Below are positions 1 through 64,000 of a DNA stretch of 64,000 bases, piece after piece. The translations under genes were made by a program, and so were the position numbers. How positions within the stretch are numbered: the first letter of the stretch is position 1; each line of letters opens with the position of its first letter. Source of the DNA: Candidatus Babeliales bacterium (lineage in GTDB: Bacteria; Babelota; Babeliae; Babelales; JANWKD01). The stretch lies in NCBI GenBank assembly GCA_963722075.1, contig CAVRJM010000001.1, forward strand, positions 1,120,001 through 1,184,000, given 5' to 3'. The notes under the pieces were generated by a model that made no database searches, had not been told where the DNA came from, and saw only the letters and a program-made list of their open reading frames with translations.

Positions 1-491
1 TGGCAATCAATATGACCTAATGAACCAGCATGAGTTCTCACAATTTTTCTTTTTTCCTCTCGTGCTAAAGCAGACAATCGAGAAACACCATACGTCCGCA
101 ATGTACGATAAACTGTGCTTGCTGATATTCGTTTGGCATTAGGATGTTTCTTTTGTAACGTCTGAGCAATAATATATCTATTATATCCTAATTTTCTATA
201 ATCCAAAATCTCATTTGTAATCTTATCATCTGCCAGAGGCAATTCTTGGTATTTTGGTTTAGGGCCAGGTCTCATAGGCAGTAAAGCATTTGGATTTCTA
301 TTTGAATTTATAAAACGCCCATAAAATTTATAGAAATTTTGATAACCGATGTCGTTAGCTTTAAAAAATTCACGAACTTTTTTATATTTTGGATGATTCT
401 TAGCTTTGACTAATTCGTATTCTTCAACGAATTTAAGCAGATATTTAATTGAATTCTTATGTAAAGTATTATACGATATATTTGCACTCAT
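1..491 (-). CDS. IS481-like transposase, N-terminal part (runs off the window start; absent from ORF track)
   Basis: Manual translation from ATG at 491: MSANISYNTLHKNSIKYLLKFVEEYELVK...RPGPK...ISASTVYRTLRTYGVSRL...HAGSLGHIDC. An HTH segment (STVYR.L) is followed by the start of an integrase core (G.L.HID). Confidence 0.7.
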   Translation of the reverse strand, partial: MSANISYNTLHKNSIKYLLKFVEEYELVKAKNHPKYKKVREFFKANDIGYQNFYKFYGRFINSNRNPNALLPMRPGPKPKYQELPLADDKITNEILDYRKLGYNRYIIAQTLQKKHPNAKRISASTVYRTLRTYGVSRLSALAREEKRKIVRTHAGSLGHIDC

Positions 492-584
492 AGTAATTCC
501 TATTGTTAAATATTGTTGTTGTTATTTTTAACTTTAGTTTACTATGGGTGTCTTTTTTATTCACCAGAATTTTGAACTTTTACA
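1..584 (-). mobile_element. IS481-like element, one end (partial)
   Basis: The minus strand reads TGTAAAAGTTCAAAATTCTGGTGA from 584, upstream of the transposase. 5'-TGT ends are typical of IS481/IS3-like elements. The other end is outside the window. Confidence 0.5.
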
Positions 585-708
585 GTGACGACGAGAATGC
601 AAAAGGATTTCATTGTGACTGCGAAATGACCCATCGGCATGACGCGCTGGCAAATAATTTTTCCCTACTTTGCATTAATCAGCATATTAATTTCAATATT
701 TGACCACC

Positions 709-1317
709 TTATACTCTTTTTGAAAGAAATGAAAGCGCCTTACGCAATAGTTGATCAAAGGAAGCAGATACTGGTAATGATTCCTTAAGATACGATAATG
801 TATTATTTATCTCTGTCCGTGAATAATTGAGCGATGTTAATGTCTCAGAAACCGTATGCCAATGGGTATATTCATCAGCAATTTCATCGATACCGCCGCT
901 TTCAATCAATTTTGCCACCTTATGGCGTAATTGCATAATGATTTGCTCAGCTTTTTTTGCTCCAATACCACTAACAGCACTCAATGCTTTTTCATCATTA
1001 GCATGCACTGCCTTTAAAAAAGAACCGGGTGACATGGCCGATAAAAGCGCAAGCGCAATTTTAGGGCCAATACCGGAACAGCTAATAACTAGAAGAAAAA
1101 CGGTTTTTTCCAATGCCGTTTGAAATCCATATAATAACGGCCCATTTTCTTGATGCCATTGTAAATGAACGTAAAAAGAATATTGTTGCCCTTTTGTAAG
1201 AGCTATATTCTGCGCTACATAGAGTTGATAGCCAACCCCATTTACCTCACAGGTAACTGCTTGGTCTTTGTACTCAATTACGGTGCCTCGTAAAAAATTA
1301 ATCATAAAAAGCCTCAA
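709..1317 (-). CDS. ruvA: Holliday junction branch migration protein RuvA
   Basis: MINFLRG..VNGVGY, LYGF, SGIGPKIAL, VSGIGAKKAEQII HhH motifs. True start is probably 1305. Confidence 0.95.
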   Translation of the reverse strand: MRLFMINFLRGTVIEYKDQAVTCEVNGVGYQLYVAQNIALTKGQQYSFYVHLQWHQENGPLLYGFQTALEKTVFLLVISCSGIGPKIALALLSAMSPGSFLKAVHANDEKALSAVSGIGAKKAEQIIMQLRHKVAKLIESGGIDEIADEYTHWHTVSETLTSLNYSRTEINNTLSYLKESLPVSASFDQLLRKALSFLSKRV

Positions 1318-1389
1318 AATATGATAATTTCATTAAACCATTGAACTAAAAATTTCATTTTGTAATAATAATATAAAAAGGATCTTTCT

Positions 1390-1764
1390 ATGATCAATAA
1401 AAAAATCGCTATTTATGTACTTTTACTTTTTATTACCCCTTTATATGCATCCCTTCGCTTGCGCCGCAATATGTATACCTTAAATATTACCTATAATGTT
1501 TTTGGGCTCAACCCTAAGCAATATATCTGCGCTTATGATGATATTGCAAAACAAGTAGTATGCGAACCAAAAGATATTACTGATCCTTATGCCAATGACA
1601 TTCAGGTATTTCGCAATGTATATGTACGTAAATTAACCTCAGATCCCGTTGGTATTGGCTACATCGGTTATTTCCAAAACCCCAATCTTAATGCCGGTCC
1701 TCCACATGAGTATACCAGTACCCGTACTATTTTCCCGTTTGAAGTATATGCTTCAAAGTATTAA
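1390..1764 (+). CDS. Hypothetical secreted protein
   Basis: 124 aa ORF with AAGGA RBS and an N-terminal signal peptide (…TPLYA). Confidence 0.7.
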   Translation: MINKKIAIYVLLLFITPLYASLRLRRNMYTLNITYNVFGLNPKQYICAYDDIAKQVVCEPKDITDPYANDIQVFRNVYVRKLTSDPVGIGYIGYFQNPNLNAGPPHEYTSTRTIFPFEVYASKY

Positions 1765-1769
1765 TTGTA

Positions 1770-1797
1770 TTGACAACTATACTATTTTTGTTAGAGT
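1770..1797 (+). promoter_or_regulatory. Putative sigma70 promoter for tRNA-Gly
   Basis: TTGACA (1770-1775), 16 bp spacer, TG-T-TAGAGT. Confidence 0.45.
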
Positions 1798-1814
1798 TTT
1801 AATAACTTTCATTC

Positions 1815-1889
1815 GCGGGAATAGCTCAGTGGTAGAGCGTTGCCTTGCCAAGGCAAAGGTCGCGGGTTCGACCCCCGTTTCCCGCTCCA
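1815..1889 (+). tRNA. tRNA-Gly(GCC)
   Basis: GCGGGAA..TTCCCGC acceptor stem, TAGCTCAGTGGTAGAGC D-arm, TTGCC/ttGCCaa/GGCAA anticodon arm, GGTTCGACCC T-arm, encoded CCA. Confidence 0.97.
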
Positions 1890-2038
1890 GTCTTCGCTCC
1901 TACGGAGCTTCGCCTGGCGCCGCCATTTTTTTAAATGAAGATAATATTATTAGCACAGTGAAAAGCGAAGACTGTCCGGCATAGCTTGTAGTAACGAAGC
2001 AATTGATAAGGGTCAAAGCAGAAAGCGCCGACGGACTA
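1889..2038. repeat. Type-B palindromic repeat pair abutting the tRNA 3' end
   Basis: AGTCTTCGCtcctacggAGCTTCGCCTGG pairs with GCGAAGACTGTCCGGCATAGC...GACGGA. Related halves occur at about 8764, 15725, 25733, 55992 and 56131. Confidence 0.65.
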
Positions 2039-2054
2039 TAAATATATCTACCTT

Positions 2055-2297
2055 ATATATTATGTTTACATTATCAAATCGGTTAATTTTCCTGGAAAAA
2101 TATATATTGGCTATACCCTCAATATAAAAACGCGATTACAGACGCATAATGATGGTGGATCAACTTTCACTAAGGATTATAAACCATGGGAAGTAATCTT
2201 TTATGGCACTTTTCAGAATAAATTGAAAGCATTAAACTTTGAAAAATACTTGAAATCCCATTCAGGTAGAGCATTTTTAATAAAACGATTATTATAG
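2055..2297 (+). CDS. Small GIY-YIG nuclease (YhbQ/UPF0213-like); ATA start or start-mutated pseudogene; absent from ORF track
   Basis: IYYVYIIKSVNFPGKIYIGYTLNIKTRLQTHNDGGSTFTKDYKPWEVIFYGTFQNKLKALNFEKYLKSHSGRAFLIKRLL*, with YVY/YIG, RL..HN.G, FT....PW and A...E..LK motifs. No ATG/GTG/TTG in frame upstream before the TAA at 2007-2009. Confidence 0.85.
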   Translation: MYYVYIIKSVNFPGKIYIGYTLNIKTRLQTHNDGGSTFTKDYKPWEVIFYGTFQNKLKALNFEKYLKSHSGRAFLIKRLL

Positions 2298-2407
2298 GCA
2301 GCCATTTTCTCTTAAATGAGGAATATCGTGACGCGATAACCCAATTATGGTACATTCTAAAGTAGTAACGGTAGCTATTTTTCATAGTTAGCAACCTTTT
2401 AATCTGA

Positions 2408-3004
2408 ATGAATCCAATGGTAAAGGATTATATGAAATCAATAATTCAAGAAGCATCTTCCGTACTTAAAGCTATTGAAAAGGGATGGGAAAGTGCTGGT
2501 AAACCTAAAGAGTTTTCAATTAAAATCTTTGAAGAACCAAAAAAGAATTTTATTGGCATGACCGTACAATCAGCCAAAGTTGGTATCTTTTTTAATGAAA
2601 AAATAACTAAAGAAGAACCAGAAAAAGGCGCTCCAAAAAAAAGTGAGCCAATTCAAAGAACAGCAAAAAGAGAGCTGTATAAACCTGAAAAGATTGAAAA
2701 GAAAGAATCTATTACACCTAAAGCAGAACCCAAAGCAGCAACACCCAAGGTTATTTGGACACCGGAAATGATTAACCAAACGACACAATGGATTGCAGAT
2801 GTCTTAGCCCATATGAATCTTTCTGAACGTAATTTTACCATACAGACCCATAACTATCAGTTAATGATTAACTTTGACAATCCACTAATTACCGATCGTG
2901 AAAAAGAACAACAATTGTTACGCAGCCTTTCCTTTCTGTTAATTCAAACATTACGACACAAATTAAACCGTCCATTGCGCGGGTTTAAAGTTATTATGAA
3001 CTAA
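2408..3004 (+). CDS. jag: Jag/EloR-like protein (Jag_N domain; R3H apparently missing)
   Basis: MKSIIQEASSV..AI...I.I.EEPKKNFIG...A Jag_N pattern; lies directly upstream of mnmE, as usual. Start is probably 2432. Confidence 0.7.
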   Translation: MNPMVKDYMKSIIQEASSVLKAIEKGWESAGKPKEFSIKIFEEPKKNFIGMTVQSAKVGIFFNEKITKEEPEKGAPKKSEPIQRTAKRELYKPEKIEKKESITPKAEPKAATPKVIWTPEMINQTTQWIADVLAHMNLSERNFTIQTHNYQLMINFDNPLITDREKEQQLLRSLSFLLIQTLRHKLNRPLRGFKVIMN

Positions 3005-4386
3005 TGGCTCTTATTACGAACGATGATCAAACTATTATAGCGCTTGCAACTGCCCGCGGCAGCGGTGCTATTGCATTATTACGTATGTCAGGCGCACATT
3101 GCATTACCATTGGCGCACAAATGGCACATTTAGCAAGCAAAAAAAGCATAGATCAAGTACCGTCTCATACCGTTCACTTAGGCACTATTATTGATACAAT
3201 AGGAGCCCCTATTGATCAAGTAATGATTATTGTTATGCAGGGGCCACACACTTTTACCGGGCAAGATATCATTGAAATTACCTGCCACAATAATCCCTTT
3301 TTAATAGAAGCAATTATACAACGAGCAATCGAATGCGGAGCCCGTTTAGCCCAAGAGGGAGAATTCACTAAGCGCGCTTTTCTCAATAAAAAATTGGATC
3401 TTGTTCAAGCAGAATCGATTAATGAACTCATTCATGCCTCAACGCAATTAGCATTAAAGCAATCGCTGGCTCAAGTAACGGGTAGTTTTTCTGCCTGGTT
3501 ACAAAAGATTGAAAAAGATCTTATCACGTGCAGCGCCTTGGCAGATGCTAGTTTTGAATTCATTGATGAAGAAATGGAATTTGGCACACAAATAAAAACA
3601 ACGATTACTACAGTTCTTTCTCAAATCAATCAATTAAAAACTACCTTTAATTACCAAAACCATATACGTCAAGGTATCCGTATTGCTCTTATTGGATCAG
3701 TCAATGCGGGTAAATCCTCATTATTTAATACCTTGTTGCAAAAAGAGCGCTCAATTGTTACCAATATTGCCGGCACTACCCGTGATGTCATTGAAGCAGG
3801 GGTATATAAAAAAAGTTGTTATTGGACACTGATTGATACGGCCGGTTTACGGCAAACCGCAGATTCGATTGAACAAGAAGGTATTAATCGATCCTATCAA
3901 GAAGCGCATATTGCTGATTGCGTTTTATTAATCATTGATGGATCACGCTCTTTATTTCCCGCTGAAAAAGCTATTTATGAAGATCTTCTGCAAAAGTATA
4001 GCCATAAAATTATCGTTATTAAAACCAAAGCAGATTTAGAACAAAATTCTACTGATTTTGCTTCATGTAATAATGCCATTACCGTTTCAATATTTGATAG
4101 AAACTCAGTTAAAACCCTTGAAGAAATTATTGAACAAAAAATTGATCACGATTTTTTCAATAAAATAGAATCGCCATTCTTACTTAATCAACGGCAGTTT
4201 AACTTAGTAAAAGCATTAGAGAAAGATTTGATCACAACCTTACAACTGTTTCAAGATCCTGTCCCGTATGAATTAGTATCTTATCACCTTAAAGAAGCGC
4301 TTACCTCGCTCACACAACTAACGGGAAAAACCGTTAGCGAGCAAGCAATGGATGCCATTTTTAGAGAATTTTGCATCGGCAAATAA
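3004..4386 (+). CDS. mnmE: tRNA modification GTPase MnmE
   Basis: TIIALAT..G.GAI, FTGQD..EI.CH, GSVNAGKSS, GTTRD, DTAG, C-terminal FCIGK. Confidence 0.97.
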   Translation: MALITNDDQTIIALATARGSGAIALLRMSGAHCITIGAQMAHLASKKSIDQVPSHTVHLGTIIDTIGAPIDQVMIIVMQGPHTFTGQDIIEITCHNNPFLIEAIIQRAIECGARLAQEGEFTKRAFLNKKLDLVQAESINELIHASTQLALKQSLAQVTGSFSAWLQKIEKDLITCSALADASFEFIDEEMEFGTQIKTTITTVLSQINQLKTTFNYQNHIRQGIRIALIGSVNAGKSSLFNTLLQKERSIVTNIAGTTRDVIEAGVYKKSCYWTLIDTAGLRQTADSIEQEGINRSYQEAHIADCVLLIIDGSRSLFPAEKAIYEDLLQKYSHKIIVIKTKADLEQNSTDFASCNNAITVSIFDRNSVKTLEEIIEQKIDHDFFNKIESPFLLNQRQFNLVKALEKDLITTLQLFQDPVPYELVSYHLKEALTSLTQLTGKTVSEQAMDAIFREFCIGK

Positions 4387-4388
4387 AA

Positions 4389-5753
4389 TTATTTTATATA
4401 TGTATGTTCTTTTAAGAGAAACATAATATCCGGATTTTTACGTTTTCGTGCATAATCGAGTGGCGTTTTATAATCTCTATTTTGAATAGATAGATTTGGC
4501 GCATGCCTTAATAGTATTTTTAACAAAGCAGGGTTATTTTTTTTTATAAAAATATGTGCAAACGTTTCCCGCGAATTACTTTCTTGGGTATTAATAATAT
4601 CAATAAAATCATTAAATCCTTTTTTAATGATATTTGATAATTGTTGTTTTAATGCTTCTAACTCTTTTGGATCTAAATTTCCCATTTTAACTTTATCTAT
4701 AAACGGCGCAACTTCATTATACCAAAACTGTTTATCAAGCGCCTTATTAAATGCGCCCTGTTTTTGATAACGCTTAAATGATACTGCAGGATCTTCTAGT
4801 AAGAAATCCCATGCAGCCCCTGATAAAACGGGTAAAAATAATTTTATTACTTTTTCAGTACCTATATCAATAATAGGAGTATAATTAAGATTTTTTATTA
4901 AAAAATCGGCAATTTCATCGCTGTGTTGACCACCAGCATAGATAATTATATGTCGCTGCGCCGAAAGAATTAATTTAAAAATAACTTCAAAATTAAATAC
5001 TTCTTTTTTTATATATTCATTAAAGTTCTTTTTAAATGAATCAAATTTTTTATTTTCTTTAAGAATTTCTAATAAATCAGCAATTGAAATAGCATCTGAA
5101 ATCGTTTCAATTTCTTCTTGAACTTGAAGTATCCCTATCCTTTGAGCTTGCCATTCATTAATGATTTTTTGGAAAGCATCCTGCTGATGGGTAGAAATAA
5201 GATTCATATACCTATCCTCAAAATATAATATATTCTCCAAATAAAATTTCAGCTTTCCCACCGTTAATAGGCCAACCTCTGCAGGATATATTGCGCTAGT
5301 TAAAAACTTCATAGCAGGAATTATATTACGAAAGGTATCAGCTGCTTCAAAAACAATCATTTGATTGCTATCGATATTAAATTTTTTAGAAAGCTGATTA
5401 CCCGCATACGATATAAATAAATTTTTAATATACAAATTAATGGGATCAAATTCCCATAATAATTTTATGGGTTCTTTTGTTTTTTCATTAAGCTTATTAA
5501 AGGCGGCCATAAGCACGCGTTCTGAACTAGTAAAATTTTTTATTTCCTCTTTACTTAGGTATTTTTTAACACTTTTTCTAACACCTTTCACTGGTTGATA
5601 AAGCGCGGCATGACTATCAGAAATAATATCGACAACTTTTGCAATGTTATTGTTATCTAATAATAATAAGCGACGAAATCGATCAGGATAACCATCAAGA
5701 AAGTAAAAAAATAAACAGGTACAAAATAGTAAAGATCTTAACCATCTATGCAT
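4389..5753 (-). CDS. Secreted protein with a possible EreA/ChaN/TIKI-like domain and a C-terminal ankyrin repeat
   Basis: Signal peptide; IISDSH, LLWEF and IIIYAGGQH motifs; C-terminal ETFAH...LLRHAPNLSIQNRDYKTPLDYA (ankyrin). Confidence 0.6.
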   Translation of the reverse strand: MHRWLRSLLFCTCLFFYFLDGYPDRFRRLLLLDNNNIAKVVDIISDSHAALYQPVKGVRKSVKKYLSKEEIKNFTSSERVLMAAFNKLNEKTKEPIKLLWEFDPINLYIKNLFISYAGNQLSKKFNIDSNQMIVFEAADTFRNIIPAMKFLTSAIYPAEVGLLTVGKLKFYLENILYFEDRYMNLISTHQQDAFQKIINEWQAQRIGILQVQEEIETISDAISIADLLEILKENKKFDSFKKNFNEYIKKEVFNFEVIFKLILSAQRHIIIYAGGQHSDEIADFLIKNLNYTPIIDIGTEKVIKLFLPVLSGAAWDFLLEDPAVSFKRYQKQGAFNKALDKQFWYNEVAPFIDKVKMGNLDPKELEALKQQLSNIIKKGFNDFIDIINTQESNSRETFAHIFIKKNNPALLKILLRHAPNLSIQNRDYKTPLDYARKRKNPDIMFLLKEHTYIK

Positions 5754-5856
5754 AAAGACTCACTTAGGAATAATAACTATATATAATAATTATAAATAAA
5801 ATATATTCAAATAGTCAATGATGAATAATCGTGAGCAACCCCAATAGGGGTAAAAT

Positions 5857-5895
5857 AAAAAAGGCTTTCTGAACCAACTTGTATCAGAAAGCCTT
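5857..5895 (-). terminator. Rho-independent terminator of the ompA-like gene
   Basis: 12-bp stem AAGGCTTTCTGA/TCAGAAAGCCTT followed by a T-run on the minus strand. Confidence 0.75.
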
Positions 5896-5918
5896 CTTAA
5901 AGTAACAAAATCGAATTT

Positions 5919-6599
5919 TTAAACTGCTAATGCATAAATTTCTACACGCCGATTAGGGGCTTGGCCATCTTTAGTTTCATCAAAAGCAACGGGTTCCTCA
6001 TTGCCCACACCAAAGATTTTTATGCGGTTTTTAGGAATATGTGCTTCTTCTTCCAGGTAACGCGCAATCTTATTTGCCCTATTCATTGATAACGCTAAGT
6101 TATAAGCACGGGTACCATGCCATTTACAAGAATGGCCTTTGCAGCAAATCACTCGACCACTTTCATAGAACTCTTTAGCCTTTTGAACGGTTTGCTTTAA
6201 TGCTCCTTTTTGATTTGATAAAGGCTCTTGGCTATCATAGGGAAAATAGACTGTTTGCATCTCATCTTTTGTATCTAATTGTTCCAGGGTAAAATCTTGC
6301 ACTGCCATATTTTGCGCTAAGGCTATATCAGTATCAAATGCTCTATCATAGGGGCTTTCTAGGTTATCTTCTTCAAGGACAAATGCTTCAACATCCTCAT
6401 CAAATATAGAAATAGCGTCACGATTATTAAATGCTAAAGGCATGATTGCCTGTTCTTGTTCAGGTCTTTTCAGCATGCTTTTTTGGTCTTTTTTACAAGC
6501 AGGCAATAAACCAACCGCAAGGATCATAGTAAGAGGAAGGGACAATTTATGACGAATCATATAGTACATCTCCATAAATAAGTTATTTCTTATAAACAA
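5919..6599 (-). CDS. OmpA/Pal-family lipoprotein
   Basis: Lipobox LLPAC; VYFPYDS, YNLALS..RA, G.G.EEP, NRRVEI. Start is probably about 6560. Confidence 0.9.
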   Translation of the reverse strand: MFIRNNLFMEMYYMIRHKLSLPLTMILAVGLLPACKKDQKSMLKRPEQEQAIMPLAFNNRDAISIFDEDVEAFVLEEDNLESPYDRAFDTDIALAQNMAVQDFTLEQLDTKDEMQTVYFPYDSQEPLSNQKGALKQTVQKAKEFYESGRVICCKGHSCKWHGTRAYNLALSMNRANKIARYLEEEAHIPKNRIKIFGVGNEEPVAFDETKDGQAPNRRVEIYALAV

Positions 6600-6748
6600 A
6601 AAAGAACTTTAACATAAATTTTTTCTTTTTTCTATCTAAAAAATAGCTTTTATATAAAATTCTACTTTTTAAGCCTGAGATAGGGTATACTAGAAGTATA
6701 TAAAAGTTATAAACCATAAATACTTTATTCTTATTTTATCTGTTATTT

Positions 6749-8296
6749 ATGGTACAAATTGGAATTACTATGAAAAAGATTTTAATCAGTGCTAATCCCT
6801 GGCAAACCAAAGTGGCTGTCACCCGAGATGGTCAGTTACAAAATATCTATTTTGCCTCCCATGCCAAACAAACCTTAGAACGTTCATTTTTTAAGGGTAA
6901 AATTATTAAAGTATTACCAGGCATTCAGACCGCTTTTGTTGATATTGGCCAAGAAAAAGCAGGATTCTTGCATATTTCTGAAATCGACCGCGAGCTTGCT
7001 ATGCGCCGCGTTAGCAACCTTGAAATGGATGATGTTCCGGCTGAATCGGACGAAGAAGTTGCTTTAGCTCCCGTAAAGTACCAGCAGCCCTTAGATATTA
7101 GTAAAATATTAAAAGAGGGTGAACCAATTTTAGTACAGGTCAGCAAGGAGCCTGTTTATGAAAAAGGCGCAAAGCTTACCACGTGCTTCACCTTACCCGG
7201 TAGATTTATTGTTTTAATGCCTAATATTCCTCGCATTGCCATTTCAAAAAAAATTGAAGATCGCGATGAACGCATACGCCTTAAAGAGATACTCAGTAAA
7301 AATTTACCTGAAGGAATGGGTGCTATTATTCGAACCACCTCAGAGCATCGCACTGAACAAGAAATTGTTCAGGATATCGAGTTTTTAGCGAGTACCTGGA
7401 ATCATATTGTTAAGCGTTATCAAGAAGCACAACCACAAGAGAAAATTTACGAAGATCTGCCACTTTCCTTACAAATAGTTCGCGATCATTTAGATAACGA
7501 TGTGGAAGCAGTCATTAGCGATAATCAGCAAAACCAACAAGAAATTTATAAATTTGTTAAAAAAATTGCTCCCGAATATAGCTATAAAATTCAGTATTAT
7601 AGCGGTCAGCAGGATATTTTTGAAAAATACGAAATCGAACCACAATTACAGCAAGCACTTTCAGAAAAGGTACATCTCAAATCGGGCGGCTCTATTATTA
7701 TAGAAACCACCCAAGCTATGACGGTAATTGACGTTAATACCGGTCGCTATATTGGTAAAACTGATTTAGAAGAAACGATTTTAAAAACAAATCTTGAGGC
7801 AGCTGAAGAAGTTACGCGCCAATTACGTTTACGTAATATAGGTGGCCTTATTGTTATTGATTTTATCGATATGGCTTCTCCTGCTAACCGTCAAAAACTA
7901 TTCAAATTCTTTGAACGCATGCTCAAAGAACGCGATAAGTTTCAATCAGTAGTGCTTAAAATTACTGAATTTGGACTCGTGCAAATGACCCGTAAACGGT
8001 CGGGAAAAACATTACTGCAAGAATTGACGCACGCATGCCCTACGTGCAAAGGACTTGGGTATATTAAAACTATTCAGACTATTTGCTATACGATTTTGCC
8101 TAAAATTAAGCAGGAATTATATCATTATAAAAATAAGCATATCATCATTAAATGCGCTATGCCCGTATTTGATTACATGGTACATACTGAATACAATTCT
8201 ATCTTACAATTTGAGCGCGATTTTAAATCTCATATTACCTTAGAAGGTAAAGAGGATATGCCGCTTAATGAGTACGTGATTGAAGAAAAGAAGTGA
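6749..8296 (+). CDS. rng: Ribonuclease G/E family
   Basis: S1 domain (AFVDIG...GFLH), IDVNTG, RLRNIGGLIVIDFIDM, CPTCKG Zn-link; RNase G size. Confidence 0.93.
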   Translation: MVQIGITMKKILISANPWQTKVAVTRDGQLQNIYFASHAKQTLERSFFKGKIIKVLPGIQTAFVDIGQEKAGFLHISEIDRELAMRRVSNLEMDDVPAESDEEVALAPVKYQQPLDISKILKEGEPILVQVSKEPVYEKGAKLTTCFTLPGRFIVLMPNIPRIAISKKIEDRDERIRLKEILSKNLPEGMGAIIRTTSEHRTEQEIVQDIEFLASTWNHIVKRYQEAQPQEKIYEDLPLSLQIVRDHLDNDVEAVISDNQQNQQEIYKFVKKIAPEYSYKIQYYSGQQDIFEKYEIEPQLQQALSEKVHLKSGGSIIIETTQAMTVIDVNTGRYIGKTDLEETILKTNLEAAEEVTRQLRLRNIGGLIVIDFIDMASPANRQKLFKFFERMLKERDKFQSVVLKITEFGLVQMTRKRSGKTLLQELTHACPTCKGLGYIKTIQTICYTILPKIKQELYHYKNKHIIIKCAMPVFDYMVHTEYNSILQFERDFKSHITLEGKEDMPLNEYVIEEKK

Positions 8297-8693
8297 TAGT
8301 TTTTCCAACTTTACCAACAACAATAATAACACCTGCTAATCCTGCTGATAATACTACCCCCGCACCTACTGAAAATGTTAGAATACGCGCAAAATCGACA
8401 GCAGATCCTATTGGAGTGCGTTGTGTTCTTGTATAAGAAGCATGAGAATTTATTGGTGGAAAGTGATCAGAGTAATTTGATAATTTAAAAGTAGTTATTG
8501 TGCGAAATTTTTCAATTATTTTGTTGGATAAAACAATACCAAAAATAGTTTCTGCAGGTCTAGTAGTCTCTTTTTCGCCTATTATTATCTCTTGCCTTTT
8601 CCATTTTGTTTTTTTGACAGCAAAAGAAGAGAAAGGTAAGAACAAGCCAAATAAAATGAGCGCTAAGCAAATCTTTTTCATAAAAAACTCCAT
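8265..8693 (-). CDS. Secreted/membrane hypothetical protein, tandem family member 4
   Basis: Signal peptide, C-terminal hydrophobic helix, shared ATGGAGTTTTTTATGAA leader. Confidence 0.7.
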   Translation of the reverse strand: MEFFMKKICLALILFGLFLPFSSFAVKKTKWKRQEIIIGEKETTRPAETIFGIVLSNKIIEKFRTITTFKLSNYSDHFPPINSHASYTRTQRTPIGSAVDFARILTFSVGAGVVLSAGLAGVIIVVGKVGKTITSFLQSRTH

Positions 8694-8700
8694 TTAATAA

Positions 8701-8839
8701 CTGGATCCTCACGTCGCTCACGCTCCTCAGGATGACAAATAACTCAAAATGTTATTCCGATCCAGCCCTCGCTCAAAGAGCTTCGACGGACAAGGCGCTT
8801 ACCTCGTCGAAGTTTTAATGTAGACGGGTGGGAATCCAG
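8701..8839. repeat. Type-A palindrome pair, second unit interrupted by a type-B insert
   Basis: CTGGATCCTCACGTCGCTCACGCTCCTCAGGATGAC ... GTTATTCCGATCC[insert]TGGGAATCCAG. Confidence 0.85.
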
Positions 8840-8840
8840 A

Positions 8841-9335
8841 TTATTTACTTTGACTAAACCAATCACCTAAAGCGCCATATTGATACTGCCAGTAACCATA
8901 TCCCCCAAATGCGCCAATCAATGCTGCAACTGTCGTTGCACACAATCCTTTAAAGAGCGGCGAAAAGGTCGTATACCTATACCCAGCTGCGGCCAAATCG
9001 ATTTGCCAAGCAGTGGCAGTCGGATTAGTAGCAGTAGGATTTTGAACCAGTCCAAACTGAGAATTATTGATACTACAATTTCTAGCCATCAACATTCCAA
9101 GCACCCTTACACTGTAATTAACTTTTACAGAATAGTTTTCTTGCTGATTAACAAAGATACTTCCAGAATTTGGTACCTCCTTTGCAAAAATCTGTGGGTA
9201 AGCCCATTTACGAGCCTCACGATATTGTTTTGGCCCTTGCACATAATTTCGAATTGCTTCCATCGTATAATTTGATGAAATAAAACTCATAGATAATATT
9301 AATGCAAATACGATTCTTTTCATTTTAATCTCCAT
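8841..9335 (-). CDS. Secreted/membrane hypothetical protein, tandem family member 3
   Basis: Signal peptide followed by MEA; C-terminal TM with GAFGGY. Confidence 0.7.
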   Translation of the reverse strand: MEIKMKRIVFALILSMSFISSNYTMEAIRNYVQGPKQYREARKWAYPQIFAKEVPNSGSIFVNQQENYSVKVNYSVRVLGMLMARNCSINNSQFGLVQNPTATNPTATAWQIDLAAAGYRYTTFSPLFKGLCATTVAALIGAFGGYGYWQYQYGALGDWFSQSK

Positions 9336-9821
9336 TTAATAACCACCAAAATGACCATAATCCCATTGAGTACCAGGAGTTGATTCAACAACGGTAGGCT
9401 TAGAATAAATTTTACGTGCCAAGTTTTCTGCCATTTTTAAGGCAGAAGAAACAATTGATGAATTTCTTGCTGCGTACAATCCCAATCCAGTAGCTACTGC
9501 TCCAAAAAGCACTTTAGCCCGTAAAGTCCAATGCGGCAAACCAATTTTGATATTACTATACGTGGGATCAACTTTCTCGGCGCCAAGGTAACAACCGATC
9601 ATTTTTTCTTTTAATACCACCGGTTTCGTTTTCAATACAAACCCTAAAAATGTGCTTTCTGGCACATCACCTTCATAGGTTTTAATTTTATCAATGAGAT
9701 TTTCTTTCGTTGTACACGTACCGTATTTTTTAACATATGCTTTTTGGTAATCTGTAAGCATGCCATAGGAAAAACTGATAACCGAACTTAAGACAAGAAA
9801 TAAAAAAATATACTTGTTCAT
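9336..9821 (-). CDS. Secreted/membrane hypothetical protein, tandem family member 2
   Basis: Signal peptide near-identical to member 1 (KYIFLFLVLSS.IS.S); ends DYGHFGGY. Confidence 0.75.
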   Translation of the reverse strand: MNKYIFLFLVLSSVISFSYGMLTDYQKAYVKKYGTCTTKENLIDKIKTYEGDVPESTFLGFVLKTKPVVLKEKMIGCYLGAEKVDPTYSNIKIGLPHWTLRAKVLFGAVATGLGLYAARNSSIVSSALKMAENLARKIYSKPTVVESTPGTQWDYGHFGGY

Positions 9822-9832
9822 AAAAACTCCAT

Positions 9833-10501
9833 TTAATAACCACCAAAGTGAAAGTAATCCGAATTGCTAGACACTGACGATGTGACCGTTTTAGTTAAAG
9901 GCGCTGACGACTTTGAAAATAACCCCTTTAATCCGTTTACTAATTTTTCTCCAACTGAACTTTTATAAAGGCATCCTAGCCCTAATGCGCATGCAGCTCC
10001 CAGTAATAATTTTGTTTTTAAACACCAATGACTCAAGTAAATATGTTCAACCAAATAGTGCTTATCTTGTATCCATCGGTTATTTTCTTTAGTAAATCGT
10101 TCGCTAAATGATATTGGCTTTACAGACCATACTAAACCAAAAAAACGTGTGCAGGGAGTATCATATTTATAGGTACGAATCTGTGATCCATCTTTTTCAT
10201 TCTCTATTGAGCAAACACCATGCTGTCTTATAAATTCTTTTACTTCAGGAGAAAATGTTCTAAAACTATCTAGATTCATACGGAGGTTATTAATACTCAT
10301 TCCATTTAATAATCGAGATGAATCATTTTGCCAACCATTTGAATTATTGTTGCTTAAAAAACAATTATTGAAGGTAACGTCAACCGTTTGATCATCGAAT
10401 TGTATATTAGCTTTGCCATCCAATTGCATACTAAATGAATAAGAAATGGGAGAACTTAAGACAAGAAATAAAAAAATATACTTTTTCATAAAAAACTCCA
10501 T
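9833..10501 (-). CDS. Secreted/membrane hypothetical protein, tandem family member 1
   Basis: Paralogous to 9336-9821 (L.HW.L..K.L.GA....G); ends DYFHFGGY. Confidence 0.75.
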   Translation of the reverse strand: MEFFMKKYIFLFLVLSSPISYSFSMQLDGKANIQFDDQTVDVTFNNCFLSNNNSNGWQNDSSRLLNGMSINNLRMNLDSFRTFSPEVKEFIRQHGVCSIENEKDGSQIRTYKYDTPCTRFFGLVWSVKPISFSERFTKENNRWIQDKHYLVEHIYLSHWCLKTKLLLGAACALGLGCLYKSSVGEKLVNGLKGLFSKSSAPLTKTVTSSVSSNSDYFHFGGY

Positions 10502-10632
10502 TTTAAAAAAGAATTACTTCTATAAAAAAGTATATTAAATAATAACAAAATGTCAATTACAAATGCTTATGTAGCGCTTATTAATTGACAAGTAGAAAAC
10601 TTTACAAAGAAATTAAATAAGCTAATTAAAGC

Positions 10633-10839
10633 TTATTTTTTCTTCTTTCTAAGCATCGGTAAACCGGTACGTTTATTCTCAGTTACTTCATACCCAGCAG
10701 GCAATTCATTAATAGCATCCTTAGTCGCTTCGCCCCCAAAATAATAAATGCGTTGCTTACGGCCGCCCGCTAATTTTACTTCTTTAGAGTGCAAATAGTA
10801 GGTTTTTCCACTTTTTTTAGATTTTACGCTATATGGCAT
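10633..10839 (-). CDS. Small basic conserved hypothetical protein
   Basis: MPYSVKSKKSGKTYYLH...GGR.Q.IYYF...LP.GYEV.EN.RTGLP.L; AAGGA RBS before the ATG at 10839. Confidence 0.75.
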   Translation of the reverse strand: MPYSVKSKKSGKTYYLHSKEVKLAGGRKQRIYYFGGEATKDAINELPAGYEVTENKRTGLPMLRKKKK

Positions 10840-11003
10840 GATTAATCCTTTATTAGCATACATTTAACACTATCATTATTTAACCTTAATAGATAAATTT
10901 AAGAAAATCTAGAATTTGCTATTTTTTTCACATTGAGGCCCTCGTTTGTGGTTATTAAATAATTCAATTTGATAATTTTTGCGAAAGTTGTATACTGATA
11001 TAT

Positions 11004-12263
11004 ATGGAAAAAAAAACCCCTCTTTTACCTTTATTACCGGGCGTATATCTCTTTAAAAAAGATAACGAAATTTTGTACGTGGGTAAGGCAAAATGCCTTA
11101 AAAAACGGGTGCAGTCTTATTTTCAAAAACAGCATACCGATTGGAAAATAGATTCGCTTATAAAAGAATATACACACATCGATCACATAATTACCCATAG
11201 CGAAATGGAAGCACTACTGTTAGAAGCCCAATTAATTCGCGATAATAAACCTTCTTATAATGTGCTTCTTAAAAGCGGTCAGCCATTTTTATATATTTTA
11301 TTTACTAATACTGATCCGCGACAAATTGTTTTAGTGCGTAATAAAAAGAAGAAGGGAATTTATTTTGGACCTTTCTTGCGCAAATTACAAGCACGCAGCG
11401 CGTATGCCTATATAATGAAAACATTTAAATTGACCATGTGTACCGCTAAAATAGAAAACGGCTGCTTGAATTATCATTTAGGTATATGTGCAGGAAACTG
11501 TATGTCCACTTTTGATCTTGAAGGATACCGCTTACGCATTGAACTGGCATTAGATTTGTTACAAGGGCATTATAAAGAATCATTAAAAAAGTTAACCGCA
11601 CAAATAAAAACGTATACCCAACAACTAGAATTTGAAAAAGCACGCACCATTCATTATTATGTGCAAAATCTTGAATCGATTTTTGAAACGTTAAAAACAA
11701 AATTTTCTGAAAAAAAATATGAGCGAGAAATCTTCTTAACAACAGCGCCTATTGATAAAAAATTAATACAAGATCCGCACATGGCACGTAAAATTCAAGA
11801 AGTGCTTCAGCTTCAAAAAGCACCCATTACCATAGATTGTTTTGATATTTCCCATTTTCAAAGTAGTTATATGGTTGGTTCTTCAATTCGTTTTAAAAAT
11901 GGTATCCCCGATAAAAATAATTTTAGGCGCTTTAAAATCAAAACATTAACGCAACAAAACGATTATGCAGCGCTGCAAGAAATTGTAACGCGACGATATA
12001 AAAATCCTGCAGATATTCCAGACCTTATTCTCATTGATGGCGGTAAAGGGCAACTGAATGCTATTACTGCATTATTTCCTGATTGCCAAGTAGTGAGCTT
12101 AGCAAAGCGAGATGAGCTTATTTTTGGGCCTCATTTGAGTGAACCAATACCTATTACTACTGCTCAAGAAGCAGGAAGGCTCTTAATTGCCTTACGCGAT
12201 TATGCACATCATTTTGCAATAACCTATCACAAGTTACTGCGCAATAAGCATGCTATTGAGTAA
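11004..12263 (+). CDS. uvrC: Excinuclease ABC subunit C (short form)
   Basis: GVYLF..ILYVGKA..L.KRV.SYF GIY-YIG domain; CFDISH, NDYA, LILIDGGKGQL, RDYAHHFA RNase H-like domain; no C-terminal HhH. Confidence 0.92.
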   Translation: MEKKTPLLPLLPGVYLFKKDNEILYVGKAKCLKKRVQSYFQKQHTDWKIDSLIKEYTHIDHIITHSEMEALLLEAQLIRDNKPSYNVLLKSGQPFLYILFTNTDPRQIVLVRNKKKKGIYFGPFLRKLQARSAYAYIMKTFKLTMCTAKIENGCLNYHLGICAGNCMSTFDLEGYRLRIELALDLLQGHYKESLKKLTAQIKTYTQQLEFEKARTIHYYVQNLESIFETLKTKFSEKKYEREIFLTTAPIDKKLIQDPHMARKIQEVLQLQKAPITIDCFDISHFQSSYMVGSSIRFKNGIPDKNNFRRFKIKTLTQQNDYAALQEIVTRRYKNPADIPDLILIDGGKGQLNAITALFPDCQVVSLAKRDELIFGPHLSEPIPITTAQEAGRLLIALRDYAHHFAITYHKLLRNKHAIE

Positions 12264-12270
12264 AAATATT

Positions 12271-13233
12271 TTAATCTTTTTTCTCATATTGCTTTGTTCT
12301 TGATTCGGCTGCACGGCAAAATGGACATACTACTGTTGCTCGAGCTGATCCTGCTTTTAAGCTTTCCCAACAGGTTTTACAAATACATTTTTTACAACCA
12401 GTAGTAATAAATTGCTCGCCTTTTTCTATTTCTTCAAAGCAAATAGGGCATTCTAATTCTTCAGTTTCTTCCTCTTCTCCTTCAGTTTTCTGTTGGGGCT
12501 GCTGCGGTAACTGCTGAGGCTGCACTTGTGGTTGTGGGTACGGAATTTGTCGGGGTGGCACTTGTTGGTGTCGATGCTTAGCTTCTATATCAATCAACTG
12601 TTGTATTAAATCATAAATTTCTTCCATTCGATGCTCATAATATCTTATTTGAGCGTTGTTATCCCATTCATAGTGAATCGGAGTTAAATAAGTTACCATT
12701 TCATCTTCAGGAAGAGGCTCTCGCGCATCTATTTTGAATAAAAGTACTACTTTATCACGATTCAATTTATTAATAATATTTTTAATTCGAGGATCAAAGT
12801 CAATTGGAAAATGCCCATTCCTCTCTAATTGATCAACTAATTTATAAATCTCCTTTATCTCAGTAGGTAAGTTAATTTTTGCTTGTGATGCGGGAGACAA
12901 ATTAAATAAACCTTCTATGTCTCTTAAGGCATACTTAACATCCCAGGACTCCATTTCAATATTATGTTGCAAATAGGATCTTAATATATCCTTAACATTT
13001 TTTAACAAGGTGATTGCTTGTTGCTCAACCTGAGTCAGTTTTACAGGAATTTGTGGTGGCATATATGATAATGTGGGTGGCCCTAAAGGTGATACCGGTG
13101 GCTTGCCCGATAGTGCATCTTCCAGCTCAGTAAGCCGATTTTTTAAATCATTAAGATCATTTACTAACTGAGCGTTACTATTTAACATCATAACTAAAAA
13201 AAATAATATTACAGAAAAATGGCCTTTTTTCAT
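12271..13233 (-). CDS. Secreted RING-finger protein (putative E3 ubiquitin ligase effector)
   Basis: Signal peptide, Pro/Gln linkers, C-terminal CPIC-x14-CKKCICKTC-x14-CPFCR. Confidence 0.8.
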   Translation of the reverse strand: MKKGHFSVILFFLVMMLNSNAQLVNDLNDLKNRLTELEDALSGKPPVSPLGPPTLSYMPPQIPVKLTQVEQQAITLLKNVKDILRSYLQHNIEMESWDVKYALRDIEGLFNLSPASQAKINLPTEIKEIYKLVDQLERNGHFPIDFDPRIKNIINKLNRDKVVLLFKIDAREPLPEDEMVTYLTPIHYEWDNNAQIRYYEHRMEEIYDLIQQLIDIEAKHRHQQVPPRQIPYPQPQVQPQQLPQQPQQKTEGEEEETEELECPICFEEIEKGEQFITTGCKKCICKTCWESLKAGSARATVVCPFCRAAESRTKQYEKKD

Positions 13234-13249
13234 TTTTATCCTTTATTTT

Positions 13250-14396
13250 CAGGACTTACGCATTGGTCGAAAGTTCTGATTGGGACTTGAAATAAATAAA
13301 AAAGGGTGCTTCAATTTTGTGAATTAAACAACAAAAGCAAAAAAGAAGGACACCCGAAATGAGAATAACAAATACAAATGAAGAATCAAGCACACCAAAA
13401 TATGTAATGGGTTTATTAAAAACAACGGCACGAAAAGTTTGCACAAATATTTCTGAAACACTGGGAATAATGCATGATGTGCTCAATAGGGAAGTTGAAA
13501 AAGCAGCCCAGAATGCAGCAGAAATAACAAGCTCATTACAAAATGTTGCTCTAGAAAGTCTTAGCAATTGCGAAAGATATTTGATAATCGATGATACTCC
13601 CGTAAATAAGCAATATGCTAACGATATTGAAGGATTAGAAATTGTTTATGATAGTAGTGAGAAAAGATCAGCTTTGGGATTACGGTCTGTAATTGGCATG
13701 ATCACTGATACCAGAGTAAGAATACCGATTGATGCGGAGATTATGATAAGCAAAGTATTTGGAGAAACCAATTACAAGACAAAAAGTGAAATTGCTTACA
13801 TTATTATAGAGCGTGTTCTAGGATCAATTCGGTTTAATTGGTTAATTGCAGATGCCCATTATGCGACTGAATACCTTCTGCCAAAGCTTTTTAACAGGTC
13901 AATAAAATTTCTGATGAAAATTCCCAGAAATCGCGTTGTTACTATTAACAATAAAACAGGACAATTGCAAAAAATTTTACGTTTGAAAAAAAATAACAGA
14001 TTTGCTTGTGGATACGGCACTATTTTTGGTCTTTCCTGTTATTTCTATGTGTTAAAAATTGATAAGGAAAAAATTATGTATCTTATCAGTAGCCATCAGC
14101 TCGGCAAAGAGAAGCTAATTTCTACATATAAGATTCGTTGGCAAATTGAATGCTTCAATAGAACTGCCAAACAACTTCTTGGATTCAGCGAATGCCAAAT
14201 GCGTTCTTTTAACATGCAGCGTGCGCATTTACTTTTCGTGTTATGGGCTTATGCTTTAGCCGACATAAGGCGGGTAAAAGATAATTTCGACAATACTGAA
14301 CAAGCTGTCAGATCCTTTCGGGTCGCAAAACCCCCTACACCATCTAGTTTATTTTATGCTTTTGAAGAGAACTCTTATGCTCTTGCGTAAGTCCTG
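13250..14396 (+). mobile_element. Complete IS, IS701-like (IS4 superfamily)
   Basis: Perfect 13-bp TIRs CAGGACTTACGCA (13250-13262 and 14384-14396), flanked by the 7-bp direct repeat TTATTTT (13243-13249 and 14397-14403). Confidence 0.92.
13359..14390 (+). CDS. DDE transposase (IS701-like)
   Basis: LIIDDT..K.Y...IEG, IADAHY, Y..RWQIE...R..KQ.LG...CQ.R; stop codon lies inside the right TIR. Confidence 0.9.
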   Translation: MRITNTNEESSTPKYVMGLLKTTARKVCTNISETLGIMHDVLNREVEKAAQNAAEITSSLQNVALESLSNCERYLIIDDTPVNKQYANDIEGLEIVYDSSEKRSALGLRSVIGMITDTRVRIPIDAEIMISKVFGETNYKTKSEIAYIIIERVLGSIRFNWLIADAHYATEYLLPKLFNRSIKFLMKIPRNRVVTINNKTGQLQKILRLKKNNRFACGYGTIFGLSCYFYVLKIDKEKIMYLISSHQLGKEKLISTYKIRWQIECFNRTAKQLLGFSECQMRSFNMQRAHLLFVLWAYALADIRRVKDNFDNTEQAVRSFRVAKPPTPSSLFYAFEENSYALA

Positions 14397-14490
14397 TTAT
14401 TTTTTATATTTCTTTTTTTGATAATGAAAAAAAATATTGATACATTGCAACTATTTTTTTAATACTAATAAAAATCTATAAGGATAAATT

Positions 14491-15516
14491 ATGGTATTTC
14501 ATATTATATATTGTTGTTTTTTTGCTTTTCTTCCCCTTCTATGCCAACCGCCCAAACTTCTCAATTGTGGTGCCACCTGTTATTTAAATGCAGCCACTCA
14601 AGCACTCTTGGCTATTAATCCGCTTAAAAATTTTTTACAATTAAATCCAAATGTTTATGCCCGAGGGTCGTTTGAAAATTCATTTCAACAATTAATAACT
14701 GCTGCGCCGCCGCTTGGCTTACCAAATCGTCAATTAATGAATACCTATGCAAAACAAGGCGCGAATATTATTGCCGGGTTATCACAAGGCAATCCCCTTG
14801 GTCAACAAGATGCATCGGAATTTTTAGGAGAGGTACTTGACCGGTTACGTACCAAGGGAAGAGAAGATAAAGAAAAAACGATTCGTCAATTTCTGAGTAA
14901 CATAATGGGTATACTTATTTATTCACAAATTGAATGCCCTCTTTCAGAATCACAATCTTATATTGCATCAAAACATACTAGCACTACGTATTATCTTTCA
15001 TTGCCAGTAAAAACAGCTTATGAGTTGCGTTCACTTGAAGAATGTTTATATGAATACTTCCAACCAGAACAGATTGAATTTAATGACCAAGAATGCAGGA
15101 AAACCAGCCAATTAGAGCACATTTCTTCTATTTTTATGGTGAGCTTAAGTAGGTATATTTTTGACATTGAAACACTAGAGGCTAAAAAATTAAGTCATTC
15201 TATACACGTTCCACTTACTTTCGATGTGCAACCATATTTAATACAAAAGCAAAATCATAATTTATATAAACTCATCGCATGCGTTGTGCATCATGGAACA
15301 GCAGCAGGAGGTCATTATGTTGCCTGTGTAAAATATGATAACCAGTGGTATCTTTGCGATGATACAACCATAACTAAGATCACTAAAAAAAAAGTAAAAC
15401 AATATGCCTCAATGGGATATATTTATATTTATGAACAAGAATCGTATACTACTATTAAAAAACAACTTGCTCATTTGAAACGAAGATTGAAAAGATTGTT
15501 AAGTCAGCTTCGCTGA
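14491..15516 (+). CDS. Secreted USP-family (C19) deubiquitinase-like protein
   Basis: Cys box LLNCGATCYLNA, QQDASEFL, His box HHGTAAGGHYVACVK..WYLCDD, GYIYIY; signal peptide. Confidence 0.92.
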   Translation: MVFHIIYCCFFAFLPLLCQPPKLLNCGATCYLNAATQALLAINPLKNFLQLNPNVYARGSFENSFQQLITAAPPLGLPNRQLMNTYAKQGANIIAGLSQGNPLGQQDASEFLGEVLDRLRTKGREDKEKTIRQFLSNIMGILIYSQIECPLSESQSYIASKHTSTTYYLSLPVKTAYELRSLEECLYEYFQPEQIEFNDQECRKTSQLEHISSIFMVSLSRYIFDIETLEAKKLSHSIHVPLTFDVQPYLIQKQNHNLYKLIACVVHHGTAAGGHYVACVKYDNQWYLCDDTTITKITKKKVKQYASMGYIYIYEQESYTTIKKQLAHLKRRLKRLLSQLR

Positions 15517-15549
15517 GCTTTTGAATGTAAAAATGAAATAATTTATTTG

Positions 15550-15758
15550 CTGGATCCTCACGGTGCTACGCACCTCAGGATGACATTCGTTAACCTGTCA
15601 CTCTGAGGCCGTTATACCGTAGGAATCCAATTATAGAATTAATTCATTATTGTCATCACGAGCTTGCGTGGTGATCCATTAATAAAATTCATTACCTCTA
15701 TTTGTAGCCTGGATTGCTTCGTAAGCCATGTCCGCCGAAGCCCCTGGATCGCAACGAC
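15550..15758. repeat. Cluster of four type-A palindromes, the last with a short type-B insert
   Basis: Units at 15550-15584, 15597-15629, 15652-15678 and 15708-15758. Confidence 0.85.
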
Positions 15759-15853
15759 AAACAATTGTAAATTTAATTTCTTTAAACACAGTATTTCTTG
15801 TATAGAGAACAAAGATTTAAAATTAAATAAAGATATAAACAAAGTGACTTCTT

Positions 15854-18421
15854 ATGAATATTGAACAATTTACCACCTCAAGCCAAGAGCTCATTAATAA
15901 AGCAGCATTTATCGTAAAGCAGTATAATAATCCGGCATTAACGCCGCTTCATTTATTAGCTGCAGCGCTCGAATCTGAATTTTGTCGCTCTTTTTTTGAA
16001 GTATTACATGTTTCATTAACAACACTTACTTCATTAGTACAAACTGAACTTAACAAATTACCCCAAGTACAAGGTGCGCAATTAGCAATTGATTATACCA
16101 CCGAACGTTTTTTAGATGAGGTACAAAAAGAAGCAACTAAATTGGGCGATTCCTACATAAGCTTGGAACACTTTTTGCTGGTATGGGCTACCACTACATA
16201 CCTTCCTCAATCAATTCGAGATTTTTTTAAGCAGTCCCATTTCACCTATACAGCGATCATGAATCATATGAAAACAATGCGCAAGGGAAAAAACGTGAAA
16301 GAAAAAAACGCTGAAAAACAATATCAAATTTTAGAAAAATATTGCCAAAATGTTACCGATCAAGCGCGCCAAGGAGTACTTGATCCGGTTATTGGACGGC
16401 ATGAAGAAATACGCCGTGTTATACAAATTCTTTCACGCCGCACCAAAAATAATCCGGTTTTAGTAGGAGAGCCGGGCGTTGGTAAAACCGCAATCGTAGA
16501 AGGAATTGCACAACGTATTATTAATAACGATGTTCCTGAAAGTTTGCGTAACAAACAAATATTTTCTTTAGATTTAGGATTACTAATCGCTGGCACTAAA
16601 TATCAAGGGGAATTTGAAGAGCGCATTAAAGGAATTTTAAAAGAAATTGAAGAGCGTCCTGATGATGTTATTTTGTTTATTGATGAATTGCATATGATTA
16701 TCGGCGCGGGCGCTTCTGGTGGTGGCGGCATGGATGCTTCTAATTTAATGAAACCAGCACTTGCACGCGGACAACTTCATTGCATTGGGGCAACTACGCT
16801 CAAAGAATATAAAAAATATATAGAAAAAGATGCGGCATTAGAGCGGCGTTTTCAAAAAGTACTCGTAGAAGAACCAACGGTAGAAGATGCCATTTCAATT
16901 CTGCGTGGTCTTAAAGAACGGTATGAATTGCATCACGGTATTCGCATTAAAGATCAAGCGTTGGTTGACGCTGTTTTATTGGCTGATAAAAATATTGCTG
17001 ACCGTTTTTTGCCCGATAAAGCAATTGATTTAGTTGATGAAGCCGCAGCAATGGTAAAAATGTCAATTGATTCGCAACCATTTGAAATTGATCAATTAGA
17101 GCGCAAAATCAGACAATTAGAAATTGAAAAAGTAGCATTACAAAAAGAAAAAGAAGACAGCGCTGCACAAGAGCGACTTAAGCAATTAGATCACGAATTA
17201 CAAGAATTAAAAGAAAAAAATAAAACGTTACTCAATCAATGGAAAGCAGAAAAAGAGCCGCTTGAAAAAATTAATAAAATAAAAGAAAAAATAGAACTTG
17301 CCAATGTTGAATTTCAGCAAGCAGAGCGTGATGGTAACTATGCACGTGCTTCAGAAATAAAATATGGCACCTTAGTAAAATTGGAGCATGAACTTGCTCA
17401 ATTACAAGAAAAATTAAAATCACTTTCTACGCACATGATTAAACAACAAGTTGATGAACATGATATTGCCAAAGTAATATCTCGTTGGACCGGGATCCCG
17501 GCAGAAAAATTACAAACTAATGAAGCACATAAAATTTTAACCATGGCTGATATTCTTAAAAAACGAGTAATTGGGCAAGATGAAGCGATTGAAAAAATTA
17601 CGCATGCAATTCAATTGCATCGCACCGGTTTAGTTGATCCTAATAAACCAATTGGCTCGTTTCTTTTCTTAGGACCTACGGGTGTAGGTAAAACAGAAGT
17701 TGCTAAAACGCTCGCTGATTTTCTTTTTAATGATCCTAAACGCATTATCCGTATTGATATGTCAGAATACATGGAAAAACATGCCGTAGCACGCCTTATT
17801 GGTGCACCACCGGGTTATGTTGGTTATGAAGAAGGCGGCCAACTAACTGAGCAAGTACGCCAACATCCATATAGCGTGGTGTTATTTGATGAAATAGAAA
17901 AAGCGCATCCAGATGTTTTTAATATTTTTTTACAAATTCTTGATGAAGGCCATTTAACTGATAGCCAAGGGCGTACCGTTTCATTTAAAAATTGTATCAT
18001 TATTATGACTTCTAATATCGGCTCTGATATTATTTTACAAGCGGAATCCATTACTGAAAAAGTTAAACAACAAGTTGAGCAACTCTTGCATCAACGTTTT
18101 AAACCGGAATTTTTAAACCGAATTGATGCACTAGTATTTTTCCATCAACTTACGCCGGAAGATGTACAACATATTGCTCAATTACAAATTCATGAATTAA
18201 AAGAACGCCTTACCGAACGTCATATCAATGCAACCATTGATGAAGCGGTGATTAAAAAAGTAGCACAAGAAGGTTATGTAAAAGAATTTGGTGCCCGCCC
18301 GCTCAAAAGAACCATTCAGCGGCTTATTACCGTGCCAATTTCACAATACTTACTGAAACATCCTGATACAAAAACAATACGTGTAGCACTTGAAAAAGAT
18401 GAAATTGTTATTAAAGGATAA
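15854..18421 (+). CDS. clpB: Chaperone ClpB
   Basis: [15 protein letters not shown], coiled-coil M domain, [28 protein letters not shown]. Confidence 0.97.
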
Positions 18422-18436
18422 GAAAATACGTTACAC

Positions 18437-18495
18437 CGCTTTTCGTGATGACGAAATCAGAAAACTGTCGTTGCGAGTTTACGAAGCAATCCAGG
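18437..18495. repeat. Type-A palindrome (one full, one partial unit)
   Basis: TCGTGATGAC ... GTCGTTGCGAGTTTACGAAGCAATCCAGG. Confidence 0.8.
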
Positions 18496-18594
18496 TTAAA
18501 AATGCAAATGTCGATTTCTACTAGACAAAATACTTAAGCATACGTTATTATTGGGCACAAGAATATTAACACACAAATAGTTGAAGGAAATAAC

Positions 18595-19530
18595 ATGACA
18601 ATATTCAAAAAAAATATTTTTTTTACCTTAACATTATCTCTGTTAGCTCAATCATGTATTGAAGCAAAATATTGGAATTGGGATCAAGATCCTGCTGATC
18701 CAGAAGCAGTAAAGCGTATATTTGAACAAACTATGGAGAGCGAATTACAACCACATAGTCAATCTGAAAAAGTGAAAAACACCATTCAAAACGCTAAATC
18801 AAATAAAGCAAACAATTTTAAGCAACTCGTTGCATGGAAATATTTATCAAAATATGAAGCAAAATCTGAAGCAGAGCAAGGTGGTCGCGACGAATCTATT
18901 AATTTAGCATTAAACATTATGTATGCTGAAATCGGAGATCAGTTAGATAATGCTATCAAAAAGCAAGACAAAGCTGCAACTGATGAAGATCTAAAGAGAA
19001 TTTATCATAAAATAAAAGATGTTATTAAACAAAAAATGCGCTCTGCTTACCGTCCTGCAACGGTGTTACAAGATTTCACTAAACCAGATTCTTACAATAC
19101 TACCAAAATAGAACAGTTGGTTAATCAAGAAGTTGCTAAACTCCCTAGTAATTTTAAAGAAAAACATTTTAGTGAAAATGATATCGTAGAGGTTTATCCA
19201 CAAAATAAAGTTGATCAAATGCGTTTACGCGTTCAACAAGGTAAAGTATGGCGAGAAGATGATTGTGCTGTTTGTGGCGAAGAATTTAGTACGCTTGGCA
19301 AACGAGTAAATTTAGAATGTGGGCACGCAATAATGTGCATGAAATGCGCTGTTGCCTCCATGCATATCTATAAAAAATATAACTGTCCAGTTTGCAGAGC
19401 CGCTATTGATCCAAATGATTTCTCACTCCGTTATCTCAAAAGTAATATGAAAGAATATGATTACAAAATATTTGAAAAGCTAGATCAGAATACCATGAAA
19501 CAAATCATGGATCTTTTTAAACGCGTTTAA
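18595..19530 (+). CDS. Secreted C3HC4 RING-finger protein (putative E3 ligase effector)
   Basis: Signal peptide; CAVC...LECGHAIMCMKC...CPVCR. Confidence 0.85.
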   Translation: MTIFKKNIFFTLTLSLLAQSCIEAKYWNWDQDPADPEAVKRIFEQTMESELQPHSQSEKVKNTIQNAKSNKANNFKQLVAWKYLSKYEAKSEAEQGGRDESINLALNIMYAEIGDQLDNAIKKQDKAATDEDLKRIYHKIKDVIKQKMRSAYRPATVLQDFTKPDSYNTTKIEQLVNQEVAKLPSNFKEKHFSENDIVEVYPQNKVDQMRLRVQQGKVWREDDCAVCGEEFSTLGKRVNLECGHAIMCMKCAVASMHIYKKYNCPVCRAAIDPNDFSLRYLKSNMKEYDYKIFEKLDQNTMKQIMDLFKRV

Positions 19531-19535
19531 TTATG

Positions 19536-19565
19536 AAGGGCCCTTTCACAGGGCCCTTTCTTTAT
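19536..19565 (+). terminator. Rho-independent terminator
   Basis: AAGGGCCCT-ttcac-AGGGCCCTT followed by a T-rich tail. Confidence 0.75.
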
Positions 19566-19605
19566 ATTTTCTTATTTTTCTCTTTGGTAAAAAACAGAGT
19601 ATACG

Positions 19606-21327
19606 ATGCATCTTTATTTAATTATTTTTTTAGCACTTTCTTTTTCAACTATTTCTCTGCCCATGGAGCATGATTCTGATGTTCTCATGCAGGATAAATT
19701 GCCACCACCTAACGCGAAATCCTGTGTGCAAGATTTAGACATCTTATATACAAAAAATAGTTCAGTAGCATGGAAAGGGTTATGGATTCTTAATAATCTT
19801 CTTAAGAAAAAATCATCGAATGATCTATTAACTTATTATAGAGATATGCTCAGAGCCACCCTAGGTGCAACAAATAAACCCTTATTCATTGATTATTTTA
19901 TCCCTCGTTTAAACGACCTCATTAGAACAGCTCCCCTATTATCCGATGAATCAGCACTCATGGATTCATTAGAAAGTATTATTTCATTACTCAATGAACA
20001 ATATCCAACTGAGGCATTAAAACATACCGCTCGATTAATAAAAAAACGAAAACTAAATGATCGCAAAGGAAAGCAACGAATCAGATATGATGCGCCCGAA
20101 CAATCACATTCTAATGGCACTGAAAAAAATACCATCGATATCGATGCTTTAGAAAAATCGCATAATGGATCAGTGCTCAATTTTACTAAAAAATTTGAAG
20201 ATTTTATTACATCAAAAATGGGAAATTCTCGTGACCAGCTTATTGGCAATTTAGCCGATTTTATTGGTACCCATTACCAATCGCACCCCTGGGTTTCTGC
20301 TTATTGCTATTTAAAAATGCATCTGACACCTTCCAACAGTCAAGATACACTTTTCTTTGCGCTCATGGAAAGCATTAATAGTACGTGTCTACCGCATTTA
20401 TGCCAAAATAAACAAATACAAGAATTTATTGATTCTTTCACCCAAGATGCACAACCATTAGAAATTGAAGAAGCAACACCTGCTTATTTATATGATCCAC
20501 TTAGCATTACAACGGATCTCGGGGATCAACCATGCTTATGTATTGCCCAAAAAAATCTACTAATTATCGCAGATAAGGATTTAACTATCTATGATGTTGC
20601 AAAAAAAGCGTCGGTTGCTGCTCATCCCCTGACTACTGGTATTATTGCTCTTTGTCATACGCCGGTTACTGCATATCTTCCACCAACGATCATGACTGAC
20701 TTATTACCGTATGGTGATAAACTATATCTATTATCATCAAATAATAACACTATTAAATCAGCTTTACTTTCTCCCGGTCATGATTATTTGCTTACTCTCG
20801 ATTCAGACAATACTCTTTACGCTCTTAATATTGAAGAAGAATATAATCGTAGACAATCCAATGCTAAAGAAGAAGGGCATCAGCGGATTGCAACCCAGAG
20901 TTCTTTAGATTCTGTATTATTTTTAAATAATCACAAATGTTTAGTGGGCAATTACCCTATGGCCTTGATTTGTAATTTAAAAAAAAGAAAAACTAAATCA
21001 ACAAATTATACTAATTTAAGTTATGCTACCTTATTAAATAAAATGCTCCTTACGGTGCAAGATCATACCACCCTGCATCTTTGGGACCGCAGCCAACAAA
21101 AGCGAATGATACTGGCTGATGAAAGAAAAATAAGAGGGTTAGTAAGTTTTTCGGATTTTGCAGTAGTTGCCGGTCTTGAAAATATGCTCATTTATCATAA
21201 GGATCACGGACTTATTGAAAATATAGCAGTTAAGGAATCCATTACCGCGCTGCAAAAAACCGAAAACAAATTATTTGTACATTGTTCCGATAATAAATTA
21301 TTAGTATATTCAGCACGAGAAAATTAA
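19606..21327 (+). CDS. Secreted protein with a C-terminal WD40-like beta-propeller
   Basis: Signal peptide followed by MEH; degenerate blades (LTIYDV, LSPGHDYLLT..SDNTL, DHTTLHLWD). Confidence 0.65.
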   Translation: MHLYLIIFLALSFSTISLPMEHDSDVLMQDKLPPPNAKSCVQDLDILYTKNSSVAWKGLWILNNLLKKKSSNDLLTYYRDMLRATLGATNKPLFIDYFIPRLNDLIRTAPLLSDESALMDSLESIISLLNEQYPTEALKHTARLIKKRKLNDRKGKQRIRYDAPEQSHSNGTEKNTIDIDALEKSHNGSVLNFTKKFEDFITSKMGNSRDQLIGNLADFIGTHYQSHPWVSAYCYLKMHLTPSNSQDTLFFALMESINSTCLPHLCQNKQIQEFIDSFTQDAQPLEIEEATPAYLYDPLSITTDLGDQPCLCIAQKNLLIIADKDLTIYDVAKKASVAAHPLTTGIIALCHTPVTAYLPPTIMTDLLPYGDKLYLLSSNNNTIKSALLSPGHDYLLTLDSDNTLYALNIEEEYNRRQSNAKEEGHQRIATQSSLDSVLFLNNHKCLVGNYPMALICNLKKRKTKSTNYTNLSYATLLNKMLLTVQDHTTLHLWDRSQQKRMILADERKIRGLVSFSDFAVVAGLENMLIYHKDHGLIENIAVKESITALQKTENKLFVHCSDNKLLVYSAREN

Positions 21328-21330
21328 TTT

Positions 21331-22563
21331 ATGGTTTTTATATTTTTATTATTTTATTTATTATCTCTTACTCCACTGCAATCCATGGAGGCACCCGAAG
21401 ATGATTCCGTTACTTGTTTAATAGGCATATACAACTTCCACAAAGAGGCAGACATCGAAGCAGAAGGGATCGCTCTTGTAGAAAGCGCACTACAAGAATG
21501 GCTCATTACAAATCAGCCGGCAAAACGAGATTCCATTATTGATAATTTTATAAAATTATTAGAAGGGGCTTGCAAGTACAAAATACCTCCTTTAATAACT
21601 CTTACCTGCGTATATCTTACTAAATATTATAAAAACAATTTTGATACACCTGAAACTGCACCAGAAAAAACTGCAACACAAATACAAGAAACTGCACTGC
21701 GTTTATATAATGAATTGCTCAAACTAAATCCACAAGCAAAACACACAGAATTATTTAAATTGACGCAAATTAAGTCGAGTAATCAGAGTAATATTGTTAC
21801 ACAAGCTTTTATAGCAGAAGCTACTGCCACTCAACCTTATCTGCCACCACGAACTTCGCAACCAACTATAACAACCAAGCCTAAACCCGTTTTTAAAGAC
21901 GATAAACAGAATAGCATTGAACTACGCAGCAGTAATGAAACAACCTTTTACGCAATAGTAGATAAATCACCGATACCCCGTACTGATAACCCTACTAACT
22001 CTTTTATTGCTTCCGATCATTATCTTGTTACTTGCAATAAAAACGATATAAAAGTAGATAATCAAGCGCAAGGGCGTCGTTTTACTCTCCAAGGCCATAC
22101 AGCTCCAATTTTATCAGTACATTTTATTACCACCCATAAATTAATAAGCCGCTCACGCGATGGTTGTATCTTTTTGTGGAATTTAAATAAACAAACTTAC
22201 AAAGTATTATCAAATAATAAAGATGACAAACTACGAGCGCTTGCAATTGCGCAAGGTACTATGTTTAGTCTTCACGATAACCGTATAATCAAATTTTGGG
22301 ATAGAAGTAAAAAAAGCGCATTGCCAGTACATTCCGAGGTGTTGCCAATTATTTCGGATATTGCTCTTTTTAAAAATTGTTTAGTAGCTGCAGTAGCAAC
22401 CTATTTAAAAATATGGCCTAAACATGATAGTTTTTATGAAACTCGCGATATAAACTTAAAGAATTCTTGCCCAATTACTAAATTGAGCGCTTCTGATAAC
22501 CTTTTGATGGCTTTCAATGAACAGGGTAAAGTGCATATTGTAAGTGCCGTAAAAAAAGAGTAA
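21331..22563 (+). CDS. Secreted WD40-repeat protein (paralog of the upstream gene)
   Basis: Canonical blade TLQGHTAPILSV..LISRSRDGCIFLWN; IKFWD; signal peptide followed by MEA. Confidence 0.8.
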   Translation: MVFIFLLFYLLSLTPLQSMEAPEDDSVTCLIGIYNFHKEADIEAEGIALVESALQEWLITNQPAKRDSIIDNFIKLLEGACKYKIPPLITLTCVYLTKYYKNNFDTPETAPEKTATQIQETALRLYNELLKLNPQAKHTELFKLTQIKSSNQSNIVTQAFIAEATATQPYLPPRTSQPTITTKPKPVFKDDKQNSIELRSSNETTFYAIVDKSPIPRTDNPTNSFIASDHYLVTCNKNDIKVDNQAQGRRFTLQGHTAPILSVHFITTHKLISRSRDGCIFLWNLNKQTYKVLSNNKDDKLRALAIAQGTMFSLHDNRIIKFWDRSKKSALPVHSEVLPIISDIALFKNCLVAAVATYLKIWPKHDSFYETRDINLKNSCPITKLSASDNLLMAFNEQGKVHIVSAVKKE

Positions 22564-22569
22564 TAACTA

Positions 22570-23307
22570 ATGAGCCATTACACATTTGTTTTAAATTGGA
22601 AAATGTATTTTTCTTTCGATCAGGCAAAGCAATGGCTTGAAGATAATAAAAACGCGCTCGAAGAATTGGCGCATGATCAATCTTTCATTTTGTGCCCTTC
22701 GCATGAATCATTATGGCTTACCACTGCAGCGCTAGAAGGTGCGGCCATAGAAATAGGAGCACAACAGTGCTCGGCGCATGAACTCGGTGCTTATACAGGT
22801 CAAGTATCAGCTGCTTCATTGCATGATATGGCAATTAACTATTGCCTTGTTGGCCATAGCGAAGCGCGCATGGCATTTCATGAAACTAATGAGCAGTTGT
22901 ATAAAAAACTAGAATTGCTTACCAAGTTTGGAATAATTCCCATTTTTTGTATCGGAGAAACGCTTAAGGAGCATGAACAAAAAAAAACGTACGAGGTGCT
23001 CCATCAACAAGTAGAACCATTACTACGAGCTACTTCATTACATAACACTCCTTATTTTATTGCCTATGAACCTGTTTGGGCTATCGGTACTGGCAATGTT
23101 GCTTCTGCTTATTATATTCAGGAAGTATTAGCCTGGATAAAGGATATATTCACAAATGCTACCGCACCAATCACGCTATTTTATGGGGGTACCGTTAATG
23201 CTGACACGATTGAATCTTTAAAAGCAATTCCACTTATTGATGGCTTTTTAATTGGAAAAGCAAGTACAAATTTTCAAGAATTAAAAAAAATTGTATCATT
23301 GATGTAA
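22570..23307 (+). CDS. tpiA: Triosephosphate isomerase
   Basis: NWKM, GAYTG, GHSE.R, AYEPVWAIGTG, YGG.V, DGFLIG.AS. Confidence 0.96.
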   Translation: MSHYTFVLNWKMYFSFDQAKQWLEDNKNALEELAHDQSFILCPSHESLWLTTAALEGAAIEIGAQQCSAHELGAYTGQVSAASLHDMAINYCLVGHSEARMAFHETNEQLYKKLELLTKFGIIPIFCIGETLKEHEQKKTYEVLHQQVEPLLRATSLHNTPYFIAYEPVWAIGTGNVASAYYIQEVLAWIKDIFTNATAPITLFYGGTVNADTIESLKAIPLIDGFLIGKASTNFQELKKIVSLM

Positions 23308-23334
23308 ATAGGAATTTGATATTCTGAAATTTGA

Positions 23335-23417
23335 TGGATCCTCACGTCGCTTACGCTCCTCAGGATGACGGGCAGCATTTATGTCATTCTGAGGCCTTTA
23401 GACCGTAAGAATCCAGG
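23335..23417. repeat. Type-A palindrome pair
   Basis: TGGATCCTCACGTCGCTTACGCTCCTCAGGATGAC ... GTCATTCTGAGGCCTTTAGACCGTAAGAATCCAGG. Confidence 0.85.
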
Positions 23418-23441
23418 TATACATATAAATAATCTTAATTA

Positions 23442-23780
23442 TTGGAGAAAAATATGATCTATGGCTTATTATTAACACTCTATTTGATAGTATGCTTATT
23501 CCTTATCCTATTGGTTCTGATTCAAAAGGGTAAAAGCTCTATGGGAATTGGTAACTTAGGTGGTGGCGTTCAAATGCTTTTTGGCGGGTCAGGTGGCCAA
23601 GATTTATTCCAAAAAACCACGTGGGCATTAGGAGCTATCTTTATGGCTGGTTCATTATTTTTATCTATTCTTAAAACACATCAATATAATCAATCACGCT
23701 ATATTACAGAACGCCCAGCCATCACCATGCCTAAAGAAGCTCCGGTAAAACCTGAAGCTCCTGCACCAACGCCACAATAA
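23442..23780 (+). CDS. secG: Preprotein translocase subunit SecG
   Basis: LILLVLIQ.GK...G..GGG...LFG, two TM helices; follows tpiA. Confidence 0.92.
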   Translation: MEKNMIYGLLLTLYLIVCLFLILLVLIQKGKSSMGIGNLGGGVQMLFGGSGGQDLFQKTTWALGAIFMAGSLFLSILKTHQYNQSRYITERPAITMPKEAPVKPEAPAPTPQ

Positions 23781-23784
23781 AACT

Positions 23785-24558
23785 ATGGTTATATCTCTGA
23801 TCAATTCTATTGGTAGTTATGTTATATCAATGTGTAATATGATGGGGCTATTTGCACTTTTTTTATTGAACGTCATAAAGACCGCATTCACTACTAAACT
23901 TAAAATGAAAAAGGTGCTAGCGCAACTTGATGAAATTGGCTTTAACTCGCTGGTGATCGTTGTTTTAACGGGCACCTTCACCGGTGCGGTATTAGCATTG
24001 CAAACGTATATCGGGGTGCGCCGGTATGGTGGTGAAGAATTTATCGGGCCCATTGTTGCACTAAGTATGGCACGAGAATTGGGGCCGGTGATTACCGGCT
24101 TAATGGTAACGGGCCGCTCGGGATCTGCAATTGCAGCAGAAATAGGAACCATGCGCATCACTGAACAAATTGATGCGTTACAAACCTTACGCATTAATCC
24201 TTTACAATATTTAGTAGTGCCACGCCTTTTGGCAGGCGCTTTTATTTTACCGTTTCTTACGATGTTTTCGGTAATTTGCGGCATTATCGGCGGCTATTTT
24301 ATTGCTACCAGCGTTTTGGGCCTTAATGGAAACCAATATATTAACGGCATCAAGAAGTATTTAGAATATTCTGATGTTACCAATGGTCTTATTAAATCAA
24401 GTGTTTTTGGATTTATTTTAACCTGGGTAGGCGCCTTTAAAGGGTACCTTGCTGATGGTGGTGCGCGCGGTGTTGGTTTGGCTACCACGCAAAGTGTGGT
24501 CATGGGATCTATATTGCTACTGCTCGCTAATTATTTCTTAACCTCAGCACTGTTTTAA
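23785..24558 (+). CDS. mlaE: MlaE-family ABC permease
   Basis: RELGPV.T.L...GRSGSAIAAEIGTMRITEQIDAL, GGA.GVG.ATT..VV. Confidence 0.93.
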   Translation: MVISLINSIGSYVISMCNMMGLFALFLLNVIKTAFTTKLKMKKVLAQLDEIGFNSLVIVVLTGTFTGAVLALQTYIGVRRYGGEEFIGPIVALSMARELGPVITGLMVTGRSGSAIAAEIGTMRITEQIDALQTLRINPLQYLVVPRLLAGAFILPFLTMFSVICGIIGGYFIATSVLGLNGNQYINGIKKYLEYSDVTNGLIKSSVFGFILTWVGAFKGYLADGGARGVGLATTQSVVMGSILLLLANYFLTSALF

Positions 24559-24656
24559 AAGTACAGAGTAGGAATTTTTCATGACCTAATACGCTGTATA
24601 CATGGCCACGAATTATACATTTTATATTCAAAGCCTAAAAAAGATGTATTAAAAGT

Positions 24657-24892
24657 CGTCGTTGCGAGCTTGCGAAGCAATCCAGGCTAAAAACGAGCCG
24701 GTATATAGCAGCAAAAAGTAATATTATAACATTATGATTTTTTACTATTCCAGAAAACAAATAAAAGAGAAAATAATATAATTATTCATCAAATTAATAA
24801 ATTAATACTAAGATAATTGTAAGTAACAAACATAACAAAACATAAAGAAATTTATAACTGAACCTGGATTGCTTCGTAAACTCGCAACGACG
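24657..24892. repeat. Inverted type-A pair around a ~175-bp AT-rich spacer (MITE/REPIN-like)
   Basis: GTCGTTGCGAGCTTGCGAAGCAATCCAGG (24658-24686) and CCTGGATTGCTTCGTAAACTCGCAACGAC (24863-24891); lies between mlaE and mlaF. Confidence 0.85.
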
Positions 24893-24958
24893 TATTGCAG
24901 ATTCAAGGCAATTGGTCAGGAGTAAGATCTTCTTGCATGCAAAAGCAAAGATGTAGAA

Positions 24959-25714
24959 ATGATTAAAATTATTAATTTACGTAAAAAATTTGATCATCGC
25001 TGGATTACCGATGGGGTCGATTTAGAAATTCCTGAAGGTAAGATGACGGTTGTTATCGGAAGGTCTGGTGAAGGTAAATCGGTATTACTCAAACAAATTA
25101 TTGGCCTTATTACTCCCACTTCAGGTGAAATTATTGTTGATGGCATAGATATTGTACCAATTGCGCAAAAAAACCCTGATGAAATTTTTAAACAATTTGG
25201 TTATGTATTTCAATTTGCAGCACTACTTGATTCTTTAAATGTGTTTGAAAATGTTGGTATCAGCTTACTAGAACAAGGAATGCCGCCGCAACAAGTGTTA
25301 CCAATCGTTAAAGAACGCTTAAAAATGGTTAATTTAAAAGAAGAGATTCTCAATCGAATGCCATCAGAAATATCAGGTGGTATGAGAAAGCGGGTAGGGC
25401 TTGCGCGCACGCTTATTAGTAAGCCAAAAATTATTCTCTATGATGAACCAACCACCGGTCTGGATCCAATTACCTCACGCGTTATTCATGAACTTATGTT
25501 TGATATGCAAAAGCAGCTTAATATCACGTCTATTGTTATTTCGCATGACGTTGAAATTTTTAAATACGCCGATTATGTTGCCTTATTGCATGAAGGCAAG
25601 ATTCGCTTTCATGGGGACGCCAAAACCATTTGGGAATCAGATAACCCCTATATTTATCAATTCATTCGCGGCCTCACTGAAGGGCCTATTCAAACAGAAG
25701 CTAAACAGGCATAA
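24959..25714 (+). CDS. mlaF: MlaF-family ABC ATPase
   Basis: GRSGEGKS, FQFAALLDSL, ISGGMRKRVGLAR, YDEPTTGLDP. Confidence 0.92.
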   Translation: MIKIINLRKKFDHRWITDGVDLEIPEGKMTVVIGRSGEGKSVLLKQIIGLITPTSGEIIVDGIDIVPIAQKNPDEIFKQFGYVFQFAALLDSLNVFENVGISLLEQGMPPQQVLPIVKERLKMVNLKEEILNRMPSEISGGMRKRVGLARTLISKPKIILYDEPTTGLDPITSRVIHELMFDMQKQLNITSIVISHDVEIFKYADYVALLHEGKIRFHGDAKTIWESDNPYIYQFIRGLTEGPIQTEAKQA

Positions 25715-25723
25715 GCCAACCAT

Positions 25724-25823
25724 GTCATCCCGATCCGCCGCCGCGCAGCTTTGGAGATACAAGGCCTATCCCATCGAAGTTATTTATTCCGCTTTTGTCA
25801 TCCCGAGCTCGCGTGGGGATCCA
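25724..25823. repeat. Type-A partial unit with type-B insert, plus a full type-A unit
   Basis: GTCATCCCGATCC[...] followed by GTCATCCCGAGCTCGCGTGGGGATCCA. Confidence 0.8.
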
Positions 25824-25929
25824 TTAATTAATCCCTAGCAATCCTCCCTTAATCATTGTTTCTATTTGAATTTTTTTATAGAAAAAAGCAACTTTAATAG
25901 TAAAAACAGCTTACGGCAAGCCTTTCTTA

Positions 25930-25957
25930 TTGACACAAATCATATTATTGTTATAAT
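25930..25957 (+). promoter_or_regulatory. Consensus sigma70 promoter
   Basis: TTGACA-16 bp-TATAAT with an extended -10 TG, about 75 bp upstream of the 26031 ORF. Confidence 0.65.
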
Positions 25958-26030
25958 TGTAATTTGAATGGATATTTTTAGATAAATAATTACAAACAAG
26001 TAATTTTCGCGGACAATTCAAGGGATTATA

Positions 26031-27026
26031 ATGGGGACTTTTGCTAAACCATCTTTATTGTTTATTTTACTCCTTTCTGCTGCATTACCAAGCTTTGGCA
26101 TGAATAAAACTAAATCTTTTTTTAAAAAAGGATTAGGAATAGCGGCAACAGTAGGAACAGGAGCATTAGTAGTCACCAATTATGGCCTTTCATTTGCACT
26201 TCCTGGCTCATTAGTTTACTCAAAGATCAAAGGTTCTATTAAGGAAAAGAAAGAATTACCCGAACCACCTGAATCAGTAAAACAATTTATTCAGGCAAAT
26301 TTAGCAATACAAGGAGTCCATAATAGTGATCAAATACAAATAAAACATGAACCAGTAGCAACACAAGCTAAAGCTGCATTGCATAGCCCATCGGTTTTTA
26401 ACAATACTGTTTTTGTTCCTTGTTATCCTAAATATTCACGATCTGAACAAAAAATACTACCACGCTCCATATTACAAGATACATTAGAAAAAAATGATGA
26501 GGATTATTATGAGCACGATAGAAAAATGCAACTAGCTGAACAATCTTTCATATATCGCCATGAAGCAAATCATATTAAATATCACGATACAAAAAAAATT
26601 TTAGGTGTATCTATATTTATTCCATGCGCTATCAAGGGAATATCATTTTTATTAAAAAAATCGTATAGACCAAAACAATTGCTTAAAAATCTCTTAGCAA
26701 TACCTGGCGGCATACTCACAACATATACTAATATTATTTTTTCCACCGCTTATAGAAGAATGACTGAACAACGAGCTGATGATGATATTGTTGCAGATGA
26801 TCCTAAAATACTTAAGGCTGGAATAAAATTCTTTAAACAAATGCAACGATATGAGCCCCATGAAAGAATCCCCGCTTCTTTTTCTGATCATTTATTGAAA
26901 ATAGCTACTAACATACGTACCCATCCTCGTCTTCAGCACCGCATTAATCGTTTAAAAGAGCGTAAGAAGGCACTTGAGGGATTAAAGCATAAAAAAATAA
27001 AAAAAACAAAATGGAATAATTATTAG
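26031..27026 (+). CDS. Secreted M48-like zinc metallopeptidase
   Basis: HEANH, EQRADD, THP.L..RI; signal peptide and hydrophobic segments. Confidence 0.75.
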   Translation: MGTFAKPSLLFILLLSAALPSFGMNKTKSFFKKGLGIAATVGTGALVVTNYGLSFALPGSLVYSKIKGSIKEKKELPEPPESVKQFIQANLAIQGVHNSDQIQIKHEPVATQAKAALHSPSVFNNTVFVPCYPKYSRSEQKILPRSILQDTLEKNDEDYYEHDRKMQLAEQSFIYRHEANHIKYHDTKKILGVSIFIPCAIKGISFLLKKSYRPKQLLKNLLAIPGGILTTYTNIIFSTAYRRMTEQRADDDIVADDPKILKAGIKFFKQMQRYEPHERIPASFSDHLLKIATNIRTHPRLQHRINRLKERKKALEGLKHKKIKKTKWNNY

Positions 27027-27048
27027 GAGCTTTTTAGAGGACAATCAT

Positions 27049-27291
27049 ATGTATAAATATTTATATCTCCTGCTTTTTCTATCGTTACCCTGCATCGCCA
27101 TGGATCGCAGCGTATCGCATAAACGGAATTCAAATGCTTCATTTTATTTAGGAAAAAATGTAACAACATTCTCTCTAGAACGACTTCAGCTCCAAAGAGA
27201 GATTGAAGATGCAAAACTAAAGCAAGAAGAAGTGCGCGAGCAAATGAAACAACCCGAAAGTTATTTTAGTAGGTTTTTTGGCAATAATTAA
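27049..27291 (+). CDS. Small secreted hypothetical protein
   Basis: GAGGA RBS; signal peptide followed by MDR. Confidence 0.65.
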   Translation: MYKYLYLLLFLSLPCIAMDRSVSHKRNSNASFYLGKNVTTFSLERLQLQREIEDAKLKQEEVREQMKQPESYFSRFFGNN

Positions 27292-27713
27292 AATAGTTTA
27301 TTTTTTATACGCCTAAATAAGCCATGCACTTCATAATCATTAATGGCGGTATTAAAAAATGCTTTAGCTCCTAAAATATTGATTCCATATCCTAAACTTC
27401 CCAAACTTACCGCTCCCCAAAAAGCGCCAACAGCAAGAGTTAATTTATCTAACTTTTTTTCGTTAAAAATTGATAAAGCTCCTAACCCAGTGATTACCCC
27501 AAATCCCGTCATCAAATAGCCGGTTGGTCGCTGGCTAGCAATCTTGGTGCCTGCCAGATTTTTTCGCTGTTCCTGCCGCTGCTGTAAGTTTTTTTGTTTG
27601 GCTTTTACTATTTGTTGCTGCAAATGACGTATTTCTTCTTGTTTCTCTGCCTCCGTCTGCATAGAATGAGCAAAAGCCGGCATTAAGAGAAGTAAAAGAA
27701 TATAATGAATCAT
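27288..27713 (-). CDS. Secreted/membrane hypothetical protein
   Basis: Signal peptide followed by MQT, coiled coil, two hydrophobic helices. Confidence 0.7.
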   Translation of the reverse strand: MIHYILLLLLMPAFAHSMQTEAEKQEEIRHLQQQIVKAKQKNLQQRQEQRKNLAGTKIASQRPTGYLMTGFGVITGLGALSIFNEKKLDKLTLAVGAFWGAVSLGSLGYGINILGAKAFFNTAINDYEVHGLFRRIKNKLF

Positions 27714-27924
27714 ATTATTTTTTCCTTTAATTTATATCCCTCATATATTTATAAACTACCATAAAATCGGTCTTTTGGGAAAAGCCATGATTTAATAGCA
27801 GAGCAGAATAATATTTCTAATATAAATTATTATTGTTTTAATAAATTCACCTGAGATCAATTTGACACTAATGCAAATTTTTGAAATAGTAAATATATAT
27901 AATTCAAAAAACAGATAGGGACCT

Positions 27925-28965
27925 ATGTTATTTCAATTAATCTATATACTACTTTTTACCATAACTATTTTTAAACCAATTTACACACAAGAACCATCAG
28001 CTGCTGCTGCTGCTGAAAAAAATAGCTATCCGGCTACATATTATAACTATGAATATAATGAAAAAAATTTAGAGGGAATGTTCAATATACCTGGATGCCA
28101 AGGCGGCCCAGATTGCCAATGCAGCAGCGCAGTACTTTATAAAAACTGCACCAATTCATTTATATGCGAGTCGGTAATTAATGAAAATGGTAACGGTATT
28201 GCCTGTTCAGTATCTGTATCTGAAGAAAACCCTTACTTTGAACAATTAATTTCAATTGCAGCCAATAACAGTAATAAATGCATAGAAAAATTTGAAGAAA
28301 CCATAAGGGAAGCGGAGCAAGCTTTACATGAACAACAGGATGGCCAAGACTCTCAAGAACTAAAAGAAGCATATACAATATTGAAAAATGCCACAAATGA
28401 ATATAGAAAATACAGCTCACCAGAACAAATTAAAGACAGCCTTTATCGACATACAGATGGGAAAAAGTATATTACTAATATATTTTTAAACCCACGCAGA
28501 CCACTTATTTTTTATTCAAAAGAATTTTTAGAAAAACGATTTAAAAATATTTCATCTGAATATTTAAAAAATTTTCTTGAAAATGAAGCAATGATTCCGA
28601 TGGGAATTTTAGTAACGCATTTGGCAAAGCAACAAACTGAACGCCTTTTAGCATTTGTTGTTCTTTGCAAGTTTGTAATACAACCAGATAAAGAACATCT
28701 CGTTGATTCAAGCTTTATTTATCATGACAAATTCGGCCCTTTTATGGTTGCCGCCCTTGCATTAGACGTAGATTGCCCTGATAGGTATATATTCAAAAAA
28801 ACTTCAGAGTCTGATGAATATCAATTTTTAGAACTACATGAATCAATAACGCCTCCACATTATATTGATGGCTTTACCATATCTAAAGGATATCAAAAAC
28901 TTAAAAAAGAGAAGCCTGATATTTTTGAAAAAGGTTTTATTACAATCTCAGAGTCATCAAATTAG
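27925..28965 (+). CDS. Secreted hypothetical protein
   Basis: 346 aa ORF, signal peptide, Cys-rich N-terminal part. Confidence 0.7.
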   Translation: MLFQLIYILLFTITIFKPIYTQEPSAAAAAEKNSYPATYYNYEYNEKNLEGMFNIPGCQGGPDCQCSSAVLYKNCTNSFICESVINENGNGIACSVSVSEENPYFEQLISIAANNSNKCIEKFEETIREAEQALHEQQDGQDSQELKEAYTILKNATNEYRKYSSPEQIKDSLYRHTDGKKYITNIFLNPRRPLIFYSKEFLEKRFKNISSEYLKNFLENEAMIPMGILVTHLAKQQTERLLAFVVLCKFVIQPDKEHLVDSSFIYHDKFGPFMVAALALDVDCPDRYIFKKTSESDEYQFLELHESITPPHYIDGFTISKGYQKLKKEKPDIFEKGFITISESSN

Positions 28966-29060
28966 TTATTTATAGCATTTTTCTCAATTTCTTGATTTTT
29001 AGAAGATCTTTATCGGTAGACTACCAATAAAGATCTTTTTTACTTTAATGAAGAATCTCT

Positions 29061-30455
29061 ATGAAAAAAAACCTAATTATTTTATTAACTATTATTCCGT
29101 TATCACTATCTGCACAACCACCAGCTTTAAGAAATTTTGGCAATAGCTGCTATGTTAATGCCTTAATACAAGCCCTCTATGCTACTAAACCCCTCAACAA
29201 TCTCTTATTAAGCACAGAAGTACCGCTAGAATTTATTTCTATTCCTGCTCGCACTTATAAAGATTTAGTGATCAATTTTATTAACGGCAATCAATCAGCT
29301 ATCGATGCAGCTTTATTTGATTTTTATAACAGCATAAAAGGAGTTTATGCAACGGGAACTGGAGCTGGGCCTTCACAACCTCCGCCAGGTATCGTTATCC
29401 CAAAGCAGGAACAACCAGCAGGCAGACGGCAGCCAGTAGGCAGAGGTCGTCGTCCAACGCCTAAATCAGCGCTTGAAAAAGCAATTGAAGAAAGTAGAAA
29501 AGAAATGTTCGAGTTTACTAAGCAACATGCGCAATTAATTACTACCATTGCACGCGCAAAAAACCCTACTTTTGATAAGTTATCTGCCAAAGAAAAGCAA
29601 GATATCCAATATTCAATTAGCGACGTTTTGAATACCTTTAATCAAGAGCGACAGCAAGATGCACACGAATTTCTTATGTATATTTTAAAAGAGCTACAAA
29701 AAATTGCACCCACTCAAGCAGAAGAACTTTTTTTCTATTTGCTCTCTAATAATGAACAAGATGCTATTCTTAATATACCCACCTATACACCGGCAAAAGT
29801 TGTTATTGATTATGCAATGGTATCAGGGCAATACCAATTGTTAAGTGAAATCTCATACTTCGATTCACTTTATGAAGGGTTAAAGAAGGCATTACGAGGA
29901 TATAAAATAGCAATCACACCTTCAATTTTCATCTGTGCATTAAATAGAACCGTTTCAGGTCGTAATATTGATACAACAGCAATTAGTTCCTTAAAAATTA
30001 GACATCCGGTGAGAATTCCATTCATTTTAAATCTGAGTCCTTATACCACAGGTGATGAGCCAACAGCTTTTGATTTATATGCTATTGCTGTTCATCGAGG
30101 CCTATCAGCAAATGCTGGTCATTATGTCACCTATGTCAAGCACAACAATCAATGGTATTTATGCAATGACATGCAAATAAAACCAGTAACGGCTCAAGCA
30201 GTACGTAATGAAATAGAAACTGATGGCTACATTCTTTTTTACCAACGGATAGAGGAATATTTTGAAGAAGAAGAGCCTGTAATTATTGAAGAAGAGTTGC
30301 CCCTTGAAGAGCCTGAAGAAATTCTTATTGAAGAACCCGTGGAAGTTCCGCCTGCTCAAAAAGAGGAAGAAGTATCGTCATTAGAACAAGCGCTGCGTTG
30401 GCTACAAATTAAATTGCAAACATTGCTAAAGGCACTCACTCATTTGTCATCCTAA
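29061..30455 (+). CDS. Secreted USP-family deubiquitinase-like protein with a UIM-like insertion
   Basis: LRNFGNSCYVNA, QQDAHEFL, HRGLSANAGHYVTYVK..WYLCND, GYILFYQR; acidic tail. Confidence 0.92.
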   Translation: MKKNLIILLTIIPLSLSAQPPALRNFGNSCYVNALIQALYATKPLNNLLLSTEVPLEFISIPARTYKDLVINFINGNQSAIDAALFDFYNSIKGVYATGTGAGPSQPPPGIVIPKQEQPAGRRQPVGRGRRPTPKSALEKAIEESRKEMFEFTKQHAQLITTIARAKNPTFDKLSAKEKQDIQYSISDVLNTFNQERQQDAHEFLMYILKELQKIAPTQAEELFFYLLSNNEQDAILNIPTYTPAKVVIDYAMVSGQYQLLSEISYFDSLYEGLKKALRGYKIAITPSIFICALNRTVSGRNIDTTAISSLKIRHPVRIPFILNLSPYTTGDEPTAFDLYAIAVHRGLSANAGHYVTYVKHNNQWYLCNDMQIKPVTAQAVRNEIETDGYILFYQRIEEYFEEEEPVIIEEELPLEEPEEILIEEPVEVPPAQKEEEVSSLEQALRWLQIKLQTLLKALTHLSS

Positions 30456-30478
30456 GACCTTTGTGCCATGAGGATCCA
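30446..30478. repeat. Type-A palindrome overlapping the USP gene stop codon
   Basis: GTCATCCTAAGACCTTTGTGCCATGAGGATCCA contains the TAA at 30453-30455. Confidence 0.65.
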
Positions 30479-30624
30479 TTTATAAATTAAAATTTGATTT
30501 TATTAATGAAATCCCATTCGAAACAACTACTATAAAGACCAATTTCTTGTCAAACCAATCACATCTGTTAGACTATTTTTGCAACTTTGTTTTGTAATTA
30601 AATTTAATTGTATAAGGATTTTAT

Positions 30625-31608
30625 ATGGAAACATCTATTTCCAGCGTTGCCATTGCAGAACAAATCAAGCAAGAAACAAAATTAAATGCTATCGCTTCAG
30701 AAGTTTCTAAGGTTATTGTTGGTCAAGAAGACATAATTACCTTTATTCTTATTAGTATTTTATGTAACGGCCATGTTCTTTTGGAAGGTGTTCCTGGCGT
30801 TGCTAAAACAACCATGATTAAAGCGGTCACCAAAGCGCTTGGCCTTTCATTCAAACGAATACAGTTTACCCCTGATTTATTACCAGCAGATCTTATTGGT
30901 ACTCTTATTTTTAACCAAAAAACACAAGATTTTGAAACTAAAAAAGGGCCTATTTTTGCCAATCTTATTTTAGCTGATGAAATAAATCGTGCGCCTGCAA
31001 AAGTACAGGCGGCATTACTGGAGGCCATGCAAGAACAACAAGTAACCATTGGATCTACTACCTATAATCTTGATAAACCATTTTTAGTATTTGCAACACA
31101 AAATCCGCTTGAGCAAGAAGGAACCTACCGCTTACCAGAAGCACAAATAGATCGGTTTATGTTTAAGTTGATTGTAAAATATCCAACTATGGCACAAGAA
31201 AAAGAAATTATTAAGCGCACCACCGAACCTTCTATTACCCAACAGGTTACGCTCGAAGATATTTATGCTCATCAAGAGCTTGTGAAACAAATATATATTG
31301 ATGAAAAGATCTATTCATATATTATTAATCTGGTTTTTGCTACACGATATCCGGAACAATTTAATCTCGCTCATATAAAGCCCTTAATAAAATATGGGGC
31401 TTCCCCACGCGCTACCCTAGCGCTCACCCACGCAGCACAAGCACATGCGTTCCTTAAAAAAAGATATTTTGTTACGCCTGATGATATTAAAGCAATTGCG
31501 GGACCAATTTTAGGACATAGAATAGTTCTTACGTACGAAGCCGATGCTCAAGAAATTACCTCTCATGATATTATTCGGACCATCCTTAATACCATTGGCG
31601 CACCCTAG
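30625..31608 (+). CDS. moxR: MoxR-family AAA+ ATPase
   Basis: HVLLEGVPGVAKT, RIQFTPDLLPAD, LADEINRAPAKVQAALLEAMQE, ATQNP. Confidence 0.93.
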   Translation: METSISSVAIAEQIKQETKLNAIASEVSKVIVGQEDIITFILISILCNGHVLLEGVPGVAKTTMIKAVTKALGLSFKRIQFTPDLLPADLIGTLIFNQKTQDFETKKGPIFANLILADEINRAPAKVQAALLEAMQEQQVTIGSTTYNLDKPFLVFATQNPLEQEGTYRLPEAQIDRFMFKLIVKYPTMAQEKEIIKRTTEPSITQQVTLEDIYAHQELVKQIYIDEKIYSYIINLVFATRYPEQFNLAHIKPLIKYGASPRATLALTHAAQAHAFLKKRYFVTPDDIKAIAGPILGHRIVLTYEADAQEITSHDIIRTILNTIGAP

Positions 31609-31733
31609 GTTTTGTATGACGGCATTAGTGATTACGCGGTTTGTCTTTGCTGCAGGGGCTTTAAATTGCTACTTGACAAAATCAAGACAACAAGGGTATT
31701 GTGTGAAAATAAAATTTAAAAAAGGAACCTTTA

Positions 31734-32846
31734 ATGAAACATCCGCTTTGGCTCGTTAATGATTTTCTTTTTATTTTATTTTTAATGATAATTTGTTTTA
31801 TGTTTATTTCTCGTCAAAAAGTCCCAACCAGTGTCAGCTTAATCCCTCGCGGAGAAATTAAGCTTCCTAAAAAAGCGGTCTCCAAGATTGACCTCAGTAA
31901 AATTTATACTAATGATCTTTTTGAAACATACCAGGCACCTGAACCTAAAGTTGAAGAAATTCCAAAAATTACCATGCCTGAACCGCCTACCCCTAAACCG
32001 GTTAAGGTACCACTTGCATTACCCGCACGATTTTTGGAACCATTACAAATCACACTAAAAGGAATCATTGCATTAGCTGATGAAGTTGAGAATATCGCGC
32101 TCATTCAAGATACTAAAACAAACGCAACAAAAAATTATAAATCAGGCGATAAAATCGAAGATGCTCAAATCATTAGAATTTTAAGCAATAAAATTATTTT
32201 AGTGCGATCAAATGGGCAACAAGAAACATTATATGTCAGTCAATATGATGCAGAATTAGATCAACAACGTCATAGGCCAACCAGTTGGTCAACCATTGTA
32301 CAAAAGAAGGAAGAGGATAATTATTTAGTTGATCCAACTGCTTTTTTAAAATTAATTCCAAATTTAGCTGAGTTTATTGATGTATTTAATTTAATTACGG
32401 TGTATAAAAAGGGTAAAAGCATCGGATGCCGTGTCGGTATGTTGCCGCAAAAATCATTACCATTGGCACTTGGCTTGCAAACCGGCGATATTATTGAAGA
32501 GATTAATGCAATACCAGCAACAACCACCGATTCTCGCTTTGAAATTTATCAAAAAGTAACGGCGCTTCAATTAGGTGACACAATAGAGGTAAAGCTTATG
32601 AGAAATAATGATGAATTTATCATTACCTATACATTACAACAACTAGAAGAACCTACTTTATCACCCGCGCCATCGGGCTTGGAAAAATCAATGCAAGAAA
32701 TTGAAGCTGAAAAAGTCGAACTGTTGCGCCAACAACATCAATTTGCACCAACATTAGAACAAATACGCATGCAGCAAAAGCGCGATATGGTGAACTATAG
32801 TAATAGAAATCGACGTAATTTTAATTTGCTTAATCGTCAGCCATAA
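31734..32846 (+). CDS. gspC: T2SS GspC-like protein (TM, HR and PDZ-like domains)
   Basis: N-terminal TM; L.GII......ALI, Y..GD.I..A.I..I....I..NG..E.L (HR); GLQTGDII.EIN (PDZ). Confidence 0.8.
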   Translation: MKHPLWLVNDFLFILFLMIICFMFISRQKVPTSVSLIPRGEIKLPKKAVSKIDLSKIYTNDLFETYQAPEPKVEEIPKITMPEPPTPKPVKVPLALPARFLEPLQITLKGIIALADEVENIALIQDTKTNATKNYKSGDKIEDAQIIRILSNKIILVRSNGQQETLYVSQYDAELDQQRHRPTSWSTIVQKKEEDNYLVDPTAFLKLIPNLAEFIDVFNLITVYKKGKSIGCRVGMLPQKSLPLALGLQTGDIIEEINAIPATTTDSRFEIYQKVTALQLGDTIEVKLMRNNDEFIITYTLQQLEEPTLSPAPSGLEKSMQEIEAEKVELLRQQHQFAPTLEQIRMQQKRDMVNYSNRNRRNFNLLNRQP

Positions 32847-32860
32847 AGTGGAAAAAAAGA

Positions 32861-35659
32861 ATGAAAATTAAGGGTAACAAATTATTTATCGTTCAAATAT
32901 TAATGCTCATGCTCCTGACGCCTAGTGCTATGCTTATTGCTCAATTATCAACGGCACTTGCTCCAGCACTGCCTGCTGATTATAACCAACCAGCAAAAAG
33001 AAGAAGAGTCTCAAAGCGTGAACGATTACATAGCCATAATAAAGAAAACCATAATAAAGAAAAGAAACAACACCGGCGACGTTCTATAACAACAGCGCTC
33101 CCTTTCGTTGCCAATCCAACGGTGCTTAAAGAACAAGATGGTGACCCAGATAACACATTGAAAAATATTTCAATAACCCAGCAAGAGCTTGAACGAGTAT
33201 TTAAAACACAAGAAGATACCGAAGCTCATTTAATAAGAGATGTTTCTTCATTACGGCCCAAAGAAGCATTTGATGATGTTAATACCATCTCTATTAATTT
33301 AGAAAAAGCAGAGCTTACTAATCTACTTACCTGGATTGAATCAGTTTTTAAAGTAAAATTTTTAAGTGGCGACTCCATTAATCCTCCTGCTGCGGGCAAA
33401 GTATCTGGTAATCTTATAAGTTATAAAACACATAAACCTATGACTAAAAAAGATGTGTGGGATCTCTTTTTAAACTTCCTTGATCTTTTTGGCTTGACGA
33501 TTGTTGCAAATCATTATACCGATGATTATCCAGATTCTTATACGGTAATGCCACAAGATACTGCCAACCAAGCTGCGCTTCCTGCTTTTGTCGGCGTTGA
33601 TTGGAAAACGTTACCAAATAATGATGCTAAAATTCGTTATGTTTACTTTGTTGAAAATGGCCCTGCAGCAAATTTATCAAATTTAGTACAAGATCTTAAA
33701 AGCAAATCAGCAGTAGTGCAAACATTTAATGCGCTCAATGCTATCATATTTTCTGATAAATCAGTAAATATAAAATCATTGATGGCTATTATTTCCGAAC
33801 TTGATAATGTAAGCATGCCTGAAGCAATGTCGGTGTTAAAATTAAAACATGCCAATGCTGAAGATGTGGTTAATTTATATCAAAGCTTAGTTTCTACCGA
33901 AGAAAAAGGAAGCGTTGCGGCACGCCTTTTTGGCGCAAAAAAACAGCCAACCGCTGTTTATTTTCCTGAAGACACGCAACTTTTTGCAGAGCCGCGCAGT
34001 AACGCCTTAATTATTTTAGGAAACCGTGAAGGGATAGCTAAAGTAGAAAATTTTATTATTGAGTACGTTGATACAGAACTTAAACAACCGTATTCACCAC
34101 TGTATGTCCATAAATTAGAATATGCTAATTCTGATAACATGGCAGCCCTTTTAACCAAAGTAACTGGCTTTGCAAGCGGCACCCCCGCGGCCATCTATGG
34201 TGGTGTTCGTGGCGGCGATAAATATTTTAGACCAATGACCTTCATATCAGAGCCAAGCGGCAATAAATTACTTATTAAAGCCGAAAAGGATGATTATTTA
34301 AAAGTAAAAGAAATTATTAAAAAACTTGACGTTAAGCAACCGCAAGTGGCTATCGAAGTTCTTATTGTAAGCGTAAACGTTGATAAACTAAAATCACTTG
34401 GCGTACAATTACGAAATAAAGCACCCAACACGCTTGGTATTACCGATAATATAGCATTTCAAACCTCTGGATTAGGACTATCAGGAGCGCAAACACCTAT
34501 TGTAACTGATGCAAATGGTGGCCTCATGGGTAACTTAATTAGCTTAGCATCCAGTGCTAATAACTTTTTCAGCCCGGGCACCACGCTCATTTCAATTGGC
34601 AGTAATATAGTAGGCGGTGTTTGGGCACTTTTCCAAGCTTTGGAAACATATACCTTTGCAAACGTCGTTTCACATCCATTTTTGATTTCCACCAATAAAT
34701 ACACGGCACAAGTTTCGGTTGGTGAAATACGACGGGTAGCAACGGGTACAGTGACCGGCGCAGGACCAACCCAAAATACTCAAGGTGACGTTTCTGCAAA
34801 TCTATCCGTTTCAATTACGCCACAAATTAATAGTGACGGCATTATTAATCTTTCGATAGAAATAAGTATTGATACCTTCACCAGCCCCGATGCAACCAGC
34901 CCGACAAAAAATACGCGGGTAGTAAAAACCAATTCAAACTTAGCAAATGGTGAAATTCTGGCTATTGGTGGTCTTATTCAAGATACTATTTCAGAGTTGC
35001 AAACCGGCGTACCGCTCTTACAACGTGTTCCATTACTTGGTTGGTTCTTTAAAAATAGAACAAAAGATAAATCAAAAAATAACTTAGTAATCTTCATCTC
35101 ACCACAAATTGTACAACCACGCACACAAGGCGGCATTGGCGATTATTCACAGCAAAAAGCCATTCTTGCACAGGATGATATGTGTGCCATGCGCCATTGC
35201 TCTGAACAACGTGATCCAATCCATCGTTGGTTCTTTAGAGATTATCCATGCGAAGATACTGAAGCAATCGACGACTTTATTAATCCAAATGAATGCAACC
35301 TTATCAAAGCATATAATTGTAGAACAGGCCAAGAATACCCACTTGATTCAGTTGAAACTGATATGGCACGCTGTTGCGACACTCCTCCTTTTGTTGATAG
35401 TGGGCCATGTACACCAGATGGCGATCATGTTACCCCATTATGCGAGCCAACGTGCCCACGACCATGCCAACCAATAAGTCCATGCCCAGAGCGTGAATAT
35501 GCACCGATTATATGCGCTAATGAGCAACAATCAGTTACCATAATCCCTGAAAAAAATAATTTGCTTGCAATAAATGAAAATACCAATCCTAAAGGTACTT
35601 TAAAACGCAAACAATCAGTAACTGACTTTCTAGAAAAAAATACGGAGGTTAACGTATGA
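32861..35659 (+). CDS. gspD: T2SS secretin GspD-like, copy 1, with basic N-terminal and Cys-rich C-terminal extensions
   Basis: N-domains (L.HANAE, PRSNALII.G), LD..QPQVAIEV.I, ITPQIN, GE.LAIGGLI, VPLL..VPLLGWFF, L.IFISP.IV. Confidence 0.9.
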   Translation: MKIKGNKLFIVQILMLMLLTPSAMLIAQLSTALAPALPADYNQPAKRRRVSKRERLHSHNKENHNKEKKQHRRRSITTALPFVANPTVLKEQDGDPDNTLKNISITQQELERVFKTQEDTEAHLIRDVSSLRPKEAFDDVNTISINLEKAELTNLLTWIESVFKVKFLSGDSINPPAAGKVSGNLISYKTHKPMTKKDVWDLFLNFLDLFGLTIVANHYTDDYPDSYTVMPQDTANQAALPAFVGVDWKTLPNNDAKIRYVYFVENGPAANLSNLVQDLKSKSAVVQTFNALNAIIFSDKSVNIKSLMAIISELDNVSMPEAMSVLKLKHANAEDVVNLYQSLVSTEEKGSVAARLFGAKKQPTAVYFPEDTQLFAEPRSNALIILGNREGIAKVENFIIEYVDTELKQPYSPLYVHKLEYANSDNMAALLTKVTGFASGTPAAIYGGVRGGDKYFRPMTFISEPSGNKLLIKAEKDDYLKVKEIIKKLDVKQPQVAIEVLIVSVNVDKLKSLGVQLRNKAPNTLGITDNIAFQTSGLGLSGAQTPIVTDANGGLMGNLISLASSANNFFSPGTTLISIGSNIVGGVWALFQALETYTFANVVSHPFLISTNKYTAQVSVGEIRRVATGTVTGAGPTQNTQGDVSANLSVSITPQINSDGIINLSIEISIDTFTSPDATSPTKNTRVVKTNSNLANGEILAIGGLIQDTISELQTGVPLLQRVPLLGWFFKNRTKDKSKNNLVIFISPQIVQPRTQGGIGDYSQQKAILAQDDMCAMRHCSEQRDPIHRWFFRDYPCEDTEAIDDFINPNECNLIKAYNCRTGQEYPLDSVETDMARCCDTPPFVDSGPCTPDGDHVTPLCEPTCPRPCQPISPCPEREYAPIICANEQQSVTIIPEKNNLLAINENTNPKGTLKRKQSVTDFLEKNTEVNV

Positions 35660-37293
35660 TTGGCCGATTGATAAAAAATGTCTTAATTCCTGAACGTATT
35701 GGCTCTTATTACTTAATCCCACAACGCATCATTGGGTTTGACATTAACAAAACGAGCATTCATGTCACTCAATTAATTCGACGGGGAAATGCTATTGTAT
35801 TAGAAAAATTTATCGATCAACCATTAGAACTTGAGCCAACCGCACCCTATAACGAACGGGTAAGTAGTACCATACGTACTATTTTAAATAAAGTTGACCG
35901 CTACGATATTATTCGCAGTTCAATTGCTAGTTCTACTGCCATATTTAAAGAATTAACGCTCCCCTTTACTGATCCTGAAAAAATTAATATGGTACTCAAT
36001 TTTGAAATAGAGCCCTTTTTACCGTTCCCCATTACGCAAACGGTTGTAGATTTCATTATCACGCACACTAATAGCGCACAGCAGCAATCAACCGTACTAG
36101 CGGCAGCCGTTAAAAAAGAATATATTGCGGAACATATAAACTATTTTGAACAAGCAGGGGTATTACCAAATGTACTCACCGTTGATTTATTTGATTTATA
36201 CGGCCTTTATAAATATATCCCTCGCTATGCTCAAGAACCTAAAAATAATGTACTCATCGATATTGGTTTTAATACAATACGAATCGCTTATATCGTCGAA
36301 GGCAAGCTAACGCTCGTGAGAACCTTAGCAAAAGGAATTTCAACGTGGGCTAAAAATGTTAGTCAACTCACCTCAATTACGCCACAAGAAGCATTAGAAA
36401 AAATTATTCGGTTTGGATTAGAGCATAATAATGATCAGGCTTACAATACCGCTATTAAGGAATCAATACTTTCTACCTTAACTGAATTACGATTCACGCT
36501 CGATTCCTTTATTGCTCAAACAAAAACAGATCAATCCATTAATAAGATATTTTTACTCGGTCAAGGTGCTGAAATTGCCGATATTAGCAGTTTTTTTAGT
36601 AAGCAGTTACATATTACTGGTGAGCTATTTGAAGTTAATGAATTATTAAAAACAAGATCTGTTTCATTAAAAAATGAAAACCGTATACCGCGCTATGCCA
36701 TTTTAAGCTTAAGTACCGCTATTACTACGCCGACCACTGAACGATTTAATTTACTTAAACAAGAATTTGCACCCGCGCATCTCTCGCTTTTTTATAAGCA
36801 ACTTGGTACTGCTGCGCTCTTTTTGTTATTAATTTTTGGCAGCATGTTTGCCTATACCTGGTGGCAAGTAAGTTCATTAAAAAAAACCGCACAATCATTT
36901 GAAAGTGAAATAGCAACCTTACTTAATCAACGAGGACTTGCCAAATCTAAAAACATGAACGATGCCATTAAACAAGCGGAAGAAAAAGTAAGCCAAGAAG
37001 AATCAATTTGGTTTGCATTCTCCAGCCAAACGCGCTTTTCCTTTTTAAAATATTTGCAAGATATTAGTAGTGCTTTGGACCGCGAAGCAACGGGATTGGT
37101 ACTTAAAAAATTAATTATTACTGAACAAGAACCACGCAGCATGGTATTAGAGGGAGAAGTAGCTGATTTTGATGCTTTAAAAATATTAGAACGGGAATTA
37201 AAGCAATCGAATTTATTTACGAGCATCCCCAGCTTACAATCAACTAAATTTAATTTACCATTAACCTTTAAAAAAGCAGGAGAACCTTCGTAA
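35656..37293 (+). CDS. PilM/GspL-like actin-fold assembly protein with TM and periplasmic domain
   Basis: IGFDI, L.LPF.D..KI..VL.FEIE..LPF, LIDIG, IFL.G.GA; TM near residue 390; L.GEV.DF.AL. Confidence 0.8.
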   Translation: MIGRLIKNVLIPERIGSYYLIPQRIIGFDINKTSIHVTQLIRRGNAIVLEKFIDQPLELEPTAPYNERVSSTIRTILNKVDRYDIIRSSIASSTAIFKELTLPFTDPEKINMVLNFEIEPFLPFPITQTVVDFIITHTNSAQQQSTVLAAAVKKEYIAEHINYFEQAGVLPNVLTVDLFDLYGLYKYIPRYAQEPKNNVLIDIGFNTIRIAYIVEGKLTLVRTLAKGISTWAKNVSQLTSITPQEALEKIIRFGLEHNNDQAYNTAIKESILSTLTELRFTLDSFIAQTKTDQSINKIFLLGQGAEIADISSFFSKQLHITGELFEVNELLKTRSVSLKNENRIPRYAILSLSTAITTPTTERFNLLKQEFAPAHLSLFYKQLGTAALFLLLIFGSMFAYTWWQVSSLKKTAQSFESEIATLLNQRGLAKSKNMNDAIKQAEEKVSQEESIWFAFSSQTRFSFLKYLQDISSALDREATGLVLKKLIITEQEPRSMVLEGEVADFDALKILERELKQSNLFTSIPSLQSTKFNLPLTFKKAGEPS

Positions 37294-37862
37294 TGGCTTT
37301 TTTTGTTTCGATAAAGGACTATTTAGATAATTTAGAGTCAAAAGATTTTAAAAAATATGTAACAATCGGTCTTGCTATTGTATTACTATTAGCAGGACTC
37401 TTAATGGTCCAATATTACCGATCAGTGTGGGCTTTACAATCACGCATTGCTGTTATTAATAAGCGACGACGTGATGTACAAAATATGCTTGAACGATTTG
37501 AGCGCGTAAAAAAACAGCAAATTGAAGTAAACACAAGCTTGGCTAAAGAAAAAGATTTTAAAATTTCACAATTCTTTGAAAATTTACTGCAAAAACTCGG
37601 GATTGATAAAAATAAAACCCAACAACCTGAAACGCTTCCAAAGGATGTTCTAGATGGATATACCGAATGGACGCTCTATGTTAACTTATCCAATTTGAAT
37701 ACTAAAAAATTGAGTGAACTTTTATACGCAATTGAACAAGAAGAACGAATTTACACCAAAGAATTAGAGATAGAAAAATCAACTAAAAGCAATGCGATTA
37801 ATGTAAAAATTACTATAGCAACGTTGGAACCTAAAGCGGAATTACAAAAAATTACAGAGTAA
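37293..37862 (+). CDS. GspM-like protein
   Basis: N-terminal TM, coiled coil, ferredoxin-like tail (V.L.NL....L.E.LY.IE); operon position. Confidence 0.65.
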   Translation: MAFFVSIKDYLDNLESKDFKKYVTIGLAIVLLLAGLLMVQYYRSVWALQSRIAVINKRRRDVQNMLERFERVKKQQIEVNTSLAKEKDFKISQFFENLLQKLGIDKNKTQQPETLPKDVLDGYTEWTLYVNLSNLNTKKLSELLYAIEQEERIYTKELEIEKSTKSNAINVKITIATLEPKAELQKITE

Positions 37863-37865
37863 ATT

Positions 37866-40265
37866 ATGATATCTATAAAATTTTTATTCATGTTCCTTTT
37901 ATTCGTAATAACTCATTGTTCAAATAGCACTGCTGACAATGAAACTCCTGCTGATATAAAACAAGTGCTTGAAGAAAAATTAAATCTCCAACCAGTAGAA
38001 GTACCTATTGCCCCGGAACAAGAAATTAAACCAATTGAAAAAAAATATACATTCAATTACCAAGATGTTCCTTTGACGGATATCATTAATGAGTGGGCAA
38101 CAGAAAATAAGCTTAACGTTTTACTACCACAAGGATCTCAAGCAATTACCACAAAAATTAAATATGCACTACCGTATAAAGTTACGAAAGAACAGTTTAC
38201 TGAAGAACTATATAAACTATTAGAATTCGCTGGATATTCATGGGAAGTAAAAAACAATCAATTAACTATTATTAAAATTGATGCCAATACTCAACGCGAA
38301 CCGCTCACGCTTTATATCAATCCCATGCTTGAAGAAATACCCGATACGGGGCAAGTCATTCAGGCAATTTTTTATTTATCCAATTTAAAAGTTAAAGATC
38401 CTAATAGCCCACTTGACGCACTACTAAAAGGGCAAACAGGAATGCTCTCAACAAACGCGTCCTTAAAAGTTGATGAAAAAACAAATGCATTAATTATCAT
38501 TGATAAGGCAAACACAATTCGCGCTGCGATGACTATTATTCGCCAACTTGATTTAGAAGGAATTCCAGATGCTATTGAAGTATTGCCGCTGTATTACGTA
38601 CAAGCAAATTATATTGAAACGTTATTTAAACAACTTTTTACCACCACGCCACAAGTAGCTACGGCTCCCGGAACGCGTGAAGCTGCTACTAAAACCAGTA
38701 CCTATTTTCCTCCCAATACAAAAGTATTAGCACTCAATCGCACCAATACCATTGTTATTATGGGCTCAGTGCGCGCTATCAGGATTGTTAAAGAATTTAT
38801 TATTAAATACATTGACCATCCGCTGGATTCTGGTAAATCAATTTTACATATTTACGAACTGCAGTATCTTAACGCAGAAGAATCTGCCCCAATTTTACAA
38901 CAGCTTGTTAATAAAAAAGAAACAGGGCAAGCACAAACACAAGCAGCTGCTGGGCCAACCCGCGATTTTATGGATGTCATTATTGAGGCAGAAAAAACAA
39001 GTATTACTGCTGCGATTGCACCGACAACTGCTGAAGGAGCACCCGCTGCAGCGGTGTCTGAAGGCGTTCAACAAGGTGGAAACCGCCTCATTATCGCTGC
39101 ACGCAAAAAAGATTGGCAACGGATTAAAAAGTTAATTGAAGAACTTGATACCCCGGTCCCACAAGTGGCGATTGAAGTATTAGTGGTAGATCTAAGCCTT
39201 AATGAAAATAAGGTGCTTGGTGATCAAATGCGCAATAAGAGTGGCTTTAATTCAAGTCTTTCAAATAACATCAATTTCCAAACGGCTAATTTAGCAGCAC
39301 CCATTATTCAACCGGCAAATAATATCATTAATGCCAGCGGTGAAACAGTAAGCTCATTCCCTGCAAACGCACTTGCCTCAAATTTATTACAGTTTATTAC
39401 TGATAATACAAATCTAGCAAACGTTGCTACACCAGGATCATTAGTTATATCATTTAATGATCCCAATGGCAGCGGCATTTGGAATGTTATACAATTGCTT
39501 GATAAATATACTAATAATACTATTTTGACCCAACCGTTTATTGTTACCACTGATAATAAACAAGCAACCATTTCGCTTTCAGAAGATCGTCTTTTAGAGG
39601 GTGGTGCCAATACTGATGGTGGTGCTATTACCGTAAAAAATGAATATGTAACTGCTGCTACTTCAATTGATATTCTCCCCACTATTAGCGTTGGTACTAA
39701 AAATATTAATTTGCAACTTAATATTACCGTTAACACCTTTATTTCAAATGCAAATAACCGCGCATCACGCCTTATTCAAACAAATGCTAATGTCGGTGAT
39801 GGTGAAGTATTAGCGCTCGGTGGATTAATTACCACCACTGATAGCGTAACGGAATTTGACACACCACTTCTAGCACGCATCCCTTTACTGGGCTGGTTCT
39901 TTAAACGCCGTAGTAAAACACGCATTAAAACAAATCTTATGATTTTTATCTCTCCAAAAATAATTCAACCTCGTATTGGCGGTGGGGCTGATACATACAC
40001 GGAGAATAAATTGTGCTTTGTTGAAACGCAACTGCAAGACGAAGCTAATTTTGAAGATTTACGAGATCCGATCACCCGTTGGTTCTTTAAACCTAATGTT
40101 AATTTCGCCCACGATGTTATTGATGATTACGTTGAACAACAAGCTTCATATCCCATTGAGCCTAAAAAAGTAAATGTAGAAAAAGAACAATTAAAAGAAT
40201 TAAAAGAGCTTATACAAGGACAAGACAATCCGGTATTAAAACTCAGTCAGCAAGGTGCCAGTTAA
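37866..40265 (+). CDS. gspD: T2SS secretin GspD-like, copy 2
   Basis: FNYQDV.L.DII, TNALII, LD.PVPQVAIEV, GE.LALGGLI, PLL.RIPLLGWFF, LMIFISPKII. Confidence 0.9.
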   Translation: MISIKFLFMFLLFVITHCSNSTADNETPADIKQVLEEKLNLQPVEVPIAPEQEIKPIEKKYTFNYQDVPLTDIINEWATENKLNVLLPQGSQAITTKIKYALPYKVTKEQFTEELYKLLEFAGYSWEVKNNQLTIIKIDANTQREPLTLYINPMLEEIPDTGQVIQAIFYLSNLKVKDPNSPLDALLKGQTGMLSTNASLKVDEKTNALIIIDKANTIRAAMTIIRQLDLEGIPDAIEVLPLYYVQANYIETLFKQLFTTTPQVATAPGTREAATKTSTYFPPNTKVLALNRTNTIVIMGSVRAIRIVKEFIIKYIDHPLDSGKSILHIYELQYLNAEESAPILQQLVNKKETGQAQTQAAAGPTRDFMDVIIEAEKTSITAAIAPTTAEGAPAAAVSEGVQQGGNRLIIAARKKDWQRIKKLIEELDTPVPQVAIEVLVVDLSLNENKVLGDQMRNKSGFNSSLSNNINFQTANLAAPIIQPANNIINASGETVSSFPANALASNLLQFITDNTNLANVATPGSLVISFNDPNGSGIWNVIQLLDKYTNNTILTQPFIVTTDNKQATISLSEDRLLEGGANTDGGAITVKNEYVTAATSIDILPTISVGTKNINLQLNITVNTFISNANNRASRLIQTNANVGDGEVLALGGLITTTDSVTEFDTPLLARIPLLGWFFKRRSKTRIKTNLMIFISPKIIQPRIGGGADTYTENKLCFVETQLQDEANFEDLRDPITRWFFKPNVNFAHDVIDDYVEQQASYPIEPKKVNVEKEQLKELKELIQGQDNPVLKLSQQGAS

Positions 40266-41489
40266 ACGATCTTCAATACGCAGCAAGCGGTTATATTTTG
40301 CAAGATTTTCTGAACGTGAGCACCCGCCAGCTTTTATTTGACCAACGCTGGTTGCTACGGTTAAATCGGCAATAAAAGAATCTTCCGTTTCGCCCGAACG
40401 ATGAGAAATGATAACATTCATCTGATCATTAACGCATTCTTTAATGGCATAGAGGGATTCACTAACGGTACCTAATTGATTTGGTTTGATGAGCGCCGTA
40501 TTGGCAGCACCCATTAAGATACCATGTTTAATACGGGCAACGGAGCTTGCAAATAAATCATCACCTACTAATTGAATCTTACTTCCCAATGCCTGATTTA
40601 ATGCTACCCATCCTTGCCAATCATCTTGATCTAACCCATCTTCAATAGAATAAATAGGATATGCTTCAACAAGATTTATGTAGAATTTTATTAATTCTTC
40701 CGCAGTTAAAAAATCATCATGCCATTGATAACACCGCGTTTTTTTATCATAAAATTGTGATGCAGCCACATCGATAGCTATAGCAAATTGATCACCATCG
40801 CCAATTTTTGAAATAATATCTACCATAAAATCAAGCGCTTCCATTTCATCATCAAACGCAGCACCAAACCCACCTTCATCACCAACTGAGATATTTTTAC
40901 CTGCTGCTTGCAGACTCTTTTGCAGTTCATGAAAAAAGGTAACGCCGAGTTCCATCGCTTCTCTGAAATTATTGCCTTTGACCGGAACTATCATAAATTC
41001 TTGTATACGCAATCCATTATTAGCATGTGCGCCACCATTAATAACATTAAAGAGTGGGTAGGGAAGGCTTATTGATTCGGCACCATATAAATGAGCAAGG
41101 AGTTCATATAACTCCATATTTTCAACAACCGCTTGCGCTTTAACTATTGCTTGACTGACTGCTAGCATCGTATTAGCACCGAGCTTTTTTTTCTGTTCAG
41201 TGCCATCTAAGTTAAGTAAAAACTCATCTGCTTTAAATAAATCTGGTTTTTTAAAAAGAAGCTCTGGTGCAATTTTTTTTTCGATGCATTCTATTGCCTT
41301 TAGTACCCCTTTACCAAAAAGACGAGAACCGCCATCGCGCAATTCAAACGCCTCATGAGCACCTTTTGATGCACCAGAAGGAACAGAAGCTATAACCGAT
41401 CTATCATTATCTAAGACAATCTGGCATTCCAGCGTAGGAAAGCCGCGTGAATCATAAATCTCGCGCGCTATAATTTGGGCTATTTTCAT
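40236..41489 (-). CDS. eno: Enolase
   Basis: DSRGFPT, VPSGASKG.HEA, NGGAHA, GDEGGF, SHRSGETED, AKYNRLLRIE. Confidence 0.97.
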   Translation of the reverse strand: MKIAQIIAREIYDSRGFPTLECQIVLDNDRSVIASVPSGASKGAHEAFELRDGGSRLFGKGVLKAIECIEKKIAPELLFKKPDLFKADEFLLNLDGTEQKKKLGANTMLAVSQAIVKAQAVVENMELYELLAHLYGAESISLPYPLFNVINGGAHANNGLRIQEFMIVPVKGNNFREAMELGVTFFHELQKSLQAAGKNISVGDEGGFGAAFDDEMEALDFMVDIISKIGDGDQFAIAIDVAASQFYDKKTRCYQWHDDFLTAEELIKFYINLVEAYPIYSIEDGLDQDDWQGWVALNQALGSKIQLVGDDLFASSVARIKHGILMGAANTALIKPNQLGTVSESLYAIKECVNDQMNVIISHRSGETEDSFIADLTVATSVGQIKAGGCSRSENLAKYNRLLRIEDRLTGTLLTEF

Positions 41490-41500
41490 TTTTAACCTTA

Positions 41501-42199
41501 TTAAGTAGTTAATAATTGAAATAGTTGATCAAGCTTTATTTTAAGTGAATTTAATGTTGTTGAAACAACATCAGCATGTTGTACCGGTACATTCGCCTCT
41601 TTAACAGGAACAGCAGCTACCGTTTCAACTGGTTTTTTTATTTGTGTTGGCACTGCTGTTGAAATTTGTTGAGCTGGAAGACCTTTCATTGTAGTAATAT
41701 AGGAAGCAATGAATTGTGATGCGTCAAGTTTACCTTCAAGATTCTCCTTAAAAAGTGCAGAATCAGGAAAAAGATTATATTGCTTATCACCTTTCTTAAC
41801 ACTACCTTTCCTTATAACTTCCCGTAAATCGATCCATATAAAATTATTATCTAAAACTGCTTCTGTGATAAATTTTTTTAAAGGAACCATAATTACCCGG
41901 TTCCCTCGGTAGGTTACCGTTTCTGCATAGCGCTCTATAAATTGTTCGTCAATAATCTCATTAAATTGTTCTTTAAAAACTCCCTGAAGAATAGGTATTG
42001 TTTGTACTATTACTTGCTCCCTGTTTATTGCCGGTTGCGCATTAAATGCTATTCCCGGCCAAAGCACTGCACCATCATAAACGAATAAACCGTATATTTT
42101 ACCAGAATTGTTATCATAAAAAACTGGTAATACATATTCTTTTGCACCAAATAAAAAGATACTTTGACCTAAAAACAAAATAAATAATATTTTTTTCAT
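41501..42199 (-). CDS. Secreted hypothetical protein with a C-terminal leucine module
   Basis: Signal peptide; Pro/Val/Ala linker; ends VSTTLNSLKIKLDQLFQLLTT. Confidence 0.7.
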   Translation of the reverse strand: MKKILFILFLGQSIFLFGAKEYVLPVFYDNNSGKIYGLFVYDGAVLWPGIAFNAQPAINREQVIVQTIPILQGVFKEQFNEIIDEQFIERYAETVTYRGNRVIMVPLKKFITEAVLDNNFIWIDLREVIRKGSVKKGDKQYNLFPDSALFKENLEGKLDASQFIASYITTMKGLPAQQISTAVPTQIKKPVETVAAVPVKEANVPVQHADVVSTTLNSLKIKLDQLFQLLTT

Positions 42200-42341
42200 A
42201 ATTTTCTTCCTTTTAACTTTTTAAACCGGTTAATGCTATTATTTAATGATGTTACCTATCTCTGGGTATCAATTTCAAGATTATTGCTCTTTGAACAGCC
42301 AATTTATTATACTATAAGAATAAAGGGAGGCATCTAAAACT

Positions 42342-42665
42342 ATGGAATATTTGGTTTTTTTACAAGGCACGCTGATTTTTTTCCCATTAATAGCCTTAAT
42401 TCTATCAATCTTTATTGCGCTTATTAGTTTTATATTTCTAAAATTATTTAGGCGTCCAACACCACCATTATCACTAAAAAATTTTGGGGCTTTATACATT
42501 ATGATACTTGCAGGCCTTGAAATTTATTTTTTACTTTCCCTAGCCTTACAGGCACTTGGCTTTAACCCTGAATCACGGCGCTATTTCTTTACACTCATTG
42601 CAATCTTGTTTTTCACTTTAGCGCAGCTCTATAATTATTTTATATTAAAGAAAAAGGGTAATTAA
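42342..42665 (+). CDS. Small integral membrane protein (about 3 TM)
   Basis: GGGAGG RBS; hydrophobic helices. Confidence 0.7.
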   Translation: MEYLVFLQGTLIFFPLIALILSIFIALISFIFLKLFRRPTPPLSLKNFGALYIMILAGLEIYFLLSLALQALGFNPESRRYFFTLIAILFFTLAQLYNYFILKKKGN

Positions 42666-42952
42666 TGACCGTAGTTGATATTGTTTCTTTGATCGTTGGC
42701 GCTTTTATCGGCGTGGTAATTGGATTATTATTCGTAATCTTAATTGCTAAGATACGCAATATACCGCTGAATAGAAATTTTTTAATTTCCTTATTTACCA
42801 TAAGCTTTGCTGCTGCAATTATACTGGGCTTTATAAAAACACTCTTATTAGAATATGGCTTTTCCCGCTCAACAATTTCTTTAATTTATTTAGCTATTGG
42901 TATATTGGTATTATTACCAATGATTGCTTTTTACAAGAAAAATAAATTTTAA
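42665..42952 (+). CDS. Small integral membrane protein (about 3 TM)
   Basis: Coupled to the upstream gene (TAATG overlap); similar topology. Confidence 0.7.
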   Translation: MTVVDIVSLIVGAFIGVVIGLLFVILIAKIRNIPLNRNFLISLFTISFAAAIILGFIKTLLLEYGFSRSTISLIYLAIGILVLLPMIAFYKKNKF

Positions 42953-43032
42953 TTCCATAAAAGTCGTGTAACATTTTATATCAAAATTAAAGAAGACATT
43001 GATCGTCGTGATAATAAAGTCGGAAAAAAAGC

Positions 43033-43222
43033 CGTCTTTGCGAGCTTGTCGAAGTAATCCAGATTAAGAATCAAATGCTCTATAAAAAGAGTCTATGAAC
43101 ATTGCGCAAAACAATAAAAAAAATATTAAATTTTATTCAGTTAATAACAATATTTGGAAAGATATAATAATAAGGTAAAGAACTTTAATGAACCTGGATT
43201 GCTTCGACAAGCTCGCAACGAC
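43033..43222. repeat. Inverted type-A pair around a ~130-bp AT-rich spacer
   Basis: CGTCTTTGCGAGCTTGTCGAAGTAATCCAG and CCTGGATTGCTTCGACAAGCTCGCAACGAC. Confidence 0.85.
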
Positions 43223-43277
43223 AACGTTTTTAAATTTAGGTTAATTAAGCAAGATTGCAGAAATTAAAGAATAAAAC

Positions 43278-43728
43278 ATGAAAAAACTAAAATATAGACA
43301 TGAAGCCATTCTTAAATTCCAACAAAAGTTAGAACGAGCTTTAATTCTATTTAATAATCAAGTAACAATAGGCCTTGCAGAACAGGAAGCATTCAGGATG
43401 TCGGTCATTTGGCACCTTCGAAATTTACTTTGAACTATTTTGGAAATTTTTTAAATTATATCTATTTGAAAGCTATGGTATAGAAACGGTAGGATCAAAA
43501 ACAGTATTTAGAGCATGCTTTGATAAAAAACTAATTAATGAAGAAGAATTAAAAAAGTTAATCGAAGTTGTAGAAATTAGAAATAACACTTCGCATATTT
43601 ATAATGAGATTCTTGCTCAAGAAGTAGCTGAGCAAGTTGAATATCATTATTTTAGTATGAAAAAATTAATTGATTCAATTAACATCCATAGTGCTCTTGA
43701 ACAATATTCAATAAACATTGCGAGCTAG
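43278..43728 (+). pseudogene. HI0074-like HEPN protein (nucleotidyltransferase substrate-binding family), frameshifted
   Basis: ATG at 43278 gives MKKLKYRHEAIL...EAFRMSVI, then one extra base near 43410 shifts into GTFEIYFELFWKFFK...RNNTSHIYNE (Rx4H motif). Confidence 0.8.
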
Positions 43729-45130
43729 GACGCAATGTCCGTTCTTGCGTCTCAAAATTAACGGCATAAATACCATGTTTACGATGCTTACCACTATTCC
43801 AACCAAAACAATCAAGCAACGTCCAGAATAAGTACCCACGTATATCAACCCCTTCTGAAAGAAGCAGGGAAATAACATATAGGTGTTTTTTTATATATTC
43901 TTCACGTAATTCACAATTATCACTGACGCAACCATTTTCAGTTATAATAATGGGAACATTTAGTTCGGCTGCTTTTTTAATTGAATAATAGAGACCTTCA
44001 GGATAAAAAGGCTTTCCTTTTTTACCTTCAGGACCATCAGCCAATTTTTCAGTGGGACGCGGTACTTCTTTAAACATTTTAACGGTACCATGGGTATAAT
44101 AATTAATCCCAATAAAATCAAGTTTGTGAACCGCTTCAGGATTATAATCTCGATATAAAAATGCCCAATTAAAATCACCCGTTTTAAAATAATTAATGGC
44201 CACTTCATTGAGTAAATAATGAAATATTTTTGCCGGGATTTGATCGAGCGGATTCCATCTATAATAAGGATGTAGGGGATGCATTAAATGTGCAAATCCT
44301 ACTTGCGCTTGAGGATTAATTCTTTTGAAAGCTTTATAAATTTCTATATGGGCATCAAGCATGTTTTTAACCACCATGCCACAGCAACGTATACGAAATT
44401 TTCTTCCAGGAGGGTATAGATTATACACATAACCAGCAAGTGCTTGGCCCACCGGCTCATTAAAGGTAATCCAGTATCTGATTTTTTCTGGATTTTTTGC
44501 TTTTGCATAAATACTTTTAAAAACGTATACAGCAAAATTTACAAAATCAAAAATATTATTTGCATCTTCAAAACCAAATCCGCGCTCTGGATCATCTGCA
44601 TATTCAAACCACAAGGGCCAAATGTGATGAAATAGGGTGGGTATAGGCTCAATATCATTATCCGTCAACTCATCAATAAAATCGATATAATGTTGCATTG
44701 CCTCTTCATCAAACACTCCCTTTTGCGGTTCTATTTTACTCCAGTCAATTGAAAAGCGATGAGCTTTCATACCGCTTTTTTTAATAAGTTGAACATCTTC
44801 TTTATACCGCGACCACCGCTGACATGCTTTACCAGAGCGCTTTTCTGGAGCAAATCGTGGTTGTAGCATTTTATTAACAAGTATCTCTTGCTCTTCCCAT
44901 ACCGTCCATGAATTTATTATCATTTTTCCATCAACCGTTTCAGCGCCTTCTACTTGAAAAGCTGAATCAGCGGTACCAAAAAAAAAGTAGTCAGGAAATG
45001 AGAATAAACGCCAATTAATGGTACTCCAATCCCATACATATTCATAATTGGCAATGGGAGAGAGGGGAAAGATATAAAAAAAGAGAATAAAAAAAGGTAG
45101 ATATCGTTTTTTTTCTAATAATTGCTTCAT
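43679..45130 (-). CDS. Glycoside hydrolase family 1 (beta-glucosidase-like) with signal peptide
   Basis: FFFGTADSAFQVEG, RFSIDWSKIEP, TFNEP acid/base, IIITENG nucleophile, GYLFWTLLD. Confidence 0.93.
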   Translation of the reverse strand: MKQLLEKKRYLPFFILFFYIFPLSPIANYEYVWDWSTINWRLFSFPDYFFFGTADSAFQVEGAETVDGKMIINSWTVWEEQEILVNKMLQPRFAPEKRSGKACQRWSRYKEDVQLIKKSGMKAHRFSIDWSKIEPQKGVFDEEAMQHYIDFIDELTDNDIEPIPTLFHHIWPLWFEYADDPERGFGFEDANNIFDFVNFAVYVFKSIYAKAKNPEKIRYWITFNEPVGQALAGYVYNLYPPGRKFRIRCCGMVVKNMLDAHIEIYKAFKRINPQAQVGFAHLMHPLHPYYRWNPLDQIPAKIFHYLLNEVAINYFKTGDFNWAFLYRDYNPEAVHKLDFIGINYYTHGTVKMFKEVPRPTEKLADGPEGKKGKPFYPEGLYYSIKKAAELNVPIIITENGCVSDNCELREEYIKKHLYVISLLLSEGVDIRGYLFWTLLDCFGWNSGKHRKHGIYAVNFETQERTLRPSSQCLLNIVQEHYGC

Positions 45131-45146
45131 ACTGCCCTTGATCTAA

Positions 45147-45248
45147 CGTCATCCCGAGCGTAGCGTGGGGATCCAGCTAATAAATAAAAAGTCTTTATTT
45201 TTTATAACTGGATTCTCACGATCTTGCTTTGCAAGATCTCAGAATGAC
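45147..45248. repeat. ~102-bp composite element (inverted type-A pair), copy 1
   Basis: Near-identical to 50184-50286, including the AT-rich spacer. Confidence 0.9.
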
Positions 45249-45278
45249 AATTGGAAGAATCAACTCTTTTGTTTTTTA

Positions 45279-47249
45279 TCAATTTATCAGGGCATATAAG
45301 TTTGTCAAAAAAGAAAACATTCCTTTTTTAGGGTTACGAATTTCATATTTTATCCGGTCAAACAACTGTTCCTGTGCCCGGTAATATTCATTAAGTAATT
45401 GAGAATCAGCAGCAATATACGGAAAATATTTAATACCACTTTGAGGGTTCAATCCACCTTTTTTATCGAAGGTCATAGGAATACAAAATTCTATTTGATC
45501 AATGTCAGCAATTGCCTCTGGCTTATTTTGTAAATAATCAGCAAGTGTATGCATGTCAGCTATGGTATTTGTAGTATTATTCAATCCAACTTTTCGTTTG
45601 TAACCTCCTGGCCGTGCAATATATACTTGCTTATGAGCCGTTTCTTTAGGAATAGCAATTAAAATACAGGCACCATAGGTACTGAGCTTATTGAAACGAT
45701 CGTAAAGGTCTTGTAATCGCTTGTTAAATCTGGCGTACAGATGATTAAGATTATGAAGGGAAAACACCTCTTTAATGCTAAAATTAAAATCGCTTATATT
45801 GCTATTGCTCGCAATATATTGAGCAGAACAAGAGCCACCATTAGTAAGGTTTCCAAAAAACGCATGATTAGCAAAGAGTAACCGTTCACGTATTGCTTGA
45901 GAAGTGCGCCCTTTTTCTAGAATAGTATTACGCAATTTCTTTTCATTTCTTTTATCAGTAATTACTTCTTTTACATGAAGTAATAAAAAGTCACCAATAA
46001 TAAGATTATTAATTTCTTTATATAAAAAGGTATGCAGCTGTTCTAAAAAAAGATAATGAAGTCGCTGACCATGCACAAATGTATAATAATTGCGTTGCAA
46101 TTCTTTTTCTTTGCTGATAATACGTAACACCATGGCCTGCAATGAAGTGTCATCTTTGTAACTGAGCAATGTGTCTAAACAGTTTTCAATACATGAATAT
46201 GAACTCCAATAATCCTCTTGTGTAACAAAATGTTTAAGATGTTGTTCGGTAGGCGTAACACCTTTTCGATGGATTTTTAGATAGCCATCTTTACAAGAAA
46301 AATTATAGAGCCATACCTTAATTAGGCAATCAACCGTTTTATTATTTTTTATGTATCGTTTAAGCGCTTTTTTGAGAGCATTATTTTTGGGAGCTTGTTT
46401 ATTTACTAAAATTAAAGCTTTTGGGTGCACCATTTCAATGTGTTGAAGAACAATTTGCTCTAATATTGGATACAATGATGGATCTTTTTTTGATAGCTCC
46501 TCATATAAATCTATACCACTAATGGATTTGAGCACATTAGCTGCGTTTTTTTTAATCTGGTCACCTATTAACGTTGTATATTCTTTATTATCGGCAATAG
46601 ATTTTTTTAAAAAGCGTATACAGTTCCGTTTTATTTCTACAAAAGGTAATTGTTCGATAATACGACGCATTACATAATCGACAATGCTGGGATCTTTAAA
46701 AATTTCAGTAAAATATGGATCAAAATCAATAAAATAATGAGGACTAAAACCCATTAACTCACTAAATAATATTTGTGAATCAATTGGATCATAATTTAAA
46801 ATTGATGCCAAGTGCATTAAAACTTCAAAACTATTTTTATCTAGACCAGGATTATTAATTTTTTCTCGAACTATTTTTTTAGCTTGACAACAATAATCGG
46901 TATATAATAGATCATTATTATCGCGCCTTACATAACTGGTTGTGCCCCAGCTATAAGATTGACAAGTTCTAATATAATAACAGAATGATTCAAATTCTTT
47001 TTTAAGATTTTTAATCTGGGGTTCATTGGTTAACTGGGAAACTATTTCAAACGTATTACTAATTATTTGAGCTGCACCATCATTGAAGGATTGTAAATTG
47101 CAATAATTAGTATCATTTATCCATTTTTGTATATCTTTTTCTAACTGAACAACATCTATGGCGCTTTTTAAAGGAAATAGTGCAGTTGCAATTCCCAAAG
47201 CTAAAAATAATTTTTTAATAATAGAATTAAAATAATAGAAGGAAGACAC
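45279..47249 (-). CDS. Large secreted hypothetical protein
   Basis: 656 aa ORF; N-terminal hydrophobic signal; helical N-terminal half; YYTFVHGQ motif. Confidence 0.75.
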   Translation of the reverse strand: MSSFYYFNSIIKKLFLALGIATALFPLKSAIDVVQLEKDIQKWINDTNYCNLQSFNDGAAQIISNTFEIVSQLTNEPQIKNLKKEFESFCYYIRTCQSYSWGTTSYVRRDNNDLLYTDYCCQAKKIVREKINNPGLDKNSFEVLMHLASILNYDPIDSQILFSELMGFSPHYFIDFDPYFTEIFKDPSIVDYVMRRIIEQLPFVEIKRNCIRFLKKSIADNKEYTTLIGDQIKKNAANVLKSISGIDLYEELSKKDPSLYPILEQIVLQHIEMVHPKALILVNKQAPKNNALKKALKRYIKNNKTVDCLIKVWLYNFSCKDGYLKIHRKGVTPTEQHLKHFVTQEDYWSSYSCIENCLDTLLSYKDDTSLQAMVLRIISKEKELQRNYYTFVHGQRLHYLFLEQLHTFLYKEINNLIIGDFLLLHVKEVITDKRNEKKLRNTILEKGRTSQAIRERLLFANHAFFGNLTNGGSCSAQYIASNSNISDFNFSIKEVFSLHNLNHLYARFNKRLQDLYDRFNKLSTYGACILIAIPKETAHKQVYIARPGGYKRKVGLNNTTNTIADMHTLADYLQNKPEAIADIDQIEFCIPMTFDKKGGLNPQSGIKYFPYIAADSQLLNEYYRAQEQLFDRIKYEIRNPKKGMFSFLTNLYALIN

Positions 47250-47317
47250 GGAAATAACCCCAATTCAAACAGAAAATTATAGTTTTTTATAAAACTAATT
47301 TATAGTATAACAAAAAT

Positions 47318-48355
47318 TTAAAGAGATGCAATTTCTTGATTATATAATTGTTCGTAACATTCGATCAGATAAGCCATTCGCTCTTGATCACTTGGATGTC
47401 TATGAAAGTCAAATTTCTCATTTAACCAATCTTCTGTTTTCAATCTGTATTTTTTCCATTCATTTTCATCTGTTGTTTTAATTTTTTCGTTTGTTTGATC
47501 TTCAGATAGTTCTGATGGCACTTTCTTTTCTAAATAACTTAAAGGCGAAATCCCTAACCATGCCATACCACCAGCAGTAGCTTCTAAAGAATATGCTGCC
47601 GAAAGATCAGCTCTTTTTTCTAGGTATCTGGAAATTGATCCAATAGCTTTTCTATGCATCAACCAATGCAATCCAGGATTGCATAATAATCCTATATCAA
47701 TAATGGAAAATAGTTTAGATTTATCTTGTTGCCCACCAAAACATGCAGCTAATGCGCTACGGCATAGTTGAAAAGATCCATATATTACTAAAGGGCTCAT
47801 TATTTTTGTTAATGCCAACAAGAGCGAATGCCGCTCCTTAATGTGGGTAAATTCATGAGCAAGAACAAATTCTTTTGATTGGATAGATAGCTGTGTGAAT
47901 AATGAATAAAGATACAATACACTATCTAATGACGCCGCTCCAGGATTACTAGGAGAAGGACAATAAACGGTGTAAAAATTATACCGAATTTTTGCCGATA
48001 ATTTTTCTATATTCAATTCTTTGGCAACTTTGCCGATTATTGAAACTAATTCATTGCTATCGATAGAAGTAGCTGGATAGACAAGAATACCATATGGAGT
48101 CTTAAGAGTTATTCGTTCAAAATTAAGCTTAGAATACTTTTTTAAATCATCTAAACTGAATCCTTCTGATTGCTTATTACTATAACTCATCAAAGCACAG
48201 ATCCCCTGATATAATGGATATGCACCAACAATTAATCCTGATATTTGGTAAATACCTTCTATTACCTTATGCTCATGATGATACGATTTATAAAAAGCGG
48301 ATGAGGAATGCATTAACAACAATGCATAAAGAAAGAAAATAGATTTTTTAATCAT
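47318..48355 (-). CDS. Secreted M48-like zinc metallopeptidase
   Basis: FVLAHEFTH, EKRAD..A, HPSDQERM. Confidence 0.8.
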   Translation of the reverse strand: MIKKSIFFLYALLLMHSSSAFYKSYHHEHKVIEGIYQISGLIVGAYPLYQGICALMSYSNKQSEGFSLDDLKKYSKLNFERITLKTPYGILVYPATSIDSNELVSIIGKVAKELNIEKLSAKIRYNFYTVYCPSPSNPGAASLDSVLYLYSLFTQLSIQSKEFVLAHEFTHIKERHSLLLALTKIMSPLVIYGSFQLCRSALAACFGGQQDKSKLFSIIDIGLLCNPGLHWLMHRKAIGSISRYLEKRADLSAAYSLEATAGGMAWLGISPLSYLEKKVPSELSEDQTNEKIKTTDENEWKKYRLKTEDWLNEKFDFHRHPSDQERMAYLIECYEQLYNQEIASL

Positions 48356-48356
48356 T

Positions 48357-50123
48357 TTATTTCTTTGGTGGCAGCAATTTTAAGCCGTATTCTTTTAATT
48401 GCGCATCTTCAACTTTTGTCGGTGATTGCATCATCGGATCATAGCCACGAGCAGTTTTAGGAAACGCGATAACTTCTCGTATTGAAGGTGCATTAGAAAG
48501 GAGCATAATAAGTCGATCTATACCTAAAGCAATACCGCCATGGGGCGGAAACCCAAGTTCTTGCGCTTCTAGTAAAAAACCAAATTTTTCTTGCATCGCT
48601 TCTTCATTAAGACCCAATAATTTAAATACTTTATCTTGAATCTCGCTATTAAAGATTCGAATGGATCCGCCACCCAATTCCACCCCGTTCAATACTAAAT
48701 CATAGGCACGCGCTTTCATCTGAGATGGCTCTTGCTGTTCCCAACCAGGTGCCGGGGAGGTAAACGGATGGTGTTTAGAATTCCATTGCTTAGTTTCTTT
48801 ATCAAATTCAAATAACGGAAAGTCAGTAACCCATGAAAAATGAAGCTGGCCTTCTGGAATGATGGCAAGCTTGTGTGCCAATTCCAGGCGTAATCTACCC
48901 AAATAGGTCCATGAATCTTCATATTCTCCGGCAATTAAAAAGAGTGTATCACCAACGGTTAATTCTGGGCATATGGTTTTTAATCGCTCAAACATATTGG
49001 GGGGGAAAAATTTTGCTACCGGCGCTTCAAGAACATTACCTTCAGCCACACGGATCCAAACCAAGCCGCTATTGCATGTTTTTTGTGCCCATTCCACAAA
49101 TCCATCAAGCTCTGAACGGGTAAAGTTTTTATGCACCAGCAAACCACCAACCTTGCCACCGCTATCTAAAATTTTTCTTAAAAAAGTGAGTTGTGTGTCA
49201 CCAAAAGTAGTAGTAAAATCTGAAATTTTTAAATCAAAACGTAAATCGGGTTTATCTGAGCCATACTTGCCAAAAGCTTCATCATAACTCATGCGTGGCA
49301 GCGGTACGGTCAATTCCATACCAAAAAGGTTTTTAAGAAGATGAACAAAAAGGTTTTCGATCAAATTCAACACATCTTCTTCATTAATAAATGACATTTC
49401 AATATCAAGCTGGGTAAATTCTGGCTGACGATCAGCGCGTAAATCTTCATCTCTAAAGCAGCGGGCTATTTGAAAATAACGTTCAAATCCACTCGCCATT
49501 AATAGCTGTTTATACAGCTGCGGCGATTGCGGTAACGCATAAAAGCTTCCTTGATGAACTCGGGAAGGAACTAAGAATTCGCGTGCACCTTCAGGGGTAT
49601 TTTTAGTTAAAATCGGCGTTTCAATTTCATAAAAACCATGCTCGTTAAAAAAAGAACGCATTGCAAACACAATTTTATGACGTAACGCAATATGCTGTTG
49701 CATTACTGGGCGGCGCAAATCGATATACCGATATTTAAGGCGTAATTCTTCATCAATTGATTCTGCGTCAAGCGCAAACGGAATAGTTTTAGATTTATTA
49801 AGGATTGTTAAGCTATTTACCTGCAATTCCCATCGACCAGTTGCCAGCTCCCTATTAATAGTCTCGGCAGATCGTTCCACCACTACACCGGTTACTGCGA
49901 TCACATATTCTGAACGAAGCGAATGCGCTAATTCATGCGCTTGAGCTGAATATGCTGGATTAAAGACGAGTTGCATATAACCACTACGATCACGTAAATC
50001 CACAAAAATTAAACCCCCATGATCACGGCGTGCATTCACCCATCCAGAAAGATCAATGGTTTTACCTAATAATGTTTCATTTACTAATCCACAACCGGTC
50101 GTTCTTTTATAACACTTTTGCAT
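48357..50123 (-). CDS. aspS: Aspartate--tRNA ligase
   Basis: RRDHGGLIFVDLRDRSG, TPEGAREFLVP, ARCFRDEDLRADRQPEFTQ, ELGGGSIRI, PPHGGIALG.DR. Confidence 0.98.
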   Translation of the reverse strand: MQKCYKRTTGCGLVNETLLGKTIDLSGWVNARRDHGGLIFVDLRDRSGYMQLVFNPAYSAQAHELAHSLRSEYVIAVTGVVVERSAETINRELATGRWELQVNSLTILNKSKTIPFALDAESIDEELRLKYRYIDLRRPVMQQHIALRHKIVFAMRSFFNEHGFYEIETPILTKNTPEGAREFLVPSRVHQGSFYALPQSPQLYKQLLMASGFERYFQIARCFRDEDLRADRQPEFTQLDIEMSFINEEDVLNLIENLFVHLLKNLFGMELTVPLPRMSYDEAFGKYGSDKPDLRFDLKISDFTTTFGDTQLTFLRKILDSGGKVGGLLVHKNFTRSELDGFVEWAQKTCNSGLVWIRVAEGNVLEAPVAKFFPPNMFERLKTICPELTVGDTLFLIAGEYEDSWTYLGRLRLELAHKLAIIPEGQLHFSWVTDFPLFEFDKETKQWNSKHHPFTSPAPGWEQQEPSQMKARAYDLVLNGVELGGGSIRIFNSEIQDKVFKLLGLNEEAMQEKFGFLLEAQELGFPPHGGIALGIDRLIMLLSNAPSIREVIAFPKTARGYDPMMQSPTKVEDAQLKEYGLKLLPPKK

Positions 50124-50183
50124 ATATTTTTTCTAAAGTTATTAACATGAATTATATTTTTACTAATTTTCACCTTTCCAGAA

Positions 50184-50286
50184 CGTCATCCCGAGCGAAG
50201 CGTGGGGATCCAGTGAATAAATAAACGTCTTTATATTTTATAACTGGATTCTTACGATCTTGCAAAAAGCAAGATCTCAGAATGAC
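50184..50286. repeat. ~103-bp composite element (inverted type-A pair), copy 2
   Basis: Near-identical to 45147-45248. Confidence 0.9.
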
Positions 50287-50370
50287 CTATAGGAGAAATT
50301 TTAGTATAGCATATTTACGCCAAGATTAAATATCACCAAAAACTACTCTAATAATTCTTTTTGAAATAAA

Positions 50371-51144
50371 TCATAAAGTGATTTTTAATAATGTTTTTAA
50401 TTTATCCGTTAACAAAATTTCATCGTTTGATTCATACGGGATTAATCCCATACATTCATTATGAATTACGCTTAAATCAGATAGACAACAATTTTTAGGA
50501 CAATCAATACTGTGAGTTTCCAAAACTTTTGATACGTAAGGTATATTATAATGACGAACTACCCATAAAGGAGTTCTATCAATAAAATTAGGTTTATTTG
50601 GATTAGCACCACGATGCAATAGTGTAACAATAATACGAATTGCCTTTGAACGCCACGCACTAATATGAGATTTTTCAACCGCGCGATATAAAGGGGTTTT
50701 TAAGGTTACTTGTTCCTGACCATCAATTTCTGCGCCCAATTCTAGCAATACTTCAATTAAATGAGCATCGAGATTTTCAACAGCTTTAATTAATGGCGTC
50801 ACATTAAAAGCAGATTTATTAATATCTGCTCCGTTAGTATGTAACCAACGCACTAAAGATTCATCACCATTACGAACCGCTTCGATTAATGGACTTAAAT
50901 CCTGATAGACTTCATTAACATCAGCTCCCCTACTAACCGCAGCTTCGAGTTGTTGAATTGGCGCTTTATCTTTTATTAAGCGAATAAATGGCGGATATAT
51001 TTTTTTTGATTCAAATGTTTCAGGTTTTTCAGAAATTTGCATGGCGTATAAGAATGACCAGTTACAAAACAAAAGTGTTATATAAATCCATTTTTTATTA
51101 ATACAATAATTCATGAGCATCATTTTCCTTCTTTTGCGCTTCAT
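50371..51144 (-). CDS. Secreted ankyrin-repeat protein
   Basis: SPLIEAV..GADIN, TPLIKAV..LGAEID, TPLYRAV..RGANPN, TPLW. Start is probably about 51114. Confidence 0.88.
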   Translation of the reverse strand: MKRKRRKMMLMNYCINKKWIYITLLFCNWSFLYAMQISEKPETFESKKIYPPFIRLIKDKAPIQQLEAAVSRGADVNEVYQDLSPLIEAVRNGDESLVRWLHTNGADINKSAFNVTPLIKAVENLDAHLIEVLLELGAEIDGQEQVTLKTPLYRAVEKSHISAWRSKAIRIIVTLLHRGANPNKPNFIDRTPLWVVRHYNIPYVSKVLETHSIDCPKNCCLSDLSVIHNECMGLIPYESNDEILLTDKLKTLLKITL

Positions 51145-52456
51145 TTTTTAATTTTGAATACAGCTCTTTCCATGGTAATTTCTTTTCAGGAACATAAAAT
51201 TTAGTTGCAAGTTTACGAATACCTAAATATGACTGCGTATCAGTTTCATTCGTTACAGTAACAGGGGTGATTACTGTTTCTTCTGCTATACACAGAGGAG
51301 CTTGCGCTGTTGGATAAATAGTTCGCATAAAATAGGAATAACCACTAAAAGGCGACTCATATTCTTTTAATAAATTACCATCAAAATCATAAATGCTAAT
51401 TATTTTTTTGTAATCATTTACTGCTAATTGAAATACAGATCGGTATGCTATAATTTTATTTGAAGCAGTAATAGAAAGAATGGTTCCTATATCATCAAAC
51501 GATTTTATTACTCTTGTACTAAGATCCAATAAGCTAATCGTTTCACTCATAGAATGACCAAACCCAATAACGGTACTGGATGGATTGAGAACAACTTGGT
51601 TTACATTTTCTTCAATAGGTAATTGATGGTAAATATATGGTGGATTATTATGAAATAAATAGGTACTATTGCAGCCACCACATACAATAAAAAAAGCATC
51701 ATTATGGGAAAAAATGATATCAGCAGGGCTGCAGGTACCGGCTAACCCAATAGTCGTTTTTTGAATTTCTTCGACTGGTTTATTAGTTGGAATTATGCTA
51801 ATGAAATTATTTATGCTTCCAACTACGAGCAAATCGCCCTTATGTGAGAATGCAACTTTATAATTATGCCCCGATCCTGGTAAATTACATTTTAAATCAA
51901 AATTATCATCTCTTTTTTCAAATAAAGAACAACTACTTAAATCGTTTCCAACTTCAGCTTTGAAATTGCCATCAGGAGAAAAAGCCACCATATCCGTAGC
52001 CATTCTCTGATCCCAATGAATAAAATCACCACAACAAATAGGGCGGCATCTCTCTTTGCCAACTGGAACAACCAATTCTTTCCATCTATTGCAAAAATAA
52101 TCCGCCCAAGAAAGGTCCTCACAAGAAAAACCTTCAAATAATGAATAGCCTAGATTATCCAACGTTGCATCACACAAAAATCTTTTGAATTTTTTATACT
52201 CTTCACGCGTGCAATCTTTAAAATTTTTCTTCAAATGTTCAATATAAACAATAAGTGCTTTTTCTTTTAACGGTCTTACCGTTGCTAATGCTTTTACCGA
52301 TAACAACCATGTTGGCAGTTCAATTGTTTTTGATGAAGTACAGCAATTTGATTTTGATCCATCTACAATTGCAGATGGATTTTCCATCGCATTAATGGAT
52401 CCAATTAATGATAATAGAAAAACAGTTTTATAAATGGCAAGCGCATTTAGTGGCAC
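51098..52456 (-). CDS. Secreted WD40/beta-propeller protein
   Basis: VAFSPDG, VAFSHKGDLLVVGS, IIFSHND, VVLNPSS blades; signal peptide followed by MEN. Confidence 0.8.
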   Translation of the reverse strand: MPLNALAIYKTVFLLSLIGSINAMENPSAIVDGSKSNCCTSSKTIELPTWLLSVKALATVRPLKEKALIVYIEHLKKNFKDCTREEYKKFKRFLCDATLDNLGYSLFEGFSCEDLSWADYFCNRWKELVVPVGKERCRPICCGDFIHWDQRMATDMVAFSPDGNFKAEVGNDLSSCSLFEKRDDNFDLKCNLPGSGHNYKVAFSHKGDLLVVGSINNFISIIPTNKPVEEIQKTTIGLAGTCSPADIIFSHNDAFFIVCGGCNSTYLFHNNPPYIYHQLPIEENVNQVVLNPSSTVIGFGHSMSETISLLDLSTRVIKSFDDIGTILSITASNKIIAYRSVFQLAVNDYKKIISIYDFDGNLLKEYESPFSGYSYFMRTIYPTAQAPLCIAEETVITPVTVTNETDTQSYLGIRKLATKFYVPEKKLPWKELYSKLKNEAQKKENDAHELLY

Positions 52457-52485
52457 GATTTTTTCCTTTAAATGCTCATTAAGCT

Positions 52486-54753
52486 TTAGAACCTATATTC
52501 TAAACCAAAGTTAAGAGTATATGCCGTATCATTCCATAGCAATGCCAACGGAATTCTATCAAATCCAGTAGGATCCAATTTATCAAGCAACTTCTGTTGC
52601 TCTCTATTAAGTGGCATTCCTCGAATATCTTTAAAGTGCGATCCTGGTATAAATACTGATCCCACTACAAATAATTTGAGGCTCTTGAATAAATCTATAT
52701 CAAAGAAGGTATTAATTTCGGTTCCCAAGAAATTGCGTGCAAGTTCATGAATGGTACGCTTTAATCGGAAATCAAATTTGCGAGTCGCATGTTGCTGCCA
52801 ATATACTAAAAGATTCGGTCGCAAATTAAACGATTTGCTTTCAACTTTTGGACTCCATAATGCTGAGCTACCCACAAAAATTAAGTTAGTAAATCCTGAA
52901 ACTATAGTCGGTACCGTAACCAATATGTTCGATGATTGTGTCGGTGTTGTTAATGGGCGCGGGATTCTACCGGCACCGCCTAGAATAAAGGCACTTTGTA
53001 CTCGATTACCACTATAAATTTCTTGTAATCCAATAAACCCTTTATAATCACCATCTACGTTGCTATCACCAGGATTGTGTAAATCAAGATTTGGATTTTC
53101 ATCACCTGATGCCACCCCAAAACCAGCTGCAAATCGTAACGTACGCTCATTAAACCAGTAAGCGCCATCCGAAACAACCATCCATCCTTTGAGTTTATTA
53201 TTATAAGGGTTTCTAAAACGATTAATATCATTAAATAATTGAATAGGTAATCCCGTTTGCGGGTCAATTGCCGTACCAATTAATAACCCATTTTGAGAAG
53301 CATCTTGCGCTGAATTATCTATAATTTGCTGTATAATTTTTCCATTAGGATCATTTGGCGCAAAAACTACTTTAGGCGCTTTAGGGTTCACGGTAGGATC
53401 TTCTGTAACCACACGACTGTTAACTAGGGTAAATACGCCCTTAACATTTTCTTTTTCAATAAAGTTTCTATCCCACCCGCGCACATGTTGCACCCCAAAG
53501 TTGAAGGCTGTATCAAAGCCCCATTCGAAATTATTAAATACAAACTCCCCAGAGCACCCCGCAGTACCAAGCCTCGCACTCGCATCAGCTAAAAATTCAA
53601 TCGTTTGCTCAGGGTTGTTATTATAAAGAAGATACGGTTCAAAAGAAGCAACGGTACATTCATTTTTTACGGGAAACCATTTCACGCGACTGGCAATAAC
53701 AAAATCAACATGACCCGGACCGCGTTCAGGGGAGCGCAACCGACCAAATTCTTGTCCAAATATCTTTTCACCCGTAGCATTTAAGCTATCACCTTTATTT
53801 TGCAAAATCGCTCCATATAAATCCATACTCAATTTATTAGGAACAAATTCAGCATTAAACTTATAACCAAATGCATATTGATCAATGGAGTTATCAGAGA
53901 AGAAGCCAAGCACGCCCGGATTCACTGCATATGCTGAACCAAGTGCAATACCACGGCCTAATTCAAAAGGAAACGCTCCCAACATAAAATATAATTTAGA
54001 TTTAAAATGTAAGTTAAGCGCTTCATTTATATTAAAACTAAACCACAATTCTCGAATCCAGAATAATTGACGCGTAATACAATGCGCATGACCAGCATCT
54101 AAGCTATCTAATGTTTTTATTTTAGTATTGGTTGTACGCACTATGCTTTCCGGATTACCCCACACAGACTTATTTCGCATCGTCACAAAAAAATCTGCCA
54201 CATTGTATCCATAACATTTTTTACCGTAATCAAGCGCAAAATTTACGTCAATGGTGCTACGACTAAATTGAATAAAATCAGCTCTATTGTGATTATTAAG
54301 CAAATTAGCGTTACGCGCCAAAAAGCTTTCTGGTTTAAATTTAATCTGAAACTTACCCGTTAAATTTCCCCATCCAAACGCCATTGCTTCCTGCGTATAA
54401 TCAATCGGCCCAAGCCCACCGGAAGCGGCAGAGTCTCCAACCGGTGACGCTGTTTTAAATACTAAGGCATTTTTAGTTGATGCTCGACCAAAATTTTCAG
54501 CCATTGGCTCCGCTGTTAACGTTGCCTCTTGATTAGCTATATCAAATTCTGCATTATCATTAGTAAATACATCATAAGGTCGACCAGCAAGACGCGGGTC
54601 TTCAGCTGCAAATTTGGTAGATTGAGGCGCTAAATCTTCTTTGTCACCAACTAAAATATATTCATCATCTGAGAGCGTTGAGTTTTCTACAATGCCATTA
54701 ATTGCACCAAACGAAATAAGGGCTAGCGCAATAATTGACAAGAACTGAATCAT
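52486..54753 (-). CDS. Outer-membrane beta-barrel protein
   Basis: Signal peptide, many amphipathic strands, C-terminal beta-signal LNFGLEYRF. Confidence 0.75.
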   Translation of the reverse strand: MIQFLSIIALALISFGAINGIVENSTLSDDEYILVGDKEDLAPQSTKFAAEDPRLAGRPYDVFTNDNAEFDIANQEATLTAEPMAENFGRASTKNALVFKTASPVGDSAASGGLGPIDYTQEAMAFGWGNLTGKFQIKFKPESFLARNANLLNNHNRADFIQFSRSTIDVNFALDYGKKCYGYNVADFFVTMRNKSVWGNPESIVRTTNTKIKTLDSLDAGHAHCITRQLFWIRELWFSFNINEALNLHFKSKLYFMLGAFPFELGRGIALGSAYAVNPGVLGFFSDNSIDQYAFGYKFNAEFVPNKLSMDLYGAILQNKGDSLNATGEKIFGQEFGRLRSPERGPGHVDFVIASRVKWFPVKNECTVASFEPYLLYNNNPEQTIEFLADASARLGTAGCSGEFVFNNFEWGFDTAFNFGVQHVRGWDRNFIEKENVKGVFTLVNSRVVTEDPTVNPKAPKVVFAPNDPNGKIIQQIIDNSAQDASQNGLLIGTAIDPQTGLPIQLFNDINRFRNPYNNKLKGWMVVSDGAYWFNERTLRFAAGFGVASGDENPNLDLHNPGDSNVDGDYKGFIGLQEIYSGNRVQSAFILGGAGRIPRPLTTPTQSSNILVTVPTIVSGFTNLIFVGSSALWSPKVESKSFNLRPNLLVYWQQHATRKFDFRLKRTIHELARNFLGTEINTFFDIDLFKSLKLFVVGSVFIPGSHFKDIRGMPLNREQQKLLDKLDPTGFDRIPLALLWNDTAYTLNFGLEYRF

Positions 54754-55007
54754 GAGGCACCTGGATAAAAAATAATAATAAACAAAAAAATGAATGAGGG
54801 ATGCACAATTAAAATAATATTTATTTTAAAATTGTTGTCTTACATGGTCGTTAATTCAAAAAGTAATGATTTTTATTAATTTGTCAAATAAATGTCTACT
54901 TAAAATACTCTATTTTGTGCATCCATTAGGTCTTTCCTTTTGATGCATCTTATCTCTTTACAACCACCCCACAAATAAGTAAGGTAACCAATATATCATT
55001 TTTATAT

Positions 55008-55904
55008 GTGGATTTTATGAAGAAAAAGCATCGCCTTTTACTAGGCGCTCATATGTCAGTTGCCGGCGGCTATGAACAGGCTCTTATTAAAGGAGTCTCT
55101 ATTGGTTGTACTGCCATTCAATTATTTACTAAAAGCAATCGTCAGTGGAAAGCAAAAGCAATATCACCCGACCAAGCAGATCTTTTTAAAAAAACAGCAC
55201 AGCAGCTCTCAATTGAAATCGTGGCTCATGCCAGTTACCTTATTAATCTAGCAAGTAACGATGCCGCCATCACCAAAAAATCGATTATGGCGCTTATAGA
55301 AGAATTGGAGCGCTGCACCGCTCTGGCAATACCATATCTGGTATTGCATCCAGGATCGGCAGGCAAAACGCCTCTGGCAGAAAGCCTAGCATGCGTAAGC
55401 GAGTGCCTTAATTATGTTCTGGAGCATGATAAGGGATTGACTATGATTTTATTAGAAAACACCGCAGGGCAGGGTTCAAGCGTAGGATCTACTTTTGAAG
55501 AATTAAAAACCATTTTTAATGGAATTACCCATAAGAAAAGAGTTGGATTTTGTTTTGACACCTGCCATGCTCTGGCGGCAGGCTACGACTTTAGAACACC
55601 AAAGCTGTATACTCAAATGTGGGATCATTTTGACAAACTTATTGGCCTGCAACATCTTAAGGTTTTTCATATGAATGATTCAACCAAGGATCTCAATTCT
55701 CATGTTGACCGCCATGCACATATCGGTAAAGGAAAAATAGGACTTGAAGGGTTTGGTCTTATTATGAATGATCCACGTTTTTTTGATCTTCCTAAGATTT
55801 TGGAAACACCTAAAACAACAACCGATTTAAAACATGATCTTGAAAATTTGGAGACCTTGAAGGGTCTTTTAACAAAAAAGACAAGGTCTGATTTGGAAAT
55901 GTAA
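55008..55904 (+). CDS. nfo: Endonuclease IV
   Basis: LGAHMS.AGG, HASYLINL, LHPG, LENTAGQG, DTCH, HMNDS, DRHAHIG, ILETP. Confidence 0.97.
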   Translation: MDFMKKKHRLLLGAHMSVAGGYEQALIKGVSIGCTAIQLFTKSNRQWKAKAISPDQADLFKKTAQQLSIEIVAHASYLINLASNDAAITKKSIMALIEELERCTALAIPYLVLHPGSAGKTPLAESLACVSECLNYVLEHDKGLTMILLENTAGQGSSVGSTFEELKTIFNGITHKKRVGFCFDTCHALAAGYDFRTPKLYTQMWDHFDKLIGLQHLKVFHMNDSTKDLNSHVDRHAHIGKGKIGLEGFGLIMNDPRFFDLPKILETPKTTTDLKHDLENLETLKGLLTKKTRSDLEM

Positions 55905-55923
55905 TTAGGAATCAATTTTATAA

Positions 55924-56177
55924 CTGGATTCTTACGGCTTAACAGCCTCAGAATGACAATGGGTTCTCTAAAATGTCATCCTGAGGAGTGCGCGTCCGAC
56001 TTTGCTAAGGCTACGCCGGATTCCGTAATAGCAAGCGCGTGTCCGGCGTAGTTCTAAACGGAGACGGAACGTAAGGATCCAGTGAATAAATAAATCGAAA
56101 ATTAATAACGGAACCTGGATTGCGTCAACAAGCCATGTCCGCCGAAGCTCCGCGAGCGAAGGCCGGATTGCAATGAC
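55924..56177. repeat. Three type-A palindromes, two with type-B inserts
   Basis: Units at 55924-55957, 55975-56082 (long insert) and 56114-56177 (short insert). Confidence 0.88.
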
Positions 56178-56580
56178 ATGGCTACAATAACAAGACAAGT
56201 AAGAAGAAATAATATGGTAATACTATAAAATCATCTAAAGTACGGTTAAAAAACAGAGAATGGTAATAACCCAAAGAACCTTTTTAAATAAGCTAAGAAG
56301 GAATTGTAATAAATTTTATAAAGGTTGATGAGTTATTACCCTCAAAAGCAGTGCTTCTACTCATATTAGCCTTAAAACCAAACTATCACAGTGGCTATAT
56401 GGAGTTTAATAATACCTAACTAAACTTGAAGCTTTATCATTTTGATGCAAAGAAAATAAAAAACAATAAATTCCATTATGACAAATTTTGCAACAACAAA
56501 AAAACCTGTAAAAAACAGTAGATTTGGCAAATCAGCGTTTCGCAAGTAAAAATATTAAAAAAAGGCAACAAAATCACCCC

Positions 56581-57603
56581 TCAATGGCTCAAAAGTGAGG
56601 ATTTTCGCTTGTAGGAAAGCATAAATAGCCACCCGAGTAAGAAGATACCCCCCATTAAAACCAAGTGGAGGAGGCTTATATGATTGTAGGAAAATGCCAA
56701 GCCAATATTCATAAGAAGAAATGACAAAATTGTACAATAGAGCAGTATTTCCCATGTAGACCAGCCATTTCTTTTAAGATACAAACAAAAATGATGTGGG
56801 CTACCCTGGTAAAAGGGGATACCGTAATAGGTTCTAATTATAATTAGAAATGTAACTTCCAATAAAGGAATTGATAAAATAACTGCTGGTGTTAAAAAAC
56901 CATAGCCATTATAAACACTCCAATTAAAAAGAAAGGGCACTGTTGCCAGTAAACCACCAATAAATAGTGATCCTGCATCACCTAAGTAAATCTGAGCCGT
57001 GGGTTTATTATAATAAAAAAAAGCCATTAATGCGCCCAAAAAAGCTCCCAGCAACAAGGTAATATTATAATGACCAAATAACAGCGCAATAATGATAAAG
57101 GCAGTTGTAGCGGTCATTGCTAAGGTGGTGGCAAGCCCATCCATGACATCTACCAGGTTAAAAGCATTCACCACTGACAATATCCAAAAAAAAGAGATGG
57201 GAATCGTCCAATAATTAGAAAGAAAAAATAGCTCTTTAAGATGAAAACCCGCCTTTAAAAAACAAAGAGCAGCTACTGATTGCCCAAAAAATTTTTGATA
57301 AGGCTTAATACATAAAAGATCATCGATTAAACCAACGAAAAGTAAAAGAGTTGTTCCTACAATAAATTGCAAAATTTGATTTTCAAAAGGGTATACTAAT
57401 GCTAATGAGACTAAAAAACCTATATAAACGGCTATACCACCCAAGTAAGGCGTTGCTTTTGCATGGTTTTTAATTTTTCCATCAGGCACATCAAGTACTT
57501 TTAAACGAATGGCAAACGACATTACCAAAGGAACTAAGTAAAACGTTATTAAAAAAGAGATAATAATAGAAAAAAACAGCTTTAAAGCAATAATAAAATT
57601 CAC
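56581..57603 (-). CDS. Glycosyltransferase family 4 (WecA/MraY-like polyprenyl-phosphate HexNAc-1-P transferase)
   Basis: TPYLGG, GLIDD, NAFNLVDVMDGL, IYLGDAGS; multiple TM helices. Confidence 0.92.
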   Translation of the reverse strand: MNFIIALKLFFSIIISFLITFYLVPLVMSFAIRLKVLDVPDGKIKNHAKATPYLGGIAVYIGFLVSLALVYPFENQILQFIVGTTLLLFVGLIDDLLCIKPYQKFFGQSVAALCFLKAGFHLKELFFLSNYWTIPISFFWILSVVNAFNLVDVMDGLATTLAMTATTAFIIIALLFGHYNITLLLGAFLGALMAFFYYNKPTAQIYLGDAGSLFIGGLLATVPFLFNWSVYNGYGFLTPAVILSIPLLEVTFLIIIRTYYGIPFYQGSPHHFCLYLKRNGWSTWEILLYCTILSFLLMNIGLAFSYNHISLLHLVLMGGIFLLGWLFMLSYKRKSSLLSH

Positions 57604-57684
57604 AGTACTCCCTTTTTTTACCAGAGTTGTAAATGAAATAAGTGTAAAAATCTCTTATGCAAATTTCAATAAATTAATTTTATG

Positions 57685-59700
57685 TTACTTTGCCGATGAT
57701 TTAGCAGGCATTTCAAGCATACACTCAACGCGATCATCAATCTCCCATTCATTAAAGCCATCAACTAAAAATGCACATTCAAAGCCGGTATGAACTTCTT
57801 TTACCGGTTTCCTATCGCGCTCCAAGCTTTTAATTGCACCACCACCAATTTTATTCTTGCCTCGCCAGATTTGTACGGTACCATTACGAGAAAGACGCCC
57901 TTCTCTAACATACGCCCCGGCAATAGTTCCGACATTTTTAATATGAAAGACCTTGCGAATAATCGCTTCACCGATTTTAGTAGCAACAAGCCGTGTAGTC
58001 TCTTTCTCCTTGATAAGATCTTCTAAGTTTTCAAGAAGTTTATAAATTACTTGGTATGTTTCAATAGAAACATCATATTTTTGAGCCAGAGACAATGCAT
58101 TAAGTTCATGTTTTACATGAAAGCCTAAAATGAGAGAATGCGTGGTGTGAGCAAGCTCAACATCGCTTTCACTTATATCACCAATTCCAGAATAAATAAG
58201 TTGAAACTTTTTTGCGTTTTTCTGATTTATTTGTTCAATGCCTTCTATAATGGCTTCTTTACTGGATTTGGTATCCACCTTAAGAATAATGTTTATTACG
58301 CCTTCAGAAACGAATTGCTTAGGCTCTTCGCGCACTATTCCTTTTGATTTTGCTTCTTGATATTGTTCTTGTGTTACCACGCTAAAAGAGTCGCCGGCAT
58401 TAGGTAATTGATCAAAACCAGATACTTGAACTGGAATGGAAGGGTCTGCTTTTTTTAAATTTTTTCCAAATGAATCGATCAGAGCCGTAATTTTACCAAA
58501 TGTTTGCCCAGCAATAAAATAGTCTCCTACGTGCATAGTGCCTTCATGCGCAATTACCGTAGCAACCGAACCGCGCCCTTTTTCAACGCGCGCTTCAAGC
58601 ACAAATCCTTGTGCGGCCTTAGTAGGATCAGATTTAAGCTCCATAACTTCTGCTTGCAACTGAATCATTTCTAATAATTGATCCACACCGGTACCATTTT
58701 TTGCAGAAATGGGAATGCAAATAGTTTGCCCACCCCATTCTTCAGGTAATAAATCATGCTGAGTTAAGGAACGTTTTACTGATTCAATTTGCGCAGGGGA
58801 TGCTTTATCAATTTTATTAATGGCAACAATAATAGGGATTTGAGCATTTTTTGCATGTTTAATAGCTTCTACCGTTTGCGGCATAACACCATCATCAGCG
58901 GCAACTACCAATATTGCAATATCTGCAACTTTTACCCCACGTGCACGCATTTTTATAAAAGCTGCATGACCAGGCGTATCAAGAAATACCATGCCGCCTT
59001 GATCAGTTTTAACTTGATAAGCACCCAAATGTTGAGTGATGCCGCCTTGCTCACGCGCCGCCACTTTGGTTTTGCGAATGAAATCAAGGAGTGTTGTTTT
59101 GCCATGGTCAACGTGTCCAATTACTACCACTATTGGCATTCGCTTTTGCAAATGTTTAGAGGCAGATGTCTGTTGAGCGGCCGGTTTTGTATAGGTTTCT
59201 TTTTTGGCAACACCGGTTACCACTGGAATCTGATAGTGTCGCGCCATCTGCTCAACTACTTTTGATGGTAATAGTTGATTTTTGGAAGAAATAATTCCCT
59301 GCTTAAGCAAAGTAAGCATAATCTCATTCACGGGTATCATAGTCTTTTGAGCCAATTGACTCACCGTCATAGGCTCGACAACCAATCCTGCATGTTTTGG
59401 TGCAAATGCTGGCGCTTGCTCAACTCTTGCAGATACTTCCTTGGTTGCTAAATCCACTTGAGGGGCTTCAATGGAAGGTGTCTCTAATGGCATCTCTTCT
59501 TCTGCAACCATTTCTGTTGCAACCATTGGTTGGGTAGAAGAACGTTCTTGCTGTTGCTGATAATACGTATCTAAAAAATTAATGGCATCAGGTGAAAGCG
59601 CAGACATGTGCGAAATAACATCAAAGCCCTGCTGCTTTAATAAATCGACAACTTCCTTATTGGAAAGACCTAATTTCTTTGAAAATTCATATATACGCAT
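57685..59700 (-). CDS. infB: Translation initiation factor IF-2
   Basis: MRIYE, GHVDHGKTTLLD, GGITQH, DTPGH, NKID, KEV..GFEC. Confidence 0.98.
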   Translation of the reverse strand: MRIYEFSKKLGLSNKEVVDLLKQQGFDVISHMSALSPDAINFLDTYYQQQQERSSTQPMVATEMVAEEEMPLETPSIEAPQVDLATKEVSARVEQAPAFAPKHAGLVVEPMTVSQLAQKTMIPVNEIMLTLLKQGIISSKNQLLPSKVVEQMARHYQIPVVTGVAKKETYTKPAAQQTSASKHLQKRMPIVVVIGHVDHGKTTLLDFIRKTKVAAREQGGITQHLGAYQVKTDQGGMVFLDTPGHAAFIKMRARGVKVADIAILVVAADDGVMPQTVEAIKHAKNAQIPIIVAINKIDKASPAQIESVKRSLTQHDLLPEEWGGQTICIPISAKNGTGVDQLLEMIQLQAEVMELKSDPTKAAQGFVLEARVEKGRGSVATVIAHEGTMHVGDYFIAGQTFGKITALIDSFGKNLKKADPSIPVQVSGFDQLPNAGDSFSVVTQEQYQEAKSKGIVREEPKQFVSEGVINIILKVDTKSSKEAIIEGIEQINQKNAKKFQLIYSGIGDISESDVELAHTTHSLILGFHVKHELNALSLAQKYDVSIETYQVIYKLLENLEDLIKEKETTRLVATKIGEAIIRKVFHIKNVGTIAGAYVREGRLSRNGTVQIWRGKNKIGGGAIKSLERDRKPVKEVHTGFECAFLVDGFNEWEIDDRVECMLEMPAKSSAK

Positions 59701-59735
59701 TACGATATCGCATCCAGTTCTTTAATTTTATATTT

Positions 59736-60812
59736 TTAATTTTCTTCAAATGTCTTTTCAAGAACTAATTCTTTATCTTCTACGGTAGACATTGAAGGAC
59801 TTTCCGACTGCACTAAATGAATATTTACCCCTACAAGCTGTGATGCTAATGCGATATTTTGTCCGCCTTTACCGATCGCTAATGATCGTTGATCCTCATC
59901 AAGCCAAATATTTGCATTTTTATTATCAACTAACTCAACACGCGATATAACTGCCGGCTTTAATGCATCTTTTATTAACGCTTCTAGTGAATCATTCCAT
60001 GCTATAATATCGATTTTTTCAGTACCCAATTCCTTTAATATAGGCTTAATACGAACACCACCAATACCTACACAAGTACCCACTGGATCAATATTTTTAT
60101 CATGAGACATTACTAATATCTTTGATTTATAACCTGGAATGCGTGCTATTTTTTTTATTTCAACTAACTTTTCAAAGACCTCAGGAATCTCGAGCTCAAA
60201 CAATTTTTCTATAAAGATTGTACTTGTTCTATCCAGTATCAATTGATTATCATTACGCGGCTCAGAAAGCACTTCTTTTAAGAGCGCTCTAACAGGAAAG
60301 CCTACCACACATTTATCACCAGTAATACTTAATGACTTAGGCAAAAAAGCCAAATTATCATCAATCTTAACGGTGGCGCCGCCATATTCACATTTGTGAA
60401 TAATGCCATGCACAATGGTCCCTTGCTTATTTTTGAACTGATCGTAAATCAATGTTGCTTCAATTAAACGAATTTTATTGGCAATAACTTGTTTAGCGCG
60501 CAGAATTTCAATACGCCCAATTTTTCCCTCAAAAGGAACTAAGACCGAGTCCCCCACATTAAGCTCAGGATTAATATTTCGTGCTTTTCTAAGGCTAATC
60601 TCTAGATCCTCGTCTTCAGGGGCAGAGACGATTTCTTTTTGAACTTTGATTTCGATTTCATCGTTTTTTTTATCATAATCAGCTTTAAAGACCAACCCGG
60701 GATATTTTTTTTCATAAGCTGCCAATATGCCTTCGCAAATAATAGAGCTTAGTATGGCCCGCTCCAGACCTTTTTCTTCTACGAGTTCTTCTATAACCTG
60801 AGATAATTTCAC
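59736..60812 (-). CDS. nusA: Transcription factor NusA
   Basis: LFELEIPE, ARIPG..SKI, DPVGTCVG..G.RI, SLAIGKGGQN..LA; GTG start. Confidence 0.96.
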   Translation of the reverse strand: MKLSQVIEELVEEKGLERAILSSIICEGILAAYEKKYPGLVFKADYDKKNDEIEIKVQKEIVSAPEDEDLEISLRKARNINPELNVGDSVLVPFEGKIGRIEILRAKQVIANKIRLIEATLIYDQFKNKQGTIVHGIIHKCEYGGATVKIDDNLAFLPKSLSITGDKCVVGFPVRALLKEVLSEPRNDNQLILDRTSTIFIEKLFELEIPEVFEKLVEIKKIARIPGYKSKILVMSHDKNIDPVGTCVGIGGVRIKPILKELGTEKIDIIAWNDSLEALIKDALKPAVISRVELVDNKNANIWLDEDQRSLAIGKGGQNIALASQLVGVNIHLVQSESPSMSTVEDKELVLEKTFEEN

Positions 60813-60850
60813 GATATCCTTTATTTCTTAATTAAATATAACTTTGACCC

Positions 60851-60935
60851 CGTCATCCTGAGGAGCGAAGCGACGTGAGGATCCAGTAATAAAAATGGTC
60901 ACGCTAATAGATTCCCACACTTCGTTCGAAATAAC
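60851..60935. repeat. Type-A palindrome plus a degenerate inverted partner
   Basis: CGTCATCCTGAGGAGCGAAGCGACGTGAGGATCCAG (60851-60886). Confidence 0.85.
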
Positions 60936-61039
60936 ATTTTAGGGGGATTAGATAAAAGTGTAACAAAAAATATAGAAATGAAAAGTAGCGCATCAATAAA
61001 ATAGGCTTTGGCTTTTTAGGGAATCAGATCATTCCTATT

Positions 61040-61334
61040 ACCATTATTATATATATATATTAAATATTAATAATAATAAGCGCAGCGATTTTTGTGGATA
61101 ACTGGTCAAATTTTTTTAAAAAAGCAAGGTAAAACCGCAGTTTTTTGATTTTTTTCCAATGTGGATAACTATGTGGATAGAATGTGGATAACTTCGACCA
61201 TAGGTTCTCAAAGCTGCGCTTAAAGCCATGTTGTAAGCGCATAGTGTCCTAAGCACCTTGTTTAAGCCATTATTCAACCCATGAAAAAGTTATCCACATA
61301 GTTATCCACATAGTTATCCACATAGTTATCCACA
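61040..61334. other. oriC: Probable chromosomal replication origin (oriC)
   Basis: DnaA boxes TGTGGATAA at 61093, 61160, 61172 (1 mismatch) and 61183; TTATCCACA at 61290, 61302, 61314 and 61326; adjacent AT-only tract at about 61043-61079. Confidence 0.85.
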
Positions 61335-61347
61335 ATTTCTATGTGAA

Positions 61348-61938
61348 TTAAACGCGTGTTTCTTGTTGATTTAAAAGGGTTAATGCATGTTGGATATCGT
61401 GCCTGAACTTCGTTAAATCGGCTGGATTTCTCAAAATATATGCAGGATGGTAGGTGGGGACAATTAAAATGCCGTGGAAATTAAGGGCTTTTCCGCGTAT
61501 TTTACCAATCGGCTGAGCGGTACCATCTAATAAAGCATTAATGGCTACAGAGCCTAAAGTAACGATTAATTGAGGATTAATAATTTTTAATTCAGGTAGC
61601 AAGATTAGTTTTTTATAAACCGCAATTTCAAGCGGGGTAGGAGTTCTATTATTGGGCGGCCGGCACTTAACAACGTTGGTTATAAAGACGTCTTTTCTGT
61701 TAATGCCGCAGTGTTGTAATGTTGTTGTTAATAACTGTCCTGAGCGACCAACAAAAGGGCGCCCCAATTCATCTTCTTTCTGGCCAGGGGCTTCTCCTAA
61801 AAATAAAACAGGAGAATTAGGATTTCCCTCTCCATAAACGATTTTAGTTGCTCCGGAAGATTCGATAGGCAATGAGTTGCAGGAAGGAAATTGCTTATAA
61901 AGCGTTTGTAAGAGCTGTTCTTTGGTTGATTTAAGCAT
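61348..61938 (-). CDS. udg: Uracil-DNA glycosylase family 4
   Basis: GEAPG..ED..GRPFVGRSG, ITNVVKCRPP.NR.P, TYHPAYILRN. Confidence 0.93.
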   Translation of the reverse strand: MLKSTKEQLLQTLYKQFPSCNSLPIESSGATKIVYGEGNPNSPVLFLGEAPGQKEDELGRPFVGRSGQLLTTTLQHCGINRKDVFITNVVKCRPPNNRTPTPLEIAVYKKLILLPELKIINPQLIVTLGSVAINALLDGTAQPIGKIRGKALNFHGILIVPTYHPAYILRNPADLTKFRHDIQHALTLLNQQETRV

Positions 61939-62048
61939 GCTATTGGTTCTAGTAATGGGTTTAACTATATTTTGTCTTGTTTTATTTATACTACTAATGC
62001 TGGTGACTTCTAATAATTATACAAAGAACCTTAAGAATGCAAAAATTA

Positions 62049-62081
62049 TCAGAAAGCGCGATTGATTACGCGCTTTCTGGT
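62049..62081 (-). terminator. Hairpin, possible terminator downstream of the clostripain-like gene
   Basis: CAGAAAGCGCG-attgatta-CGCGCTTTCTG followed by ATAATTTTT on the minus strand. Confidence 0.55.
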
Positions 62082-62281
62082 GTGCCAATTTGTTTTATTA
62101 GTTGCATGTCGATTGATTTCTAAAAAAGCAACAGCGCATGCGGACCGATGTTGTTGCAATTTATATTAAAGAATATTGGGATGTGTAAAAAAGTTGTTAT
62201 ATGGTCGATAGAATAGAATGTGTTGCATTGTTGCTTAATTAAAATGGTATAGCTGTGTTGAGCAACAATGCAACATTCATG

Positions 62282-63700
62282 TTAGTTTTGTAATGCAAGC
62301 AAATAGTGATCTATGAAAAGCCCCCATGGGTGTTTGTGTTGATATGATGGATGTTTGTTGCCAAATTCAGGAAAATAAATTGAAATCCCGCGTGCTTGGC
62401 TTAAATTTTTTCCTGCAACATATGAAATCACCACATGATCGACAAGAGCCATACCTTCTTTAAGTTTGTTTTTTAATTCTGGAAGCACCGCTTTATATAT
62501 TTCTTTATCCCGAGCGTTTTTTAATTCTAATCGGTCTAAATTCAGTAATAAATTTTTATAAAAATGATGTAAGTCGATGTAGCTTGGTTCGTCAAAATGG
62601 GTACACAATAATTTATGCCTACTTGTTTTTATTGCCTCTTTAATCAGATTGTATTTCTTGTTTTTTAAACATTCAGTTAGTATGGAGGCCACCGTGTTAA
62701 CATTCTGTTCTAGCATGGTAACATCGCTCAAGTTTACCGCCGAAAATGTATAGTCATTCGTTAGCTTTTTGTAGGTGTTTTCAAATGATTGTACTATATG
62801 TTTAGCAAACGGTAGCATATCTATTTTTTGATGCTCATAAGGCTTTAAAACATCAATATAATCAAGTCCAGGCGCTAAAATCACTTCTTGAGAACCCAAC
62901 ATTAATTTAGCATATGGTTTGATCAGTAGTGCTATTTCATACATTTGTTGTAAGCAGGCGTCAAAAATGATCGCTTCAAATTTTCCGCGAATCGACTGCT
63001 CACATATTTTCTTTAAGGCAAAATCTAATTTTTGATTGGTTAAATAATTGCCCGTAATATCATCAAAGCAAATACCGCGTTGATTATCTGGAGAAGCAAT
63101 ATATTCTAAAAACGGCACCGTTCGATTAAGTTCTATCATATTGGTCATGGGGTTAAAGGTGAACAGTTGCGATGGGTTAACCGCACGTACCTGTTTAATA
63201 TCAATGATACCGGTGGCGTGGTTAGATAAAACAAGTAAATATTTTTTTGCTTTAAAATGCTTAACGCAATAATCGCACCAGTTAATTAAACTTTTTGGAT
63301 CACCGCTATCCATGCTCTGTGAAGAAGGATCATTTTGATTTAAAATGATAAGCTTATTTTTCTCAACAAAATAACGCTTTGTTACTTTTTTGTTGCCAGC
63401 CAATAGCACATCTAATTGGACCAAAATGTTCATATGGTTATTTGAGCCTATTTCTGAAAGTTGATTTAAATTTTTTCTTAAAAAATAACCTAAGTTATTG
63501 ACACCTGCCAAGTAAACTATGAGAGTTATATCCTTCTCCAGAGGCAATTTATTTTCTGATTTTAATAATTCTGTTGGTATAGAAGTTTCGATTTTGTTTA
63601 TAAATTTTTCAGATAAACAAAATGCAGGCTGTGGTAAAACAATTGCGGTAATAAATGCGCTTACAATGATTTTTTTAATACACAATTTTTTGAAAAACAT
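62282..63700 (-). CDS. Clostripain-family (C11) cysteine peptidase, secreted
   Basis: VY..G.NNL, GS....NI.VQ.D, DSGDP..L, Y.LVL.NH.TG, GICFDD, FDACL, GSQE..., G.SIYFP. Confidence 0.88.
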   Translation of the reverse strand: MFFKKLCIKKIIVSAFITAIVLPQPAFCLSEKFINKIETSIPTELLKSENKLPLEKDITLIVYLAGVNNLGYFLRKNLNQLSEIGSNNHMNILVQLDVLLAGNKKVTKRYFVEKNKLIILNQNDPSSQSMDSGDPKSLINWCDYCVKHFKAKKYLLVLSNHATGIIDIKQVRAVNPSQLFTFNPMTNMIELNRTVPFLEYIASPDNQRGICFDDITGNYLTNQKLDFALKKICEQSIRGKFEAIIFDACLQQMYEIALLIKPYAKLMLGSQEVILAPGLDYIDVLKPYEHQKIDMLPFAKHIVQSFENTYKKLTNDYTFSAVNLSDVTMLEQNVNTVASILTECLKNKKYNLIKEAIKTSRHKLLCTHFDEPSYIDLHHFYKNLLLNLDRLELKNARDKEIYKAVLPELKNKLKEGMALVDHVVISYVAGKNLSQARGISIYFPEFGNKHPSYQHKHPWGLFIDHYLLALQN

Positions 63701-64000
63701 AACTATCCCCTTTCCCTAAAATATCTATTAGTTGTAGATTACATAATTCAAATAGGAAAAGGCAATCGTTTGTATTGTTAAGTTATTTTATAATAGAATT
63801 TAATTGTGGTTGTTGTGACCATTTGGTTTGATTAAACCATAACAGTGCAAAAGTGAGACCAAAGCTTAATTGGAAATCAAGAAAAAAAATGGTAATCGGG
63901 TTGTGAACTATAATTAATAATGTTACTAAGGAAAGAATATGGAGGCCATTAATTTGCTGATTAAAAATTATCCATAAGCAGTACAGGATAAACGTAAAAA

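Follow-up and report, generated by a model that had tools for sequence, protein, structure and literature searches.

The window, a stretch of 64,000 nt (C1:1120001-1184000), belongs to a Candidatus Babeliales genome of 1.47 Mb that has a G+C content of 35% and is 99% complete. One of its loci carries, in order, a divergent ruvA, an unnamed ORF, a tRNA-Gly gene, a jag-like gene and an mnmE-like gene, the last labelled by eye from its translation. The tRNA-Gly(GCC) gene (1815-1889, plus strand; ARAGORN, Rfam RF00005) is intact, encodes its CCA at 1887-1889, and is the host target of a small cassette composed of a pair of type-B hairpins and an 80-aa GIY-YIG ORF. All of the parts named in a preliminary description of this DNA, including a hairpin pair that takes in the CCA, are present by ARAGORN, by sequence and by a match to PF01541. 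The tRNA-Gly gene stands directly before jag in 29/29 relatives. A tRNA-integrating genomic island was considered and rejected, as the 518 nt from tRNA-Gly to jag hold only hairpins and the 80-aa ORF. An Rfam scan of the window returned the tRNA only.

The left half of type B (1887-1925, plus strand), delimited by sequence and covariation, is a hairpin whose outer stem is the tRNA CCA paired with TGG at 1915-1917. It has an internal TTC/TTC loop (GAA/GAA on the other strand) and a TGGC/GCCA mini-hairpin tail that runs up to 1925. An AT-rich spacer follows (1926-1963, plus strand), which differs in length and sequence among copies, and then the right half (1964-2036, plus strand), in which a perfect 11-bp inverted copy of 1888-1898 (1964-1974) leads into an inverted B-type hairpin of the form GTCC...GGAC (1974-2036). 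The nuclease gene, a single domain, occupies 2055-2297 on the plus strand. Immediately after its stop, the remains of a direct copy of the left half's tail and the first part of the spacer (2297-2319, plus strand; by sequence) are likely the right junction of the cassette. A motif resembling the left half is found 3' of the gene at 16 of 104 loci, a few of these probably by chance.

The triplet that follows the CCA occurs in nine forms among 83 distinct full elements. It is Watson-Crick complementary to the right-half inverted copy in 75/83 and to the left hairpin's closing arm in 60/83. When 34 distinct triplet sets are considered, 26 pair with the right-half copy and 22 with the left arm, against shuffle means of 5.0 and 3.1; none of 2000 shuffles, which ignore kinship, reaches the observed counts. 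The internal loop is invariant: one strand reads TTC/TWC and the other GAA/GWA, and purine loops of the latter kind form stable sheared G-A pairs. A predicted RNA fold pairs 1888-1898 with 1964-1974 and preserves the cloverleaf. Since the best-kept helix (75/83) is a perfect inverted repeat, its covariation would look the same for a function in DNA as for one in RNA. A pseudoknot between B and the right half was set aside, being weakly conserved (19/83).

The 80-aa protein matches PF01541 with an E-value of 3e-15 and has the fold and the catalytic Tyr, Tyr, Arg, His and Glu of the GIY-YIG superfamily. In an alignment of 28 sequences, Y5, Y17, G19, R27 and E63 never vary and H31 is nearly invariant. 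Residue 38, a Phe here, is His in 81 of 104 homologues, Tyr in 12 and Phe in 2 (9 unparsed). The AlphaFold model has a pLDDT of 95.6, and the best PDB matches in sequence and predicted fold are HIGLE, Slx1 and UPF0213. Homologues are 80-140 aa long within the length window searched, and the closest protein matches come from Ca. Babeliales / Dependentiae. NCBIfam profiles gave only a weak UvrC match and the ESM Atlas only generic GIY-YIG clusters. Viral contigs searched with one narrow pattern and plasmids searched with the 80-aa protein yielded no relative, each a weak negative. The gene is under purifying selection, with pN/pS of 0.02-0.28 in 8 close pairs of copies and 0.12 over 19 Bradyrhizobium copies. 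Elsewhere in the window, a second GIY-YIG domain (11040-11261, plus strand) lies in a 434-aa open frame that is probably uvrC or part of it.

As had been noted from the sequence, the ORF begins with ATA, and no in-frame ATG, GTG or TTG occurs upstream as far as the preceding stop. An ATG, GTG or TTG is found at the same or the previous codon in 101 of 104 distinct homologues, and the ATA start is unique to the copy in the window. The copy is for this reason probably weakened, that is, weakly translated or decaying; the suggestion that ATA is a down-tuning change fits the start codons of the homologues, and a single G-to-A change would be its simplest origin. Contigs from four read runs leave 1936-2085, and with it the start codon, uncovered. 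The genome holds four copies of this nuclease. Three are on C1, each 100-200 nt behind a tRNA end: that behind tRNA-Gly with the ATA start, one behind tRNA-Glu with an internal TGA, and one behind tRNA-Gln with an intact ATG (C1:371244). The fourth, on C4, is frameshifted and follows a hairpin that has no tRNA. Such changes in three of the four copies, an ATA start, an internal TGA and a frameshift, are a decay pattern typical of selfish genes.

Type-B hairpins at tRNA ends and the distribution of the gene

Type-B hairpins anchored on a CCA follow 26 of the 37 tRNA/tmRNA genes of this genome when scored by script (28 by eye), compared with a background of 816 of 36,748 CCA positions on C1 (2.2%). 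An identical hairpin is common to many tRNAs here, with its inner part flipped in some. In a short variant of the left hairpin, the interior occurs in both orientations between identical CCAG/CTGG ends, as an inversion by template switching would give (C1:283795, 503069, 622266 and 972654 versus 328280, 587564 and 749248).

Within the window, gene-less type-B sequence is found in palindromes of a second kind, type A (CGTC-type). A type-B hairpin is nested in a type-A palindrome pair at 8736-8830 (approximate limits), a type-A palindrome at 15711-15758 (minus strand) contains a partial type-B half, another at 25724-25822 (plus strand, by eye) has degenerate type-B inserts, and a type-A pair at 55975-56175 (approximate limits) holds three nested type-B halves. 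By script the halves lie at ~8780, 15741, 56052 and 56148, and by eye a degenerate one lies at ~25724 and another at ~56000. These places, four by script and two by eye, come near the five other loci reported previously. The accompanying statement that B halves always sit inside type A holds in the window and fails genome-wide, given the B hairpins behind 26/37 tRNA/tmRNA genes. Of the B arms scored across the genome, 54/92 are nested in type A, which indicates that B also lands in other hairpins. The window contains two further repeats: four dispersed AT-rich direct repeats of ~50-70 nt, spaced 500-670 nt apart (8651-10516), and a 12-nt tandem repeat (61288-61334) with TTATCCACA, which we take to be the DnaA-box consensus, so that a replication origin is possible there.

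Homologues of the nuclease occur in 127 of 201 genomes of the phylum. A tRNA or tmRNA gene lies on the same strand within 450 nt upstream at 20 of the best 29 Babelota loci (the window's own locus excluded) and at 61 of the best 80 of 472 cross-phylum loci, a set drawn from Babelota, Alphaproteobacteria, Desulfobacterota, Verrucomicrobiota/Lentisphaeria and Ignavibacteria; type B is found upstream of the gene at 26/29 and 73/80 of these loci. The two sets overlap, with 104 distinct genes in 110 loci when the window's is included. A sister clade of the same protein size, used as a control, gave 0/29 for tRNAs and 1/29 for type B. The expected enrichment of homologues at tRNA 3' ends and next to these palindromes is thus borne out, at cross-phylum protein identities of 53-72%. 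A single tRNA-Ala(GGC) site in related Alphaproteobacteria accounts for 43 of the 61 tRNA-linked cross-phylum loci, and without it the count is 18/37. The copies at this site are vertically inherited with a pN/pS of 0.12, for which domestication is an equally good fit. At six of the loci behind tRNA-Ala(GGC), in Bradyrhizobium and relatives (L040, L051, L059, L080, L084, L102), hairpin units are arranged head to tail like an array; the units start within the left hairpin, and the sequence between them varies before the gene.

At least 15 tRNA/tmRNA identities serve as targets in Babelota. Forty-two further copies, taken from 40 regions of multi-copy genomes among the matches listed (150 of 275), include 21 behind a tRNA or tmRNA and 39 with the B motif under a looser pattern. 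Sites that are not tRNA genes mostly end in an acceptor-like ...RCGCCA or ...RCACCA, and by eye many resemble decayed tRNA tails. Ten such sites (L004, L007, L009, L016, L180, L188, L189, L195, L207, L208) have in common a motif of ~70 nt upstream of the cassette, which ends in ...RCGCCA/RCACCA and is an open frame on the opposite strand; it possibly represents decayed att sites of integrative elements. Rfam gave no match at the 8 non-tRNA landing-site loci scanned. Two loci have unusual arrangements: at L196 (G053) a long hairpin splits the T arm of a tRNA-Arg-like gene upstream of a nuclease copy, and at L023 (G081) nuclease cassettes stand in tandem, separated by ~20 nt that duplicate the 3' tail of tRNA-Arg, and with the right hairpin 3' of the gene rather than before it.

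Comparison of orthologous sites supports the earlier proposal that the tRNA end is a landing site. At the tRNA-Gly-jag locus of 29 relatives, the gene is present in 0/29 and a hairpin directly after the CCA in 4/29, and all four relatives from the same family are empty of both. Filled and empty orthologous sites therefore coexist, as they do for mobile elements, and, likewise as in mobile elements, recent copies at different sites share an end, the left one at the CCA, with a ragged right end. One genome (G180) has three copies, at tRNA-Glu and two non-tRNA sites, whose proteins are 96-99% identical, and another (G065) has a pair at tRNA-Arg and tmRNA that are 88% identical in protein. In these two genomes and in G160, DNA similarity between the copies begins at the CCA (or a few bases earlier), extends through the gene and ends raggedly ~25-150 nt past the stop. 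In a G187 pair similarity begins later, in the tail, and for a pair in the present genome it is confined to the tail and what follows it. Of 58 copies from multi-copy genomes, just 14 find their nearest neighbour within their own genome, which indicates that most copies are old and that recent spread is a minority. We established no clear case of target-site duplication.

The number of hairpins varies with the presence of the gene. Matches to a tRNA tail followed by CCA, NNN and TWCG have a median of 9 in the 127 gene-positive genomes (2 with none) and of 1 in the 74 gene-negative genomes (31 with none); every gene-bearing cassette itself adds one count, yet the medians exceed the gene copy numbers. 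Counts are higher with the gene in 11 of the 12 families that have both states, one family (f2) being reversed. At least 3 hairpins are still present in 23/74 gene-negative genomes, and 33/201 genomes have no match at all. These 201 genomes are kin rather than independent samples, and many are incomplete MAGs.

Type A palindromes and the Ssn-like nuclease clade

A Pfam scan of the genome revealed a further three small GIY-YIG genes, all of them lying between inverted type-A hairpins: C1:1398408-1398695 (minus strand), 140112-140399 (minus strand) and 1361604-1361855 (plus strand), at loci L111, L115 and L116. The gene at C1:1398471 is intact, that at 140175 has an altered motif and that at 1361604 is broken. 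These genes are the likely partner of the ~200 CGTC-type repeats of this genome, where the type-A pattern has 201 matches. Over 57 aa, the cassette protein shares 32% identity with the genome's Ssn-like protein. A tree of 124 rows (sequences with stops or shorter than 70 aa excluded, 20 of the 80 cross-phylum loci used, and inner branches rough) recovers the split between the cassette clade and the type-A-flanked clade in 100/100. The Ssn label of the latter clade is taken from layout, protein size, strict matches to the published SRM pattern at 4/29 loci, and known features of the family. If the label is right, the split speaks against placing the cassette protein in cd10448. A search of phages with the Ssn-like protein found no relative, a weak negative.

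With a relaxed pattern, type A is found at 17/29 loci of the Ssn-like clade versus 0/109 of the cassette clade; among the Ssn-like loci, a stem test scores 13/29 where the sequence pattern scores 17/29. The strict SRM pattern likewise gives 0/109 for cassette-clade loci versus 4/29 for the Ssn-like control loci. Genomes with at least five type-A copies make up 32 of the 45 that have an Ssn-like gene versus 9 of the 156 that lack one, and 7 of the 95 that have the cassette gene only, with nine weak matches (E above 1e-12) scored as negative for the Ssn-like gene. Types A and B are thus each tied to a nuclease clade of their own, and because type A tracks the Ssn-like clade, the cassette gene is likely the engine of type B only. 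In this genome the strict published SRM pattern has 2 sites, no more than chance gives (0-3 in four controls). The type A of this genome is therefore a variant that the published pattern does not cover, and it is filed by layout.

The preliminary description had offered the 80-aa nuclease as a candidate engine of the dispersed palindromes in general, a role comparable to that of RAYT for REP repeats. We regard an extension of this idea to all of the palindromes, type A included, as very improbable. B halves do nest within type A (54/92 arms), but type A flanks none of the 109 cassette-clade loci against 17/29 Ssn-like loci, at least five type-A copies are found in 32/45 Ssn-like-positive genomes against 7/95 with the cassette gene only, and the three Ssn-like genes of this genome are themselves bracketed by type A. 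The reading is largely refuted, and a role of this gene in spreading most of the dispersed palindromes is not supported, since type A has a GIY-YIG clade of its own that both flanks and tracks it. For type B, the genomic context and copy number (median 9 vs 1 in 201 genomes) agree with an engine of this kind and with the expectation that repeat number follows the gene, while cleavage would be as in related enzymes. Other engines were excluded. The sole Y1 gene, an IS200-type transposase gene at C1:156495-156854 (L219), has its own terminal hairpins and no flanks of type A or B, which removes RAYT as a candidate; a reverse transcriptase was rejected because a PF00078 search of the 99%-complete genome found nothing.

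Known systems and a possible route of spread

The nearest counterpart that we found is Ssn (SsnA, cd10448), a small GIY-YIG gene tied to NTS/SRM hairpin repeats in an arrangement, NTS-ssnA-NTS, that the available text of its description likens to a mobile element (Chenal 2025, PMC11893778). The cassette resembles it in being a small single-domain GIY-YIG gene (80 aa, within the <~150 aa of Ssn) with its own hairpin family, and Y5, Y17 and E63 appear to correspond by position to Y6, Y17 and E64, which that text gives as required in SsnA. In layout, however, it is type A with the genes at C1:1398471, 140175 and 1361604, rather than the cassette, that resembles NTS-ssnA-NTS as described there: the cassette hairpins are both upstream of the gene, whereas those of Ssn are on both sides, and the cassette is anchored on a tRNA/tmRNA CCA, whereas 'tRNA' is absent from the main text of PMC11893778. 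Type A also fits the CGTC-tagged REPs, GTC-headed hairpins with a CCA tail that often form inverted pairs (Di Nocera 2013, PMC3733652, in the part of the paper available). Of the unpaired CGTC/TGTC head, 8-9 bp stem and CCA tail that define those REPs, type A has the head and type B lacks it; type B differs further in its internal TWC/GWA loop and in using the tRNA CCA as a stem, and the available part of PMC3733652 describes no link to a nuclease or to tRNA ends.

The likeness to REP/REPIN-RAYT and IS200/IS605 HUH systems, as far as the available descriptions of these go, is that of an autonomous gene with many gene-less hairpins and of hairpin ssDNA as the likely substrate. The cassette gene is, however, a GIY-YIG gene and not a repeat-flanked HUH/Y1 gene, and the cassette target is fixed at tRNA ends. 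GIY-YIG enzymes are hydrolytic and have, to our knowledge, no strand-transfer step, so joining would need host repair. Slx1, At-HIGLE and UPF0213 (BH0048, EF2693) are the best matches of the protein, yet at 26-36% identity; unlike Slx1-type enzymes, it has no Slx4 partner or RING domain and is present in several copies per genome, in a cassette. SegB of phages T4/T6 is a free-standing GIY-YIG homing endonuclease in tRNA clusters that spreads via cleavage and host repair. The cassette shares with it a GIY-YIG gene near tRNA genes (PMC13096335, available part) and differs in that its nuclease has no DNA-binding domain or single target allele, but has cognate hairpins and at least 15 tRNA targets, on cellular chromosomes. 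Three further candidates from the literature were rejected on the parts of the sources available: a tRNA-downstream palindrome of M. kandleri (PMC5217627) and Geobacter repeats (PMC2700814) are unrelated in sequence, and 'tRIP' is the name of an island-screening method. In the literature searched, which had subscription papers and two supplement files of PMC11893778 outside its scope, no tRNA-CCA-anchored hairpin cassette with a GIY-YIG gene is described. The pairing of type A with an Ssn-like gene matches a published system (Chenal 2025), and for the tRNA-end cassette we found no description. The cassette would work like an Ssn/SRM or REP/RAYT pair, yet it probably belongs to neither.

We favor, with some reservation, the interpretation that this is a small selfish cassette residing at tRNA/tmRNA CCA ends and spread by its GIY-YIG nuclease; the gene likely carries the cassette between tRNA genes. 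Judging from SsnA and Slx1, the protein may bind the hairpin as ssDNA, probably the strand with the GAA/GTA internal loops, and may nick near the CCA junction, with the same two enzymes as the guide to the strand and cut site. After that, host repair would prolong the tRNA tail from its freed end, copying a donor by way of the few acceptor-end bases that the two have in common. Copying by repair would leave the tRNA intact, the left end fixed and the right end ragged, 25-150 nt beyond the gene. Gene-less hairpins would spread in trans, and in this genome the enzyme could come from the ATG copy that follows tRNA-Gln (C1:371244). This mechanism fits the fixed left end, the ragged right end, the intact tRNA and the lack of an integrase, RAYT or reverse transcriptase. 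Against this interpretation, half of the secondary copies (21/42) are behind non-tRNA sites; because these sites often resemble decayed tRNA tails, island integration could have moved those copies.

Alternatively, the hairpins may serve the host as a tRNA 3'-trailer, in which the CCA of the precursor is masked by a long helix that acts as a signal for processing, stability or termination, with the nuclease as a domesticated partner. A fold that pairs 1888-1898 with 1964-1974 and leaves the cloverleaf, a helix that covaries (26/34 vs a shuffle mean of 5), and the persistence of the gene under purifying selection at tRNA-Ala(GGC) in many Bradyrhizobium species are what such a role would lead one to expect. 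We nonetheless think it unlikely: the hairpin is patchy at orthologous tRNAs (4/29), 33/201 genomes have no match, B halves nest in type-A repeats distant from RNA genes, gene copies are often broken, and SsnA is inactive on RNA according to the available text of PMC11893778. Spread might also be passive, through gene conversion of tRNA tails, template switching or duplication of att sites with islands, the nuclease being a passenger that became linked once. That hairpin number tracks the gene in 11/12 families, that gene and hairpin remain linked across phyla at 53-72% protein identity, and that the sister clade follows the same one-nuclease-one-hairpin logic with a different repeat all speak against a passenger and make this rather unlikely, despite the many tRNAs here that carry an identical hairpin, inverted in its interior at some of them as expected from template switching, and the many gene copies behind decayed tRNA-like tails.

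We give little credence, finally, to a form of ssDNA restriction that guards tRNA ends. It would account for hairpins exactly at tRNA attachment ends, and SsnA is described as modulating the integration of transforming DNA that contains its repeat (PMC11893778, available text), but the arrival of hairpins at new tRNAs and the fixed left end of gene-bearing copies would go unexplained. Returning to the selfish cassette, a more far-reaching version, which we put forward tentatively and with slightly more doubt than belief, is that it represents a new class of autonomous element of ~400 bp without integrase, transposase or reverse transcriptase. An 80-aa ssDNA nuclease would recognize a hairpin and the tRNA/tmRNA CCA, host repair would copy the cassette, and gene-less hairpins would have been seeded across phyla; two nuclease-hairpin systems would exist side by side in this genome, one nesting in the repeats of the other.

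The cassette would add to Ssn another family of very small nucleases guided by hairpins, one that differs in its repeat and whose landing site, the tRNA CCA, is both universal and safe. With a protein of 80 aa, a substrate of 150 nt and carriers in culture (Bradyrhizobium, Rhodopseudomonas), the spread of palindromes without a transposase can be put to a direct test. Were the enzyme a sequence-specific ssDNA nickase acting at tRNA ends, it might also be a useful tool. Moreover, the tracking of each repeat by its own nuclease across one phylum lends support to a role of Ssn-type enzymes in propagating CGTC repeats.

Follow-up and report, generated by a model that had tools for sequence, protein, structure and literature searches.

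In cellulosomes each enzyme carries one docking module, the dockerin, which sits at either end of the protein next to Pro/Thr-rich linkers and is matched to its partner in a species-specific manner. The module examined here, a short leucine helix on exported proteins of a Babeliales bacterium that parasitises protists, has an unrelated fold, and no repeated receptor scaffold was found in the genome that encodes it (G000). Another relevant protein is TssM of Burkholderia, which is type II secreted. TssM is also a bacterial ubiquitin-specific protease (USP), and excerpts of PMC10719079 describe an accessory domain through which TssM is proposed to associate with itself and to be placed on the bacterial surface, but that domain is an Ig fold and, in the same excerpts, private to one protein. 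The BID domain of Bartonella, as described in part of PMC5675462, is likewise portable, having been fused independently to the different enzymatic domains of effectors by terminal reassortment. The Babeliales tag differs from BID in its length of 19-43 residues, in its occurrence at either end of proteins with Sec signals and in its absence from the majority of putative effectors; the covered parts of PMC4378268 report no type IV system for Babela. The same parts of that account of Babela massiliensis do report secreted C19 USPs, a RING protein and a type II system, which match the present cargo classes and export system within one phylum, and they leave a shared terminal helix unmentioned. 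Short all-Leu coiled coils (Coil-Ser, 1cos; sc-apCC3, 9rgy; 1g6u) and natural terminal oligomerisation zippers have in common with the module Leu at a and d, Lys at e/g and a length of 3-5 heptads, whereas the module is a tag that occurs naturally on dozens of exported proteins unrelated to one another, and is known here from sequence and models.

Four modules and their host genes

The window (the whole 64,000-nucleotide stretch analysed) was initially annotated as encoding four copies of a leucine module on otherwise unrelated secreted proteins. The translations match at 15454-15510 and 30381-30437 on the plus strand and at 13111-13167 and 41510-41566 on the minus strand, and all four ORFs open with a signal-peptide-like stretch by a crude hydropathy rule (not SignalP). 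The four are not all unrelated, since homology links USP1 to USP2 (29% in alignment A4, one BLAST cluster).

12271..13233, minus strand: RING-type E3 ligase candidate with signal peptide, 320 aa, N-terminal module; zf-RING_2 29 bits (cut-off 27.3)
12313-12453, minus strand: RING domain of the E3 ligase candidate, residues 261-307
13045-13110, minus strand: Pro-rich linker after the RING-protein module
13111..13167, minus strand: zipper module of the RING protein, N-type, immediately behind the signal peptide
14491..15516, plus strand: USP1, signal-peptide USP/C19 deubiquitinase, 341 aa; UCH E 2e-37
15454..15510, plus strand: USP1 zipper module, C-type, ~8 residues past the USP domain
18595..19530, plus strand: second signal-peptide RING protein, without module; internal control
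29061..30455, plus strand: USP2, signal-peptide USP deubiquitinase, 464 aa; UCH E 2e-35
30252..30380, plus strand: acidic Pro/Glu-rich linker of USP2, unstructured in the model (pLDDT < 50 at residues 400-438)
30381..30437, plus strand: USP2 zipper module, C-type, within a predicted helix (residues 432-463)
31734..40265, plus strand: gspC (PDZ-like domain), gspD1, pilM/gspL-like, gspM/pilO-like and gspD2; genomic context
41501..42199, minus strand: Nudix-fold protein with signal peptide, 232 aa
41510..41566, minus strand: zipper module of the Nudix-fold protein, C-type, predicted helix (model residues 188-212, pLDDT 76-87)
41567-41668, minus strand: linker before the Nudix-fold protein module, low-confidence in the model

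The description of the module as always terminal holds for these four copies, of which the RING copy starts at residue 23 and the others stop 1, 5 and 2 residues short of the end, but it fails in relatives, where 13 of 79 copies are internal, mostly flanked by Pro-rich linkers. The linkers noted in three cases are indeed present and are Pro/acidic or Pro/Val/Ala in composition, with a USP1 spacer of just ~8 residues.

Both USP1 and USP2 have a UCH domain with Cys and His boxes, and in USP1 a QQDAxEF box was found as well. The RING of 12271..13233 has a non-His residue at the usual His ligand position. In a model of pLDDT 63, the protein at 41501..42199 is predicted to have the Nudix fold: its best match in a structure search was RenU (6uuf_B; Z 8.0, rmsd 3.9, 113 aligned), Nudix-fold chains made up the majority of the 50 matches listed, with middling Z but consistent rows, and the protein aligns with a Pfam-positive Nudix protein (L004). 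The RE..EE residues of L004's Nudix box are substituted and no catalytic box was recognised, so that this protein is possibly a pseudo-enzyme. The gsp cluster at 31734..40265 is the probable export route.

A genome-wide family of tagged exported proteins

The four peptides are members of a genome-wide family. The consensus first proposed, [LIV]xxxLxxL[KQ]x[KR]LxxLxxxL, matched 14 of 1426 called ORFs, all with an export signal and a terminal position, compared with a mean of 0.03 and a maximum of 1 in 100 shuffles. Held-out matches of a PSSM built from the four seeds were terminal in 11 of 11 cases at 16 bits or more, against a background of 20.9% of windows; a reversed-sequence control was uninformative here because the Leu pattern is palindromic. 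In a seed-free scan for the all-Leu heptad pattern, with generic amphipathic helices (≤3 Leu) as the comparison class, 26 of 28 all-Leu windows were terminal versus 12 of 85 generic ones (Fisher p 3e-14), which separates the module from generic coiled coils. There is strong support for viewing the module as a separate unit that moves between proteins and is restricted to exported ones.

Free iteration of the PSSM strayed to generic coiled coils such as ClpB, and members were therefore picked by hand from the ranked PSSM and all-Leu lists, taking in some sub-threshold terminal copies (scores 7.6-12.9) and leaving out internal coiled coils and some doubtful terminal matches. This yielded 37 carriers in 32 cargo clusters in G000, including USPs, RING, NUDIX, NADAR, Macro, MavL-like, EEP and DnaJ proteins and many orphans. 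A signal-peptide-like start was found on all 37 (34 by rule, 3 by inspection).

The tag also occurs in other Babeliales families, where its cargo extends to dual-specificity phosphatase, metallophosphoesterase, PPDK_N-like, ankyrin and IQ proteins. An HMM finds it in 25 of 261 genomes but misses divergent copies, and its apparent absence from the relative G194 stems in part from this insensitivity, as a few divergent copies are present there. The helix is kept in 9/9 close USP2 homologues and 3/3 Nudix homologues behind linkers of none to ~200 residues (judged by eye). Neither G000 nor G194 has the typA-truA zipper array of e1-2958227; in both, typA and truA adjoin.

Searches of Pfam-A with the modules gave no match above the curated cut-off (best E 0.01, at the low power of short peptides), and no Pfam family was matched by more than one of 59 module members. 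The ESM Atlas gave no match to the module. Among 1.84 billion representatives, a 23-position profile matched 5 generic repeat proteins; such a profile is underpowered at this scale and leaves restriction to Babeliales unproven. No description of the module was found in the main texts of the papers searched.

Predicted structure of the module

The module comprises 19 residues with core Leu at positions 1, 5, 8, 12, 15 and 19 and Lys at 9 and 11. Among 59 aligned modules, which were selected by the Leu pattern, Leu is present at positions 5, 8 and 15 in all 59, and K/R is found at position 9 in 45 and at position 11 in 44. Aromatic residues fill only 1 of 290 core positions. The a/d heptad register of aliphatics is unbroken, mostly over 6-13 core positions, and the long versions keep an unbroken 4-3 register over 9-13 of them (~30-43 residues). 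On a straight helix the hydrophobic stripe of these long versions would spread over 120-160 degrees, compared with 52 at heptad pitch. The best PDB sequence matches were designed all-Leu coiled coils (9rgy, E 4e-4; 1g6u; 1cos, Coil-Ser), and in AlphaFold models, which are predictions only, the module helix lies past a low-confidence linker and separate from the cargo fold.

From its sequence, the module is predicted to act as a single strand in a short coiled coil. A helix of nineteen residues is short for coiled-coil stability, and the f11 versions leave their paired lysines without charge compensation. The trimer motif RhxxhE appears in 1 of 59 modules. A complex prediction for two RING modules and one USP2 module, run with controls left unfolded, scored 0.25 (mark 0.32), which speaks neither for nor against association. 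Among the three functions first offered for the module, namely a zipper for assembly, a translocation signal and a host-membrane anchor, the zipper fits best, given the strict heptad register over up to 13 core positions and the designed all-Leu coiled coils as closest PDB matches.

Module length is set by lineage

Module length is fixed by lineage and not by cargo protein, at about 6, 8 or 10 core positions. Six positions were found in 32 of 51 modules of lineage f1, eight in 20 of 25 of g30, ten in 8 of 13 of g104 and 9-10 in 7 of 8 of g28. Across 81 lineage-by-cargo units, lineage explained register length with an R2 of 0.78 versus a maximum of 0.27 in 2000 permutations, in a test that covers just five lineages. 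One cargo cluster has 9, 8 and 10 positions across three lineages. Module similarity scored only 8.3 for same-lineage pairs with unrelated cargo, 5.1 across lineages and 10.3 for cross-lineage pairs with related cargo (12 pairs), in a comparison of orthology with dialect that left out the USP modules of g104 and g28. Within G000 the sequence dialect is weak.

A possible shared docking tag and its alternatives

We favor, at a little under an even chance, the interpretation that the module is a portable coiled-coil docking tag whose partner is common to the carriers. A shared partner is suggested because 37 carriers in 32 cargo clusters have a common pattern, K/R at positions 9 and 11, and a lineage-set length. 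Carriers would first be exported by Sec, lose their signal peptide and pass through the type II system, which is the sole secretion system reported for Babela in the covered parts of PMC4378268. The freed helix would then zip with a length-matched partner into a three- or four-helix bundle. The simplest partner would be the same tag on other carriers, giving mixed bundles; alternatively, it might be a single bacterial or host coiled coil. Deubiquitinases, the ligase, ADP-ribose/nucleotide hydrolases and phosphatases would thereby be concentrated at the bacterium-host interface, where the gathered enzymes might edit host defence marks.

A search of the G000 proteome for a complementary acidic zipper gave 1 weak window, and windowed self-comparison of G000 showed no helical repeat scaffold. 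Gene content (present in G000 and in 0.8 of 1.45 Mb of G041, missing in G194) gave no candidate partner, in a test that is weak because G194 retains a few divergent copies. We consider it doubtful, though worth stating, that the tag amounts to a lineage-tuned 'zipper code', in which a short coiled-coil strand of ~19, 26 or 33 residues has a matched length on dozens of effectors unrelated to one another. The strand would bring deubiquitinases, phosphatases and erasers of ADP-ribose together in one multi-enzyme assembly, or feed them into a dedicated vacuole-exit step for type II-secreted enzymes.

The best-surviving alternative, which we consider rather unlikely, is that each carrier dimerises or trimerises only with itself and that likeness within lineages reflects the copying of a cassette (signal peptide plus helix, or helix plus stop). 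The all-Leu a/d cores are akin to those of Coil-Ser-type bundles, and the Glu that 11 of 25 N-type G000 copies have at position 4 may pair with Lys9 of a parallel neighbor. Copying would also fit the orphan relic encoding a module at G000:C1:343432-343494 and the clustering of carriers along the chromosome (15 neighbors within 10 kb versus 8.1 expected), and lineage-specific length and dialect could likewise come from one founder cassette, free of any partner. However, non-paralogous G000 modules have a DNA identity of at most 72% (median over all pairs 46%), and therefore such copying was not recent. Near-identical zippers over 32 cargo types would moreover be expected to cross-pair, and old orthologous copies have changed in concert in G194, where the Nudix, NADAR and USP orthologues (n = 3) have a common divergent Leu-Ile start while the corresponding G000 copies carry Glu at position 2.

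It is quite unlikely that the helix instead serves to sort some of the type II substrates, being read by a periplasmic chaperone, by GspC/D/L/M or in a second step that takes proteins across the vacuole membrane. All carriers have a signal-peptide-like start, USP2 is the immediate upstream neighbor of the moxR-gspC cluster, as is its G194 orthologue, and portable helical signals are known from type IV secretion (BID; PMC5675462, in part). Babela grows within a vacuole according to part of PMC4378268, and a second translocation step is therefore needed. Nevertheless, the initial suggestion, a translocation signal read by the dual-secretin system, is unlikely to hold generally: among 631 signal-peptide proteins of G000, 34 (~5%) are tagged, and the tag is on 0/40 ankyrin and 0/8 WD40 ORFs of that genome, an absence that alone is not significant (p 0.10). 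The second RING protein of the window (18595..19530) also lacks it, as do signal-bearing USPs in several families (0/6 tagged in f3, 0/3 in f13). The secretion system is phylum-wide, unlike the tag; two gspD copies are reported in all TM6 genomes of PMC4776705, and all 10 genomes queried for GspC had it, with a GspC tail that follows neither the tag nor its length. Type II signals are generally considered structural (PMC7949064, in part), and the tag sites are varied (N-terminal, C-terminal and internal). Low substrate coverage and the lack of co-variation with the machinery thus argue against a general type II signal, with the true substrates here being inferred ones.

We regard as improbable the reading of the module as an amphipathic anchor whose Leu face enters anionic lipid that the flanking lysines also bind, whether on the outer surface of the bacterium, on outer-membrane vesicles or on the vacuole. 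Lys does lie on both flanks of the hydrophobic face, and there are anecdotal cases of other C-terminal ends: a hydrophobic helix (L260) and a polybasic tail (L275) on two Babeliales USPs, and a polybasic tail on the G194 homologue of the Nudix-fold protein at 41501..42199. The face is, however, narrow, all-Leu and almost free of aromatics, and the lipid-binding discriminant (HeliQuest formula) is above 1.33 for just 8 of the 58 modules and is intermediate in 25. Strict heptad pitch across 30-43 residues makes the stripe non-planar, so that the host-membrane anchor first proposed is disfavored for long versions.

Mimicry of a host short linear motif, either an ESCRT-III MIM1 for MIT domains or a leucine-rich nuclear export signal, is very improbable, since an LxxK/RLxxL core in 43 of 59 modules and C-terminal placement behind acidic linkers are outweighed by the full MIM1 consensus [DE]xxLxxRLxxL[KR] (PMC12057046) in 0/59, its key Arg in 4/59, a fit to nuclear export signal spacing that is trivial at 59/59, and whole-heptad length changes by bacterial lineage that would not be expected for a fixed host groove; no MIT domain was found in G000 at cut-off.

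Implications

A very large fraction of Babelota proteins is exported (44% of Chromulinavorax proteins have signal peptides; PMC6561590), apparently with type II secretion as the only route. The tag marks a subclass of effectors, many orphans included, across several families, and so offers a handle on how effectors are sorted and placed. If a shared partner exists, the tag would belong to an undescribed system for effector assembly or second-step delivery; if the zipper code is true, type II effectors would have a system of their own that resembles dockerins or works by a portable signal.

A leucine module at the ends of exported proteins

Four proteins of the window carry a 19-residue all-leucine heptad helix (the module) at an end:

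12271-13233, minus strand: RING protein
14491-15516, plus strand: USP1
29061-30455, plus strand: USP2
41501-42199, minus strand: protein with a predicted Nudix fold

Translation reproduced the four peptides of the initial annotation, two of them on the minus strand. Its consensus matches 14 ORFs of the genome containing the window (G000; 1.47 Mb, four contigs) against a mean of 0.03 in 100 shuffles, and all 14 matches are in ORFs with a signal-like start, directly after the signal or at the C-terminus. Genes were called with a simple ORF rule (1426 ORFs) and signal peptides with a crude hydropathy rule (631 ORFs with a signal but otherwise free of membrane helices), and these counts are approximate. 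With a PSSM built on the four seeds, 11 more G000 proteins scored at least 16 bits (0.75 expected), all 11 with a terminal match (terminal background 20.9%). In a seed-free test of all 123 six-site amphipathic windows of G000, 28 had five inner leucines and 85 had three or fewer leucines; 26 of the former were terminal, as against 12 of the latter, so the all-leucine helices are not placed like generic coiled coils. Windows that were both terminal and in a signal-peptide protein numbered 25 of the 28 (background 9.3%) and 5 of the 85. Across 0.8 Mb of the distant relative G041, all seven all-leucine windows lie in signal-peptide proteins, five of them strictly terminal, one at residue 34 and one internal.

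Selection by hand gave 37 carriers in G000 (25 N-type, 12 C-type), which BLAST groups into 32 cargo clusters. In the window, the three ubiquitin enzymes described initially are a RING protein and two USPs with intact boxes, but the carriers are not all otherwise unrelated, as USP1 and USP2 are homologous. The fourth carrier, modelled as a Nudix fold, lacks the usual catalytic glutamates. Among the 33 carriers outside the window, Pfam recognised NUDIX, NADAR, EEP, Macro, MavL-like ADP-ribosylhydrolase and DnaJ domains and one doubtful BrxC-helical match; the remainder had no match above the cut-off. Exported ADP-ribose- and nucleotide-processing folds (Nudix, Nudix-NADAR fusion, Macro, MavL-like) are concentrated in L005 (G000:C1:313440-316318), L004, L008 and L012, all module carriers. 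At L019:4217-5556 a module-bearing paralogue is split between two ORFs; its sequence is a mosaic of neighbouring ones, with 100% identical segments. The module is missing from ankyrin proteins (0/40) and WD40 proteins (0/8 ORFs mapped) of G000, from a second RING protein (18595-19530, plus strand) and from signal-bearing Macro and DnaJ paralogues of the carriers. Proline makes up 12.8% of cargo-side flanks (3.8% genome-wide), and both AlphaFold models place the module helix beyond a low-confidence linker.

Conservation and length in relatives

A 59-row module profile searched against 261 genomes of the phylum (E ≤ 0.02) matched 25, at least one singleton match being ClpB. Twelve genomes, of families f1 and f11, had at least four matches; ten of these had contributed to the profile, and the two that had not (G233 and G239) gave 11 matches each. 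Divergent copies were missed: the same-genus relative G194 scored none, although a variant helix stands at the end of its Nudix, NADAR and USP orthologues. The 79 copies read in relatives comprised 41 N-terminal, 24 C-terminal and 13 internal ones and one of no assigned position; the initial claim of an invariably terminal module holds for the four window copies.

The helix is kept in all nine closest USP2 homologues and in 3/3 Nudix homologues, with very different linkers in both sets. USPs were found in 89/261 genomes. Twenty USPs were inspected, mostly in families poor in the tag: three had a clear helix, one or two a divergent one, and those of f3 (6/6) and f13 (3/3) had none. Records named Babeliales/Dependentiae are among the relatives of the G000 USPs; on this basis, and on that of its two gspD copies, G000 was assigned to Babeliales. 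Of 45 USP loci from genome records, two, both named Babeliales, have the helix; the 43 without it comprise two named Babeliales/Dependentiae and 41 others, many of them Cardinium and chlamydiae. A 3751-codon frame (G039:C17:15571-23664) holds several tandem USP domains, and f11 has further multi-USP proteins. Giant signal-peptide proteins at L051, L056 and L060 (G039, G142, G166) combine the zipper with a PPDK_N-like ATP-binding domain, one also with a dual-specificity phosphatase domain, and are possibly glucan- or lipid-phosphorylation effectors. At G041:C1:487946-488008 a module follows an ankyrin gene's end, with an in-frame stop between.

All 59 aligned modules have leucine at positions 5, 8 and 15, the pattern on which they had been selected; K/R occurs at position 9 in 45 and at position 11 in 44. 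The 4-3 register runs on outside the 19-residue model to a lineage-specific extent, with six core (a/d) positions in f1, eight in g30, 9-11 in g28 and g104 and 10-13 in g118. With one shadow ORF left out and a single module taken for each combination of lineage and cargo cluster, lineage accounts for 78% of the variance in length (at most 27% in permutations). In three lineages a PPDK_N-type cargo has modules of 9, 8 and 10 core positions.

Type II system and other exported proteins

G000 carries two gspD copies, fitting the TM6 pattern of PMC4776705. That paper also suggests that one secretin may work for a pilus and not for a second class of effectors, with which the two T2SSE-family ATPases of G000 and the pseudopilin-like genes directly beyond the window are consistent. 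The order USP-moxR-gspC-gspD-pilM-gspM-gspD (29061-40265) is conserved in G194 (L177/L176), and moxR likewise adjoins gspC in G041; moxR lies upstream of the type II cluster and codes for an AAA+ protein, possibly an assembly factor. GspC (31734-32846, plus strand) has a PDZ-like domain and a charged helical tail, of which 12 genomes show two sequence types.

Other features of the window are:

13359-14390, plus strand: DDE transposase between the RING and USP1 genes
52486-54753, minus strand: 755-aa signal-peptide protein without Pfam match, with a terminal aromatic residue as in an outer-membrane barrel
8265-10501, minus strand: four small exported orphan genes, two with a similar HFGGY motif at the end

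In many signal-peptide proteins of G000 the predicted mature part begins with Met-Glu/Gln/Asn/Asp/Lys (194/631, against 21 in a control window), as in G194 (218 against 39) and unlike G041 (12 against 10). Such starts resemble eukaryotic NatB acetylation substrates and are possibly N-end mimicry; only 3/34 module carriers have one. Examples in the window are:

8841-9335
19606-21327
21331-22563
26031-27026
27288-27713
50371-51144
51098-52456

Possible roles of the module

The module is real and, as far as we searched, undescribed; its mechanism we infer. Pfam has no family for it, NCBIfam matched none of the four carriers in the window, and literature searches, including term searches of PMC6561590, PMC4776705, PMC4378268 and PMC12172432, gave no description. 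Both the classes of cargo and a type II system are already described for Babela (PMC4378268).

One pattern kept on unrelated cargos, with lengths changing together, is most simply explained by selection to fit a common partner, and we tentatively favour shared docking. Against this, gene-content comparison, a scan for acidic complementary zippers and comparison of GspC tails yielded no partner, and there is only a modest signal of sequence dialects. The main alternative, a private oligomerisation tag spread through cassette copying, seems to us unlikely: an orphan relic shows that module DNA can be left alone, but the DNA of modules is too diverged for recent copying. That relic (L086, G000:C1:343432-343494) is a stand-alone 23-codon module frame without a normal start, between phoH and an ankyrin gene, and is probably a gene relic. 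Slightly less likely still is a signal that sorts some of the substrates. A membrane anchor is improbable, and strict heptads across 30-43 residues fit a supercoiled bundle better than a flat membrane face, judging from sequence; the nearest PDB sequences are designed all-leucine coiled coils. Mimicry of a host motif is very improbable, MIM1 failing on the modules.

The module belongs to none of the known portable modules tested. In its working it resembles the portable effector module BID, and likewise dockerin, another portable module. Under shared docking, modules on unrelated cargos would engage a common partner, either other copies of the module or one other helix.

Follow-up and report, generated by a model that had tools for sequence, protein, structure and literature searches.

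Two USP (C19) and two RING genes, identified as ORFs spanning 18.2 kb in the genome of a Babeliales (Dependentiae/Babelota) bacterium that is related to established parasites of protists, quite probably constitute a host-directed ubiquitin-editing set, which is likely exported via Sec and a type II secretion system (T2SS) into a protist host and in which a leucine-heptad helix likely serves as portable sorting or docking label. To understand this set as a toolkit is probably correct but has a precedent: In 2015, the same gene inventory, comprising three secreted C19 hydrolases as well as RING and F-box proteins, was predicted for Babela massiliensis, together with the T2SS as the only export route (PMC4378268). 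New, to judge from the literature searched, are the heptad tag on unrelated cargo and the fingerless USP2 clade; the main text of the Babela massiliensis paper (PMC4378268) mentions neither a terminal heptad tag nor finger loss.

Gene content and gene order

Within the window, i.e., the whole stretch of 64,000 bp that was analysed, the following features are situated (position, strand):

12271..13233 (-): RING1, 320 aa; signal-peptide-like N-terminus, leucine-heptad tag, orphan helical/Pro-Gln region, C-terminal atypical RING
13108..13170 (-): RING1 tag, directly behind the signal peptide
13242..14401 (+): IS701-family element between RING1 and USP1; transposase 13359-14390 (NCBIfam NF049921)
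14491..15516 (+): USP1, 341 aa; signal-peptide-like N-terminus (1-18), USP domain (Pfam UCH), C-terminal tag
15451..15513 (+): USP1 tag, C-terminal, basic variant
15854..18421 (+): clpB, housekeeping anchor of the conserved order uvrC-USP1-clpB-RING2
18595..19530 (+): RING2, 311 aa; signal-peptide-like N-terminus, helical region, C3HC4 RING, no tag
29061..30455 (+): USP2, 464 aa; signal-peptide-like N-terminus (1-18), USP domain whose thumb bears a large insertion and whose finger hairpins are deleted, then an acidic linker and a C-terminal tag
30378..30440 (+): USP2 tag, C-terminal
31734..40265 (+): T2SS-like cluster of gspC (31734), gspD (32861), gspL/pilM-like (35656), gspM-like (37293), and a second gspD (37866); presumed exit across the outer membrane
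41501..42199 (-): fourth tagged signal-peptide protein in the window, without Pfam family; tag 41507-41569

The occurrence of two USPs and two RINGs within 18 kb had been noted in a sequence-only reading of this DNA, and the ORFs are as described there; RING1 lies outside the interval 14491..30455 given in that reading. Both USPs and both RINGs possess signal-peptide-like N-termini, called by hydropathy and eye, and the n-region of USP1 is without Lys or Arg. The two USPs are the only USP matches of the whole genome, and the two RINGs its only RING matches over the cut-off.

Four random genes fell within 18.2 kb in 20 of 2,986,695 draws in a post-hoc test. The gene cluster implied earlier was not recovered: The four genes are interleaved with uvrC, IS701, clpB, tpiA, secG, mlaEF, and moxR, such that an island or operon was rejected. 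RING1 is situated on the strand opposite to the other three genes, and the count of promoter-like sites, 60, falls below the 79.5 of shuffled sequence. In relatives, only pairs among the four genes are kept together. The genome G108 contains a lone USP and a lone RING about 350 kb apart and retains the order USP2-moxR-gspC-gspD; in G109 and G110, RING1 is missing between uvrC and USP1, and RING2 has syntenic orthologues. The IS701 element, of which six more near-identical full copies and one partial copy exist in the genome, is a recent insertion between RING1 and USP1 and stands outside the system.

Eukaryote-type domains, and IS701 among the genes, are what would be expected if the four genes were eukaryotic or viral contamination or a recently acquired horizontal island, yet this origin is improbable in the extreme, being already contradicted by synteny and phylogeny. 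The contig measures 1.42 Mb (99% complete, 2% contaminated), bacterial housekeeping genes flank the four genes, their GC3 (0.23-0.26) resembles that of clpB and uvrC, gene order is kept in other genera, and the nearest neighbours in the trees are Babeliales-type signal-peptide USPs.

Catalytic boxes and fold of the USPs

Both USPs match Pfam UCH (E 2e-37 and 2e-35), and the Cys, QQD, and His/Asp-Asn boxes, previously described as kept, are intact at all residues: N25/C30, Q105-Q-D107-A-S-E110, H275-Y276, and D290/D291 in USP1, and N25/C30, Q198-Q-D200-A-H-E203, H354-Y355, and N369/D370 in USP2. In both proteins, N25 and C30 are the oxyanion Asn and the catalytic Cys; the QQD-box Glu for ubiquitin Arg72 is E110 in USP1 and E203 in USP2, and the aromatic gatekeeper of the His box is Y276 and Y355, respectively. 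All 24 aligned USPs of the phylum share the Cys, the His, and the second Asp of the His box. Concerning the motif QPPxLxN behind the signal peptide, it does begin at residue 19 in both USPs (QPPKLLN and QPPALRN), with QPP at this residue in no further ORF among 1391, but it is neither a special N-terminus nor a signal, since the Cys box starts with it; of 96 relatives whose Cys box likewise lies early, 52 have PPx at the same place.

The predicted structures of both USPs recover the thumb-palm fold. The AF2 model of USP1 (mean pLDDT 89, pTM 0.85) matches eukaryotic USP7/USP2 in Foldseek (E about 1e-23, TM about 0.7), and its fingers are present (strands 141-150, 156-166, 193-197, and 200-211), although shortened and without CxxC: Of each of the two finger CxxC motifs, one conserved Cys is left (Cys149 and Cys202), and this pair could form a periplasmic disulfide. 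The AF2 model of USP2 (mean pLDDT 67) aligns with USP14 at Z 24.3 (rmsd 3.1, 252 aligned; VIA-align) and with TssM at Z 13.1 (rmsd 3.7, 179 aligned). Its fingers are missing, both hairpins being deleted in alignments; the model, too, contains no finger strands, but its pLDDT is under 50 where the fingers would be. Because of this absence, USP2 is a finger-deleted USP-fold variant and not a canonical USP. In its clade, both hairpins are deleted in six of nine members examined, the other three being intermediates. Zinc-ribbon CxxC pairs number zero in 11/11 rows of the window clade and two in 14/14 eukaryote-like rows. An ESM Atlas search with USP2 returned only UCH clusters, under 0.9.

Eukaryotic USP7, USP2, USP14, and USP36 as well as CYLD possess the same thumb-palm fold and the same Cys, QQD, and His boxes, whereas the window USPs differ from them in their signal peptide and the absence of zinc-ribbon CxxC pairs, at about 20-28% identity. 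TssM of Burkholderia, a fingerless and T2SS-secreted USP according to the accessible part of PMC10719079 (PDB 8pz3), resembles USP2 as a bacterial USP-fold DUB with a Sec/T2SS route and without fingers; however, TssM additionally possesses an Ig-like domain and a Littlefinger loop, whereas USP2 is without Ig domain and its Cys box starts from residue 20. The closer similarity to USP14 than to TssM and the missing Ig domain point to independent finger loss, and the USP2 clade apparently lost its fingers independently of TssM, as far as the models indicate.

Without fingers, USP2 probably binds ubiquitin differently, perhaps in a chain- or substrate-selective manner. Since the fingers form the S1 site of canonical USPs (accessible part of PMC10719079), the loss of the hairpins in six of the nine members, with three intermediates, might even mean that the USP2 clade is no longer made up of ubiquitin proteases and cuts a ubiquitin-like modifier or another host protein. 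This is unlikely, as the Glu of QQDAxE, the gatekeeper Y355, and the triad are all retained, and fingerless TssM and finger-truncated CYLD remain DUBs according to the same part of that source.

RING proteins

Both RING proteins, which the sequence-only reading had placed at 12271 and 18595, exceed a RING Pfam cut-off. RING2 (PF13920, 33.6 bits vs a cut-off of 27) possesses all eight zinc ligands (C224, C227, C242, H244, C248, C251, C264, C267), followed by R268. RING1 (PF13639, 29 bits vs 27.3) is atypical, with C262, C265, C280, K282/C283, C285, C288, C303, and C306, followed by R307: Lys282 is found at the His position and adjoins an extra Cys283, which, to judge from the sequence, may substitute for the His to a total of eight Cys. 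The motif CPxCR is present in both proteins, for which E2-dependent transfer is a prediction. No homologue was found for residues 45-255 of RING1, and an ESM Atlas search with its N-terminal region was likewise empty; RING2 has one homologue, 59% identical.

The leucine-heptad tag

USP1, USP2, RING1, and about 35 other signal-peptide proteins have a leucine-heptad helix of 19 residues in common, situated either at the C-terminus or directly behind the signal peptide. Macrodomain, NADAR, MavL-like, and NUDIX enzymes are among the proteins that carry it, and the helix has no Pfam or NCBIfam match. Neither this helix nor the finger deletion of USP2 appears in the sequence-only reading.

The RING1 tag, held out of the seeds, scores 28.9 with the G000 profile, 20.5 with an independent seed, and 25.4 with a USP-tail profile; the corresponding values for USP2 are 18.2, 15.7, and 29.8. 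The USP1 tag scores 18.4 with the USP-tail profile, but only 10.3 with the G000 profile. RING2, at -6 with the G000 and USP-tail profiles, is untagged. In the AF2 models, the tags of USP1 and USP2 form helices at 319-340 and 431-463, respectively.

The seeds of the USP-tail profile were 61 tails of USPs from elsewhere, which were picked with a G000-derived profile, such that its enrichment is partly circular: Per 10,000 windows, it yields 11.0 peaks behind the signal peptide and 5.9 at the C-termini of signal-peptide proteins, against 0.21 inside such proteins and about 0.6 in proteins without signal peptide. With the fully independent seed, 20 of 26 hits are terminal (8.6 expected), and shuffles yielded 2 hits. 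The enrichment found with the first tag HMM is not counted, since its seeds were position-filtered and the result is circular. Among the false positives of the tag profile are the coiled coil of ClpB and a MerR regulator.

Among the 150 best USP relatives, 33 carry the tag, every one at the C-terminus, and some USPs, e.g., at loci L005 and L008, carry tandem double copies; none of the RING proteins of 30 RING loci (L031-L060) scores as tagged. At least seven tag matches occur in only 14/261 genomes, with a background of about one match per genome and a profile biased to its seed lineages. In G108, which belongs to the same genus and has the same gspC, four terminal tag peaks are found on signal-peptide proteins (1643 ORFs); its NUDIX and NADAR orthologues keep a diverged tag, that of its USP2 orthologue being weaker. 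With this patchy occurrence, the tag is not a universal T2SS signal.

A search for a tag-specific exporter, by presence in G000 and G122 and absence in G108, yielded 15 candidates and no secretion component among them; the comparison is weak, because 760 kb of the 1.45 Mb of G122 were covered and G108 keeps a few diverged tags. Compared by eye, the C-terminal extensions of GspC exhibit no pattern splitting tag-rich from tag-poor genomes. When periplasmic GspC and the tail of USP2 were modelled as a complex, the score was 0.00, which carries no weight either way.

Portable terminal sorting signals are known from other systems (T9SS CTD, T4SS C-terminal signals, T7SS motifs), and T2SS signals are usually described as conformational. 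Like the former, the heptad helix is a short module on unrelated exported cargo; unlike them, it occurs at either terminus, stands behind a Sec signal peptide, and matches no Pfam or NCBIfam family. The helix may be regarded as a candidate for a portable sorting tag, its function being putative. With a probability somewhat short of even, the enzymes are host-directed and the helix is no export signal: It would then mediate homo- or hetero-oligomerisation or membrane binding and cluster the cargo after export at the bacterial surface, the vacuole, or an organelle. A short coiled coil or an in-plane membrane anchor would suit the all-Leu a/d heptads and a hydrophobic moment with its maximum at 100-103 degrees; the tandem copies at L005 and L008 agree with this role, as does the contrast between the patchy tag and the universal gspC. 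However, typical membrane anchors are basic, whereas the net charge is near zero in most tag copies, and the strict placement at free termini of unrelated cargo is expected of a recognition signal. The farther-reaching claim that the helix, whichever end of a Sec-exported protein it occupies, serves Babeliales as an address label into the host cytosol is offered tentatively and is rather doubtful.

Distribution and phylogeny

USPs had been considered uncommon in bacteria, which does not apply within this phylum: They are found in 90/261 genomes (up to nine matches per genome) and RINGs in 160/261, and UCH was found in 0/14 control genomes. The Babela massiliensis set, a prediction for one genome, resembles the present one in phylum, domain classes, signal peptides, and the T2SS as the only proposed route, whereas the present set was traced across 261 genomes. 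The closest titled relatives of the window USPs belong to Babeliales/Dependentiae, followed by Chlamydiia, Cardinium, Amoebophilus, and other intracellular groups.

Trees were calculated with FastTree (148 rows) and, as a quick tree, with IQ-TREE (66 rows, most of those with long branches being omitted); some signal-peptide representatives among the tree and AU rows were counted as Babelota by assumption. A group with both window USPs received SH 96 (FastTree) and SH-aLRT 90 (IQ-TREE, including one long viral row). Deep branches are unsettled in both trees, and no USP donor was identified; an AU test did not reject a single clade for 35 Babelota-type rows (p 0.73), which is no proof of the clade. 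A recent tandem duplication of the USPs was rejected, USP1 and USP2 being only 28% identical over 227 columns and falling into separate subclades.

Chlamydial USPs did not group with the window USPs in these trees, among whose rows the Simkania proteins themselves are not represented. SnUSP1-3 and SneRING of Simkania negevensis, active in vitro according to the accessible parts of PMC10643670 and PMC12591485, likewise stem from an intracellular bacterium and comprise conventional USP domains and an atypical RING; they belong to another phylum, however, and are large proteins with hydrophobic regions, in contrast to the signal peptide, USP domain, and tag found here.

Presumed secretion route and host ubiquitin machinery

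T2SS-like genes had been noted nearby, and a gspC-D-L-M-D cluster indeed follows USP2. Secretin, GspC, GspL/M, and a GspE-type ATPase are found in the genome, with Pfam Secretin, T2SSC, and T2SSE over cut-off and NCBIfam T2SS hits under their equivalog cut-offs; gspC is present in 30/30 genomes searched. Whether one gspD serves a pilus is left open in PMC4776705. No FHIPEP or TrbI match for a T3SS/flagellar export gate or VirB10 exists in the genome, the positive controls having responded. The genome contains no match to PF00240 (ubiquitin) and none to PF00179 (E2), the latter profile giving no match in any control either. The presence of T2SS genes and the missing matches support the Sec-dependent ubiquitin-editing toolkit proposed earlier as the likeliest interpretation, apart from its novelty.

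In the proposed mechanism, USPs and RINGs would pass through Sec and then the T2SS into the protist host, the leucine-heptad helix on USP1, USP2, and RING1 acting as portable sorting or docking label; there, the USPs would remove host ubiquitin and the RINGs recruit host E2 enzymes. The likeliest job may be a TssM-like self-protection, in which ubiquitin is stripped from the bacterial surface or replication body and xenophagy avoided, while the RINGs would ubiquitylate host targets. Counting against the toolkit are the untagged RING2, the RING1 without canonical His, and the weak USP2 model at the fingers, as well as, according to the accessible parts of the respective papers, the growth of B. 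massiliensis inside a vacuole (PMC4378268) and the inability of the T2SS by itself to cross a host membrane (PMC10719079).

A signal peptide alone says little, because in C. destructans 44% of proteins carry one; this bacterium also sheds vesicles (accessible part of PMC6561590). Both features, as well as the possible periplasmic disulfide of Cys149 and Cys202 in USP1, would suit proteins that remain periplasmic, at the cell surface, or on outer-membrane vesicles and act on ubiquitylated material reaching the bacterium, e.g., in food recycling. Such a location has a low probability: RING ligases require host E1, E2, and ATP, with no E2 or ubiquitin match in the genome, and the macrodomain, NADAR, MavL-like, and NUDIX co-cargo is typical of enzymes reversing host modifications.

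Implications

In the accessible part of PMC13720258, reviews give TssM and three Simkania enzymes as the only characterised bacterial USPs, and Babela and Dependentiae are not mentioned there. A literature search, with subscription journals mostly outside its coverage, yielded no publication that describes either the activity of USPs from Babelota or a tag of this kind. With USPs in about a third of the genomes of one bacterial phylum, Babelota constitute a large untapped source of small soluble bacterial USPs and RINGs that are directly assayable, and the finger-deleted USP2 clade with its intermediates offers a test of fingerless ubiquitin binding by USPs. Provided that the heptad helix does act in sorting, it would bear on substrate choice by type II secretion, an open question, and provide a means to list effectors of uncultured protist parasites. 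Should it even be an address label, it would mark a class made up of ubiquitin editors, enzymes that erase ADP-ribose, ankyrin proteins, and numerous orphans; an exporter of T2SS type, or one not described so far, would then recognise a signal defined by its sequence, and the effectors of this uncultured phylum of parasites would become predictable, among them a clade of fingerless USPs that evolved independently.

The predicted ubiquitin-editing genes

The set of four genes predicted to edit ubiquitin is well supported as a real feature of the genome studied (G000; 1.47 Mb, 99% complete, 2% contaminated), of which the window covers C1:1120001-1184000, and consists of:

12271-13233 (-), RING1, RING protein
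14491-15516 (+), USP1, predicted deubiquitinase of the peptidase C19 fold
18595-19530 (+), RING2, RING protein
29061-30455 (+), USP2, predicted deubiquitinase of the peptidase C19 fold

All four reading frames are present as described in the sequence-only reading, with intact catalytic boxes in both USPs; USP1 and USP2 are the sole USP matches in the genome, and RING1 and RING2 the sole RING matches over the cut-off. The motif QPPxLxN does lie directly after the signal peptide (signal peptides were called from hydropathy only), but it is no special N-terminus: the Cys box opens with it, and PPx stands there in 52 of the 96 relatives having this box within their first 60 residues. It reflects common descent. 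By sequence, RING2 is a C3HC4 RING, and RING1 carries Lys in place of the His ligand plus an additional Cys.

The predicted model of USP1 (pLDDT 89) has structural matches to the known USP7 and USP2 structures; that of the USP2 studied here is poorer (pLDDT 67). Both finger hairpins are missing from USP2 and from five of its eight clade relatives, the remaining three being intermediate, and an insertion of about 25 residues behind the conserved LxxP strand takes their place. In the USP1 clade, the fingers are kept but shortened, with a single Cys (C149, C202) where CxxC pairs stood. The USP2 model aligns to USP14 with Z 24.3 (rmsd 3.1, 252 residues), whereas it reaches only Z 13.1 with TssM and Z 17.5 with CYLD, and it possesses no Ig domain, in difference to TssM. 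Because the model is thus nearer to canonical USPs and lacks this domain, its predicted finger loss appears independent of TssM; fingers are present in every other known USP structure, according to the accessible text of PMC10719079.

Gene arrangement

The proximity of the four genes holds (20 of 2,986,695 random draws of four genes fell within 18.2 kb, in a post hoc test), but the clustering within 18 kb was inherited piecemeal. The order uvrC-USP1-clpB-RING2 is conserved in two genomes of another genus (G109, G110), and USP2-moxR-gspC-gspD-gspL in the congeneric G108, which has lost USP1 and RING2; RING1 and an IS701 were inserted later, into the interval from uvrC to USP1. An operon reading of the region was rejected; it is a housekeeping block into which effector genes were inserted. 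In G108, clpB is broken over several frames (G108:C1:891848-894406), possibly through assembly errors.

Downstream of RING2, two signal-peptide proteins (19606-22563) have helical N-termini and WD40-like C-termini (no Pfam match for the first, a weak one for the second); they are possible substrate adaptors. The window also contains M48-like peptidases, a clostripain (C11) and a GH1 glycosidase (26031-27026, 47318-48355, 62282-63700, 43679-45130); secreted M48 and C11 peptidases are on record for C. destructans as well.

The leucine-heptad tag

USP1 and USP2 end in a 19-residue helix in which Leu occupies positions 1, 5, 8, 12, 15 and 19, and the same helix is situated directly behind the signal peptide of RING1. 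A profile seeded with ten USP tails from other genomes only found 26 matches at score 14 among 1391 ORFs of G000 (2 in shuffles), of which 20 lay at a terminus, against 8.6 expected, and 20 belonged to signal-peptide-like proteins, against 11.1 expected. A second, partly circular profile (61 USP-representative tails) gave, for signal-peptide proteins, 22 peaks in 20,034 windows after the signal peptide, 10 in 17,034 at C-termini and 4 in 187,817 in the interior; the values for proteins without signal peptide were 1 in 17,523, 1 in 14,802 and 9 in 152,354. With a profile from G000, 33 of the 150 best USP relatives, including USP2, scored at least 12, all C-terminally and 32 with a signal-peptide-like start; USP1 scored 10.3 with this G000 profile.

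Proteins bearing the tag are for the most part not related to each other. Eight of 34 others scanned in G000 exceed a Pfam cut-off and 26 do not; the families are NUDIX, NADAR, Macro, MavL-like, Exo_endo_phos, DnaJ and, marginally, BrxC-helical, the eighth match, a MerR regulator, being rejected as a false positive. Thirty tagged proteins from relatives, some of them truncated where the locus ends, include three ankyrin, two PPDK_N, one metallophosphoesterase, one NUDIX and one NADAR protein. Most likely, the tag serves to dock its cargo, either at an exporter or at a surface or membrane site; it may be an export label, or else an oligomer or membrane anchor. Comparison of gene presence and absence, and of GspC extensions, identified no partner. 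Evidence against a universal role comes from the untagged RING2, from RING proteins in 30 loci without a score, and from G108, whose signal-peptide proteins show only four peaks at a terminus. The NUDIX and NADAR orthologues account for two of the four and have kept their tag, in diverged form, at the end where it stands in G000. Tag matches occur in 55 of 261 phylum genomes, at least seven of them in 14, belonging to families f1, f16 and f17, the seed lineages.

Four tagged signal-peptide enzymes (G000 C1 277509-278291, 313431-314687, 422573-423454, 931396-932955) belong to the ADP-ribose- or nucleotide-erasing NUDIX, NADAR, Macro and MavL-like families, which suggests, from sequence, a parallel set against host ADP-ribosylation. 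A tag match within a 23-codon frame (G000 C1 343432-343491) may be what is left of a tagged gene that was broken up.

Proposed export route and mode of action

As claimed, T2SS-like genes (gspC-gspD-gspL-like-gspM-like-gspD) lie near the USPs and RINGs inside the window, together with secG; two T2SSE-family ATPases are encoded elsewhere in the genome. The GspC (31734-32846) has a helical extension C-terminal to its PDZ domain, with a FAPT motif conserved in many Babelota, and gspD was reported, in the accessible text of PMC4776705, as present in two copies in every TM6 genome known at that time. G000 yielded neither a T3SS/flagellar export gate nor VirB10 in searches whose controls matched, no ubiquitin match, and no E2 match in a search run without a positive control.

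The analysis shows the genes and their motifs, the predicted folds, the synteny, the distribution and the enrichment of the tag. By inference, the proteins would be exported by Sec, fold in the periplasm and leave through a secretin. The USPs would then act on ubiquitin of the host, at the surface of the bacterium or at its replication compartment, in the way proposed for TssM, itself a T2SS cargo, and the RINGs would recruit E2, as shown for SneRING. B. massiliensis is described as growing within a vacuole, out of which T2SS cargo would still have to pass into the cytosol.

For B. massiliensis, PMC4378268 lists three secreted hydrolases of family C19 besides an F-box and a RING protein, and predicts their export by the T2SS, the sole secretion system detected. 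The inference of a Sec-dependent ubiquitin-editing toolkit is therefore a rediscovery, its headline being in print as a prediction; the literature searched yielded nothing on the phylum-wide scale, on the tag or on the clade with deleted fingers. It also holds no report on activity of Babelota USPs, a point on which supplements (e.g., Additional file 9 of PMC4378268) may bear.

Distribution

PF00443 (USP) matched in 90 of 261 phylum genomes (63 of 189 of high quality) and PF13639 (RING) in 160 (143 over the cut-off), each in none of 14 controls. In most of the aligned phylum USPs, a signal peptide is followed by the USP domain and a tail, and none of 24 deviates at Cys, His or the second Asp; most RING-bearing ORFs of 30 loci have signal-peptide-like starts as well. 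Trees place USP1 and USP2 amid Babeliales-type signal-peptide USPs, and a single clade for the 35 Babeliales-type rows is not rejected by the AU test (p-AU 0.73).

In genome G143, four USP-domain matches fall in one open frame of 3751 aa (G143:C17:15571-23664) and a further one in a frame of 1884 aa (G143:C17:7357-8172); frames in G149, G123, G124 and G131 each carry two. Six loci of family f17 (L032, L033, L039, L042, L056, L057) encode members of one conserved protein family, about 365 aa long, which have a signal peptide, repeats in the interior and a RING-H2 at the C-terminus.

Of the titled relatives of USP1, among 53 loci, Candidatus Babeliales and Dependentiae MAGs match best, with weaker matches in Chlamydiia, Cardinium, Amoebophilus, Cytophagales, Rickettsiales and others. 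Cultured members of the phylum are intracellular parasites with protist hosts, according to the accessible parts of PMC6561590 and PMC4378268. TssM and SnUSP1-3 are the only bacterial USPs to be named in a review of 2026 (PMC13720258), its accessible text mentioning neither Babela nor Dependentiae. USP-like genes are also found in Cardinium, Amoebophilus, Chlamydiia, Puniceicoccales, Holosporaceae and Rickettsiales MAGs, and these loci (L071-L113) show a spread of bacterial USPs among endosymbionts beyond what one would expect from the characterised examples.
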